In this document: in pieces, positions 1-64,000 of the stretch | Layout of the letters: the number at the start of each line of letters is the position of its first letter | How positions within the stretch are numbered: position 1 is the first letter of the stretch | NCBI GenBank assembly: GCA_905178155.1 | Contig: CAJINV010000010.1 | Coordinates: forward strand, 3,802,587-3,866,586 | Direction of reading: 5' to 3' | Length of the DNA: 64,000 nt | From: Amoebophrya sp. A120 | Taxonomy: Eukaryota; Protista; Dinoflagellata | Notes under the pieces: model-generated | The model's input: the letters and a program-made list of their open reading frames with translations, nothing else | Database searches by the model: none | Told to the model about the DNA's origin: nothing | Program-made: the position numbers and the translations under genes

Positions 1-1453
1 GTGGCGCCGAATGTCGTCACCTACACCTCGCTTATCCTGCGCAAAAGTATCGTAGTCGTACTAATTGCAAATATGCATGACAAATCTCCTTCCTAAGGTA
101 AAACAGCATTACAAATTCCACTTTTCTTCTTGCCAAAATTTGTGATGCAATTTATACTAGTACGATACTTTTGCAATGCATATCGCTAGTGGATGCCTGC
201 GCTAAGAGTGGCAACGTTCGGGGCGCATACGATGTGTTTCAAATGATGCAAGACGAAGGCGTGGCGCCGAATCTCTTCACCTACACCGCGCTGCTGGGTG
301 CGCACATGGACGCGGCCGCCGCGGAAAACGACAAGAAAATCCGTGGCGACATTATCCGGGATATTCTACTTAAAAACGTACTTACCCACCCCATAGTCAA
401 GATCGGGAATCGGCTAGACAAATCCACAAGCTTTGGCTGTTTCGCATGACAAATTTGGACGCGTAGTGCTGTTTGAGCTAGTTCAGCAGCATTACAGATC
501 TAATCTCTCATGCTGATTGGAGCATGACAAATTTCAAAACACCATTAGAAAATGCTTCTCGTGGGGCTCCGCATGAGAAACATTTTAAGCATGCAGATTT
601 GCATGACAACTATGGCGTGGGGACGTTTTTACACAGGATACGGGACGGCATTGGCCAGCTGCTGGACTTGATGCTAAGAGCCGAAAATTGGAGGCCTAAC
701 GATGCTTATGAAATGCGAATATGTCATCTGGGTCTGGAAGGTTCTTGCAACTTGTGATGCTAAATCTGAATCACGCAAAAAATCTGTGTTGCATGTTTAC
801 CTACAGCCGTCCTTTTTTACCAAGTTGAGAGGGAATTTCTCATGCAGGATAGGCATGATCGAGATCTCACAGAATTTGTCATCCTAGGTGCTGCATTCCA
901 GACCTCATGGGTCATGGAAAACCTACATGACAAATCTGGCATCCTTCCAGACCCAGACATATTTGCACTGGATATTGCTACCTTCCGAAGTATTTTCCAA
1001 CGCCAGTATGATAGGATGGGCAGGACAGAGGAGGCCAGGAAGCTGGTCCGCGAAATGGAGTATCAAGTGCGAATGTGTCTGGGTCTGGAAGATTGCTGAG
1101 GTTTGCGATGCAGTGTCTACTGCGTGGCCCAGTCCCAGAACATCCGCCACGCAAGTCCTAGCGTCACAGGTGTGCCTGAGACTGTTTCTTCAGGCCTAAT
1201 CCGCATGACAAATGCCTTCTGTTTTTGACAGCAAGAAGAGGGACTTTTGCTGCCCAAGCATGACAGATTTTTGGGTGATCTAAAATCTAAATGTGCACTA
1301 CAAGCTCACAGCTTCTTTATTCCAGCAGACCCAGACACACTTGCATTCGATATGGAAGCCGCGGCAGAAGCTGTAAGGGATGAGGCCATACTGGAGACAC
1401 CCGGTGCAGCCCAAAGCCACAGCACTGGCCTCCGTTCGTGCCCGCTGCCTTAA
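1..1453 (+). CDS. PPR protein, 3' part (duplicate of 10616-12068), interrupted by 4 introners
   Basis: Removing elements 33-182, 362-640, 707-974 and 1061-1352, each with one 5-bp TSD, gives a continuous frame VAPNVVTYTSLVDACAKSGNVRGAYDVFQMM...RSCPLP* (TAA ends at 1453), with P-type PPR motifs. Confidence 0.8.
33..182. mobile_element. Introner family C (about 150 bp; TIR TATNNNNGCAAAAGTATCGTA)
   Basis: TSD TCGCT at 28-32 and 183-187. Other copies start at 10648, 19847, 24631, 29780, 30974, 43162, 44234, 44903, 48872, 54349, 55076 and 58655. Confidence 0.9.
362..640. mobile_element. Introner family B (about 280 bp; TIR TATCCTGAGTAAAAACGTNCCCACACC)
   Basis: TSD CGGGA. Other copies start at 10977, 14915, 23477, 26651, 29342, 31543, 33899, 44445, 45106, 46846, 48368, 53951 and 57883, in both orientations. 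Confidence 0.9.
707..974. mobile_element. Introner family A (about 250-300 bp; TIR TATCAANTGCAAAAATGTCTGGGTCTGGAA), most abundant family
   Basis: TSD ATGCT/TTGCT. Other copies start at 1061, 15314, 19442, 20569, 26951, 28652, 29988, 31883, 32591, 34953, 42423, 43365, 45612, 46464, 47244, 47542, 47935, 49087, 53621, 54778, 56618, 57310 and 58293. Confidence 0.9.
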
Positions 1454-3197
1454 TCCACGTGAGGAAGTGCCGTCCAGTTGGGATCTGCTCGGCGGGGAAG
1501 CAGCGCTGGCTGTAATCTGGTAACCAAATGCGTGCGCGCGCGCGCGCAGAGCGCGCTGCGCTGCCACACTGCTTGGTCTTGCCGGTGCCTCCAGCTTTTG
1601 GGAGTGCAACGAACCCCGTCTGCCGTTTTTGTGACGAGTGTAGTTATACAACGCAGCGAGTTGCTGGTAAAAGAGGATCTCTGGAATTTAAATTTTTCAA
1701 AGCGGTAGATCACAAGCAAGAGCAACGATATGCATGTTTAAGAAAACAGACAACAAGAAGAGGCTATCATCTCCTGTGAAAAAAGACGCAAAACAAAAAT
1801 CACAAAGGGATAGATATATGAACAGCACTACGTGTATGATTTTTTTGATTTATTTAAAGGTATGAAACGGTATGAGATAGAGTGTAAACGACATCGAGGA
1901 TTTTCTCGGATCACGTCGTACCTAGGGCGACTGTGTTTCAAAAATGTAAATCTCGATCGGTCAATGCACGCTGGAACTAAAATGCTCACATCAAAAAACA
2001 CAAATCTGTAATGCAAATTTCGAAGAACCCACAGCACAAATTCGGAACAGAACTTTTTTACAAATCGTAGATGAAAATGCAACTCAAAGAAGTCGGCTCG
2101 TAGCAGAATGAAGGATGAACAGGATGTCGGTCTTTCGTATGAAATCGATCGCGCAAAAAAGAAGTGTCGTGCAGTGCTACTATGTCGTTTTCTATAGAGT
2201 TTAAAGTGCGTTTTCAAATATTTAGCTTTTCGGAATTGTCACACAACTGTCTCCCAGGGTCATGTCGTGCGCTTAAAGAATTCACGGTAGGCACGGTTAG
2301 ACTTTACCCCCCGAACCCGTTTGTTAACAGCTCTCGAGTACATGATCCAAAAAACTGCATGACAGATTTGAAAAAGCCGGTGATGATGATTTAGAGATTT
2401 GGAAAAAGGAGAAAAACAAAAACAACACCACGCGATGGGTTGAAAATAGGCTTGATGTGTTTTGATTTTTGTGTTCTGCCCTTTTTACATGACCAGTAGA
2501 CAGAGCAAAGGTAAGACTCTCGAGAAATATAGAGTGTTGGTTCGTCTTCTCGCTTTAACAAGTGTTTGGGACCAAACGAGAACAAAGTAGTCCCCGACAG
2601 GAGGGACCAGGACAAACGCAAACTTCGCCTTAACAACTTTTTGCACGGTCGTGTTTATCTAGCAGTGCCGCTATTTTCTTTTTTTTGGTGATCCGCATCC
2701 TCTACTGTTTCTTCTTATGCATCTTCGCCTCGGAGACGGAGGTAGTGGAAGAGGTAGTTTTCTTTCAGATCCGTTTTGAATTCACTTTTGTCTCTGAGAT
2801 TCAAATTGTATGGTCGTTGTGTTCGTGCGTCGTGCTTTCGTTTTCCTTTTCAAAATCGCTTTTGAGATGGTCGTGGACCATAATTTTCCGGCGCACGAAG
2901 ATCTGCTTTCTGGTTTTTCTGATCTTCTAGTCTTCCGCTCTGATCTTCCAAATATTCGCGAAAATGCTACTGGAAAAGATGTTGACGCTGCCACGATTTG
3001 TGACGGAGGTTGTCTTCTGCGCCACAGAGCAGTATTCTCAGAAACGCGGTTCGAAATCATGTATACGAAGACCAGCGCTATTCGGTTTCGAATCCGATTC
3101 GAGTTACTGTTTCTTGCGGAGGCACCGAAGTTGTAATTGAAATTCAAATATAGTACTTGTTACCATTAATAGTCGAGAACTAGATCTTCACTTCATC

Positions 3198-4180
3198 ATG
3201 GCCTCTTCTACGCTCCTTCCACCCGTGCTCGGGCTTGCCTTCGGGATTACCCTCCGCTATCTTTGGTTTTCGATGCTCGACGCGAACTATGCAGATAGAG
3301 GACAACTATTTCCACACCACCTCATCGCTTGTTGAAGGGCATTTTTCACAGCAAGGAAGACAAAGTTGAGAGTGCAGGTGTTGCATGACAAACTCAGGCC
3401 AGGACTGTATTTCCGTTTGGGATCTAAGTGCTTCAATATTGCGAAAAATACACTTGTGAGTTAGGAAAAGAAAAGTTGTCATGCTAGTACTGCCAAACGG
3501 CAGTGACAGGATTTGGAATTTTGCATGGCAAATGAGGAGGGGGGGACGAGTGATTTTACCATTTTCATACGAGCCACTCCATTCTTGAGGACGAACCCGA
3601 GCTGAATAGCCTATCTAAGCGGAAAATTCAAATTGTGTTTTTAGTGGTCGCACTTTGATGTATTGATGCAGGACATGCAAATGCATTTGATGGGTTGCGT
3701 TGGTTTGTCCTTCAAAGGAAGCGTTGGACGACGAGGGAGTGTTGGGTCGTCCTTCGCCTTTCAAGCGGCGCGTTTGGAGCAGTTGGACGTAGTCTCTGCA
3801 CATGACAAACTTTTGCTGTCATAGCAGACAGATTTGTGATGCTGTTTAATATATGTCCCTGAACAACAATTACTTAAAGCTACACTGAAACTACACTTTG
3901 ACTTTTTTCTTACATACCCCCCAATTACGAGTTACCAGCGGTTCCGCGAGACTGCTTTTTTGTACGAGCACGTGCACAAGTTCGACTTGGAAAAGCTTTA
4001 CCAGCCGTACCAAAATCTGAACTACCTGCCACCCCTCTTGTTCCTCTTTTTGTACCACGGGACTGCGACCGTCTTTCCGCACGACTTGTCCTCCTCCAAG
4101 TTGCTGTACTGGTGGTTCCTGTGCGGCGTCGACGTGTGCGTGTTTCTGTTGCTATTTTTGCTCGCGAAATGGAAAATCAC
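3198..4180 (+). CDS. PIGU: PIG-U 5' part (duplicate copy, truncated by the gap)
   Basis: Same sequence as 13813-14795, with introners at 3288-3569 and 3612-3916. Confidence 0.6.
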
Positions 4181-4280
4181 NNNNNNNNNNNNNNNNNNNN
4201 NNNNNNNNNNNNNNNNNNNNNNNNNNNNNNNNNNNNNNNNNNNNNNNNNNNNNNNNNNNNNNNNNNNNNNNNNNNNNNNN

Positions 4281-4720
4281 ACGACAACAAAAATTTCGAC
4301 TACTACCGTGAAAGCACCATCCAAAGTCTCTTACCTTACTCACTAGAAGAGCGCGCAAGCTACCGTAAGCAAATAGTAGAACAGAGCGAGGAGATCTCCA
4401 AGCTGCGCCTCGAAAAGGAGTATTTGAAAAAACAGAGCGGCGAGGTGTGCGCCGCGAGCCAGGAACTCGGCAAGCTGCTCGATCCTCCTAGTTTTAATTC
4501 TGGCATGCTACCGCCAACGGCGGTGATAGGTAACTTAGAACGCGAGCTGCACTATGCAAAACAGCTGCTCACGAAGATGGGCCGCGCGCGCTACTTCAAC
4601 GAGCACGAAAACCTTGTGTACAAGGTGGAGAAATTTGTAGACGGGAAATTCACGCACCGAAGCCACTTCGGCACGCCGCCCTTGCAAACCACTTTCAACA
4701 CCTTCGGTAAACCACACTAA
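4281..4720 (+). CDS. Hypothetical coiled-coil protein fragment (5' end in the gap)
   Basis: Open frame with heptad-like EERASYRKQIVEQSEEISKLRLEKEYLKK; no introners; no recognisable family. Confidence 0.4.
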
Positions 4721-5565
4721 GCTACAAGTGCGATGCTAAGTTTCTTCTTAGAAAGACAAGTGACTCTGTTACAACACGAAATACGCAAAATACTAATACT
4801 ACGTAGCTTTCTTTTTCTTTTCCAAAACAGCACTCCGGTTCCGCCGCAGCGAACTATGGGGGCGAGCCGACGAGTGCGGACTTATCCTCCCACAACTAAA
4901 CCACGACTAGCAGAGAAGAAAACTAGGAACCGCTGCAACCTCGCGAGCCGCAAAGTGCAGTACTCCGACACGTGCTGGGTGCTGGGCAATTTGATCGAAA
5001 GCGCCAGTGTCGGAACCGATTGGACTTCAAGTGACGAATTGTGCTACGCGCTCGAGGAAATCGCACTTCGCGAGAAGCGGAGCGCGTCAACAATTTTCCG
5101 AGCGACACGCAGGGGCCCGGACACAGAAATTTCAACGTCGCTTCGGCAATTTTCAAATCCGATCCGTGGTGCATTGCAAAGACCAAAAACTACTGAGTGG
5201 CAGTTGTTACAATCAGCGACGGATTTGAAAATTATCTTGAAGCTTTCTCGTGAGCCGGTCCTACTGCAAATAGCACGCGCAGGACCGAACCCGGCGCCAC
5301 TAAAACAAGTCTACTTCGCATTCGAAATCGAGACGATCACGAGGAAAGCAGCCCTGCAAATAGTCGCAAGCTTGTGCGTGGCGGTACGCGCGGCCGAGGC
5401 GCAGGATGTAAAAGAAGTTTTCTTCCTCCGTCCGTGAAGTCGAACAGCAAGTAAGCGACGCGATCCTGTATCCGGGGCACAATCAGCCCCCGCTCGAAGC
5501 CTGGCTGCAGAAATCTCCGATCTTCTTCCGCCACTACTGCAAACTCCCGCTCTTCTTCGACGCCG

Positions 5566-6312
5566 ATGTCAAGCGAAGCCGAAATCTTCAAGATCGAACC
5601 AGGATTCGCATGTCACGCGCAAACCCCTGGCACACAGCAAACCACACAAGACTCCGGGTCCCGGTCAACTACGCAGCGGCAAATCCCGCAACCGCTGCTG
5701 CCAGCTGGGTCAGCAAGTCAGCAGGGACAACCCGGAGCGGTGCCTGTGCACCAAAGCGGAAAAATGCCAGGAAATCCAGTCGACGTCGAGTACATGAAGA
5801 TGTGGTATCCCGAAACGGCTGGAAAAATTGAGAAGGAGTTGGACGACAAGCAGGCACAAATCGCGAAATTGCAAGAGCAAGTCGAGTTGTACAGGCAGAC
5901 GTCGCAGAAATTGACCCAGGCGCTGCATTCGATGGCAAACCGGCAAACTCGAATGCAAACGCACGGGAAGATGCTGCAGCAAGAAATGCTGCAACTGTTT
6001 TATGACGACAAGATTACTAAAGACGATTGCCAAGCTAATCCTTTGCTTCTCGACTGCTTATACAGCCAAATCTGGTATGAGTACTCTGATTACAGCACTC
6101 AAATTTTAAAAAAATTTCACATATTCTTTTCAAGTAGTGAAAAATTTTTTTCTTCAAGCGGGGGGATGGATGTAGCGACGGGTGTCCATAGAAACCGTCT
6201 GCGCACCATTCTCACCGTGTTCGAAGCGCAAAATAGCATTACAGATTTGCGAGGACAACGCGAAAAGATCTTTTCTCCGCAGCAACAAACTCCACTCAAC
6301 AATGAAAAATGA
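5566..6312 (+). CDS. Hypothetical protein, 248 aa, Q-rich N-terminus plus coiled coil
   Basis: ATG-initiated ORF containing KIEKELDDKQAQIAKLQEQVELYRQ; no homology recognised. Confidence 0.45.
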   Translation: MSSEAEIFKIEPGFACHAQTPGTQQTTQDSGSRSTTQRQIPQPLLPAGSASQQGQPGAVPVHQSGKMPGNPVDVEYMKMWYPETAGKIEKELDDKQAQIAKLQEQVELYRQTSQKLTQALHSMANRQTRMQTHGKMLQQEMLQLFYDDKITKDDCQANPLLLDCLYSQIWYEYSDYSTQILKKFHIFFSSSEKFFSSSGGMDVATGVHRNRLRTILTVFEAQNSITDLRGQREKIFSPQQQTPLNNEK

Positions 6313-6875
6313 AGTAGATCACGAAATTCCTCTTGTGTGCGAAAAAATGAAGCAGCAGTTTTCCAACACTAGAAATTGTAATCTGGACTTCATTGCACGC
6401 GAAATTGACGAGGCAAAAACAATGACGATGAATTTGTGTTCCTTTCAGAAACCATTTCGAACCCAAAAACAGTTAGGAACTTTGAGACTACGACGTGCCG
6501 CAAACTGCACTGTGCACGCCTGTAAATCTTGAAGCGACGACATCTATGATAAGAACTGGAAGGGAAAAATACAATTGAGAACTCTTGTTCTCCGTGAATT
6601 CATCTTCACGAGAAATTTGCATTCTGTGTTCCACTAAGCACTTTTGCTACAGGTCTTTAATATTCGCAAAGGAGAACATGAACAAGAGCACGAATAAATT
6701 GAGGCTCATGGAGATCTCCCCACCGGGCGATCATCCAATCGGGAAGCAAAAATGATCAGGATGAAATTTGACAAATTTTAAAGATCGCTATTAAGTACTT
6801 ACTTTTGTCGGTTGCTCTACCGCGGACAGAGTGCAGCATCAAATGCGACGTAATTTTTGCTGCACTTCTTTGCCT

Positions 6876-8474
6876 GCCAAATCTTCCTTTCGACTCGGGC
6901 AAGGATTCGGCCGTGGCGGATGATAGAAGACATACTCACCAGAAGGAAATTGTAGCAGATACTTCGCGAATTTAAGCAGATCCAAAAGTTGCCGCTTTCT
7001 AGCAGGTCCAGGGGGCACTCCCCGTGACGTCCTGGCTGCATGCTGGAGATGAAGCTTACCGCTGAATCCGCTTGCGCGAGGGTTACGCACTCGCTTGGGC
7101 CGATAGGGCTATTAGAGAGGGCGACTGAGAAGGGCGGTCGGCCCCTCCAGCCAACAAAATTCGGTATTGCTGCCCCCGTTGCCCTCTGACCTGCTTCTAG
7201 TATTTTTGCTGGAGCAGGCGCATTCTTTAGCCTCACCATGATGGTGCTCCATCTTCATTTTTGCGCTATGCAGCCTCACCTCGTGCGCCTGCGTTGCCTT
7301 GCCCCTGTTTTACGATGTGGCGTCGCGTTTTCAGTCTTTACGGCACATTTTTACGCCGCGACGTTTTTACTCGCGCGCGCCAAAGGTTTCGGCGCAGGGG
7401 TGTTGCGCGTTTCATAGGGTGGCCGGGAATAAAAAAAAAGAAGTCGACCCCTCCGCGCGGAGGGGTCGACTTCTTATTTTCGGAACGGCGCGCGCAGCGC
7501 GCCGAAAAATTTTTCGACTCGGGCACGGATTCGGCCGTGGCGGATGATAGAAGACATAAACATACTATCACAGGGAAAAGTGTAGACGTAGACGGTTTTA
7601 AGAAAATGCAGCAAAAAAATTTTGTGAGCACCCTAGAGCATATTACGAATGCCATAAAAACACGTGCTCACATGGCTAGCTATTGCGGGACTCCTTTGTA
7701 GCTGAATTCATTTACGCTAGCTAGTGCAAAAGGTCTGGGCGCCGTCCTGCCGATCCATCAAGTGCCGTTCGAGGAGACCCGTCTGGACAGCCACTGTTCC
7801 TGGCCCGCGGTCGTAACGCCTCAGAAACAGGTCGGCTGGGTGGAGTCTGCAACTTTCCGGCTGGGAGTCAGGCAATTCTCCGGCGGGAACGTCAGCAGGG
7901 TCTCCCTGCGAGAGGGCTGGGCCGCCGCAAATAAGGCGCTAACCCAGGTGGCGGAGGCGAAGCTGATTGACAGCGAAGAGATGCGCCTGCTCACGGGTCG
8001 CGAAACCCTCGCAGAAGCCCTGGCGAGCTGTGTTGATTGTCTCTAGGGAATACGTCTGCTGTTCAAATTTTGCGACTTATCTGCTCACCATTTTGAACAA
8101 AAAAGCCGGAGTTCGGAAATTCGCGAGAGATTGGAAATTTTGCCTGCCTCCAAGGCCAAATTTCCAAGGTACCCCAAAAACCGTCTACATCGACTCTAGA
8201 CTGCATGGCATGGTCCATGTAGACGGTCAAAAAGTGGCCCTGACCAACAAAAAACCCCAGAAAAACCGTCTACATCGCATCTAGACTGCGCGCTATGGTC
8301 GATTCAGGGGCTCCAAAAGGGTCACCAATCCCGGGACCCCGTTTTGGAAGGGCTGCGTCGACCATAGCAGGCAGTCTAGATGTTTTGCCAAATCTTCCTA
8401 GATGTAGATTCAAATGTTTTGCCAAATCTTCCTTTCGCGGGCAAGGATTCGGCCGTGGCGGATGATAGAAGACA
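6876..8474 (+). repeat. Three dispersed copies of GGATTCGGCCGTGGCGGATGATAGAAGACA
   Basis: Identical 30-mer at 6903, 7527 and 8445; copies 1 and 3 extend upstream (GCCAAATCTTCCTTTCG). Confidence 0.85.
7438..7475. repeat. Perfect 38-bp palindrome
   Basis: AAGAAGTCGACCCCTCCGC|GCGGAGGGGTCGACTTCTT. Confidence 0.95.
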
Positions 8475-8939
8475 AAAACATACAAGATTCCTCGTCCTGG
8501 ATGTACTTCGAGTAAGGAATGTATAAATCAAACGCGAGATCCACCTGATCCCTCAGTCGACTTTCGAGAGTTCTGCTCGCTCGGGGTAGTTGAAGGTCAA
8601 TACAATACAACGGGGAGGAAGTTGGACAACTAAAATGTTGCGTAACAAAAAACACAAACCTTCGGCACAGACACAGGACAAAATTTTGCTTTGTGTTACT
8701 TTCAAGCTATTTCTTTGCGAGACACCTACTGATCGGTCTACGAACTGCAAAAGGGTATAGCGAATTCATCTTCTGAAGCTGTAATTGCTCATTATAAAAA
8801 GACAAACGCCGCCTGTGTCAAGACGCTCTTCTTGACTTCTTCTTTCCCAAGCATTTCACTACTCATACAATTGTACTTTATCTGCTGCTGAGTCGTTGTT
8901 TTTTTCGTTGAATTACTTTCAGAAAACATAAACATCATC

Positions 8940-11900
8940 ATGGTCTCCGTGGTCTTTCGTCGCGTGCTTGCCGCTGCCGGCAGCATGTCCGTCTACTTGC
9001 ACGGAGAAGCGGTTCTGAAAGGGTTGCTGGGAGGTGGACATCGAGCCACTTTCTCGGAAATAACCAGTCTTCGGACCATGAGCAACGTGTTGAATGTTGG
9101 CCAGCACTTTGACGTTCATCCGGGCCTTGTGGTTGCCGTCCAGTTGCGGTCCCGGCCGGGAAGCAGCGGCGATGGGAAGAACTGGAATGGTAAAAAGCAG
9201 TCGAAAGGAAAGGGGCGGGGTCGGGGGCGAGGGGACGACGGCGGCAAGGGTGGTGGAAAAGGAAAGGTGGAGAGCTGCAACGTATTACAATGAAAAACGA
9301 TCGTCCCACGACGACCCCAGACGTTTCAGATATTTGTGTATGCATATTAAGGTTTTCAAATGCAAAACTCTTTACTTATCAATCTATGCATGCTTGGATC
9401 GGAAGACTGCCCCTGCTACTGCTTTCGATTGTTCTAAGTGTGCAAAGCAGCTCTTACACTACAAGCCCTCCTTGTGCTGGGCCTTTTTGCAAGACAAATT
9501 TTTGCTATCCTGGGTTGAACATTTATCGTCATGCAAATGAAAGGTCGCAAATGTTTCCATTGGTAACTTTGCAATACAAACGCTTCCACATTCTGGCGTT
9601 GGGGCACTTTTCGTTGTAATACAACGGAGATCCTAAGAAAGACCCGTGCCACGAGCGCTATATTTCGAAGCTACAGACTTACGCAAACACAGGCAATATT
9701 GAGGGCGCAGAAGCTGTTTTCAAGCTCATCCAACGAGACGCACACCTGTGCTTTACTGCCATCCACTACGACATGCTGATCAGCGCCTACGCCAAAAGGG
9801 GCCTTGTTTGGGGCGCAATAAATGTTATTCAGAGGATGCGCCAAGAAGAAAACATGGCGCCGACTGTCGTCACCTACAAGTCTTTGCTGACCTGCTACGC
9901 CAATGCGGGCAAACTGGAACGGAACTCAGACAGCACGCCAGAGGCTGTTCTGTCTGAGATGATGGAGTGCGACGGGGTGGCGCCGCATGTCGTCCTGAGG
10001 ACGCTTCTGAATGCCTACGCTGAGAGAGGCAACGGCCCGGGCGCAGACCGTGTTTTCCGAATAATGAAAGACGCACCAGGCCCGGCGCCGGATGTCGTCA
10101 CCTACAACATCCTTATCAAAGCCCACGTTCGGAATCGCGACGTTGATAGCGCATACGGCGTGCTTCAAATCATGAGAGACGCACGCGCGGCGCCGGACGT
10201 CCGCACCTACACCGCGCTAGTGGATGCCTGCGCTAGGAGTGGCAACGTTCGGGGCGCATACGAGTTGTTTCAAATGATGCAAGACGAAGGCGTGGCGCCA
10301 AATGTCGTCACCTACAACGTTCTCATAGCAGCCCACGCTCGGAAACGCGACGAACGGGGTCGTGCATGGGATGTGTTTCAAATGATGACAGACGCAGGCG
10401 TATCACGAGAAAAAAGTGTTACAGTAACACATTTGTTGGAGTTTCTGCATCACAAATTTTCTCTGCGTGGCAGAGAAAACTTGTAATGCGAAGATCATAA
10501 GGGAACACAGGAAGGAAACGAGGCTCCCAAGCATTTCCTGCATGAGAGAGGTTGTCTGTGTTGCCGGTCTTGCAACACAATGTGTAACTGTAACACTTTT
10601 TTCTTGCGATAAGGCGTGGCGCCGAATGTCGTCACCTACACCTCGCTTATCCTGCGCAAAAGTATCGTAGTCGTACTAATTGCAAATATGCATGACAAAT
10701 CTCCTTCCTAAGGTAAAACAGCATTACAAATTCCACTTTTCTTCTTGCCAAAATTTGTGATGCAATTTATACTAGTACGATACTTTTGCAATGCATATCG
10801 CTAGTGGATGCCTGCGCTAAGAGTGGCAACGTTCGGGGCGCATACGATGTGTTTCAAATGATGCAAGACGAAGGCGTGGCGCCGAATCTCTTCACCTACA
10901 CCGCGCTGCTGGGTGCGCACATGGACGCGGCCGCCGCGGAAAACGACAAGAAAATCCGTGGCGACATTATCCGGGATATTCTACTTAAAAACGTACTTAC
11001 CCACCCCATAGTCAAGATCGGGAATCGGCTAGACAAATCCACAAGCTTTGGCTGTTTCGCATGACAAATTTGGACGCGTAGTGCTGTTTGAGCTAGTTCA
11101 GCAGCATTACAGATCTAATCTCTCATGCTGATTGGAGCATGACAAATTTCAAAACACCATTAGAAAATGCTTCTCGTGGGGCTCCGCATGAGAAACATTT
11201 TAAGCATGCAGATTTGCATGACAACTATGGCGTGGGGACGTTTTTACACAGGATACGGGACGGCATTGGCCAGCTGCTGGACTTGATGCTAAGAGCCGAA
11301 AATTGGAGGCCTAACGATGCTTATGAAATGCGAATATGTCATCTGGGTCTGGAAGGTTCTTGCAACTTGTGATGCTAAATCTGAATCACGCAAAAAATCT
11401 GTGTTGCATGTTTACCTACAGCCGTCCTTTTTTACCAAGTTGAGAGGGAATTTCTCATGCAGGATAGGCATGATCGAGATCTCACAGAATTTGTCATCCT
11501 AGGTGCTGCATTCCAGACCTCATGGGTCATGGAAAACCTACATGACAAATCTGGCATCCTTCCAGACCCAGACATATTTGCACTGGATATTGCTACCTTC
11601 CGAAGTATTTTCCAACGCCAGTATGATAGGATGGGCAGGACAGAGGAGGCCAGGAAGCTGGTCCGCGAAATGGAGTATCAAGTGCGAATGTGTCTGGGTC
11701 TGGAAGATTGCTGAGGTTTGCGATGCAGTGTCTACTGCGTGGCCCAGTCCCAGAACATCCGCCACGCAAGTCCTAGCGTCACAGGTGTGCCTGAGACTGT
11801 TTCTTCAGGCCTAATCCGCATGACAAATGCCTTCTGTTTTTGACAGCAAGAAGAGGGACTTTTGCTGCCCAAGCATGACAGATTTTTGGGTGATCTAAAA

Positions 11901-12068
11901 TCTAAATGTGCACTACAAGCTCACAGCTTCTTTATTCCAGCAGACCCAGACACACTTGCATTCGATATGGAAGCCGCGGCAGAAGCTGTAAGGGATGAGG
12001 CCATACTGGAGACACCCGGTGCAGCCCAAAGCCACAGCACTGGCCTCCGTTCGTGCCCGCTGCCTTAA
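8940..12068 (+). CDS. Pentatricopeptide repeat (PPR) protein, possibly mitochondrial, with 6 introner introns
   Basis: Starts MVSVVFRRVLAAAG. Removing 9283-9621 (TSD CAACG), 10401-10611 (AGGCG), 10648-10797, 10977-11255, 11322-11589 and 11676-11967 gives one frame with tandem PPRs (PDVVTYNILIKAH, PDVRTYTALVDACARSG). Confidence 0.88.
9283..9621. mobile_element. Introner family E (about 320-390 bp; TIR TATTACANTGAAAA)
   Basis: TSD CAACG. Related copies at 18873-19258 (AGTTT) and 41998-42318 (GTCTC). Confidence 0.85.
10401..10611. mobile_element. Introner (TIR TATCNCNAGAAAAAAGTGTTACAGT)
   Basis: About 30-bp TIR and TSD AGGCG; removal restores DAGVAPNVVTY. Confidence 0.85.
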
Positions 12069-13812
12069 TCCACGTGAGGAAGTGCCGTCCAGTTGGGATC
12101 TGCTCGGCGGGGAAGCAGCGCTGGCTGTAATCTGGTAACCAAATGCGTGCGCGCGCGCGCGCAGAGCGCGCTGCGCTGCCACACTGCTTGGTCTTGCCGG
12201 TGCCTCCAGCTTTTGGGAGTGCAACGAACCCCGTCTGCCGTTTTTGTGACGAGTGTAGTTATACAACGCAGCGAGTTGCTGGTAAAAGAGGATCTCTGGA
12301 ATTTAAATTTTTCAAAGCGGTAGATCACAAGCAAGAGCAACGATATGCATGTTTAAGAAAACAGACAACAAGAAGAGGCTATCATCTCCTGTGAAAAAAG
12401 ACGCAAAACAAAAATCACAAAGGGATAGATATATGAACAGCACTACGTGTATGATTTTTTTGATTTATTTAAAGGTATGAAACGGTATGAGATAGAGTGT
12501 AAACGACATCGAGGATTTTCTCGGATCACGTCGTACCTAGGGCGACTGTGTTTCAAAAATGTAAATCTCGATCGGTCAATGCACGCTGGAACTAAAATGC
12601 TCACATCAAAAAACACAAATCTGTAATGCAAATTTCGAAGAACCCACAGCACAAATTCGGAACAGAACTTTTTTACAAATCGTAGATGAAAATGCAACTC
12701 AAAGAAGTCGGCTCGTAGCAGAATGAAGGATGAACAGGATGTCGGTCTTTCGTATGAAATCGATCGCGCAAAAAAGAAGTGTCGTGCAGTGCTACTATGT
12801 CGTTTTCTATAGAGTTTAAAGTGCGTTTTCAAATATTTAGCTTTTCGGAATTGTCACACAACTGTCTCCCAGGGTCATGTCGTGCGCTTAAAGAATTCAC
12901 GGTAGGCACGGTTAGACTTTACCCCCCGAACCCGTTTGTTAACAGCTCTCGAGTACATGATCCAAAAAACTGCATGACAGATTTGAAAAAGCCGGTGATG
13001 ATGATTTAGAGATTTGGAAAAAGGAGAAAAACAAAAACAACACCACGCGATGGGTTGAAAATAGGCTTGATGTGTTTTGATTTTTGTGTTCTGCCCTTTT
13101 TACATGACCAGTAGACAGAGCAAAGGTAAGACTCTCGAGAAATATAGAGTGTTGGTTCGTCTTCTCGCTTTAACAAGTGTTTGGGACCAAACGAGAACAA
13201 AGTAGTCCCCGACAGGAGGGACCAGGACAAACGCAAACTTCGCCTTAACAACTTTTTGCACGGTCGTGTTTATCTAGCAGTGCCGCTATTTTCTTTTTTT
13301 TGGTGATCCGCATCCTCTACTGTTTCTTCTTATGCATCTTCGCCTCGGAGACGGAGGTAGTGGAAGAGGTAGTTTTCTTTCAGATCCGTTTTGAATTCAC
13401 TTTTGTCTCTGAGATTCAAATTGTATGGTCGTTGTGTTCGTGCGTCGTGCTTTCGTTTTCCTTTTCAAAATCGCTTTTGAGATGGTCGTGGACCATAATT
13501 TTCCGGCGCACGAAGATCTGCTTTCTGGTTTTTCTGATCTTCTAGTCTTCCGCTCTGATCTTCCAAATATTCGCGAAAATGCTACTGGAAAAGATGTTGA
13601 CGCTGCCACGATTTGTGACGGAGGTTGTCTTCTGCGCCACAGAGCAGTATTCTCAGAAACGCGGTTCGAAATCATGTATACGAAGACCAGCGCTATTCGG
13701 TTTCGAATCCGATTCGAGTTACTGTTTCTTGCGGAGGCACCGAAGTTGTAATTGAAATTCAAATATAGTACTTGTTACCATTAATAGTCGAGAACTAGAT
13801 CTTCACTTCATC

Positions 13813-16800
13813 ATGGCCTCTTCTACGCTCCTTCCACCCGTGCTCGGGCTTGCCTTCGGGATTACCCTCCGCTATCTTTGGTTTTCGATGCTCGACGCGA
13901 ACTATGCAGATAGAGGACAACTATTTCCACACCACCTCATCGCTTGTTGAAGGGCATTTTTCACAGCAAGGAAGACAAAGTTGAGAGTGCAGGTGTTGCA
14001 TGACAAACTCAGGCCAGGACTGTATTTCCGTTTGGGATCTAAGTGCTTCAATATTGCGAAAAATACACTTGTGAGTTAGGAAAAGAAAAGTTGTCATGCT
14101 AGTACTGCCAAACGGCAGTGACAGGATTTGGAATTTTGCATGGCAAATGAGGAGGGGGGGACGAGTGATTTTACCTTTTTCATACGAGCCACTCCATTCT
14201 TGAGGACGAACCCGAGCTGAATAGCCTATCTAAGCGGAAAATTCAAATTGTGTTTTTAGTGGTCGCACTTTGATGTATTGATGCAGGACATGCAAATGCA
14301 TTTGATGGGTTGCGTTGGTTTGTCCTTCAAAGGAAGCGTTGGACGACGAGGGAGTGTTGGGTCGTCCTTCGCCTTTCAAGCGGCGCGTTTGGAGCAGTTG
14401 GACGTAGTCTCTGCACATGACAAACTTTTGCTGTCATAGCAGACAGATTTGTGATGCTGTTTAATATATGTCCCTGAACAACAATTACTTAAAGCTACAC
14501 TGAAACTACACTTTGACTTTTTTCTTACATACCCCCCAATTACGAGTTACCAGCGGTTCCGCGAGACTGCTTTTTTGTACGAGCACGTGCACAAGTTCGA
14601 CTTGGAAAAGCTTTACCAGCCGTACCAAAATCTGAACTACCTGCCACCCCTCTTGTTCCTCTTTTTGTACCACGGGACTGCGACCGTCTTTCCGCACGAC
14701 TTGTCCTCCTCCAAGTTGCTGTACTGGTGGTTCCTGTGCGGCGTCGACGTGTGCGTGTTTCTGTTGCTATTTTTGCTCGCGAAATGGAAAATCACCGCCG
14801 CTGCGGGAAAGACAAAGAAGCAGCTGTACTACCGCTTCTACCGCGACCACAGGGACGAAGAAGAATATTACGACCAGCATGTTGATCACCAGCCTCTGCT
14901 GACGCCGACCGCGGTATCCTGAGTAAAAACGTCCCCACACCCTGAGTCAAGATGGGAAATCTGCAACACAAATCTCCGAGTTTTGGGAGTTCTGCATGAC
15001 AAGTTTCCATCTCCAGTGTAGTGCTGGTTAGCAAGGAAAGCCGCATGAGTGAAAGCCACCTACTCATCCTGTTTACAGCATTACAAATTCCAAAACACGA
15101 CAGGAAATGCCTCTCAAGGAGATGCGCATTACAAATGTTCCTGTCATTCCCAATTTGCATGACAACTCTGGGGTGGGGACGTTTTTACACAGGATACGCG
15201 GTTGGTCTGGTTTACTTCCTGAATCCCTGGGTGATGGCCGGACACAACGCGATGTGCTGTCAGAACCTGCACGGTTTTCTCTTGTTGGCCGCGATTTGCG
15301 CCGCGTATTCGGGTATCAAATGCAAAAATGTCTGGGTCTGGAACTTTGCTAGACTTGTCATGCAGGTTTTCCATGACCCATGTCATATGATCTGTAATGG
15401 AGGACCTAGCATGACAGATTCCGTGAGATCACTATCATGCCTATCCTGCATGACAAACTTCCTCTCAAACCCTTGGTTTTTCGGGCTTGTTCCGGCCTTT
15501 TGCATGATCTGATGCTGTCTCGGTCGGTGGTGTACGCGGTTCCATCTCTGCTCCCTCGGTTGCGGACGTTTTTGCATTTGTCCGCTGCGACAGTTCGCCT
15601 TGTTTGCGGCTGCTCGCCATGAAAGCAACTACATTACATCTTGCCTCACTTTTTTTAAGATGGGTTTTTTCGTAGTTGGGACTGTGCCATAGTAGATGAC
15701 TTTACCGCTTTTTTGCTTTTCTTTTATCCCTCGGCGCTGGTGGGTCTGCCGGCAAAGTTATCCCTACTCAGATAGCTACATAGCTCATCCCGCAGCCGTC
15801 CCAGGAGCTCTTGTGACTGTCTCTCGGTAGAGATCGCTTTGCCCGTGCTTATTCCACTCAGAGTTTGCTGGGTAGGTGGCTACCGTTTTAAGTTTATAAC
15901 CGAATGGGACGCCCTGCCCTTAGCCTTCCAACATGACAAACTTCCTCTCAACTTGATCAAAAGTGGACAGCATTTGGTAATCATGCAACACAGATTTTTG
16001 CATGATTGTGATTCAGATTTAGCATGCCAAGTTCCAAGCTTCCAGACCCAGACATATTTGCATTTGATATCGGGCAAACAACTCCTGACCGCGGTTTTTT
16101 ACAGCTTGGCGCTCTACTGCGTTCCTTTCACGCCGTATCCAAGAAAAAAACGTTGTTAGTGTAAATTTGTGATGCGCAACACTCAAGATGATTGCGTGTG
16201 TCATACTTGGCATGCATCGCAGGGTCCATTAAAGGGCGTTTTCACGTACTATCTGCGCATGACAGGTTTTTGCTGTCATGCCAGACAAATTTGTAATGCT
16301 GTTCCTCCAAAAAAGTTACACCTATAATGTTTTTTTCTTGGATACGCCAGTGATCTTGTTTGTGCCATTGCTGGCGTTGTTGGCGAGTGATTTTTTGTGT
16401 AGAAAAGAGGATGGAGTTTTGCGACTTCCTGGAGGCGTAGCATCCTCTTTAAAAACAAGAACGACGTCTACTAAAAACCCGGCGCCGCCAGCCCTCACAG
16501 TAGACCTGGCACGGCAAGTGGCGAGTGACTGCAAGAAGTATATCCAGTGCAATAAATATGATCCCTGGAAGATGTCTGGAAGGATGGAAAGGTTTGTCAT
16601 GCAGCTTTCGCATGACCCAGAAGTAGGTCTGGCATGCACGCCGTAGCATGATGACAGGCTTTCTCGTTCTTGGGAAGGTCTGTTAATGCGTAATCCGCAT
16701 GATCATGAAGACCAAGCTGTTCATCTTGTTTTGGTTTCCAGAATTGCGGCGCAACTTATATTGGCTACTTGCACAGCGCGCGACAGATTTTTGTGTGATG

Positions 16801-19800
16801 TGAAATTATGCGCATCACAACAAGTTCACATCCTTGTCCCTTCAGACATCCATGGTGGATCTTTGCGCTTGATAATATACTTGGATTTTCGGTTGATCAC
16901 CGACAGAAGCGAAGTGCGGAAAATCGCAAACGACCGGATCGCGGAGGTGGAGCGAGCAGCAGATCATGCGGCGAAAAGTTGTACTCTTGCTCAAAAAATT
17001 GTTGAAGAAAAAGACGATAATGTTGATGCTGCAGGACCCACTTCGAGGACCACGTCAGCTTCACGGAGCAATAACATCACGCCATCTTCGCCGGCAGGAG
17101 AGGAGACGAGGACGGAAACGGCCCAAAAAAACCGTGAAGACGAGCCGAGTTCTTGCCTTTCCCCAAAGGTGATTCTTCCTGCAAGTAGCGGTGGTTCTGA
17201 CGTTCTGCTGTCTTCCACTTGTTCCGAGAAGATGTTGACAAACGCAAAAGACAGCCTAACTACAACGACGCCCGCAGTGGTCACCTCCTCCACCTCCGGC
17301 TCGCCTACGACCTCAAAACTTATTCTGACGCACCCCCTGTGCTTGAGCCCCGAGTTTTTCCGGGAACACGGACTTTTTTTCCGGCTCTTTTTCCTGCAGC
17401 TTGGGAAGGTTTTCGGTATTATATCAAAAGGTATTATATATCCCTCCCCATACTGAAAATGTATGTTTCTAAAAATTTGTGATGCTGATTTGTGACCACT
17501 AATCCTGTCTCTCGTGCAAGAGGGCAAACTCAGAGACTCCGCCACGATATGCAGGCGATTTGTAATGCTGCAAGGCCTATAGGGCAGACGTTCACGTTTG
17601 CCATGCTAGGCCCCTACACCAAGAGGCCCCTCCTTAGGCTTACGATCTGCGTGCAGTCCTTTGCTGCAAGACAAATGTGATTTGTGTACTCAAATACAGC
17701 AGCGCAAATTTCTGTGTAGGTCCGCTCTGCGGTCTACGGACAACTCGACGAAGAAATAGAAGAAGAGACACAAAAGCACTTTCTTACATGAAATTTTATA
17801 TGCGCGTCAGCTGTGTTTTGTATGAATATGTATGCCGTAGATCGCATCGGCAACGGCCGGGGCATTATGTTTCTGAATGTGATTCTTGAGGTAGCCCATG
17901 GCGGAGAGGACTACTGTCCTCGAGTCTGCGGGAGTAGCTACCCCTCCCCTGCTCCGGGTTGTAGTTGCCATTGGCGTCATTGATTGCGGTCGACAATATC
18001 CTTTCCCGCTGATTGCCTTCTTTGGGTTTGTGTGCGGTGAGTAGGAGCTTGCTCCTGATTGGTGCAGCGGTGTCGGAGGTTTTGCAGCATTCACGCACAA
18101 ACTGCATTTTTGGAAACGGAGGGGGGGCGCGGGACCCCCATCATGTCGTCGCGGCGCGAAGCCGCAAATCCCTGGTCTTCGTTCACCATCAGAAGCTTTC
18201 GACCGGTGGGGCGCTTCACTGAAACTAAGGTTCTTCGTCATCGTGGAAAAAACTGGATCGGACGTGTGCCGCTGCTACCGGCTCGACACGTACAAAGCGA
18301 ATTCAGCGCGTTGCGCGGGAGTACCTACCCCTCCCCTGCTTCGGGTTGTAGTTGCCATTGGCGTCATTGATTGCGGTCGACAATACCCTTGCCCGATGAT
18401 TTCCTTCTTTGGGTTTGTGTACGGTGAATAGGAGCTTGCTCCTTTTTTGTGCCGCGGTGTCGGAGGTTTTGCAGCATTCACGCACAAACTGCATTTTTGG
18501 AAACGGAGGGGGGGTGCGGGACCCTCATCAAGTCGTCGCGGCGCGAAGCCGCCAATCCCTGGTCTTCGTTCACCATCAGAAGTGTTCGACCGGTGGGGCG
18601 CTCCACTGAAGCTGAAACTGAAACACTCTGCCCCCCGGTCCTGGCAAAAAGAAAAAAAAAAATACAGCAGCGCAAATTTCGTTTTCGATATAGGGAGGGG
18701 GGATATTTCTTTTTTATATATTACCGCAGCGCTTCTCTACGTCTCGCACCTCCTCTGCAACGAGAGCTGGGGCTTCCTCCACTCCTCCTGCTTCGCAATC
18801 TTGCAGATTGAGGACTTGAGCCCGAATCTCGGCTGCTTTTGGTACCTGTTCCAGGAGATTTTCCCGAAGTTTTATTACAGTGAAAAATGCTCCCCCCCCA
18901 AAAGTTGCAAAAATTTGTGATGCGAGGTTTCCAAGTGAACCAAATTCATGCATGAAAGGAGTATGAATCTTTCTGATGCAGAGTCTAGGCGTATATCGCA
19001 TCGCTTGCATGACAACCGCCGCTCTTGCTGGGATCTTTTGCAATACAAATTTTTGCTATTCGCGATCGGAAATTTAAGTAGCTTTTCAGGAGAAGTTTAC
19101 GCTAAGTGGTCGCGATTTATTGGTTTGAGTAGGCCTAGAAAAGGCACAGGGACGGACTGCCCTTAGAACTCCAATGTGATGCTGATAGATGCAAGAGGGC
19201 GAATGTTTCTTTTGGAAAGGTTTGCAATACAAATGCGGGGGCATTTTTCATTGCAATAAGTTTATCGTCCTGTTCCTCTCCGTGTTTCACGGCCACTTGT
19301 TGTTCTACGTGTGCCCGCTTTTTCTCTTCCTGGCGCTGGACTACAAAAAGTCGAAATTCGGCCCACTAGCCAACTGCGTGGTGGCGTTTGGGCTGGTCGC
19401 CCTGTTCCGCCCGTACCCCACGGTGGTGGACTTTTCGCTCTTATCAACTGCAAATATGTCTGGGTCTGGAAGAGTGCAAGACTTGTCATGCAGGTTTTTC
19501 ATGACCCACGAGGTCTGGTATGGAGGACATAGCATGACAGATTCTGTGAGAGTTCTATCATATTAGATACCTATCCTGCATGAGAAACTGCCTCTCGATT
19601 AGGTCAAAAGTGGACAGTTTTTGGCAATCATGCAGCACAGAGTTTTACATGATTCAGATTTAGCATGACAAGTTGCTTTGTTCCAGACCCAGACATTTTT
19701 TTTTGATAGTTCCTGGTCGCATTGTACTGCGTTTTTGCGGACCAGGTGCTGCCGGGGAAAGTGTCCGCCAGGGTCAAAACGAGGATCTTTCTGTTGGTGA

Positions 19801-21736
19801 AGAAAAAAGAGACGAAGACCACGGGTTTCCGTACTAGAAGTGCAACTATGCATTGCAAAACTATAATCGCACTGGCATAAATTGCATCACAAATTCTTCA
19901 AGTCGAGAAATGAAATTTGCAATGCTGATTTACCTCCTTAGAACCCCTCGTCTAAGAAGGGAGATTTGTTGACATGCATGTTGACTGACTGCAAGTACTT
20001 AGTACGAGTGCGGTTCTTGTTTTGCACAGCATAGCAACCTCCACTTCTCCTGATGCGGAGGTGATCAAGCAGAGTAAACTGCAAGAGGATCTTATCCAAG
20101 AAAGAAAGATTGTAGGTGTAAATTTTTTTGGAGGAACGGCATCGCAAATCTGTCTGGCATGAGAGCAAAAACCTGTGGTGCGCAGATTTTACGTGAAAAC
20201 GCGCGTGTTGAATGGACCTTGCAAAAATGCATTCATTCCCAGTATGGAGACAGCCGCAATCGCTTTGTATGGTGCGCATCTTCACTACAAAGTTACACTT
20301 ACACAGTTTTTTTCTTGCATAGATCTTCAGCTAAACGAGGAGTTTGAGGAGGTTGAAGCTTTGGCAACACAACTAGGAACAAACAACCAGATATTTATTG
20401 ACAAGAAGCCCTCGAAGATGTTACTGGAAGATTCTCGTGAAGAAGGAGAAGTAGATGAGAGCAATCGTGTAGGTGCCTCAGAAGATGACGAGGATGTTGG
20501 TCAAAATGATGCAGACGAAGACGAAGACGACACGCCCTGCGTTTGTTTCGAAATTGTGTCACCGGGAGTACGCATTGCAAATATGTCTGGGTCTGGAAAA
20601 GTGCCAAGTTTGTCATGCATATTTTCCATGACCCATGATGCCTGTGATGCATGAGCATGCCCCAGCATCACAGATTCTGAGAGAGCTTTCCGATGCTCAT
20701 ACCGCATGAGAAGTGCCCTGTTCGCGTGGCAAAAACTGGACCGCTTTTGCTGTTCATGCAATACAGGTTTTATGTAGAAGAGTCCAAAGGTAGTATCACA
20801 AAGTTGCATACTCCCCGACCCAGACATGTTTGCAGTTCATAGGGAGATACAGGCGTCGATTTGCAGCTTGTGGAGCGAAAAAGCGTGAAAAGATCTGCGT
20901 CCTCATCTGCAGCTTCCGCCGCCGGATCGGCTGATCCAACAGAACAAGTAGCGGAAGGAACAAATACTGCACCGACGACGGCGGTTAAAGATCATCATGA
21001 TACTACAAGAACCTCGTCCGAGGCAGAACTACATCAAACTACTGGCGGCACGAAGAGCAAGAAAAACAAACTGCAGAAACTCTTTGCTTTCTTGTCACGG
21101 ATGAAGAGGAAACAAAACGGCGCTCCTGCAGCTCCTGCTGATGATGATTCTGGAGCCTCTACAGCCACTGGCTGCGACGAAGCCTGTGCAAACGCACGAA
21201 CAGCAGAAGAGTTTGTTTTCGTGCATGAGGTAGAAGATCAATGCACGACCGCTAGTGCTTCGTCCGATGAACACCACGATGATCAGGATGGTGCGAATAA
21301 AGCAACAAGAGATAGTCGCGGAGAAGTGGGTCTTTCTGCTGTGCCGTCGTCGACAGTTGAAGACAGGGCCAATAAAAAAGAAGGATCTTTTCATCCACCT
21401 TCTAATTGTACTAGTACACCAAAGTCAGCAACGAGTTCTACTCCTGCAGCGGTTAATATTTCTACTACCCCTGCTAGTTCTTCCCCCTCGAGCTGCAGCT
21501 CCACCAGCACGACCTCCTACACCCCTCAGTCTCGCATCGTGTTGCAGCTCGCGTTCGCGTTCTTTGGGATTACCATGTACCCGGTGATGACCGCGGTTTG
21601 GCTGTATCGGAACACGGGCAATGCGAATTTTATGTTTTTCATGCAGCTGCTGTTTCTCGTGTTTGCGAGCATGACGCTGATGGAATTTGTCGGGATCTGT
21701 CACCACGCGCAGCTACTCATTCCACCGAGGTGTTAG
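13813..21736 (+). CDS. PIGU: GPI transamidase subunit PIG-U (GAB1/CDC91L1 family), 12 introner introns, long low-complexity insertions
   Basis: The spliced product has PIG-U motifs ELNSPITSYQRFRE, YFLNPW, DLSPNLGCFWYLFQEIF, LFRPYPTVVD and WLYRNTGNANF. Introners: 13903-14184, 14227-14531, 14915-15196, 15314-16069, 16136-16344, 16541-16874, 17422-18718, 18873-19258, 19442-19708, 19847-20033, 20093-20321, 20569-20841. Confidence 0.92.
15469..15931. mobile_element. 463-bp insertion nested in a family A introner, 20-bp TSD
   Basis: CATGACAAACTTCCTCTCAA is duplicated at 15449-15468 and 15932-15951; removing the insert leaves a normal-length family A element. Confidence 0.8.
16136..16344. mobile_element. 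Introner family D (about 210-230 bp; TIR TATCCAAGAAAAAAAC)
   Basis: TSD CGCCG/CGCCA. Related copies start at 20093, 30637, 41358 and 49397. Confidence 0.88.
17422..18718. mobile_element. Introner family G (TIR TATCAAAAGGAAAAATCCCCCTCCCCATA) enlarged by a nested retroposon
   Basis: TSD TATTA. Normal-size relatives at 32902-33223, 41623-41939 and 43701-44011. Confidence 0.85.
17713..18659 (+). mobile_element. Dimeric SINE-like retroposon with A-tail and 21-bp TSD
   Basis: TSD AAATACAGCAGCGCAAATTTC at 17692-17712 and 18660-18680; 3' A5GA-run tail; two related units of about 300 nt start at 17928 and 18315. Confidence 0.8.
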
Positions 21737-22585
21737 TTAGTAGAATGGACCTTTATTTTTCTTCTGTGAAGATAACAGGGAACACGGTAAGTACTTACTA
21801 CTTGCGCCAGGGAGTTGTCAGATGAGCTTGAAATCAAAGTGAAATTGTTTTTATACTGCAGTTGTAATATCGTTGCTCGTGCAGAAAAACCGCTCCTCAC
21901 GGAGAGTGCTCGCGGTTTATTACTCGGAAAGGTTTTGTGAAAACCTTAACCTTTTGCCATATCAGTATCACGTGAGCTGAAGATGGTAGTTTCAGAGGAA
22001 CGAGCTTGTTCAGGATTAGTATCTATGTTTGTATGTTCTTTTTTCCACGTCGCAAAGCAGCTGGTGGGACGGCAAATTGAGTGGGCGCAGTTAGTACCAG
22101 GCTGCAGGCTGCATTGGTTCGGTATTTGATGAAAAATTAGTTTAGAGGGGCGAGTTGTGCAAAGTTGCCAAAGTAGACGAGAGAGGGGCGGCGCGTTTTC
22201 ATCAGTAGTAGATTCTGGGAAGAGCGGGAGAAAAGGAAAATAAGTTTCGCGGAGGAACGTATGAAGCCGTTTAGATTCACTATTAGTGTTACACAAGAAC
22301 TTGCTGTGCCCAGTCATACTGAAAGACTGGTGTACATCAAATAAATTCTTTGCTAACCTCGGCGGAAGATGCCTCAAATTCAAATACGTACGAGTTGACA
22401 TTTTGGCCTCGACAAAAACCTGCTGTTGGAGTTTTCAAAGAAGGAAAAGCGCGCAACGCGACCTCATGCTCGCAAAAAATTCCTCCGCGGTTTGAGGGTA
22501 TTATTTTCCGAACAACAACGGGAATTCAGCTCATTTTTTCCCGGATAACATCAGCAAGACACCTAAAAGTGGACAACTTTCACCG

Positions 22586-23137
22586 ATGGACCACTCTGTG
22601 CAGGCAGAAGCGACCTCGTTCTCGGCTGCTGCAGCCTGTGAAAGAGTAAAAATATCAGAGGGTTTAATGTTTGCTGCAGATCCATCTGCAAATAAAAACC
22701 CGAGCTGCAGCCAAGATATTAATCATCTGCGGGGTCGCGCCGTCCTGCCACCTCCAGCTTCTACAGGTCGTGGCTCAAGAACACAGTTGCCCTCAACACA
22801 CCTGTTTTGCAGCACGACTACCTCCTGGGCTGCGGAAAAAGTGCAGAAGCAGGTGACAGAGGATTTAGCGAAGCACAGCCTGATTCCCGTAAAGCCCCGG
22901 TTTCTCAGTCTAGCGCTGTTCGTCGGCTGTTTTTTCCTCACGAGTGTTTTGGAGTACTTGTTTTATCACCAGCTGCATTTTATTCCGGAGGAACAGGAGC
23001 ACCAACATCAACGGAGCGACCAGCTGACAGCGGCGACTGGAGGAACAACATCGAGCGTAGAGGGACTAAGAGAGGGCGGCGCTGGTCGTGCAGCTTCTGA
23101 AGATGCACAAGAAGATTTACGTCACGAAAATCGTTGA
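22586..23137 (+). CDS. Hypothetical protein with one hydrophobic segment
   Basis: 183-aa ORF with a TM-like stretch FLSLALFVGCFFLTSVLEYLFY; no family recognised. Confidence 0.3.
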   Translation: MDHSVQAEATSFSAAAACERVKISEGLMFAADPSANKNPSCSQDINHLRGRAVLPPPASTGRGSRTQLPSTHLFCSTTTSWAAEKVQKQVTEDLAKHSLIPVKPRFLSLALFVGCFFLTSVLEYLFYHQLHFIPEEQEHQHQRSDQLTAATGGTTSSVEGLREGGAGRAASEDAQEDLRHENR

Positions 23138-23352
23138 TCAAGGTTGTACTGGTACTACGACTTGAAGAATAATCAAGCAGTTGCAAAGGATAAGAAGCCG
23201 CGGGCGAACCAGTACTTCTGAAACGAGTTATCTTCTGGTGCCATTTTGATTTTTATCCGCCGGGCCATCTCCATCATCTTCTTGTTCTTCCAGTGATACC
23301 TCCATAGTTGAAGTACTTGCACACCGAACCACGCTCGAAGTGAGTACTTAAT

Positions 23353-26300
23353 ATGGGCGCGTGGCAGTCCTCCCGAATAGTAAACAACTCATTCATTCCT
23401 TCGAACGGGGAACAAGCCAGAGCAGAGACAGAGTCAACGCAAAATCGTCGCGAGGACGAGAAGAACCAGTCTTACTTATCCTGAGGAAAAACGTACCCAC
23501 ACCAGAGTCAGGATGGGGATTTTGCAACACAAACCTAGGAGTTTTGGGAGTCACGCATGACAAGTTGCAGACTGTAGTGTAGTGCAGCTTAGCAAGGGAA
23601 GCCGCATAACAAATCCGTCTCCTTATCCTGTTTACAGCATTACAAGTTCCAAAACACGATGGGCAATGTCTCTCATGGGGATGCGCATTACAAATGCTCT
23701 TGTGCTTGCAAATCTGCATGACAACTCTGGGGTGGGGATGTTTCTACATATGATATTACTGCACGACCTACACGGATGAAGCCGCGGCGAGAGGAACTTC
23801 CGCCCAGAGCGCACCTGCACAGCAGACAGATGAAGATGGTCAGCATGATGAAAAACAACAAGCGCATCATCTGCAGTTTCAAGATCAACAGGCGAGGAAA
23901 AACTGCTATTCCTGCAAGGAGTCCTCGCAGCTACTCCTGCATAAGAAAAGTGATGGTGCGACGACGAGAAGATCTACTTCCACCGCAGAAGAAATTCATT
24001 TTCCGTCGCAAATACCAACAGCACACGCACAGAAGCAGAACAAGAAAAGCAAAATCACGATGGAGCAACAAGGCAGCCGGAACGTCGAGACCAGTTCTCG
24101 CAACTTCAATGCTGTTGAAGCAGGCGGCACCGTCAGCCTTACCGGCAGACCTACAAACTGTTCAAACTCTCAGAAGTCCCATGTCGAGTTGTGCACAACA
24201 AGAAGGTCCACCGGATGTAGGACAGCTAGCGACGTCGTTTCTTCATCATCATCGCCGCCGCAGAAGAAAAGGAGAATCAGTTGCGAGGAGGTGGAGGCAG
24301 CACGCAGTGGTACGGCATCTGCGGCGGGATCCAAAAGAACGACCGCTAGTACTACCCATGCTCTTGCCAGGCCAAGCTTTATGCGTGACGAGGACCTCCA
24401 CTTGCATCAAAAACACGACGACGAGAAGTTCTCCTCGCACAGAGAAAAAACAGCGTCGAAGCGAAATTTCGGAAGTACTACATCATGCGAAAATAACTGC
24501 AGCAAGAATCACGTCGAGACCACGTGTTATTTTCTTCTCGGAGCAGCTCCTGCAAATGATGAAGATCAAAATTACGACTGCGAAGATGAGGAAAGTGAGT
24601 GCCGCGGAGACGTCGTTGATCACGATCTTGTATCCTGTGCAAAAGTATCGTACTCGTACTAATCGCAGTCATGCAAGACAAATTTTTTTGTCAAACTAAA
24701 TCAGCATGAGAAATTCCATTTGTCATGCTGAGCTAATTTGTATTGCAATACTACGAGTACGATACTTTTGCAGTTCATATCTTGCCTACGAAGCAGACGC
24801 AGAGGGAGACGAGGCCGCGGGGGCAGAGGAAGAGGTAACAAGTACAACATTCATCGCTTCTTTTTCTGTTTAAGTAAAGTATTTATTGGAGGCATAGTGA
24901 TCTGCTTATGCGTTGAGAGGGAAAGAACGGAAGAAGCTGGGAGAAAGATGAAATTTGTAGACCTATTTTTTATATTTTCCAACAAGCAACTTTGCATAAA
25001 GTTACGAAATTTTGTGAAAACTTTCGTTTCGCTAAGCGTCAGAGTTTATCATGTCAAGATCCTGAGCGCTAATTCTAATTGAATGTATGATTGACCCTTG
25101 CCTTCAATTCTTGAGGTCCATCTCCATGTGGATCCGACAAACCAGATCCCATCAGGCACAGAAGAAAGAGATCACACGCAAAAAAATTTCGAACTTGCAG
25201 CACTGCAAAGATCCGAAAATCTTTCGCTCGGAATCACGAAGAGATCACGCTCCCAATGCCCTTCAGATCCGATGTTATTTTCCTAAAAGATCATCATGTT
25301 CATTTGATCCGGAGGTTTTTTGCAAGTACTTTCTACTTTTTCTGACTTTATTCAACTCTCCAGGCGAAGTGAAAAATCAAAATGTGGTAGGCCGCAGGCA
25401 ATAGTTTCTAAGGCTGGCAATCAGTTCGCTGTTTCAGTGGGTTGGAATTTTGTTCGGTGGAATTTCAGGCACACATTGAAATAGGGCCTATGTATGTTGA
25501 AGAAGTCGTGTACGATAGTGCAAATAGTACCGCAACCGCTGGAGTGCTGCTGTTCGCGTTGTTTTCAGTGTAGTACTTTCTGTGTAACCATAGACCACTC
25601 TGCGACAACACAAAAATAAGAACGAAAACGAATTAGAAGTAGAACCTGCATTTATCTATTCCTTCAGCAGTGATGTATCGTATGACAAAGTGCAGCCGAG
25701 TTTGAAAAAAGAAAAAGAAAAACTTATCTCCAGGACGAAAGCTCCGCAGCAGAGGACGACTCAATTATATCCTCCGAAGACGACGATAGTAGTTCCTCCG
25801 ACAGCTGCAAGAATACCTTTCACCGCCCTGTGATCATCGACGAGATAGCTTCCGGAAAAAAACAAGTTGACCACCAGCAGAACAACGCGAACAAGTACAC
25901 ACCGAAGACACCGTCTTCCTGCGCCAGCTACAAATCCTTTTCCTTTTCCTCCCCAATTTCCAGCATGGTATCCGAAGCCGGCCGCGTCGCCAACGCGGTG
26001 TCTTCGATAGTCAGGAAGCGCCAGTTGTCGGTTTCCAGCCATTCCTCCCAAAAAAGCTCGTCCAGTGGACGAGCTGCTGTGTCTACTCAACAACAGCAAC
26101 TACGTGGTCATAATATTGCAGCGAGAAAGATGAACGGGGAGAACAAACTTCTTCTACACGACAAGCAGCAGCATCCGAGAAGTTGTAGCTCTCTTCTGCT
26201 CCCCCAGAATGGAACGAGCGACGCCGGAAAGGAAAACAAGAGGGCGAAGAAAAAAAAGAACCGGCTCGTGTCAAGAATAAAAGCAACATCGAGCGGAGGT

Positions 26301-29300
26301 TTCAGCGGGGATCATCATGGGGAAGAAGGGAACGACGTCGAGATGGCAGCAGTTGGTGTATCAGGGCCGGATAGTACGGGTGAGCTGCAACCTCCGAGGT
26401 CTAGTACAACTGCAGGAGCTTCCGACAAGGCCGCAGAAGCCGTGGTTGTGGCAGCTGATCATGTTGTCAACAGGCAACTACAACATCATCAAAATCAGAC
26501 CGTAGTTCATACACCTGACGAGGCAGCAACAGGAATAAAGAAGGGTAAAAAGAGGAATAAGAAAAAGAACAAGAATATTAAATGTGGAGCAGGATCACAG
26601 CCGGGGAACGGAGCAAGTTCTGCTAGCGAAGATGAACATGCTCTTGACCTTATCCTGAGTAAAAACGTCCCCACACCAGAGTCAGGATGGGGATTTTGCA
26701 ACACAAACCTAGGAGTTTTGTGAGTCACGCATGACAAGTTGCACTCCGCAATGTAGTGCAGGTTAGCAAGGAAAGCCGCATTACAAATCCACCTGCTTAT
26801 CCTGGTTACAGCATTACAAATGCCAAAACACGACTAGAAACGCCTCTCATGTCGATGCGCATTACAAATGTTCCTGTCATTGCAAATCTGCATCACAACT
26901 CTGGGGTGGGGACGTTTTTACAAATGATAGACCTCCATGCTGCTGCTTCATATCAATTGCAAATATGTCTGGGTCTGGAAGGCGGCAACTTGTCATGGTA
27001 AATCTGAAGCATGCAAAAATCTGTGTTGCATGAGAGCCAAAAGCAGTCCACTTTTGCCCAAGTTGGAACGAAGTTTCTCATGCAGGATAGGCATGGCAGA
27101 GACCTCGCAGAGTCTGTCATGCTAAGTCCCGCATTCCAGACCTCATGGATCATGGAAAATCTGCATGACAAGTTTACTCTTTTCCAGACCCAGACATTTT
27201 TGCAATCCATACTTCAAAAGTAGCCGGTATTTCAGCTATGTTGAAGACCGCACCATCCTGTTCCCAGCTCTTACAAGAACTACACCCGAAATCTGCGGTT
27301 GATGAATCGAAAATACCTCTTCTCGATGAGGAACTCACCCAGTTCGGCGAGCGCGATACGAGCTACATGGAAGAAGTGATTTCCGAGCTGGAAGGTCATG
27401 TTGGGGAGGCAGAAAAAGAAATAAATGCAGAGGACCACCTGGTCCAAGCGCATCAGCAGCAGCCACGCGTGCTCCTTCCCCTTTCCTCCAAGAAAAAAAG
27501 GAGAAAAAGTGCAACTAGTACGCTAGACCACGAAGCAGGAGGGGAAACTGGAAAGAAGGAAGATGGGTCCTCGTTGTACACAACAGCTTCTAGTAGTACG
27601 ACTTCCGCTGGTAGTGCATCAACACCAGTCAACATAAGTGCACCATCAAATTCAAGTCCTCGGGTGATGAACGTAATAAACGAGCAAAAATCTTCGTCAG
27701 CACCTTCTTGTGCAACTACAACGGCAAGAACGGGGGAAAATTATAACTGTGCGACATCAAATACAAATTCAAATTCGAGCAAAAATAACCTCTTCAATCT
27801 GGGTCAAGAGAAAGAAGACAGCACCAGTTCCTCCACCGCGTCCACTTCTACCAGCCACGACGGCGGTCTAAATCAGCAGGATCTAGTACGACCCCACACT
27901 CACGACTTCCACGCGCAGAGGACCAACACCAGTGAACAGAGTCGTGAAAAGAACTCCAGTTGTTCACCTGCACATGGGACTGAAAACACAGAAGTGGGAG
28001 CAGGAGCACTTGGACTGGAACAAGCAAAAACGTCAAACAAAAATCCTTCGGCTCTGGTCGACGTGTCCTCCATCTCGCAAACCGCAAAAAACGTCGTCGG
28101 CTCTTTGTTGTCACCCGCTTTGACGCGGTGGTTGCAGCTTCGGGCTCCTTCAGACATCGTGGTCGGGCAGAATACTAAAACTGGTGCACCAGGGGCAGGA
28201 TCAAATTCACCTAGCGCGGCCGGGCAGCAACAGCAAGAGAAAGCGGCCGCTGGTCATTCCTCCTCCTCGACGGTTGTATCGAGCGCAACGCCAGATGCAA
28301 GTGCAGGGAAAACGGCACAGAGGACACCTACAGACACAATGACTTCAACTGACGCAGCACAGGACCAGGAGCGCAGCGCCGCGGCGAAGCCCGTTGAAAT
28401 AAGGACGAGCGCGCAAACTGCAAGCGCGAACAAGAGGGAACAGGAAGTAGCGGCGCCACAGATGGAAGTAGTTGCAGCACCTGCTAGTCCGGCCTTAGTC
28501 CTTCAACAAGAACCTCATGCTGTCAATAGTACAACCAAAACGACGACACTACACGAGAACAAGCAGCTGTTGAACAAGCAGAAAGTTTTGCGGCAGATCG
28601 GCGACTTCCCGCTACCGAAGGAGAGGTACAAAAAGTCCCCGAAGTGCAAGGTATCAACTGCAAAAATGTCTGGGTTTGGAAGAGTGGAACTTGTCATGCT
28701 GTTTTTGGACTCTAAAAAAATTTGTATTTCATGACCAGCAAGAGGAGTCAGTTCTTGGCACGCCTTGAGGGCATTTGTCATGCGTAATTAGCATCAAGAC
28801 GCTCTCAAAAAATCTGTGACGCTAGCACCAGCATCTGCATCACAGACCTGACGGGTCATGCAAAATGTGCATGACAAGCCCCGACTCTTCCATTTTTGCA
28901 CTTGATACAAGGAGTTCGTGGACAATTTCTTGCGGAAGCTCTATGGAAGCGTCAGGTTTGAAATCGTCAAAGTTGAAATAGTTTGTGATGCATAAAATGC
29001 AACCCACAAGATGCCTCTCTTGCAGAGTAGGCAAAAGCGGCAGATTGTAAGCCTGTTGAGGGGTAGAAATCGAGCTGCTACAGTAGCATGACAAAAGGCG
29101 TCTTTCTTACCGAAACAGCATTACAAACTGGATTTCGACTCTACTTAAATTTCTCATGCGCCACTTGAAATCTGGGTTACAACTTTCATCCATTTCATGC
29201 ATGACAAATCATTTCAACTTTGTCGATTTCAAACCTGACACTTCCATAAGCTCCTGAGCAACATCGGGAAGCCGTACAATTTGACGATGAAGCTCGGCAC

Positions 29301-32300
29301 GCAGCAGGACATCGTCCAGTTGCTAAAGTACGCCCACATGATATCCTAAGCAAACACGTCCCCACCCCAGAAGCAAGATGGGAAATCTGCTAGACAAATC
29401 CACCAGTTTTGGCTGTTGCGCATGACAAAACGGGTCTTGTAGTGTACTGCGTGATCCTGTGTAGTTGTACTAGCTAGCTCCGCAGCATCACAGAACTAGC
29501 CTACTGTGCTGATTCAAGCATCACAAAATCCAGAACACGACTACAAAATGCTTCTCATGTTGGGGCTCCGCATGAGAAACATTTTAAGCAGGCAGTTTTG
29601 CATGACACCTAATGGGATGTGAGGACGTTTTTACACAGGATACATGATCGTGCAGGACCAGCCCATGTTTTTGGAGCTGGAGGCGCCGATCAACATCGTG
29701 GGGGACATTCACGGGCAGTACCAGGACTTGATTCAGCACTTTATCAACAATGGGTTCCCCCCCACCGCGAACTACTTGTTATCCTGTGCAAAAGTATTGT
29801 ACTCGTAGTGATCGCAGTCATGCATTACAAATCTCGTTCCCAAGGCAAATCAGCGCGACAAATTCCATTTGTCATTCTGAGCTAATTTGTATTGCAATAC
29901 TACGAGTACGATACTTTTGCAGTTCATACGTGTTTTTGGGCGACTACGTGGATCGCGGGCAGCAGTCGCTGGAAACGATGTGCCTACTATGGATTGCAAA
30001 TATGTCTGGGTCTGGGAGAAGGCAAACTTGTGATGCGCATTCCAGAACACAGAAAAATCTCTCATGCATAGGTAGCAAAAGCTGCCCGCTTTCTGTCACC
30101 AAAATGGGGGATTTGTCACGCGGATTCGGCATTGCGGAAGCTTCTCGAAACCTGTGATGCCAGGGCTTCCATGCCAGACCTTCTGTGTCATGCAAAAACA
30201 GCATGACTCTTCCAGACCCAGACATTTTTGCATTTGATACCTACTGATGTGCTACAAAATCAAGTACCCGGAAAACTTCTTCATTCTGCGCGGGAACCAC
30301 GAGTGCGCCTACATCTCGAAGCTTTACGGTACTGGTCATTCTTTGTTTATGTAGTGCAAAAGTATCGTACTTGTATAGATGCATTACAAATTTGTTCCTC
30401 AGCATGAGAAATAAAATTTGTAATACTGATCTACCTCAACGAAAAGATTTGTTGCGATGCGATGAAACAAATGCAATACGAGTACGATGAAACAAAAGCC
30501 ACATTCACTGAATCTATCAGGTTTCCACGACGAGTGCAAGCGGAAGTACAGCGTGAAGCTCTGGCGCGAATTCACGCAGTTTTTCAAGTGGCTTCCCGTC
30601 GCGGCGACCGTGGGCGAAAAGATTTTCTGCGCGCACTATGCAAGAAAAAAACTGTGTAAGTGTAACTTTGTACTAATGCAGAACATGCAACAGAGTTACA
30701 CCTGTCATGCCAAACAACAACGAAGTCCTCTTTTCATGTGTGTTTTCCCTTACAAGCAACGCATGACAGGTTGTCGCTGTCATGTAGAGCAGCAAATTTG
30801 TGATGCTGCCAACCAAGGAAAGTTATGTTACACTAACACAGTTTTTTTCTTGCATACGCACGGAGGCTTGTCCACCGAGATGTTCACCGCGAAAGACCAC
30901 GTGAATGTCCCGGGAAACGACTCGGACGAGGACGATTTGTCGAACCTCAGCGACGAAGATTCGGATAGCAGCTTACGCATTGCAAAAGTATCGTACTACT
31001 TAGTATCTATAAATTGCAATACAAATTTCCTTAGCATGAGAAATCTGTAATGCAGATTTACCTCAAGAAAAAGATTTGTAAAAATGCATGACTCCGATTA
31101 ATTGTACGAGTCCGGTACTACTTTTGCACAGGATACAGGTCCCTCTCCGTGGATTTGGACGCCTCGGAGGCTGCGGGAAAGAACATGAACCACGCGGCAA
31201 AAAAGGAAGAAAAGAGGCAGGAATTGCTTTTAGCGGAAAAGGCCGCGGAAAATGCGGAGAAATTGAAGATGAAAAGCATGAAGAGACATCAAGTTGGCAC
31301 GACGACAGTAGTATCTGGAAATTCAAAGACGGAAATAGAGAGCGCAGCCGTCTGGCCGAGTTCCCCCGTGTCCCCGTTGCCGCAAACCAATGCCGCAGAC
31401 TCATCCCCTTCTGCCGGTGGATCTTCCGGGGCAGGAGCATCCTCTTCCTCTTCTCAAGGTTCTTCCGCTGGCGAGGAATTGAATGGAGATAGTACAGCCG
31501 GCAAAAAACGACCCACAAAGGCTGAGAAGAAGCGCAAGAAGATATCCTCCGTAAAAACATCCTCACACCAGAGTCAAGATGGTGATTTTGCAACACAAAC
31601 CTAGAACTTTTGAGGGTCACGCATCACAAATTGCAGTCCGTAGTGTAGTACAGGTTCGCAAGGCCAGCTGCATTAGAAATCCATCTGCTCATCCTGTTTA
31701 CAGCATTACAAATTCCAAAACACCACTAAAAATGCCTCTCCTGGCGATGCGCATTACAAATGTTCCTGTCATTGCAAATCTGCATGACAACTCTGGTGTG
31801 GGGACGTTTTTACTCAGGATAGAAGAAGCTTGCGGGAAAGCAGTTGGTGCAGCACGTCGCCGAATTGTTGATGGAAGACGAGTATCAATTGGAAATATGT
31901 CTGGGTCTGGAAGAATGCAGACTTGTCATGCATATTTTCCATGCCCCATGAGGTCTGCAATGCAGGACCTAGCATGACAGATTCTGCGAAGTCTCTATCA
32001 TGCCTATCCTGCACGAGAAATTTCCGCTCATGTTGATCAAAAATAAAAGGACAGCTTTTGGTGATCACGCAATACAGATGCTTGCGTGACCCACGGGACG
32101 CATCACAAGTTCCACTTTTCCAGACCCAGAAACTTTTGCGATGCATAACGAGCAGAGGAGACTGATGAGAGCAGCTTCACCTGCTGTTGATGCTGGGCCT
32201 TTATCTTATCCAGACGGCGGCGGGGTGAATATTAAATCTACTCCCTCGACGTCGGAAGAAGTAGGAGGGACGACGCGAACAGCAATAGCCGACGAAGATG

Positions 32301-35267
32301 AAGACGAACACAACTACGACAAGCCTTGTCCTAAGGGTTGGCGAAGGAAAAAATCCGTGATTCTTCCCGACTGCTTCTTCTACCAGAATGTAAAAACCGG
32401 GGAAATCCGGGCCGAATGTCCACCCTCGATTGTTGCAGTAGAAGCAGGAAATGAAGTAAAAAACGGTGCGGAAACTACTACTATTACACAAGGACCAGCA
32501 GGTGCGGGAGGTTCCACTACATCCCCAAAGATAAATCAAGAAAACGCATCTTCAAGTCCCTCTTCCAGCGAGGCGGAGCTGTCGCCCTCGTATCAAATGC
32601 AAAAATCCCTGGAGGTCTGGAACAAAGCAACTTGTCATGCTAAATCTGGATCATGTAAAAATCTGTGTTGCATGATCGCCAAAAGCTGTCCACTTTTGAC
32701 CTAATAGAGAGGCAGTTTCTCATGCGCGATAGGTATGGTAGAACTGTGACAGAATCTGTCATGCTATGGCCTACATGCCAGACCTCCTGGGTCATGGAAA
32801 ACCTGCATGACAAGTCTGGCATTCTTCCAGACATCCAGGGATTTTTGCATGTGATACCTCGCGGCTCGTGACGAAATTCGGAAACTCCTGCTTGACAAAT
32901 CTATCGAAAGGAAAAATCCCTCCTCCCCATATCAAAGTGGCAATCTGTGTTGCGGGATTTGCGTACACAAATCAGCTTGGTCTTGCAGTATAGTAGTGCA
33001 GGCAGATACAAAGCCTGGAAGGGGCTAGCTAGAGGTGGGCGCCCAGCATGGCAGACGTGTGCCCTTTTGGCGCAGCAGCATTACAAATCGCCTGCGCAAA
33101 GCGGCGAAAGCTCTGGCTTTGCTCTCTTGCAAGACAAACCTGATTTGTGACCACAAATCAGCAACACAAATTTTCAAAAGGATGCCTTTTCGATATGGGG
33201 AGGGGGGATTTTTCCTTTTGATAAAATCGCATGGAAAACCTGTCGGAAAAGAAGATTCTCACTAATTTCCGCGATTGGGTACTTTCTTATCCAGCGTCTA
33301 GGTGTAATTAGACTTACTCACATCAAGAACCAGCACAGCGGCTTGCTGTGGCTATACTATGAATGAAAAAAGTACAAGTAGTTGTTTTAGATTATCAGTC
33401 AGAACTGCCTGTAGATACAACCTAACCGCCGGAGGACGTTGGTCGTGTGCGGAAGAACTTTTCACTCTTCAAAAACTGTCTTTCACAGATCCACAAAGAG
33501 AAGCCCAGTCGGGAATCCGTGCTCGCCGTGCTCCACTACCTCCGAGAAACGCGATATGGGAGTGTCAGGATTGAAATCGTCAGAGTTGAAATAGTTTGTC
33601 ATGCATAAAACGGAGACCAGTTGGAGCCCAGTTCCCAATTGGCGCATGACAAATCTGGGTAGGGCCGAAATCCAGTTTGTAATGCTGTTTGGGTAAGGAC
33701 GGCGCCTTTTGTCATACTACTTTAGCAGCTCTTTTTCTACCCCTCAACAGGCTTACAATCTGCCTCCCTTGCCTACTCTGCAATACAGGCACTTTGTGGG
33801 TTGCATTTTATGCATCACAAACTATTTCAACTTTGATGATTTCAATCCTGACGCTTCCATACGCGACACGTCTCCTTAGACGAGCAGCGCGTCCTGCATA
33901 TCCTGAGTAAAAACGTACCCACACCAGAGTCAAGATGGAAAGTCTGCTAGACAAATCGGCCAACTTTGCTTGTTTCGCATGACAAATTTGGACGCGTAGT
34001 GTAGTGCTGTTTGAGCTAGTTCAGCAGCATTACAGATCTAGTCTCTCATGCTGATTGGAGCATGACAAATTTCAAAACACCTTTAGAAAATGCTTCTCAT
34101 GGGGCTCCGCATGACAAACATTTTAAGCATGCAGATTTGCATGACAACTATGGTGTGGGTACGTTTTTACTCAGGATACTGCAGTGGCAGCAGCTAGCGG
34201 AAGGGCTCGCCAATGATAGTAGTACAAGTAATTCTAGCTGCCAGGATACAAAAGCAAGAACCAAGACCAAGAGCACGAAGACGTTCTTGCAGCTCAAGAA
34301 CACCCCGCCTCCGCTCACCGCCCCGCTCCCCTCCCTCCCGTCGAAACCCAGCAAGATAAGGCAAATCATGGACCAGAAACTGCCGAACCGGCCGACCGAA
34401 ATCCCGGAACACGGCATGATGTGCGACATTCTGTGGTCCGACCCGGACCCCAACACGGTGTTTTGGCGGGAAAACGAGCGGGGGGTGAGTTTCTGCTTCG
34501 GGCAGAACGTCGTGGACGCATTCTGCAAGAAGTACAACATGGACCTGGTCTGCCGGGCGCACCAGGCGGTCTCCGACGGGTATTGGTTTTTCGCGAGGAA
34601 AAAGGTGGTCACGGTTTTTTCCGCCCCGGATTACTGTGGCGAAATGCAGAACGACGGGGCGGTGTTGAGCGTCAGCAAGGACTTGAGCTGCAAGTTCAAA
34701 GTGCTCAAAAGCAACCACCGGCAGGAAAGCATGATTCGAAGTACAGTTTGATACAATATTATTTTTAGGCGGCTCTGAAAGATGGTCAAATTTGAATCTA
34801 CGAAGACAAACTTGTCATGCGAAACAACCAAAGCTGGTGGATTTGTATAACAGATTTCGCATCTTGACAAACGATAATTCAGGTCTCCACGGGCGCCAAA
34901 CGCGACAGTTTGACATGGAGAAGCTGCTTTCCACAGGGGAACTGGAGTACCTTATGCATTGCAAATATGTCTCGGTCCTCTGGAAGAGTGCAATAAACTT
35001 GTGATGCGCATTCCACAACACACACAATCACAAATCTCTCGTGCATGAGCAGCAAAAGTTGCCCACTTTCTGTCACCAACATGGGGGATTTGTCATGCGG
35101 ATTAGGCATTGCGGAGCCTATGCCTACCTCTCGAAACCTGTGATGCTGGGGCTCCCATGCCAGACATTCTGTGATGTCATGCAAGAACAGCATGACAGAC
35201 CCGCCAGACATGTTTGCATTTGATACACCTCGACGAGCAGCCAAAGAAAAAGGCGAAGAAGATGTAG
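23353..35267 (+). CDS. PP1-type Ser/Thr phosphatase (PPP family) with long N-terminal extension and internal insertion; 18 introners plus 4 GT-AG introns
   Basis: Spliced motifs [54 protein letters not shown]; C-terminus [12 protein letters not shown] introns at 24835-25733, 30329-30520, 33279-33488 and 34741-34882. Introners start at 23477, 24631, 26651, 26951, 28652, 28942, 29342, 29780, 29988, 30637, 30974, 31543, 31883, 32591, 32902, 33555, 33899 and 34953. The link between the N-terminal part and the catalytic part is inferred from frame continuity. Confidence 0.88.
28942..29248. mobile_element. Introner family F (about 307 bp; TIR TATGGAAGNGTCAGG)
   Basis: TSD AGCTC. Other copies at 33555-33861 (CGCGA) and 42734-43039 (TTCTA). 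Confidence 0.88.
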
Positions 35268-37283
35268 TTCGCACCGGAGGTGTAGAAGCTGCACCCCGAG
35301 CTGCGACTTCTCATGCGGCTGCCTATTTTTTTTTTTATGCAAGGAAGAAAATAGAATATACGATATGGAGAAGTCTACAAAATCTAACGAGAAAATAACA
35401 GTTTTCTATTACCAAAGCCGAAGATGAAGATCCGTCTGTTACGGTCTTTTATGCCCAACAACATTCATCCTAAATGTCTTCACAGCGCGAGGAACAATGC
35501 AGAGAGCGCGTGCAGCAGCTCCGTGTGAGGTAGGCACTTCAGGTGCCTGGGCCATGTGAAGATTTTTTTTCATCTCACAGGGTCCTTCTAGCTCGTATAA
35601 GTCGAACGGATTCTTGCGCGCAAATTTATAAAATGAAATGCTGAAAGTGAAATTTTTCCAAGGTGACACGAATTATCGATGACGATGCGATTGACTGCTT
35701 TATTGCCATTGTTCACTTAGGCATGGAGTGACCTAGCAGGGGCTTTTACAGGCGGTTGGTGTTCATTCTGTGCATTAGTAGTAGTCTTTCAGTTAAGAGT
35801 CATCGTCCTCTCCTGTGATTTGATGAAAAAAGCAATACACTGAAACATTTTGTATTGTGGCAGGCAGAGTTGGAAGCAAGGCAGAGAGACCATCTCTGTC
35901 ATGCCCGAATAAATCGAGTTATTGTTTCCGCCCCTACTTGCGATTTCTCTGGCAGCTTATGCTTAACTTTATAATTTACTTTATAAATGTATTCTCGTTC
36001 GTGATGTCCGTCAGTCCAATGAAAATGGCAAAAGTGAATATTTAGATACCTTTCGCATGATTTCCCCTAGAGTACGTAGGTTCTTGGTCGACGTGCGTGA
36101 TGTTCTTCGTACAAATCCCGTTCGCATCATGGATTGAAGCTTTTCACACTTCGTGTATTAAATGTCGTTCTAAATGAGTATATTTTTTGCAGTTGCGGCA
36201 AAGCGGGGTCGTTGTACTTCTACACGCTCAGCATTGAAAGGGGCAGTAGGATACTCGTCTCAAATATTTCTCCTCTACCGTCGTCGTTCTGGGGGGTCGT
36301 AAACATCTGCTAGATAGAAGCGAATCGTCCTCCGTCGTTGTACACCGGAACGTCGCGTACAGAAAAACTGTCCATAAAGCTTTTTGACATTCGTTTTCGT
36401 AGGCTAGTATATATAAAGATCCTTGTCGTTTTAGTTGTTCGGGATGTAGTTCTAGCGCAGCAGAAATCGAGCCCGCAAGAACTGTCTGAATTTGAGTATT
36501 AAAAAATATGAGTATTTGTGGTACGACAAACAGGAAACTTTTTTTTCCTTCTCTGCCCTCACGGACTATAGACGAGAACAAGGAAATACAACGCAAAAAT
36601 CAACCAGCTCGAAGAGGATTTTTCTACCACGACATCGCCGGTCGTGTACTAAGTAGTTGTACAGCGAATCAGCGACAAATCGTAGCGAAAAAACAAATTA
36701 CAGCAAGCACTTCGCCTGCGAAACCAAGAACAAATCCAAAATCATGCCGATCCACAAGTCTACTACTTCCATTGCGCGCGTCGCAACGACTGCCGCCCTT
36801 GCGGTGGTCCCCCTCGGGGGGGGGGGGGTGTTTTCGGAGCAAAAATTGGTCCCGCGGCTGCTACGCATGAGTGGGCCGGAAGCGAGACTTCCCCGGCCGG
36901 ATTCACGGAAGTGGACCGCGTCTTATGGACTGCGAATTTTTAGGGCTGCTACCAATCTTGCTCTGCAACTACTGGAAGATTATCTTTGGTACTAGAAGTG
37001 TATATGCTTAGGTCGCAAGAACTACCCAGGAGTGAGCTCTCAGCTCTGTGATGCATGTTCTTCCCCAAGAATGATTGCACGGTCGTGCGCCGAGCTGCGT
37101 GCCACTCTGACACCACGACAAACCGCTCAACGTCAATCTGTCATGCTTGGAAATCTGTATATTCGAGTTTCGTCACGATCATCTTCATCCACGAATCAAT
37201 TAGCATCGCATAAATTTTAAGAATTTCAAAGCAGACCTGGGCAGCAGCTTTATTGCAGTGCATACGTGCGTCGCGCTGCGAAC

Positions 37284-37799
37284 ATGAAGGCGACGGCCGC
37301 GTCGAGGGCTTCGCGTGTGGGCAAGAAGAAGTCCTCGAAGGCGCGTGCGGAGAAAGCCAAGGCTTCGGTTGTCTCCGGGACCAGTACTTCCATCACGGCG
37401 AAGAAGAAAGCTGCGCAGGCACCTCAATCGGCGTTTGGAGGTCCGGCAGCCGAGCCTCAAAATGCTGCCGAAGCTGCCAAGGGTGCGGCGGGAGTCCGTA
37501 AGGCGGCGGCTAAGGCGGCGCCCGCAGTAGGGGCCGCAGTAGGGGCCGCTGCTATCGCTGCCGTTCCCGAGGCCGCGCCAGCGGTCCTCGAAGCTGCCGC
37601 TCCCGCCACAGCCGCAAGTCGCGAAGCAGCAGCTCTCGGAGCTTCCGCAGGTGATGCGTTTAACGAAGTCAAATGGTCGGCGCCCTTGGCCACAATTTAT
37701 TGGGTAATGGGCCATTTTTTTTTTGATTTTGGTGACTGGGCCGTTCCTGCTCTAAGCGCTGAGTGGAACTCTGCGCAGAAACTTCCTCTCTATAGATGA
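37284..37799 (+). CDS. Ala/Lys-rich hypothetical protein or exon
   Basis: GC-rich open frame MKATAASRASRVGKKKSSKARAEK...; low complexity; no family assigned. Confidence 0.4.
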   Translation: MKATAASRASRVGKKKSSKARAEKAKASVVSGTSTSITAKKKAAQAPQSAFGGPAAEPQNAAEAAKGAAGVRKAAAKAAPAVGAAVGAAAIAAVPEAAPAVLEAAAPATAASREAAALGASAGDAFNEVKWSAPLATIYWVMGHFFFDFGDWAVPALSAEWNSAQKLPLYR

Positions 37800-38844
37800 G
37801 AACCCTTTAGATGAGAACGATTGATTGATTCAGTTTTGCATCGCTAGCAACGTGTATCCTTCTCGTGCCTCTTGATCTTGACTAACCAAAATGCAAAAAC
37901 CAACCGATCTACGTAGTAAGTTAGCTGCCTATAATAATCATCTACCTGCTTGTGTGCGCCACGCCTTCGACCATCAAGAGATCAAGCTATGGTAGCATGA
38001 GAGACGAGAAAGCCAGCCACGCACGCTTATTTCCTGCTCATTGCGTTTCTACCTTCAATTTCTTTTCCAATCATTTGTTATCAGAAAAAGTCAAAGCTGT
38101 CATTCGCATTTTCAATCTTTTCATTGTGCTTTACGTTTACCTTCGCCACACACTGCGCATCTTTGTACTTCCTTTCTCCTTTAAAAAGCAAACAAAACCT
38201 CCGTCATAGCACTAGCTGTTGTTGTAGCTGTCGGAACTTCTCTGCACGAAAAATGTTACACGTAGAATTTTTACCATCATCATCAGCAAAGTTGTCCCCA
38301 ACTACTCGTGAAGAGGCGACGAATTTATTTGAGTTTGATTTAATATTAGATTTAGTAACAGCTCCACCTCCAACCTTCAAGGAAGTTACCAAGACAGTTA
38401 ATAGAGCGTTTTCTTAGAGAAATTATTACATCGCCCGCCTTATCCAGGCCCGTGGTCGTGCCACAAGGGAAGCCATTCTCTTCTGTGGGTAAGATGACCA
38501 AGAACCTCCCGACCCGTGGAGGCATGATCTACTTAAATAATATGAATCGTTCTCGCCTACCCAAAGAAGTAAGCAAACCTTAAATCTTACCCGAGCCTTA
38601 TCCAGGCTGCCGAGAAATAAAGTCGCAGCGCCAACAAGAACAATTTAAGTACATGCATTGGGCCGTGAGTCTGGTCATCAAGCAGGATTAGGAATAAATA
38701 AGGCGCTAATTAAGCGGCTCTCCTCAGTGGCAGTCCTCACAGTCTCACCAATAAATACTTCGTAGTTGTATTTGTAAAACGATTTTCATTTTTCACTCAG
38801 TGCCTTATCCAGGCTGGTCCCACGACATGTAGAGACAACATATT

Positions 38845-39128
38845 TATGCAATGCGAATGTGTCTGGGTGGCCTGGAAAGTTGCAAGATTTTGCATGCTCG
38901 GCTGAATGCAGTCGCAAGAAACAAACCATTACGCCCGTGAAGATGCAGGGCCATTTCTTTATCTCGCAAAAAATTGATTTGTCAGCGCGCTCTTTGTCGT
39001 TACGCTAGGCGTAATACGCCCTCAAAAATGGCCAGCGTGCGTGGCTCCATATTGGAACATGCTTGCCATCGAGTTATTTAATATCATTTGCAACTTTCCA
39101 GAAGACCCAGACGTATTTGCATTCGACA
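38845..39128. mobile_element. Degenerate family A introner outside recognised coding sequence
   Basis: TATGCAATGCGAATGTGTCTGGGT...ACCCAGACGTATTTGCATTCGACA; the terminal ATA is mutated and no TSD match remains. Confidence 0.7.
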
Positions 39129-41227
39129 CAGCAGCAAGCGCGACACGACGTCGGCCGATAGTCGACTACAATTCTAGTTCCTGCGAAGATGCGAAGTGGG
39201 AATCCACTTTGCTTCGGTAATCCTCTGTCCGGAAACGATGCGCACCGAGAGAAAAACAGGTACTGCATAGATTGATACAGTGCTGCTCTTCTAGCATTAG
39301 CGTGGATCATTTTGTGCCGTGGAGTTGTTATTCCCACTCCTGACTTTGTCGTTGCGAAGATGCACGAGAAAGAATCGTGCGGAAAACTATTGCAGAGCGC
39401 TGATATCTTCTTTTTGGACTGCTGATCTGCCAGGGCCAATGCGATCGACACAAGAAGACAATCCAATTGGAAGCGTTCTTACATGCGAAGTAACACTCTC
39501 TGCGAAGTTGGCAATGCATGGAAGGCATTTTTGTACTGTTGTACAGTACTAGCCCATCTGATTATTCACAAATCCGCGATGCACAGACGACAAGGCTCGC
39601 GTGGGCCTCTCGGGCCACATTTGTAAAATAAATGAAGAAACCAAGAAAAAACACTTGTACAGGTAATCATGACTCGCCGTGTTTCTCGACCAGGACTAAC
39701 GCAATCGACAGACGAAGCTTATCGAAGTACAGTAGAAACATCCTACTTTGCGAAGTTGGCAACGACTGGAAGGTATAATTTTTGTACTCTTGTTGGCTAG
39801 AAGCAGAAGGCTTTGCATATAAAATTGTCAAAACAAGAACTGCGTACTTACCGTGGTATGTTGTCAATGTGCAATACAGATGAAACTAGGGACGACCAGC
39901 ACACTGGGGCTTTTGTGGTGCATGAACAAACTGAAGCGACTTTATATAAAACACCGTCACAGGTAACGTCTCACGGGGCCTGTTTTACTCTGCTCCTGCT
40001 ACCATCAACAGCGTAAGAAGCTTCTGGAGAAGAAGTCAGGCAGGTTCAGGTATTGTGCCGTGAGTCTGGTCGTCAAGCAGGATTAGGAATAAATAAGGGA
40101 CACACGACAATTCTTATACGCAGCTCTAGTTTAATATTCCCTACACTGCACGAGGAGGATTAAGATGAATCAGCCAGGATATAGTAGTGCGCGAAATTTT
40201 GTTTTTGTTGGACGTGGACCTGTGCGACGCGACTTCTTTTAAGTTTTTCCCGGGGAAGATCATACATAAAGCAGCAAAGTGCGGCGCCTTTGTTGTTTGC
40301 TGTTCTTATACGTCGAACAGCAAGCCCCCTGTACGTTGTTCCTGGAGGAAGATGCTATTTTGATGTTCGTGTGAAATGTTGCGACTTTTCATCTCTGGAA
40401 TGTGGACTATGTGTTTGCCACAACTTGAAGATCACATTCATCGTGAGGAACGTGACTGCAACGTCTTGTGCCATAATCTAAACCCGCAGCTCAGGTGTGG
40501 CAATCTCAAGATCTTGTGACGGCTAAAGTCGCGGCGATTTTGTCCCGCATCAAGAGCAGTATCAGGAACTATATCAACATGCGCCGCCCCGGTCGTCCTT
40601 TCGTAGTAAGTACGAATGATTTCACTGGAATAAGTACAGGTTGTATAAAAAAAAATCGCTTTCGCCATTCGTGATGAACTCGTCTATTTCGAACCTCGTT
40701 TTGATGTCGATTATCCAGCGTGGAAAACAAAAACTATTCGTCGCACTCGTCGTGGGAGCAAGGAGAAACAAAAGAAGATCCGCACTACATCGCTCTTCAA
40801 CTACGTCGACTTCTGCGATACATCAAGGTCCTTTTACACCTTTGTCGTTGGTACACTGAGTTGTAGATAATTCTCGGGTCGCAGCCATTTCTCGGTGTAC
40901 TTAAGTTAGTACAAATGGGCTCGTCCGCGAGCATCCAACCGCTATGGAGAAAGGACCAAGGCCATGTAAACTTGTTTATCGAAACTAAAAAAAGCGTTAG
41001 AAATTAGGGTAGCGCTTGTTCGTGGTTTATTTCTATCGCTTCAAAAAATTAAAATTTTCAATGACAATAGATAGGTTCTGTTCTTGAATTGACCGGCTTC
41101 ATTTGCTGTTGATCGAGTTTTGTTCCTGATGAAATCAGCTCTTGATTCTCTGCCACAACTAGAGGTTTGAAGAAATAACGAAATAAAGGCTATAAAGCTT
41201 GCTCAACCGCCAAAGTGATCGCCAAAC

Positions 41228-44200
41228 ATGGCTGCCAGCATCCCTCTCCCCGAGTTCGTGCAGGCGATGTCCAACGCAACAGCAATTTCCCCGGATCAGC
41301 TCCGCGGGAATGGTGGTGGTGCAAGTGGTAGTACGGCCAACTTCGCCCCCTCGACTTTATCCAGGAAAAAACTGTAATTAGTGTGGGTGTCTTGAAGTGC
41401 TGACAGCATGACAAACTTGCTCCGCACTACTACAGAGAGACGAAAGCTTGTCATGCAAAGCTAGTACGTGAAAACACACATGAGAAGAGGAGTTCATGGG
41501 TGTCTGGCATGGCAAGTGTAACTCTTTTGCATTTTCTGCATGACAGACTTACACTTACACACTTTTTTGCCTGCATACAGCTCCTCCCGCCCTCTCGACA
41601 GTCGCGGCAGCATGCGGGCCATTATCGTAGAGAAAAACCACCCCTCCCCGTATCGAAAAGGAAATTAGTGATGCTGATTTGTGGCCACAAATCAGCTTGG
41701 TCTTGCGTACAAGGCAAACGGCACGCATGTGGGCGCATTGTGCAGCGAGTCTGTCATGCGTTTTCGCCTATGTCGGACGTGTTTCTCATGCTCAAGCGGG
41801 ATGCGTACCCAAATCGGCTTAGAATGAATGCGCCGACAAGCAGCTCTTGCTGCAATACAAAGCTCATTTGTATGCACAAATCCAGCAACACAAGTCGCCT
41901 TTTGAATAGGTGGTCGTGGGGGCTTTTTTCACTTTGGTAGCCATGTATCCGGCCAGCGCGAACTTGTACGAAGGCGGGGTGAATAACGAGCTGTCTCTAT
42001 TACAGTGAAAAGTGCCCCCCACCCCTGAACATGCAAAAATTTTTGATGCGAACTTGCCAAATGAAAACTTTTTGTCATGCATGAAAGGAGTATGAATCTT
42101 TATATTTCTGGTGCACGTGCAGAGTCTAGGCGTGTATCGCACCGCTCGCATGACGAGCGCCTCTCTTGCTGGGGTCTTTTGCAACACAAATTTTTGCTAT
42201 TCACGATTGGAAACCTGTGATGCTGATAGATGCAAGAGAGCGAATGTTTCATGATTTGGAAAGGTTTGCAATACAAATGCTCCCAAGTTGGGGGGTGGGG
42301 GCATTTTTCATTGTAATAGTCTCCGCGGATGCGGGGCCGGAAAAAAGTGGTGAAAAACGAGCGGGACTTACATGTTGACAGAGGCGGAGAAGCAGCTGCC
42401 GAAAGCAGCAACGGTAAATCGCTATCAAATGCAAAAATGTCTGGGTCTGGGAGATTCCGAGATTTGTCATGCAGTTTTTTCAAGCTCCGCCTCGTCTGGA
42501 ATGCAGGACCTAGCATCACAGGCTCTGCAGCTCCTTGGTGATGCGTATTCTGCATGAGAAATGCCCTCTCAGCATGGCCAGATGTGGGCACCTTTTGCAC
42601 GTTCTGCATCACAGATCTTTGTAGGATCCGAAACACGCATCACAAGTTTGGATCCTTCCAGACCCAGACATTTTTGCAATGCATAATCGCAAGACGCGTT
42701 TCATTCAAAGCGGAAAACGAACAAGTCCTTCTATATGGATGTGTCAGGATCGAAATCGACAAAGTCGAAAAATTTGTGATGCATAAAATGTAGGGCACTG
42801 AAGGCCTGTATTGGGGAGCAGGCAAATGAGACCGATTGTGAGCCTGTTTAGAGGTATACAATGTGCTGCCAGAGTAGCATTACAGGAGGAGTGTTTTTTG
42901 CCCAAACAGCATGACAGACTGGATTTGGGTACTCCCGAAATTTGTCATGCGCCACTTGGAACCTGAGGCTCCAACTGACAGCGGTTCTGTGCATCACAAG
43001 TTTTTCGAAATTGTCAATTTCGATTCTGACACTTCCATATTCTACCCCTCTCCGTTAAAATCCCTGGCGGAAAGGAAACCCAGCTTGTTTATCGCGAGAA
43101 GCAGCGTAGAACAAGTGAATTCGAAAATAAAGCTGAACCAAAGTAGTACAACTCCCTCCCCTATGAATTGCAATAGTATCGTGCTCGTACATAATGCATT
43201 ACAAATTTTCTCAGCATGAGAAATAAAATCTGTAATGCGGATTTACCTTAAGAAAAAGATTTGTAATGCATGATAGCAATTGCTACGAGTGCGATACTTT
43301 TGCACAGGATATCCCCGGGAAAAAGGGGGAGGACAACCACAAGAAATAGTTTCGGGGAAGACGTTATCAACTGTAAAAATGTCTGGGTCTGGAAAAGTGC
43401 GCGATTTGTCATGCTGCTTTTCCATGACCCATGAGGTCTGGAATGCAGGACCTAGCATGACAGATTCTGCGAGACCTTTCTAATGCCTATCCTGCGTGAG
43501 AAACTACCTCCCGACATGGTCAAAACTGGACGACTTTTGGTAATCATGCAACACAGATTTTTGCATGCTACAGATTTAGCATGACAAGTTGCAATCTTCC
43601 AGACCCAGACATTTTTACATTTGATAGACGTTATGATGAACAAAAGTCAGAGTCAGCTGTTCGGCGGGGCGTCGACGCTTTCGCCGCAAAGGAGTATGAC
43701 TATCAAAAGGAAAAATCCCCCCTCCCCATATCAAAACGGAAATCTGTGATGCAGATTTGTGGCCACAAATCAGCTTCGTGATGCTAGAAGGCAAAAGATG
43801 CGGACTGTAGTGCTACCTAGCGTGGAAAAGTATTGCATCTCCAGCATGACACGAGGCAACTGGAAGTGGGAAACAGCATGACAAATTGCCTGCAATTCAG
43901 GCCGCGGCTGCGTCTCTTGGCCTTCTAGCAATACAAGTCGATTTGTGTACTCAAATACAGCATCACAAATTTCGTTTTTGATATGGGGAGGGGGGATTTT
44001 TCTTTTTGATAATGACCATGAGCAGTTTGCTGAGCGGAGCAGGTACTAACATGATGAACCACGGAGATCATGATGACTTTTCCCTGTCCCCGCGCGGCCA
44101 CACCGGACGGGGTAGGGACAGCACGACATTGAACCGACAGTCGACTATGACCAGCACGTTCGGGTCTCCCGGGATGAGTAGTCTTTCCCTGTTCGGTAAC

Positions 44201-47200
44201 AGTCCCCGGAACCAGTCGGTGTCGCCAAGAGCTTATGAACAACTGCAAAAGTATCGTACTCGTAGTCGTATAAATGCATTACAAATTTCCTCAGCATGAG
44301 AAATAAAATTTGTAATGCGGATTTACCTCAAAAAAAGATTTGTAATGCATGACTGCAATACGAGTTCGAGTGCGATACTTTTGCACAGGATAGAACTTCC
44401 GCGGTGCGAATGCGGGGCGGGTTCAGTGACGAAATGACGGCGATTATTCCGAGTAAAAACATCTTCACACCAGAGTTGTCATGCAAATCTGCCTGCCAAA
44501 AATGTTTCTCGTGCGGAGCCCCATGCGAAGTATTTCCCCGTCGTGTTTTGGGGTTTGTGATGCTCAAACCAGCATGATATGCTAGATCTGCGATGCTGTT
44601 GGAGCTAGCTAAACAGGATTACACTAGTACGGGGCCAAATTTGTCATGCGAAACAACCAAAGCTGGTTGATTTGTCTAGCAGATTTTCCATCTTGACTCT
44701 GGTGTGGGCATGTTTTTACATAGGATAGCAATGGACGCGGGGTGTCAGTATTTGCTAAACCAGGACGCAATGAATAACAAGGCCACTGGGACAGGAGAAG
44801 GACCCTCCGGGGGAGATCAGAACGCCGCGAATTCCGGTTTTGGGAACAAGCAAATCAACGCGGAAGACGTGTTCCACGAAGCGAACATGCTGGCGAATCG
44901 GTTATATCCTGCGCAAAAGTATCCTAGTCGTAGTAGTTGCATTTATGCATTACAAATCTCTGTCTCAAGGCAAATCAGCATTACAAATTGAATTTGTAAT
45001 GCTGGGCTAACTTGTAATGCAATTCATACTAGTACGGTGCTTTTGCATTCCACCGGTTAGCGGAGTTGGAAACAGCGGCGGCGCAATTGAAGCACAACTT
45101 AACAGTATCCTGAGTAAAAACGTACCCACACCAGAGTTGTAATGCAAATCTGCATGCCAAAAGAGTTTCTCATGCTGAGCCCCATGAAAGGCATTTTCTA
45201 GTCGTGTTTTGGGATTTGTGATGCTATAATCAGCATGATATGCTAGGCCTGTGATGCTGCTGAACTACCTAAACAGGATTACAGTACAAGGACAAACTTG
45301 TCATGCGAAACAGCCAAAGCTGGTTGATTTGTCTAGCAGATTTACCATCTTGACTCTGGTGTGGGTACGTTTTTACTCAGGATAAACAGCCTTCGATCCG
45401 CTGGGGAAGCGGGGCGGGGGAGCGGACGCATCGGGGAAGGGGACCAAGAGGAAGGGGTCAATGTTGAGTTCCGGGGGCACCGTGGGGGAATTGGACGCTG
45501 CGGGGGACCAGAAGTCGAAAAACGCGGCGTTTGGGTTGAAGAGGGACGTCAAGTTGCCCCCCTTGCAGTTGAAGAACATTTGTCCGCCGGAATTTGTGCA
45601 GGAGCTGAACATATCAACTGCAAAAATGTCTGGGTCTGGAAGAATCCGAACTTGTGATGCTGTCTCTGGATTCTGAAAAAAATTGTATTGCATGACCAGC
45701 AAGAGGGTTCCAGTTTGTGCTACGCGGAGAGGGCATTTCTCATGCGGAAGGTGCATCAGAAAGGGTTCTAAAAATCTGTAATGCTAGGGCATACATCACA
45801 GACTATCATGGGTCATGAGAAATATGCATGACAAATCTCGCATTCTTCTAGACCCAGACATTTTTGCATTTGATAGAACAAAACGAGACAATCGGCGAAC
45901 TTGATCCAGAAAAACATCGACTTATTTATAATCCGCTCAGGTGTTGTTCCAATCTCAAACGTTACAATAGAATATGGAAATCTGTGATGCAAAAGTGCAT
46001 GATCTAGCCAATTCCAACTCTCATAGGGCTGCGCATGAGAAGTTCCGGAGCCCCAAACCCCACTACAATCTGGCGAAATTTGTATTGGAGAAAGTGAAAT
46101 GCTGTCCGAGTCTGTCATGCTCATCATGCAATACAAAACCCAGACTCTATTGCAACGTTTGAGATTGTAACACCTGAGCCGGTTATATTATTCAAATCCG
46201 AGGACTGTCCGCGGCCGCAAACCCGGCAGAAACAGTTGCATATGGAACCAAAAAAGTTCGTCACGATCACCCATGTTTGCATGGGTAAAGTTGCATGTTG
46301 ATCACAGTCTAATTTCTCTCTTGTAGTTGTGCAATACATGTGAAGAAAAGATTTCTCATGCAAAAACTGCAAGGCAATGTCAATGACTATGACGAACTTT
46401 TTTCACGCGATATTGCAGGATAAAGCGGTAAGGAGGAAGTCAAAGTTGATCGCAACTCGGGCATATGAAGTGCAAATATGTCTGGGTCTGGAAGATTGTA
46501 AACCTGTGATGCTGTGTTTGGATTCTAACAAAGTCTGTATTGCATGAGCAGCAAATAAAGAAGTCCAACTCCTGCTACGCGAAGAGGGCATTTGTAATGC
46601 GGGATAGGCATCGAGTTCGAGACGGCCTCAAAAAATCTGTGATGGTAGGGCGTACATCACAGATCGATCGTGGCTGATGCGAAACGTGCATGACAAGTGG
46701 CATCCTGCCAGACCCAGACATATTTGCAATGCATAGGGCACGGAAAATTCAACTGTTGAGTTCGGAGTACACAAGGACGTTGCGGTTGTATGAAGAAACT
46801 TTACGACGAGCTCTGCAAGCGGAGGAGCGGAAAAAGTCCCCGCGGTATCATATGTAAAAACGTTCCCACCCCATTGTCAAGTTGGGAACTTAGCAACACA
46901 AGTCCAGAAAGATCGGGACCGCGCATGACAAGTTGCAGGCCGTAGTGTAGTCGTGCATGGTACTTAGTAAGGACAACCGCATTACAAATCCATCTGCTTA
47001 TCCTGTTTGCAGCATTACAAATTCCAAAACACGACTGGCAATACCTCTCACGGACGAGATCATGCGCATTACAAATCTTCCTGTAATCGCAAATCTGCAT
47101 GACAACTCGGGGGTGGGGATATTTTTACTCAGGATACGCGGCGGGATTTGTACAGTGCTGCAGCCATGTCGCAGATGACCATGAGCAGCATGAGTCCGAG

Positions 47201-50200
47201 AATCAGCACCCGGGGCGGGCCGGGCAGCACGAGAGGGAGCCACTATCAACTGTAAAAATGTCTGGGTCTGGAAGAATCCAACTTGTCATGCGATTTTGGA
47301 TTCTAAAAAAATCTGTATTGCATGAGCAGCAAAGAGAGTCCAAATTTTGCAGCACGGAAAGAGCATATGTCATGCGGAATAGGCATCAGGAAGCCCTCTA
47401 AAAATCTGTGATGCTAGGGCATGCGTCACAGACTTGAGGAGTCACGCAAAATGTGCATGACACACCCGGCAATCTTCCAGACCCAGACATTTTTGCATTT
47501 GATAGCCACCAGATTTCCACGATCACCGCCGGTGGGCACAGTATCAAATGCAAAAATGTCTGGGTCTGGATGGTTGTAGCTTGTAATGCTGTTTTTGAAT
47601 TCTACAAATAATTTGTATTGCATGACCAGCAAAAGCAACAGGAGTCCAGTTAGTTTGTTCTACGCGGGGATGGCATTTCTCATGCGGAATAGGCAACATC
47701 AGGAAGGGTTCTAAAAATCTGTGAAGATGCTAGGTCATGCATCACAGACAATCACGGGTCATGCAGAATATGCATGACAAGCCGGGCAATCTTCCAGACC
47801 CCGACATTTTTGCATTTGATACGCGGCGAATTCGACCAATTTCCGCCCACGCCAAGCGGGAAAGCGAAAGTGTCGGGCATTGGGAAACTGGGGGTGGATC
47901 CGAGGGGGCAGGGGATGCATTTTATCAAATTCTCTATGGATTGTAAAAATGTCTGGGTCTGGAAACTTGTGATGCACGAAGTGGATGATAGCCGGACTGC
48001 AATACGCAGCCCAGCATGACATTTTTTTTGGCTGCAATGTCTTACGTATTCCGCATGGCAAACTGCGTTTTTGCATGACAGGTAAGAGGGCCTTTTCGTG
48101 CCTAGGCAACACAGATTCTCGAGTCATGCCAGACAAGCATGACAAACTTACATTCTTCCAGACCCAGACATTTTTGCATTTGATATTCTCCGACGAAAAT
48201 CAAATGCTGTGCGGGTGGATGAGGTAAGATGAAGTAAAAAGTACTTACTTGCTCTCTTGATGCGGCGCTGCTCTTTATAAATTAGTTGTAGTTCTAGTTG
48301 TGCTGCTGCTCTGTATGGCACGCGTCGTCCTTTGTCGTGCGTATACCACATGATGACAACATCGCAATATCCTGAGTAAAAACGTACCCACACCAGAGTC
48401 AGGATGGGGATTTTGCAACACAAACCTAGGAGTTTTGTGAGTCACGCATGACAAGTCGCACTCTGCAGTGTAGTGCAGGTTAGCAAGTGCAGCCGCATCA
48501 CAGATTCATCTGCTCATCCTGTTCACAGCATCACAAATTCCGAAACACGATTGGAAATGGCTCTCATGCGGATGCGCATTACAAGTCTTCCTGTCTTTGC
48601 AAATCTGCATTACAACTCTGGCGTGGGTACGTTTTTACTCAGGATAGCAACTCAGGATCGTCGCCGCGACAAACGCTTTAACCGAACTGACCAACGCGGT
48701 GAAGTACAAGAAGGAACGACAGCGGCAACGCCTGTTAGACCTCGCGAAAAAAGTGGACCCCCGCGTGTGGATCATGATGCAAATCAAGGGCCGGGTGCTG
48801 CTGAAGCGAAGGAAAGCCACGATCTGCGCACAGGCGCTGCGGGCGTGGAAACCCTGGCGCTTTTTGTGGTTTATCCTGTGCAAAAGCATCGCGCTCGTAG
48901 GTACTAATCGCACTTTCTGCAAGACATTTTTCTTTTTTCAAAGCTGAATCAGCATAACAGACGCATTCCATTCCATTTGTCATGCTGAGCTAAATTTGTA
49001 TTGCAATAGACTACGAGTGCGATATGTTTGCATCTCATATGGTTTTCGACGCACCGGTTTCTGGGGAGTTGTGTGAAGATCCAACATATCAAATGCAAAC
49101 ATATCTGGGTCTGGAAAGTTGTAATGGTAAAAGTGAATGATAGCTGCAATGCACTATTCAGCCGAGCATGACAAATTGTTGAGCTGCTACGTGTTGCGTA
49201 TCTCGCATGGCAAACTGCATTTTTGCATGACAGGTAAGAGGGTCTTTTTGTGATTATGCGTCACAGATTCGTGCGTCATGTCAGACATGCATGACAAATG
49301 CCAGAATCTTCCAGACCCAGATCGATATTTGCATTTGATCCACCAGTGGTGGCGGGTGAACTTCGCGTGGCACGAGAAGGCGTTCAAGCAGGTGTCTATC
49401 CAAGAAAAAAACGTTGTTAGTGCAAATTTGTGATGCGCAACATGCAAGATGATTGCGTCTGTCATGCTTGGCATGCGTCGCAGTGTCCATGAAAGGGCGT
49501 TTTCGCGTACTATCTGCGCATCACAGGTTTTTGCTGTCATGCGAGAGATATTTGTCATGCTGATCCTCCAAAAAAGGTGCACCTACAATGTTTTTTTCTT
49601 GCATAGTGTCGAAGCGGTTTCTAGTGTGGGAGAAGAAGTTTCTGGCGGAAAAAATCCGGCAGCAGGAATATGCCGCGAGGAAAGCGGATCAGCAGCGCGG
49701 GGGGTCCAAGGGGAGGGGAAACAAAACGGACCAAATCGCGGAAATGATGGCAAAAGCGGAAGCCAAGGCAAGAGCCAGCATGAGCATGGACGAGAAGACG
49801 GCGGTATAAGTAATGAAGTTTTTGAGCTTTTGTAACTTGCACCTGCTAAGCGTAANCGCAAACCCGGCAGAAACAGTTGCATATGGAACCAAAAAAGTTC
49901 GTCACGATCACCCATGTTTGCATGGGTAAAGTTGCATGTTGATCACAGTCTAATTTCTCTCTTGTAGTTGTGCAATACATGTGAAGAAAAGATTTCTCAT
50001 GCAAAAACTGCAAGGCAATGTCAATGACTATGACGAACTTTTTTCACGCGATATTGCAGGATAAAGCGGTAAGGAGGAAGTCAAAGTTGATCGCAACTCG
50101 GGCATATGAAGTGCAAATATGTCTGGGTCTGGAAGATTGTAAACCTGTGATGCTGTGTTTGGATTCTAACAAAGTCTGTATTGCATGAGCAGCAAATAAA

Positions 50201-53200
50201 GAAGTCCAACTCCTGCTACGCGAAGAGGGCATTTGTAATGCGGGATAGGCATCGAGTTCGAGACGGCCTCAAAAAATCTGTGATGGTAGGGCGTACATCA
50301 CAGATCGATCGTGGCTGATGCGAAACGTGCATGACAAGTGGCATCCTGCCAGACCCAGACATATTTGCAATGCATAGGGCACGGAAAATTCAACTGTTGA
50401 GTTCGGAGTACACAAGGACGTTGCGGTTGTATGAAGAAACTTTACGACGAGCTCTGCAAGCGGAGGAGCGGAAAAAGTCCCCGCGGTATCATATGTAAAA
50501 ACGTTCCCACCCCATTGTCAAGTTGGGAACTTAGCAACACAAGTCCAGAAAGATCGGGACCGCGCATGACAAGTTGCAGGCCGTAGTGTAGTCGTGCATG
50601 GTACTTAGTAAGGACAACCGCATTACAAATCCATCTGCTTATCCTGTTTGCAGCATTACAAATTCCAAAACACGACTGGCAATACCTCTCACGGACGAGA
50701 TCATGCGCATTACAAATCTTCCTGTAATCGCAAATCTGCATGACAACTCGGGGGTGGGGATATTTTTACTCAGGATACGCGGCGGGATTTGTACAGTGCT
50801 GCAGCCATGTCGCAGATGACCATGAGCAGCATGAGTCCGAGAATCAGCACCCGGGGCGGGCCGGGCAGCACGAGAGGGAGCCACTATCAACTGTAAAAAT
50901 GTCTGGGTCTGGAAGAATCCAACTTGTCATGCGATTTTGGATTCTAAAAAAATCTGTATTGCATGAGCAGCAAAGAGAGTCCAAATTTTGCAGCACGGAA
51001 AGAGCATCTGTCATGCGGAATAGGCATCAGGAAGCCCTCTAAAAATCTGTGATGCTAGGGCATGCGTCACAGACTTGAGGAGTCACGCAAAATGTGCATG
51101 ACACACCCGGCAATCTTCCAGACCCAGACATTTTTGCATTTGATAGCCACCAGATTTCCACGATCACCGCCGGTGGGCACAGTATCAAATGCAAAAATGT
51201 CTGGGTCTGGATGGTTGTAGCTTGTAATGCTGTTTTTGAATTCTACAAATAATTTGTATTGCATGACCAGCAAAAGCAACAGGAGTCCAGTTAGTTTGTT
51301 CTACGCGGGGATGGCATTTCTCATGCGGAATAGGCAACATCAGGAAGGGTTCTAAAAATCTGTGAAGATGCTAGGTCATGCATCACAGACAATCACGGGT
51401 CATGCAGAATATGCATGACAAGCCGGGCAATCTTCCAGACCCCGACATTTTTGCATTTGATACGCGGCGAATTCGACCAATTTCCGCCCACGCCAAGCGG
51501 GAAAGCGAAAGTGTCGGGCATTGGGAAACTGGGGGTGGATCCGAGGGGGCAGGGGATGCATTTTATCAAATTCTCTATGGATTGTAAAAATGTCTGGGTC
51601 TGGAAACTTGTGATGCACGAAGTGGATGATAGCCGGACTGCAATACGCAGCCCAGCATGACATTTTTTTTGGCTGCAATGTCTTACGTATTCCGCATGGC
51701 AAACTGCGTTTTTGCATGACAGGTAAGAGGGCCTTTTCGTGCCTAGGCAACACAGATTCTCGAGTCATGCCAGACAAGCATGACAAACTTACATTCTTCC
51801 AGACCCAGACATTTTTGCATTTGATATTCTCCGACGAAAATCAAATGCTGTGCGGGTGGATGAGGTAAGATGAAGTAAAAAGTACTTACTTGCTCTCTTG
51901 ATGCGGCGCTGCTCTTTATAAATTAGTTGTAGTTCTAGTTGTGCTGCTGCTCTGTATGGCACGCGTCGTCCTTTGTCGTGCGTATACCACATGATGACAA
52001 CATCGCAATATCCTGAGTAAAAACGTACCCACACCAGAGTCAGGATGGGGATTTTGCAACACAAACCTAGGAGTTTTGTGAGTCACGCATGACAAGTCGC
52101 ACTCTGCAGTGTAGTGCAGGTTAGCAAGTGCAGCCGCATCACAGATTCATCTGCTCATCCTGTTCACAGCATCACAAATTCCGAAACACGATTGGAAATG
52201 GCTCTCATGCGGATGCGCATTACAAGTCTTCCTGTCTTTGCAAATCTGCATTACAACTCTGGCGTGGGTACGTTTTTACTCAGGATAGCAACTCAGGATC
52301 GTCGCCGCGACAAACGCTTTAACCGAACTGACCAACGCGGTGAAGTACAAGAAGGAACGACAGCGGCAACGCCTGTTAGACCTCGCGAAAAAAGTGGACC
52401 CCCGCGTGTGGATCATGATGCAAATCAAGGGCCGGGTGCTGCTGAAGCGAAGGAAAGCCACGATCTGCGCACAGGCGCTGCGGGCGTGGAAACCCTGGCG
52501 CTTTTTGTGGTTTATCCTGTGCAAAAGCATCGCGCTCGTAGGTACTAATCGCACTTTCTGCAAGACATTTTTCTTTTTTCAAAGCTGAATCAGCATAACA
52601 GACGCATTCCATTCCATTTGTCATGCTGAGCTAAATTTGTATTGCAATAGACTACGAGTGCGATATGTTTGCATCTCATATGGTTTTCGACGCACCGGTT
52701 TCTGGGGAGTTGTGTGAAGATCCAACATATCAAATGCAAACATATCTGGGTCTGGAAAGTTGTAATGGTAAAAGTGAATGATAGCTGCAATGCACTATTC
52801 AGCCGAGCATGACAAATTGTTGAGCTGCTACGTGTTGCGTATCTCGCATGGCAAACTGCATTTTTGCATGACAGGTAAGAGGGTCTTTTTGTGATTATGC
52901 GTCACAGATTCGTGCGTCATGTCAGACATGCATGACAAATGCCAGAATCTTCCAGACCCAGATCGATATTTGCATTTGATCCACCAGTGGTGGCGGGTGA
53001 ACTTCGCGTGGCACGAGAAGGCGTTCAAGCAGGTGTCTATCCAAGAAAAAAACGTTGTTAGTGCAAATTTGTGATGCGCAACATGCAAGATGATTGCGTC
53101 TGTCATGCTTGGCATGCGTCGCAGTGTCCATGAAAGGGCGTTTTCGCGTACTATCTGCGCATCACAGGTTTTTGCTGTCATGCGAGAGATATTTGTCATG

Positions 53201-56200
53201 CTGATCCTCCAAAAAAGGTGCACCTACAATGTTTTTTTCTTGCATAGTGTCGAAGCGGTTTCTAGTGTGGGAGAAGAAGTTTCTGGCGGAAAAAATCCGG
53301 CAGCAGGAATATGCCGCGAGGAAAGCGGATCAGCAGCGCGGGGGGTCCAAGGGGAGGGGAAACAAAACGGACCAAATCGCGGAAATGATGGCAAAAGCGG
53401 AAGCCAAGGCAAGAGCCAGCATGAGCATGGACGAGAAGACGGCGGTATAAGTAATGAAGTTTTTGAGCTTTTGTAACTTGCACCTGCTAAGCGTAAGCCT
53501 ACCAGCATACTGTAAGAGTACTTAAACTTACATTTTTGTGGTCCCAGGCACACTGCCCTGACAGAATCAATCCAAATTCAAACTCACCCAGGCTCTCCTG
53601 ATGGCACCCAAGGAACGTGATATCGAATGCAAATATGTCTGGGTCTGGAAGGTTGGAACTTGTGATGCTATCTTTGGACTCTACTAAAAAAATCTGTATT
53701 GCATGACCAACAAGACGAGGAGTCTAGTTTGTGCTACGCGGGGAGGGCGTTTGTCATGCGCAGTAGGCATCAGGAAGGGTTCTAAAAGTCTGTGATGGTA
53801 AGGCATGCATCACACACAATCCTGGGCCATGCAAAACATGCATGACAAGTCTCAGAATCTTCCAGGCCCAGACATTTTTGCGTTTGATACGTGAGGACTT
53901 CGTGCGAAAGGATCTGTACACGAGAAGATTCCTTGCAGTGCATGGCGAAGTATCCTGCGTAAAAACTACGCCCTCACCGCATAGTCAAGATGGGAAACCA
54001 GCTAGACAAATAAACAAGTTTTGGTTGTTCCGCATGACATGTTTGGCATTGTAGTGTAATGATCTTGTTTCTGTTTGCAGCTAGTTCAGCACCGTCTAAA
54101 AAGGTCTAAACTTATTATGCAGATCGGAGCGTCACAACTTCCCAAACACGAGGGCTAGAAAATGCATTTCATCATGGGGATCCGCATGAGAAACGTTCTC
54201 TTCATGCCGCTTTGCATCACAGCTATGGGGAGGTGTGGTCCCCGTTTTTACATAGGATACGAAGGGAGAGTTATGATTAACGAGTATCTGAAGAAACGAC
54301 GGGACTATTACGCCAGCAAGCAAGCGATGGTATAATTTTTCTTGCTATTATGAATTGCAAGAGTATCGTACTCGTATAAATGCATTACAAATTTCCTCAG
54401 CATGAGGAATGAAATTTGTAATGTGGATTTACCTTAAGAAAAGGACTTGTAATGCAAGACTTGCATTTATGCGAGTGCGATACTTTTGCACAGGATAGCT
54501 ATTCGTTTACGGTTTTTTTCGAGATGAACCAATATGATGCCGTGGCAGTTGTACTATCCCCGCGTCGCGCAGCTGCAACACTAGGAAGGGCTTGATTTTC
54601 GACGAGGTTGCTATTGGTTTTATCTTTGTGCGCATTTATTTTCATACACATCTTTCTACTATCATGACCATGACCATGACATTGAAAACTGAATTCTTTC
54701 ACGACAGAAATTCCTCGGGCAATCCTCCAAAGGCGTTTTAATCGTGCCCCTCCGGCCCTTCCTCCCAAGTTACCTCCTATCAACTGCAAAAATGTAGTCT
54801 TGGTCTGGAAACCTGTGATGCAAGGAAGGGAATGGTGAGCACAGCACTGTAATGCGCTGCCCAGTAGGACAAAATTTTTCGGTGCTTCTGAGTTGCGTAC
54901 TCCGCATGAGAAGCTGCGTTTTTGCATGACAGCCAAGAGGAGCTCTCCGCGGCGACGCAATACAGAATTCAGAGTCCTGCCAGGCTAGCATGACAGATCT
55001 CGCAATCTCCCAGACCCAGACATATTTGCATTTGATACCTGCCCCGCGAAGACCAAATCGCCGAATTAGTCTCGATATCCTGTGCAAAAGCATCTACTCG
55101 TACTAATTGCAATTATGCATGACAAATCTTGTCCTTAAGGTAAAACAGCATGACAAATTCGAGCTCTCACGCTAAGGAGATTTGTAATGCATTTATACGA
55201 ATACGATACTTTTGCACAGGATACTCGAACAGCATGAAGGCCCTCGCGGAACTGCGAAAAATGGGTCCCGCGGCCGCAAAGCTCGCGAAAGAGCGGGAAT
55301 CGGAAAGTTCCCGGTATGGAAAGAAAAAAGTTTGTTACAGTCACTGACTTGCAGGTTTTGCATGAGAAATTTTTCCAGCATCACTGGTTTTTCTTGTATT
55401 GCAGAAACACTAGGGAAATCCCATATGAAGCTTGGCTGTAATGCATTTTTACGCATGTGAATCGGTTCGAGAGTGTACCCCAGTTCGCGAACTAGTTCGC
55501 CAACGTTCCGGGCATACGAAAAAGAGCAGAACCATACATAGTTCTCGTAGCAAATCCCAAAAAAAAGAGCGGAAATAGGTTGAAAGCAATCTCGCTGAGC
55601 GGCAGAGCATATCTTGCAGGCACCATATGGCGCAAAAAGTATGTGCACGGGAGAAGGTTGGAGCAACACGAAGTGCGCAGAAACAGTGGTGCGCCGACGT
55701 GTGCAGGTGGAGCGCCGAATTGAGAAAAAACGAAATGCCTGAGGTGGGCCAAAAAAAGTAGTAAGAAAGCTGCAAAAGAGCAAAAAAAAAAGAAAAAGAC
55801 TGACAGAAAAAGCGGCCCGCGAGGAGGCGCAACAAAGGAGGCGAGCACCAAGGAACGGCGGAGCCCACACCGGGGCGCGGCGCGCGATCAAAGAAGCAGA
55901 AGGGCCACACGGCAGGCGCAAGCGACTCTTTTGGCGCGCGCGCGCGCGATTTTGGTTTGTGGGGCACGAAGGCCCACGACAGGCGCAAGCGGCTCTTTTG
56001 GCGCGCGCGCGCGCGATTTTGGTTTGTGGGGTTACGGTGGGACGGCTGGCGGCCACACGATTTCGGAACGGTGCTTCCGATGAATGGGCACGCGAAGACT
56101 GAAGCTGTGCGCGTGGCACTGGTTTCAAACAGAAAACGGGCGAACGCTAGGACCGATCGCAGTCGTGGCTGCTTTTTTCTGTAGTGACAGACTTGAGGCC

Positions 56201-58636
56201 TGTGGTTCCCATCACGGTGCGCGATGCTGTGCCGCAGCACCATCTAAAACGACGGCGCTGCGGCATTGCAGGTACAGACCCGAACCGGGGGTCAGGTAAT
56301 ACCTGACCCCCCGGGTCGAGTAAGTACCAGAGAGATCAGGAGCGTACCTTTGGGTCAGGAACGCCCCCCCTACTTCTTCCCCCACCCGCATATTTTTTTG
56401 GCGCTGAGCATATCAAATGCCCTGTTTGTTCTAGAATATTTAGGCCCCGGGGCGCTATTGAACTGGTAGGTACATTGTTGAACCGCGGGACCAGTTGAAC
56501 TGATACACATGGCAGAATATTTTGTATTGCAAAAATGCGCATGGGTGATCGTGACGAACTTTTTTTGTTTGATACCCGACCGACGACGACCAGTGGACAT
56601 TCCTCGCAGCAGAATACTATCAAATGCAAAAATGTCTGGGTCTGGAAGAATGCAACTTGTGATGCTCCCTTTGGATTCCAAAAAAATCTGTATTGCATGA
56701 CCAGCAAGAGGCGCCCAGTTTGTGCTACGCGGGGAGGGCATTTGTCATGCGGGATAGGCATCAGGAAGGCCTCCAGAAATATGTGATGCTAGATCATGCA
56801 TTACAGACATCCTGAGTCATGCAAAATATGCATGACAAAGACAAACTGGCAACCTTCCAGACCCAGACACTTTTACATTTGATAAATACTGGATCGAGAC
56901 CGCAAACGACAGGTGGATCTGGGGATCATGGAGATAACCATGAAAAAGACAATCAAGAACAATCTCAGCCCACCCTGCAGAGCCAGAAATCGCAGCAACT
57001 CGCGCTGCAAAACGCGAAGAAGATGCAGCTATGCTGTGCAGAAGTGATAAGTACTATTACTATATGATCGTAGTACGGTAGTAAGTACAAGTAGTACTTA
57101 CAGGACAAATTTCGAGTTCCTGGGCAGGAACCAAGAATCAGAATCAATTTGCGATGCTAAGTAAAAAATCAGAAAGAAGACCGGGAGAACTGTCATGCAG
57201 GTCTGCAAATACTACGTAGTACTATGAGTGTGATAGTACTTTTGTATTGCATAACGGCTTTCGGAAGAGGAAAAATCTTCCACGATCAGGGTCCTTGATG
57301 GCGGATTGCTACGCGTTGCAAATATGTCTGGGTCGTCGGGAACAGCCAAACTTGTGATGCTGCCTTTGGATGCTAAAAAAATCTGTATTGCATGAGCAGC
57401 AAGAGGAGTCAAAGAAATTTGGCTACGCGGAGTAGAGGGCATTTGTCATGCAGGATGCGCATTGGTAAGGGACCTGCTTTAATGCTATGGCATACATCAC
57501 AGACATCATGGATCATGGAAAATGTCCATGACAATCTTGTCCTCTTCCAGACCCTGACATATTTTCAGTTGATAACTGCGGTTGTTTAACGAGTTTGGAA
57601 AACAAGTTGTGAAGCAACCATATGGGATTCTCAAACGTTACATTCTCAACTGTTACATGATATGAGCCGCCAGACGATCAAGCTACCTCGCATGACAAAT
57701 CCCCGAATGGCCAATCAGCCCCTAAATCTGTGCCGAATTTGTGATGCGAGAGCTGCAAGCTTGCCCCTTTCACTGTTGCGGTTCTTGCATCACAAAGCCA
57801 TGCTACAGCTGAGAATGTAGTGTTTGAGAACGCCATAAACCAATCCCAGCGGCGGACGCGGAGATGTTTTTAACTCTCTCCATATCCTATGTAAAAACGT
57901 TCCCACGACCCCATAGTTGTCATGCAGGTTTGCAAGGACCACAGGAACATTTGTAATGCGCATCGACATGAGAAATTTGAATTTCTAGTCGTGTTTTGGC
58001 ATTTGTAATGCTGTAAACAGGATAAGGAGATGGAGTGCTGATGCGACTGTCCTTGCTAACCTGCACTGCAGTACAAAGACCAACTTGTCACTCATGGCTC
58101 CCAAATATTAAACTCCTGGGTTTGTGTTGCAGAGAGAGTTCGCATCTTGTTGACTATGGGGTGGGGACTTTTTTACTCAGGATACTCCAACCCCTTTTCC
58201 GGTGAGCGGGGGACGGACATCCACCGACTAGGGTCGCAGGTGAAAGAAGCGGCCATGCTGGCACCGGTAGGGATTGGGGCGGAGAAGAGTAATACGCATC
58301 GCAAATATCGTCCCTGGATGTCTGGAAGGATGCGAACTTGTGATGTGCATTTCACAACACACACAAAAAATCTCTCATGCAGAGGCAGCAAAAGATGCCC
58401 ATTTCTTGTCACCAAAATGGGGCGACATTTGTCATGCGGATTCGGCAATGCGAAAGCTTCTCGAAATCTGTGAAGATGCTAGGGCTTCCATGACAGACCT
58501 TCTGCGTCATGCAGAAACAGCATGACAAAAATCTGCACTCTTCCAGACCGGGACACTTTTGCATTTGATAAGTAACAGTGGGGCCATGTCGGTGGAGAAA
58601 CGAATCTCGATTCAGTCCGGGTTCACGGTGGGATGA
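41228..58636 (+). CDS. Large hypothetical protein with coiled-coil and IQ-like motif, more than 30 introner introns plus several GT-AG introns; internal 3.6-kb assembly duplication
   Basis: Removing each element plus TSD chains many short exons in one frame from MAASIPLPEF through SCVKIQQWWRVNF (IQ-like) and PFLPSYLPREDQIAELV to ...SGFTVG*. Junctions around 57050-57255 are uncertain. Confidence 0.7.
45927..46187. mobile_element. Introner family I (TIR TATAANCNGCTCAGGTGTT...CAATCTCAAACGTT)
   Basis: TSD TTATT. Possible relative at 57621-57837 (TSD AACCA). Confidence 0.8.
46216..53496. repeat. Tandem duplication 46216-49855 / 49857-53496 separated by a single N
   Basis: Offset 3641 with identical ORF sets; one difference noticed (A at 47367 versus C at 51008). 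Confidence 0.9.
46241..46412. mobile_element. Introner family H (about 170 bp; TIR TATNNNNNNAAAAAAGTTCGTCA)
   Basis: TSD TTGCA. An opposite-orientation relative at 55315-56574 carries a nested element. Confidence 0.82.
55458..56507. mobile_element. 1050-bp TG..CA element (solo-LTR or Ginger-like) nested in a family H introner
   Basis: Ends TGAATCGGTTC...GAACTGATACA (imperfect inverted repeat), flanked by CATG at 55454-55457 and 56508-56511; internal tandem repeat 55913-56031 and hairpin 56287-56312. Confidence 0.65.
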
Positions 58637-59030
58637 TTGTAGGGGGGATCGTGTTATGCACTGCAAAAGTATCGTACTCGTATTGCAATCATGCATTACA
58701 AATCTTCTTTTTCAGCTGCATCTGCATTACAGGTTTTTATTTCTCATGCTGAGGAAATTTGTAATGCATTTATACGAGTGCGATTCTTTTGCAGTTTATA
58801 GTTATACGTGTGGTCGTTCATCTTCTCTGGCGTAAAAAATTAAAATTTTACAAAATTGAGTTTAGCATCCTGTGTTTCAAATGTACCACCTATGAAATTC
58901 ATCTCTCTTCTCGAGTTTCGACGTAATCACGGTTTTCACAAGATAAAGCCTCAACTGTCTAGGTTCCTGTAGTTGTAATCAATCTAGACGGATAAGTACT
59001 GAAGTACTAAAACAACTGCTTTACTTAATA

Positions 59031-59076
59031 CTAGCCTCTTGACGCGGGCGTCCAGGACGCCCGCTGGGCTAGTAGA
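59031..59076 (-). mobile_element. Helitron-like 3' terminus (GC hairpin plus CTAG)
   Basis: Minus strand reads hairpin GCGGGCGTCC-T-GGACGCCCGC, 9 nt, CTAG, then T. Confidence 0.45.
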
Positions 59077-59569
59077 TTTAAAAATAATTCTAAAGGTGGT
59101 TATGTGTTTAGAAGGTTTGGCGTGGGGTCGAGTAGAATGCGGCTAGAAGGTTGAAAAGTATATATAACGCTGCCTGTCCCGAGGAAGATCGTTGCCGCGC
59201 CTGCGCTTGCCCTAGCGGCCTCGCCGCTTTAACGCCTTTTGCGGTCCGGCGTCCAGGACGCCGGCCCGCCGTCAGCCCTTTAGCCGCACGCGGCAAGCAA
59301 AGCGAGGGGGCCAGTTGCGAAGCTTATTCTGATCTGGGGCGGCTTCGGCGGCCGGCGTAAAGAAAACCCCCGCCCCTGGATGGGGATGGGACTCACGCTT
59401 CCGGGGGCTTGTTTGCGCGGTTTTGCCTCGCGCCCCCCCGCCCATGGCATGCACCAGAAGCCGAGGGGCAAAAGCGTGCGCGAGAAAAGTGGTTGAAGCC
59501 GGATAGGANNNNNNNNNNNNNNNNNNNNNNNNNNNNNNNNNNNNNNNCCGAGAGGCAAAAGCGTGCCCG

Positions 59570-62420
59570 GCCGGAACGAAAGAGGTGGCAAAAGGTGACT
59601 GCCTGGAAGCTCTTGGCCATCACTCTTGCTCGGTTGCCCGACCGGAAAGTGATGAGCAAAAGTGATGGCCATGGAGCACTTGGCAAATACTTTTGCGCGA
59701 CCCGACCCGAAAGTGGTGGCCGCGGAGCTCTTGGCCAACACTTTTGCCCGCGCGGGAAGAAAGAAAGTGGCTGAGTGATGGCCGAAAATGACGGCCAGGG
59801 AGCTCTTGGCCATCACTTTCGCCCGACCGTGCCGGAAGGCGATGGCCAAAAGCGATGGCCCGCGCAGGGAGCTCTTGGCCACCACTTTTGCCCGCCCGGA
59901 ACGAAAGTGATGGCCAACGAGCGAAAGTCGATGGCTGGCCACGGAGCTCTCGGCCATCATTTTTGCCCGACCGGAAATGGATGAGCAGGGAGCTCATGGT
60001 CATCATTTTTGCCCGACCGGAAAGCGATGGCCGGAAGTGATGGCCGAGGACTTTCGCATGCCCGGGCGAAAAGCGGTGGCAGCGGAACTACTGGCCAACA
60101 CTTTTGCCCGACAGGAAAGGAAGCGCTGGGCAAAAGTAATGGCCAAGGAAAGAGCCCTTGGCCACCACTTTTGCCCATCCGGAAAGTGATGGGCAAAAGT
60201 TAAAGCGATGGCCAAGGAGTTGTCGCCATTGTTTTTCTTTGCCCGGCCGAAAAGTGATGGCCAGGGAGCTTCTGGCCATCACTTTTGCCCGACCGGAAAG
60301 CGATGGCAAAAAGTGGTGGCCGCGGAGTTCTTGGCCACCACCCTTGCCCGACCGGAAAGCGATAGCCACAATCGCTTTCGCTCGAGCGAAACAAAAGCGA
60401 TGGCCGCGAGGCTCTTGGCCAGCCATCACCTTTGCCCGGCCGAGAGGCGATCGATGGCCACTTTGACGGCCAGGGAGCTCTTGGCCATCATGTGTGCCCG
60501 GCCGAAAGGCGACGCCCGAGGAGTTCTTCGCCATCAATTTTGCCAGGCCGGAAAGCGATGGGTGGCCAGGGAGCTCTTGGCCATCCCTTTTGCCCGACAG
60601 GAAAGCGATTGCCAGCCAAAAGTGATCGGCGGCCAGGGGGGTCTTGGCCATTACTTTGGCCCGAGCGAAAAGTGGCCACTTTTGCCCGAACGGAAAGCGA
60701 TGCATGCCCCAGCAGCTCCTGGCCATCATTTTCGCCCGACTCCTGGCCACCACTTTTGCCCGGCCGGAAAGTGATGGCCAAAAGTTTCACTTTTGCCCGA
60801 CCGGAGGTGGTGGCCAAGGAGCCCGTCGCCGCCCGTCACTTTTGCCAGCCCAGCCCGGCCGGGCAAGGTACGGAGCTTTTGGCCATCACTTTTGGCCGCC
60901 CGGAAACTGGTGGCAAAAAATGATCGCCGCGGAGTTCTTGGCCACCATTTTTGCCCGCCCCGGCCGGAAAGCGATGGCCAAAAGTTATTGCCAAGGAGCC
61001 CCGGGCCATCACTTTTGTCCGTCCCGAAAGTGCTCTTGGCCTCCACTTTGTTTTGCTCGGCGGGCCCACCGGAAAGTGGGGGCCAAGCTCTTGGCCACCA
61101 CTTTTGCCCGGGCGGCCGGAAAGTGATGGCCAAAAGTTAGTTTCAACTTTGCTCGACCGGAGGTGATGGCCAAGGAGCCCTTCGCCGTCACTTTTGCCCC
61201 GCCCGGCTGGGCTAGGAGCTTCTGACCATCGCTTTTGCCCGCCCGGAAAGTGGTGGCCAAACGTGATCGCTGCGAAGTTCTTGGCCACAACTTTTGCTCG
61301 GCCGGAAAATGATGGCCGGGGAGCTCTTGTCCATCACTTTTGCCCGGGCGAAAAGCGATGGCCAAAAGTGATGGCCAAGCAGCTCTCGGCCACCACTTTT
61401 GCCCGATCGGAAAGTGATGGCCAAGGAGCTTTCGCCCCTCACTTTTGCCCGACCGGAAGCAAAGCGATGGCCGCCAAAAGTAGTGGCCGAGGAGCTGCTG
61501 TTGGGTGGCCATCACCTTGCTCGCCCGGGCGGAAGGTCATGGATGGCCAAGGAACTCCTGGCCGCCATTTTTGCCGGGGGGGACAGGAAGTAACGTTTGC
61601 TCGACCGGAAAGCGATGGCCAGGGGGCTCCTGGCCCTCACTCTTGCCCGGCCGGAAGGTGATGGCCAAGCAACCAAGGAGCTCGCAGCCCTCACTTTTGC
61701 CCGAAAGAAAAGTGGCGGCCAAGGGGCTCCTGGCCGCGCCGTCACTTTTGGTTGCCCGAAGGGAAATTGATGGCCAAGGGTCTCCCTGCCGTTACTTTTG
61801 CCCGACCGGAGAGTGATGTCCAAAAGCGGCGCCCATCCAAGGAGCTCTTCTTGGCCACCAATTTTGCCTGAGCGAGCGAAAATTGATGGCCATGGAACTC
61901 TTGGCCAGCCATCACATTTGCCCGATCGGGAAGTGATGGCCCAGGGGAGGCTTTTGGCCATCGCTTTGGCCCGGCGGGCCGGAAAATGGTGGCCCAGGAG
62001 GAGCGCCTGCCTATTACTTTTGCTGGACCCGACCGGCAAAGTGATGGCCAAAAATGATGGTCAAGGGGCTCGCGGCCGTCACTTTTGCGCCGCCCGTCCG
62101 CGAAGTGATGGCCAAGGACCCCTGGGCCATCGCTTTGCCCGGCGACCGGAAACGATGGCCCACCCAGGAGGCGCTCTTGGCCACCACTTTGGCCCGGCCG
62201 GAACGAAAGTGACGGCCAAGGAGCCCGCGCCCCATGCCCGAGTAAAAAGTGATGGCCGAGGAGCTTCTGGCCACCACTTTTGCCCGAGCGAAAAGCAAGG
62301 GCAAAAAGTGATGGCCAAGGAGCTCCCGGCCATCACTTTTGCCCGAGCGAAGGCAAAGGGATGGCCAGGAAGCTTTTTGCCATCACTTTTGCCATGCCGG
62401 AAAGTGATGGCCGAGGAGTT
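59570..62420. repeat. Degenerate palindromic satellite (unit about 45 bp)
   Basis: Recurring AAAGTGATGGCCAAGGAGCTCTTGGCCATCACTTTTGCCCGACCGG; each unit is an inverted repeat. Confidence 0.92.
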
Positions 62421-64000
62421 GATCCCTGTTTTCGGGCGTGAAAACAGGGGCAGTCGAGCTTGTCGACGCTTTCTGTATCAGAATCGCACTGAAGTTGATG
62501 CGCGGCTTTGTTCTGCTGCTCGCCAGGGCGTGCAGCATAACATTCTGCGCGACGGTATGGCGTAGAGATACAGGGGAAGCGTTGAATCTGTTACACGAAG
62601 CTTCTAGACGAGACCTTCTAAGCACATTCGTTTAGAATTATTTTAGTAGAGGCCTCCTATAGATTATATTTATACGGAGGCCCGGGCCAGATTTTGTATT
62701 ATTATAATTATTTCCTTCGTGTAAACTGAAGAGCTTAATATATCACGATCACCTCGTATGACAAGCTAATATCACGTAGAACGAACGCGCATCAGCTGCT
62801 TGGTGCCGCTTCGAAGAAGTTGTTTCTTATGGACGTAAAGTAAGAGCTGCACTGGCATATTGCCTGCAGTCCTACAGTAGGTCGTGTTGAATCCATCACA
62901 AAAGTGCAATTCCCGTTTAGGATGATCCACCACAAAAGTCTACTTCAAAACTCCTGATGTATCTATAGTGGTGACTAGAACTACTAAAAAAACTGTACAA
63001 AATTATGAGGAGATGATGTGAAGAACTTCTAAGATCGACAAAACAGGCAGTGCAAGTAGAACCTTTGAAGCTCAGGAAAAAAAGCTTGTCGTGCAGCTGT
63101 CACGACATTACTAAAATGCCGAAGTCTCCTGCTGTAGTATTGGCGCCCTGTTCACATTCTCGACGAAGAAGATCGAGCAATTTCTGGATCTCAGTTTCTT
63201 CAATATTTACCAGCTTGCATGAAAAAAATTACTCGACCGGAACTTGAAATCCAAACCGCAAGGAAGATGATTACATGTGGTTCCTTGCCCGAGTTGTAAT
63301 TACTAAAAATAAAGCTCTGTTCTTTATTTGCATGACCGAAGTCATCTTTTTACTACTTGCGTGCCTTCGACGGCCGCGACTTCCTACTGACCAACGTTTT
63401 AAATTTCCATGTGTACAACTCTGCAGGCCAAAACCTACGTAGGCTTCTCTGGCATTAAATTTTAAAGCCGAAGCCGTAGTGTAAAGTAATTTTTTGTTTC
63501 GTACGAAAAGAATAGACACAATAGGACGGTAAAGATAAGACTGAGTTGTAGTAGAGTCATTTCATCTGTAGTTGACTAAACTTCTGCTAGAGTGCGTTGT
63601 AGCTCTAAGACCTCATTTATTGTTCACCAAGTTTGTTTTTTTTTTCTGTGGTGGCTCCATCAGCATCCTTTTGTGTACTAGAAGAGCGCGGCTACTTACA
63701 GCAACTCTAACTCTAATGGCGAAGATCGCAAGGAAGCTAAGATGCTATCTTCTCAGTAGCGGATGGTATTGGTAGCTTCGTACTGGGAGGCATATAGAAG
63801 GGAAACGAAATAGCCTTCCAGTTTTTCAGGACGCGGCTGGTGTGGAGTATAAGACGTCAGTAGCTCTTGCCTCGTGCACAAAGGGCATAACTACCACGGG
63901 TGCGATTTTTTTATCGCCTCAGAGCAGCTTGTCATTTCTCCTGGTTCCTGTAAAACAAAAAAGCTTTCTACTCGCGGAAGTATTTTGTAGTTCCCAACAA

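Follow-up and report, generated by a model that had tools for sequence, protein, structure and literature searches.

Introners in the genes of the window

The window, the whole 64-kb stretch of Amoebophrya sp. A120 DNA that was analysed, holds dozens of small transposons inside essential genes, and these are removed from RNA. Family-seeded curation, which replaced a noisy TIR-first greedy detector, gave 74 distinct elements, lying from 9283 to 58806. Another 16 are copies inside two assembly duplications and bring the total to about 90, the figure in the preliminary description; the elements it counted are real, but 16 had been counted twice. The duplicates are 1..4180, which equals 10616-14795 (99.98% identity, 6 duplicated elements) and adjoins a 100-N gap, and 49857..53496, which equals 46216-49855 (99.97% identity, 10 duplicated elements) and follows a single N. 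The orthologous locus L027, from another assembly, has no duplicate of 46216-49855.

The following features are given on the + strand. The PPR gene (8940..12074; Pfam PPR_2, E=2.7e-40) has six introners (9283-9621, 10401-10611, 10648-10797, 10977-11255, 11322-11589, and 11676-11967), with RNA joints at 11322 and 11676, and a 519-aa frame after their removal. The PIG-U-like gene (13813..21730) has 12 introners (13903-14184, 14227-14531, 14915-15196, 15314-16069, 16136-16344, 16541-16874, 17422-18718, 18873-19258, 19442-19708, 19847-20033, 20093-20321, and 20569-20841), with RNA joints for the first nine, and a 1017-aa frame; its Pfam PIG-U match is weak (E=0.009, one exon) and below the cut-off. 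An unnamed gene at 23477..24779 holds two introners with perfect 5-bp repeats (23477-23755 and 24631-24779), and its frame is open across both.

The gene at 25686..34750, which we take to be PP1-like from its motifs, has a 1560-aa frame, 15 introners (26651-26929, 26951-27211, 28652-28907, 28942-29248, 29342-29642, 29780-29928, 29988-30239, 30637-30856, 30974-31135, 31543-31821, 31883-32147, 32591-32856, 32902-33223, 33555-33861, and 33899-34178) and two GT-AG introns (30329-30520 and 33279-33488). A Pfam search on its last exon gave no match. A decayed A-family element (30348..30490), whose left end has no partner and whose right end is lost, lies inside the first GT-AG intron, and a C-family element with a 4/5 repeat (34953..35225) lies 3' of the stop codon. 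Three conserved motifs had been quoted as interrupted; the interruptions are present at 29780, 30637, and 14227, but at 14227 the two repeat copies agree in just 2 of 5 positions.

The first part of another unnamed gene (41228..49803; open frames, ortholog comparison from 46241 onward) contains 24 introners (41358-41577, 41623-41939, 41998-42318, 42423-42685, 42734-43039, 43162-43311, 43365-43626, 43701-44011, 44234-44392, 44445-44727, 44905-45054, 45106-45384, 45612-45875, 45927-46187, 46241-46412, 46464-46735, 46846-47136, 47244-47504, 47542-47821, 47935-48185, 48368-48646, 48872-49039, 49087-49340, and 49397-49605). Its likely continuation (53621..58806) contains 13 more (53621-53889, 53951-54259, 54349-54497, 54778-55037, 55076-55223, 55315-56574, 56618-56884, 57030-57253, 57310-57574, 57621-57837, 57883-58184, 58293-58570, and 58655-58806), with 54349-54497 nested within a GT-AG intron (54329-54708).

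Removal of each element plus 5 nt gave open frames in the PPR, PIG-U-like, and PP1-like genes and in two parts of a fourth gene. When removal lengths of +3 to +7 were compared, only +5 kept the frame, in 57 of the 63 coding elements; six of the 63 lie near segment ends and are uninformative. The earlier claim that element plus exactly 5 nt restores the frame nearly every time holds to this extent, but 48368-48646 needs +4.

Architecture and families of the elements

The proposed common architecture was borne out. Elements start with TAT in 70 cases and TAC in four (n=74; TA was obligatory in the search) and end with ATA in 70, the single exceptions being GTA (41623), ACC (44905), ATC (49087), and ACA (38845). 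A perfect flanking direct repeat of 5 bp is present in 53 of the 74 elements, one of 4 bp in a single element and one of 6-9 bp in none; in a second assembly, 308 of 399 elements have a perfect 5-bp repeat. A search for TIRs with a 5-bp repeat gave 49 matches in the de-duplicated sequence, while 20 dinucleotide shuffles gave no match in 19 and one match in one. A stands at TIR positions 11-13 in 62, 66, and 68 of the 74 elements at the 5' end and in 68, 67, and 72 at the 3' end. No base preference was seen at the insertion sites.

The preliminary estimate of at least nine families agrees with the ten terminal types distinguished by eye and with the nine multi-copy groups and 13 singletons from interior clustering. 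Depth in a DNA run was far greater over the elements than over unique sequence, as for multi-copy sequence, and at least 128 loci were among the matches listed in a database scan. Elements of families C (14/7), B (10/3), and A (7/5) lie in both orientations, and each orientation is spliced. An Rfam search of the window and a comparison of viral contigs with the C-family end each gave 0 matches.

Removal from RNA and retention in DNA

Contigs from two samples of one study, whose runs we tentatively class as RNA, were compared with DNA-run contigs from different samples. Within 11256-19846 the RNA-run joints skipped element plus 5 nt at each of the elements (11 of 11), and contig spacing supported the removal of six more. 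In the PP1-like gene, the spacings in record 9 of X3 equal the prediction exactly (58 and 189); this record lacks the GT-AG intron 33279-33488 and is therefore spliced RNA. Two raw-read RNA runs (X9 and X10), with 13 and 5 reads on the window, were uninformative. Contigs of the DNA run X1, on the other hand, keep the elements, passing from exon into element unbroken at unique depth 42-50. Removal from pre-mRNA, as first proposed, is supported by both sets of contigs.

Recent insertion at an orthologous locus

The comparison with L027 covers 46188-64000. L027 lacks 12 of the 23 window elements there; where elements are absent, ten sites have one clean 5-bp target copy and one has a 4-bp target. 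Nine elements are private to L027 and give reciprocal empty sites. Because the ortholog has empty sites with a single target copy, the elements inserted recently with target duplication, which supports their description as non-autonomous TIR DNA transposons. Of the 32 introner sites in one 12-kb stretch, 21 differ between the two close genomes, a difference that leaves the protein as it is. Exons are 86-100% identical to the ortholog.

Register of the cut

The cut lies at one fixed register: the 5' border is 1 nt ahead of the terminal TAT and the 3' border 4 nt beyond the terminal ATA, and the intron is N+TAT...ATA+NNNN. Mismatched duplications show which repeat letters are kept and thereby fix this single shared cut. 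Seven of the 11 listed joints are informative. Element 11676-11967 (intron 11675..11971; joint 11669->11967, skip 297, in X3 and X4) loses position 5 of the left repeat and keeps that of the right, so at most four left letters are kept. At most four are also kept at 16136-16344 (intron 16135..16348; joint 16129->16344, X5) and two to four at 19442-19708 (intron 19441..19712; joint 19438->19711, X3, X4, and X5). The decayed element 13903-14184 (intron 13902..14188; joint 13901->14189, X5 and X6) keeps at least four, and is spliced even though it has no predicted end-to-end stem. The allowed numbers at the listed joints intersect only at four, the lower bound coming from a single joint (13903) together with piece bounds, which agree (at least four left letters at 30974, at least three at 44234, and an exon end at TAT-2 at 38845).

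Element 38845-39128 (intron 38844..39132), which has an ACA end and no target duplication, lies in a spliced transcript (X3 record 12); by exon arithmetic, which is suggestive only, its exon end at 38843 is the one the register predicts. Ten repeat changes could be polarised: eight fall in the copy which becomes part of the intron at this register, and the other two are synonymous. The exception is 48368..48646, with a 4-bp target duplication and an empty site in L027. In a frame test with three acceptors, only removal of element plus 4 nt would keep the ancestral frame, and a strict +5 rule would give a frameshift.

Constraint and polarity at the ends

Strands in the second assembly were called with a codon model, which was correct for 14 of 14 elements in the control L027; 89 of 362 elements remained unoriented and the 273 oriented ones were used. 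All 273 have T+2, A+3, and A-7, in line with a U2-type intron that has a +2U, +3A donor and, close to its 3' end, a branch-like A under conservation; T+4 is present in 267, T-6 in 271, and A-5 in 267. At TIR position 3, T+4 changed to C or G six times and A-7 to G never (p=0.031); the arithmetic is the same at TIR position 1 (T+2 273, A-5 267). The T+4 and A-5 deviations are spread over several families and loci, and of six further deviating elements in unoriented loci, five lean the same way and one gives no information. In the window, A-7 is present in 73 of 74 elements, the exception being 41623. This polarity agrees with a 5' end that resembles a donor and with a candidate branch adenosine, and it disfavours a stem-only cut or a reverse-transcriptase artefact.

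As had been noted, most elements are without the GT...AG ends of U2-type introns: at this register GT-AG occurs in 1 of 74, and at any other shift in 0. The window's canonical donors read GTA(C/A/T). At position +5 the elements have C in 44 and G in 24 (n=74). C at +5 pairs poorly with the U6 ACAGA box. Old elements showed no significant drift to G at +1 (8 vs 2, p=0.11) and none to AG at the 3' end (4 vs 5).

Folding predicts an end-to-end stem in 69 of 71 elements, and structure may therefore matter, although the predicted terminal pairing probability is below 0.05 in the spliced elements 11322 and 31883.

Coding capacity

The window and 531 kb of loci yielded neither a transposase nor an autonomous copy with the same TIRs, and long same-TIR copies flanking a transposase ORF, for which a search had been proposed, were not seen in either. 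No Pfam family reached the cut-off in 13 ORFs from long copies, and the same result holds for ORFs taken from copies 15314, 17422, and 55315 and from loci L002, L013, L040, and L046. The long copies had been candidates for autonomous elements and were rejected; they are ordinary elements with internal inserts. A 414-aa ORF inside a 2459-bp TIR pair (L032) had no Pfam or Atlas match. The elements lack coding capacity, as MITEs do. From the 5-bp duplication one might guess at an integrase-like (Ginger2/TDD-like) transposase acting in trans.

Mechanism of removal

The elements insert with duplication in both orientations, are removed from RNA as element plus 5 nt, and have a register that fits all informative junctions. 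Our favoured reading, which we hold with somewhat better than even confidence, is that MITE insertions are spliced at this register by a relaxed U2-type spliceosome. The TAT of the element would supply donor positions +2U, +3A, and +4U, leaving +1 free; the likely branch adenosine would be the A that opens the terminal ATA (-7), behind a U-tract at -19 to -15; and distance, not AG, would set the 3' cut. Since TAT...ATA reads alike on both strands, insertion anywhere in an exon would give a frame-neutral intron. The fuller version stands at about an even chance: in this lineage, a spliceosome that ignores +1, -2, and -1 would take the three-base palindrome at the transposon's ends for its donor core (U+2 A+3 U+4) as well as for its branch site (A-7) and cut at the 3' end by distance, and this one rule would make frame-neutral introns of the insertions of at least ten families, whatever their orientation or target. 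Among published features of A120 are U2, U4, and U6 snRNAs and U1 proteins, with snRNP27 not detected (PMC7789003, available portion), and nine predominant intron classes that all begin N-T (PMC7789003, Table S4); loss of SNRNP27K is associated with a +4U preference in the part of PMC10581693 available. Against the spliceosome stand the lack of significant drift to G at +1 or to AG at the 3' end, the excess of C at +5, the 69/71 stems, 41623 without A-7, and the 48368 frameshift under the strict rule.

The same elements and register might instead be served by a separate, non-spliceosomal machine that reads the TIR stem and makes its cuts at set distances of 1 nt and 4 nt beyond it, as proposed for euglenid nonconventional introns. 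We consider this unlikely, although nearly all elements are predicted to fold end to end, an A-5 to G change retains a U-G wobble with T+2, U1 snRNA went undetected in A25 and A120 (PMC7789003, in the portion available), and euglenid introns leave as circles (PMC11282704, likewise). However, 13903 is spliced without a predicted stem and 11322 and 31883 with hardly any predicted terminal pairing; the T+4 changes, which break the stem, are the ones seen, whereas the wobble-keeping A-7 to G is not; and pairing at TIR positions 4, 5, and 7 is limited to 217, 234, and 164 of the 399 elements. A cut sliding inside the duplication, guided for example by exon pairing and with four merely the commonest choice, would accommodate 48368 and the splice position called variable in the available part of PMC7789003, and four of the 11 joints do not bear on the register. 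It appears improbable: the informative joints all point to one register, as do the repeat changes that were polarised and the N-T at the start of all nine predominant published classes.

A hairpin flanked by direct repeats is a known source of false introns. The RNA joints could accordingly be template switches of reverse transcriptase across such hairpins, which are predicted here, or reflect DNA excision at some life stage, the DNA and RNA runs being from different samples and 2126 X1 joints lying beyond those listed. We rate this as very improbable. Joints occur despite repeats that match at 2/5 (14227) and apparently 0/5 (38845) positions; in 69 of the 74 elements every one of the three forward frames contains stops, yet the exons stay close to the ortholog; the end constraint depends on transcript direction; and the unbroken X1 contigs speak against excision from DNA. 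The fixed register and three invariant positions yield predictions for the branch nucleotide and the donor core, and 48368, with its 4-bp duplication, is a naturally occurring exception. The register would permit correct annotation of tens of thousands of intron borders. If spliceosomal, this splice-site code would rank with the most relaxed known and would account for so many introner sites (21/32) differing between close genomes without protein change.

Relation to known systems

The introner class itself is already published. The link to Amoebophrya introners (Farhat et al. 2021) was correctly drawn: A120 introners are described as TAT, 7 variable nt, and AAA, with inverted repeats, about 240 nt, many families, RNA-validated non-canonical ends and direct repeats of 3-5 nt (5 bp in the Fig. 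S19 legend), with no transposase and the border position unknown, in the available portion of PMC7789003. Here too we find TAT, 7 nt, and at least three A, direct repeats, RNA-supported non-canonical removal, and multi-copy families. Relative to that portion of the published account, the present elements add one register, polarised ends, presence/absence polymorphism in a close ortholog, and a shared internal motif. The earlier statement that splicing mechanism and transposase were unresolved also agrees with the literature, as splice position and mechanism are left open in PMC7789003, and a 2024 review (PMC11282704) still treats introner splicing as unresolved, both in the portions available. 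The fixed register was not found in the freely accessible literature searched; Fig. 3 and S19-S25 of PMC7789003 may show part of it. For A120, the available part of PMC12130899 reports an introner family that has TIRs together with ORFs resembling an LTR integrase; three TIR motifs and the genus name matched no numbered family in the partial cells of its Dataset S2.

Among transposons, the Ginger2/TDD members TDD-4 and TDD-5 also give 5-bp duplications, with an integrase-like transposase, but Ginger termini are TGTNR and Ginger2 prefers RTATAY (PMC2836005, available part), whereas our elements have TAT termini, no target preference, and no transposase seen. Algae and Suessiales have TIR introners with canonical ends (Gozashti 2022, PMC9860276, available part) that are likewise non-autonomous DNA transposons, with the duplication absorbed and mRNA length unchanged; however, they carry or co-opt GY and AG. 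The non-canonical introns of Fritillaria borealis are also MITE-derived, with TIRs, target duplication, and an adapted U2 spliceosome (PMC11282704; 10.1101/2025.08.15.670264; available portions), but their ends are mostly AG-AC or AG-AT at a preferred target, while here only T+2 is fixed in the end dinucleotides and the target has no base preference. Euglenid nonconventional introns likewise have a TIR stem near both ends, duplication-like repeats, and fixed stem-cut offsets (PMC11282704, available part). Theirs, however, have CAG at +4..6 and CTG at -8..-6, pyrimidine|purine borders, and circular products; our end profiles lack the CAG/CTG motif at these positions and show TAT at +2..4 and ATA at -7..-5, under polarised constraint. 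A terminal stem is predicted in all but two of the 71 folded elements, but not in 13903, which is spliced.

Introners of the window and their target duplication

We searched for paired TA[TC]...[AG]TA ends bordered by a 5-bp repeat and curated the matches from family seeds, which gave 74 distinct elements. The preliminary description had counted about 90 because two near-perfect assembly duplications carry 16 additional copies. The 5-bp target site duplication that it proposed was sharply defined: the repeat was perfect in 53 of the 74 elements, and mean identity was 0.90 at 5 bp versus 0.23-0.34 at 2-4 and 6-9 bp. Matches combining terminal inverted repeats (TIRs) with a 5-bp repeat numbered 49 in the real sequence versus 0-1 per shuffled sequence. 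The insertion targets of the window elements showed no base preference, and element 41623 (elements are named by start coordinate) was exceptional in its GTA end.

Every host gene lies on the + strand. Removal of element plus 5 nt opened the PPR, PIG-U-like and PP1-like genes (the last with what we take to be PP1 motifs) and two further frames. Among removal lengths of +3 to +7, only +5 worked for 57 of 63 coding elements, the other 6 being uninformative, so the frame restoration noted earlier was upheld. A solo fragment of 70 bp, 3' of the PP1 stop (34798-34868), matched element interiors in many loci.

The observation was real, and its first interpretation, as an introner class already described from Amoebophrya, was correct: the elements match the A120-type description on every testable feature except numbered-family identity. 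Searches of the accessible part of Dataset S2 (PMC12130899) returned no match for them.

Removal from RNA at a single register

Contigs of the DNA-type run X1 crossed from exon into element at a unique depth of 42-50; depth was much greater over the elements, where, by the tool's own warning, it is not a copy number. In contigs of the runs flagged 'RNA?' (X3-X6; two samples, one study), joints skipped element plus 5 nt in 11 of 11 elements within 11256-19846, copies of 756 and 1297 bp among them. Removal thus takes place at the RNA level, as had been proposed. X3 record 9 lacked six elements and one GT-AG intron, with predicted and observed record distances identical (58 and 189). Four other joints among those listed in X3-X6 fell inside elements.

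The cut position within the repeat was read where the two copies differ and the RNA reveals the copy kept. The left copy was kept at positions 1-4 (elements 11322, 13903, 14227, 16541 and 19442) and the right copy at position 5 (11676, 16136 and 19442). The allowed registers intersected at one value only, with four left letters kept. This makes the intron a single repeat base followed by the element and four repeat bases. Piece bounds at 30974 and 44234 agreed with this register. At 38845, where no duplication is left, the exon ended at TAT-2, and exon arithmetic, in which ACA+4 gave the only YAG-acceptor solutions among 8, was suggestive of a cut there.

At the inferred register only 1 of 74 elements had GT-AG ends, and intron position +1 and the final four bases were free. 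The nine predominant A120 classes in Table S4 of PMC7789003 all start N-T, as this register predicts; the main text of that paper reports no signature and an unknown border.

Recent insertion judged against the ortholog

A metagenome-contig scan with a C-family end found at least 128 loci, and the 80 listed all came from one other assembly. These held 399 distinct elements, with a perfect 5-bp repeat in 308, a 4-bp repeat in 1 and a 6-bp repeat in 0. One locus, L027, is orthologous to window 46188-64000. Among 23 window elements compared, 11 were shared and 12 absent, and L027 had a single clean 5-bp target at 10 of the 12; it also carried 9 private elements. From this presence and absence, the insertions are recent. 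At 58655, L027 carries an insertion of a different family 1 nt away, and the two are independent. The element-plus-5 rule holds widely but not at 48368, whose empty site in L027 is a 4-bp target and which would frameshift its gene under the strict register, making it a natural test of that rule. Of 10 polarisable repeat changes, 8 affected the copy that the inferred register places in the intron; the 2 exonic changes were synonymous.

The 3.7-kb block at 59030-62698, which includes a degenerate GC-rich tandem array (periods ~46-59 and 105) and a 39-N gap, is absent from L027.

Polarised constraint on element ends, and the probable splicing machinery

Ends detected without requiring TAT gave 425 pairs, 378 with a repeat of at least 4/5 and 362 distinct, of which 273 were oriented to the transcript by a codon model. 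Families inserted in both orientations and both were spliced, so the signals are symmetric within the element. Relative to the transcript, constraint on the ends was asymmetric: across the 273 oriented elements T+2, A+3 and A-7 (intron positions from the 5' and 3' ends) never varied, while T+4 and A-5 each deviated 6 times and T-6 twice. One TAC case in this set is common to the window. Element 41623 of the window, with its GTA end, lacks A-7. A simple mutation bias does not account for the pattern, since each of the two asymmetries would implicate a different strand.

We infer that a U2-type spliceosome probably removes the elements. The donor core would be U+2 A+3 U+4, the branch would lie at A-7 behind a U-tract, and the 3' cut would be set by distance. 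Against this reading, drift toward G+1 or toward AG was not significant, and +5 is mostly C. PMC7789003 reports U2, U4 and U6 snRNAs and U1 proteins, and not U1 snRNA or snRNP27; SNRNP27K loss is linked to +4U in PMC10581693, and tunicate work shows a U2 spliceosome able to adapt this way (PMC11282704; bioRxiv 10.1101/2025.08.15.670264).

A non-spliceosomal machine reading the terminal stem is the less likely alternative. By folding, 69 of 71 elements are predicted to form an end-to-end stem; terminal pairing nevertheless exceeded 0.5 in only 42 of the 71, and 13903 was spliced without any predicted stem. Equal constraint on the two ends would be expected from a transposase or from a stem, unlike the observed asymmetry. 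A stem should also accept A-7 to G more readily than T+4 to C, the opposite of what was observed. Literature searches, which covered text and tables of PMC7789003, found no report of the fixed register, polarised constraint or ortholog polymorphism, which together make the splicing question directly testable.

Shared motifs and mobilisation

All families share TAT-N7-AAA, and a common pool supplies part of their terminal decamers. Inside the elements, all families also carry the motif GCAT(G/C/T)A(C/G)AAA in both orientations, with 118 matches in 21.3 kb of elements. The 34.7 kb beyond them had 2 matches, each within a decayed copy at 30348. These shared sequences suggest one binding factor, likely a transposase. 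Motif copies were spaced mostly 30-34 bp apart, then 15-19 and 45-54 bp, a spacing suggestive of a phased protein-binding array.

No transposase was found in the window, in 531 kb of second-assembly loci or among ORFs in long copies. One second-assembly copy (L032:476-2934), with C-family ends and a perfect 5-bp repeat, encloses 2459 bp and a 414-aa minus-strand ORF that had no Pfam or Atlas match. Element 55315 contains a ~1054-bp insert (55446-56510; 206 bp in L027) with a TG start, CA end, short imperfect inverted ends and an apparent 4-bp CATG duplication; it had no Pfam match and is a mobile element of another kind. A 300-bp internal piece (15430-15930) recurs in several long C-family copies of both assemblies (L002, L013, L046) and had no coding signal. 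A tandem 299-bp duplication (93%) at 17928-18613 lies within a 1297-bp element that is still spliced.

Other features of the window

The spliced transcript at 37739-40190 (X3 record 12) has no long ORF and no Rfam match; it contains two repeats, one of 55 bp (38649/40044) and one of 48 bp (39498/39746), and is a possible host of small RNAs. An Ala/Lys-rich ORF of ~170 aa lies at 37280-37760, with no coverage by RNA-type contigs noted. At 12130-12990, 3' of the PPR gene, the RNA-type contigs are deep and show variant letters, which suggests a multi-copy expressed sequence. A motif of 46-58 bp occurs three times within 6875-8483 (at 6875, 7512 and 8420), and a 48-bp palindrome lies at 7433-7480.
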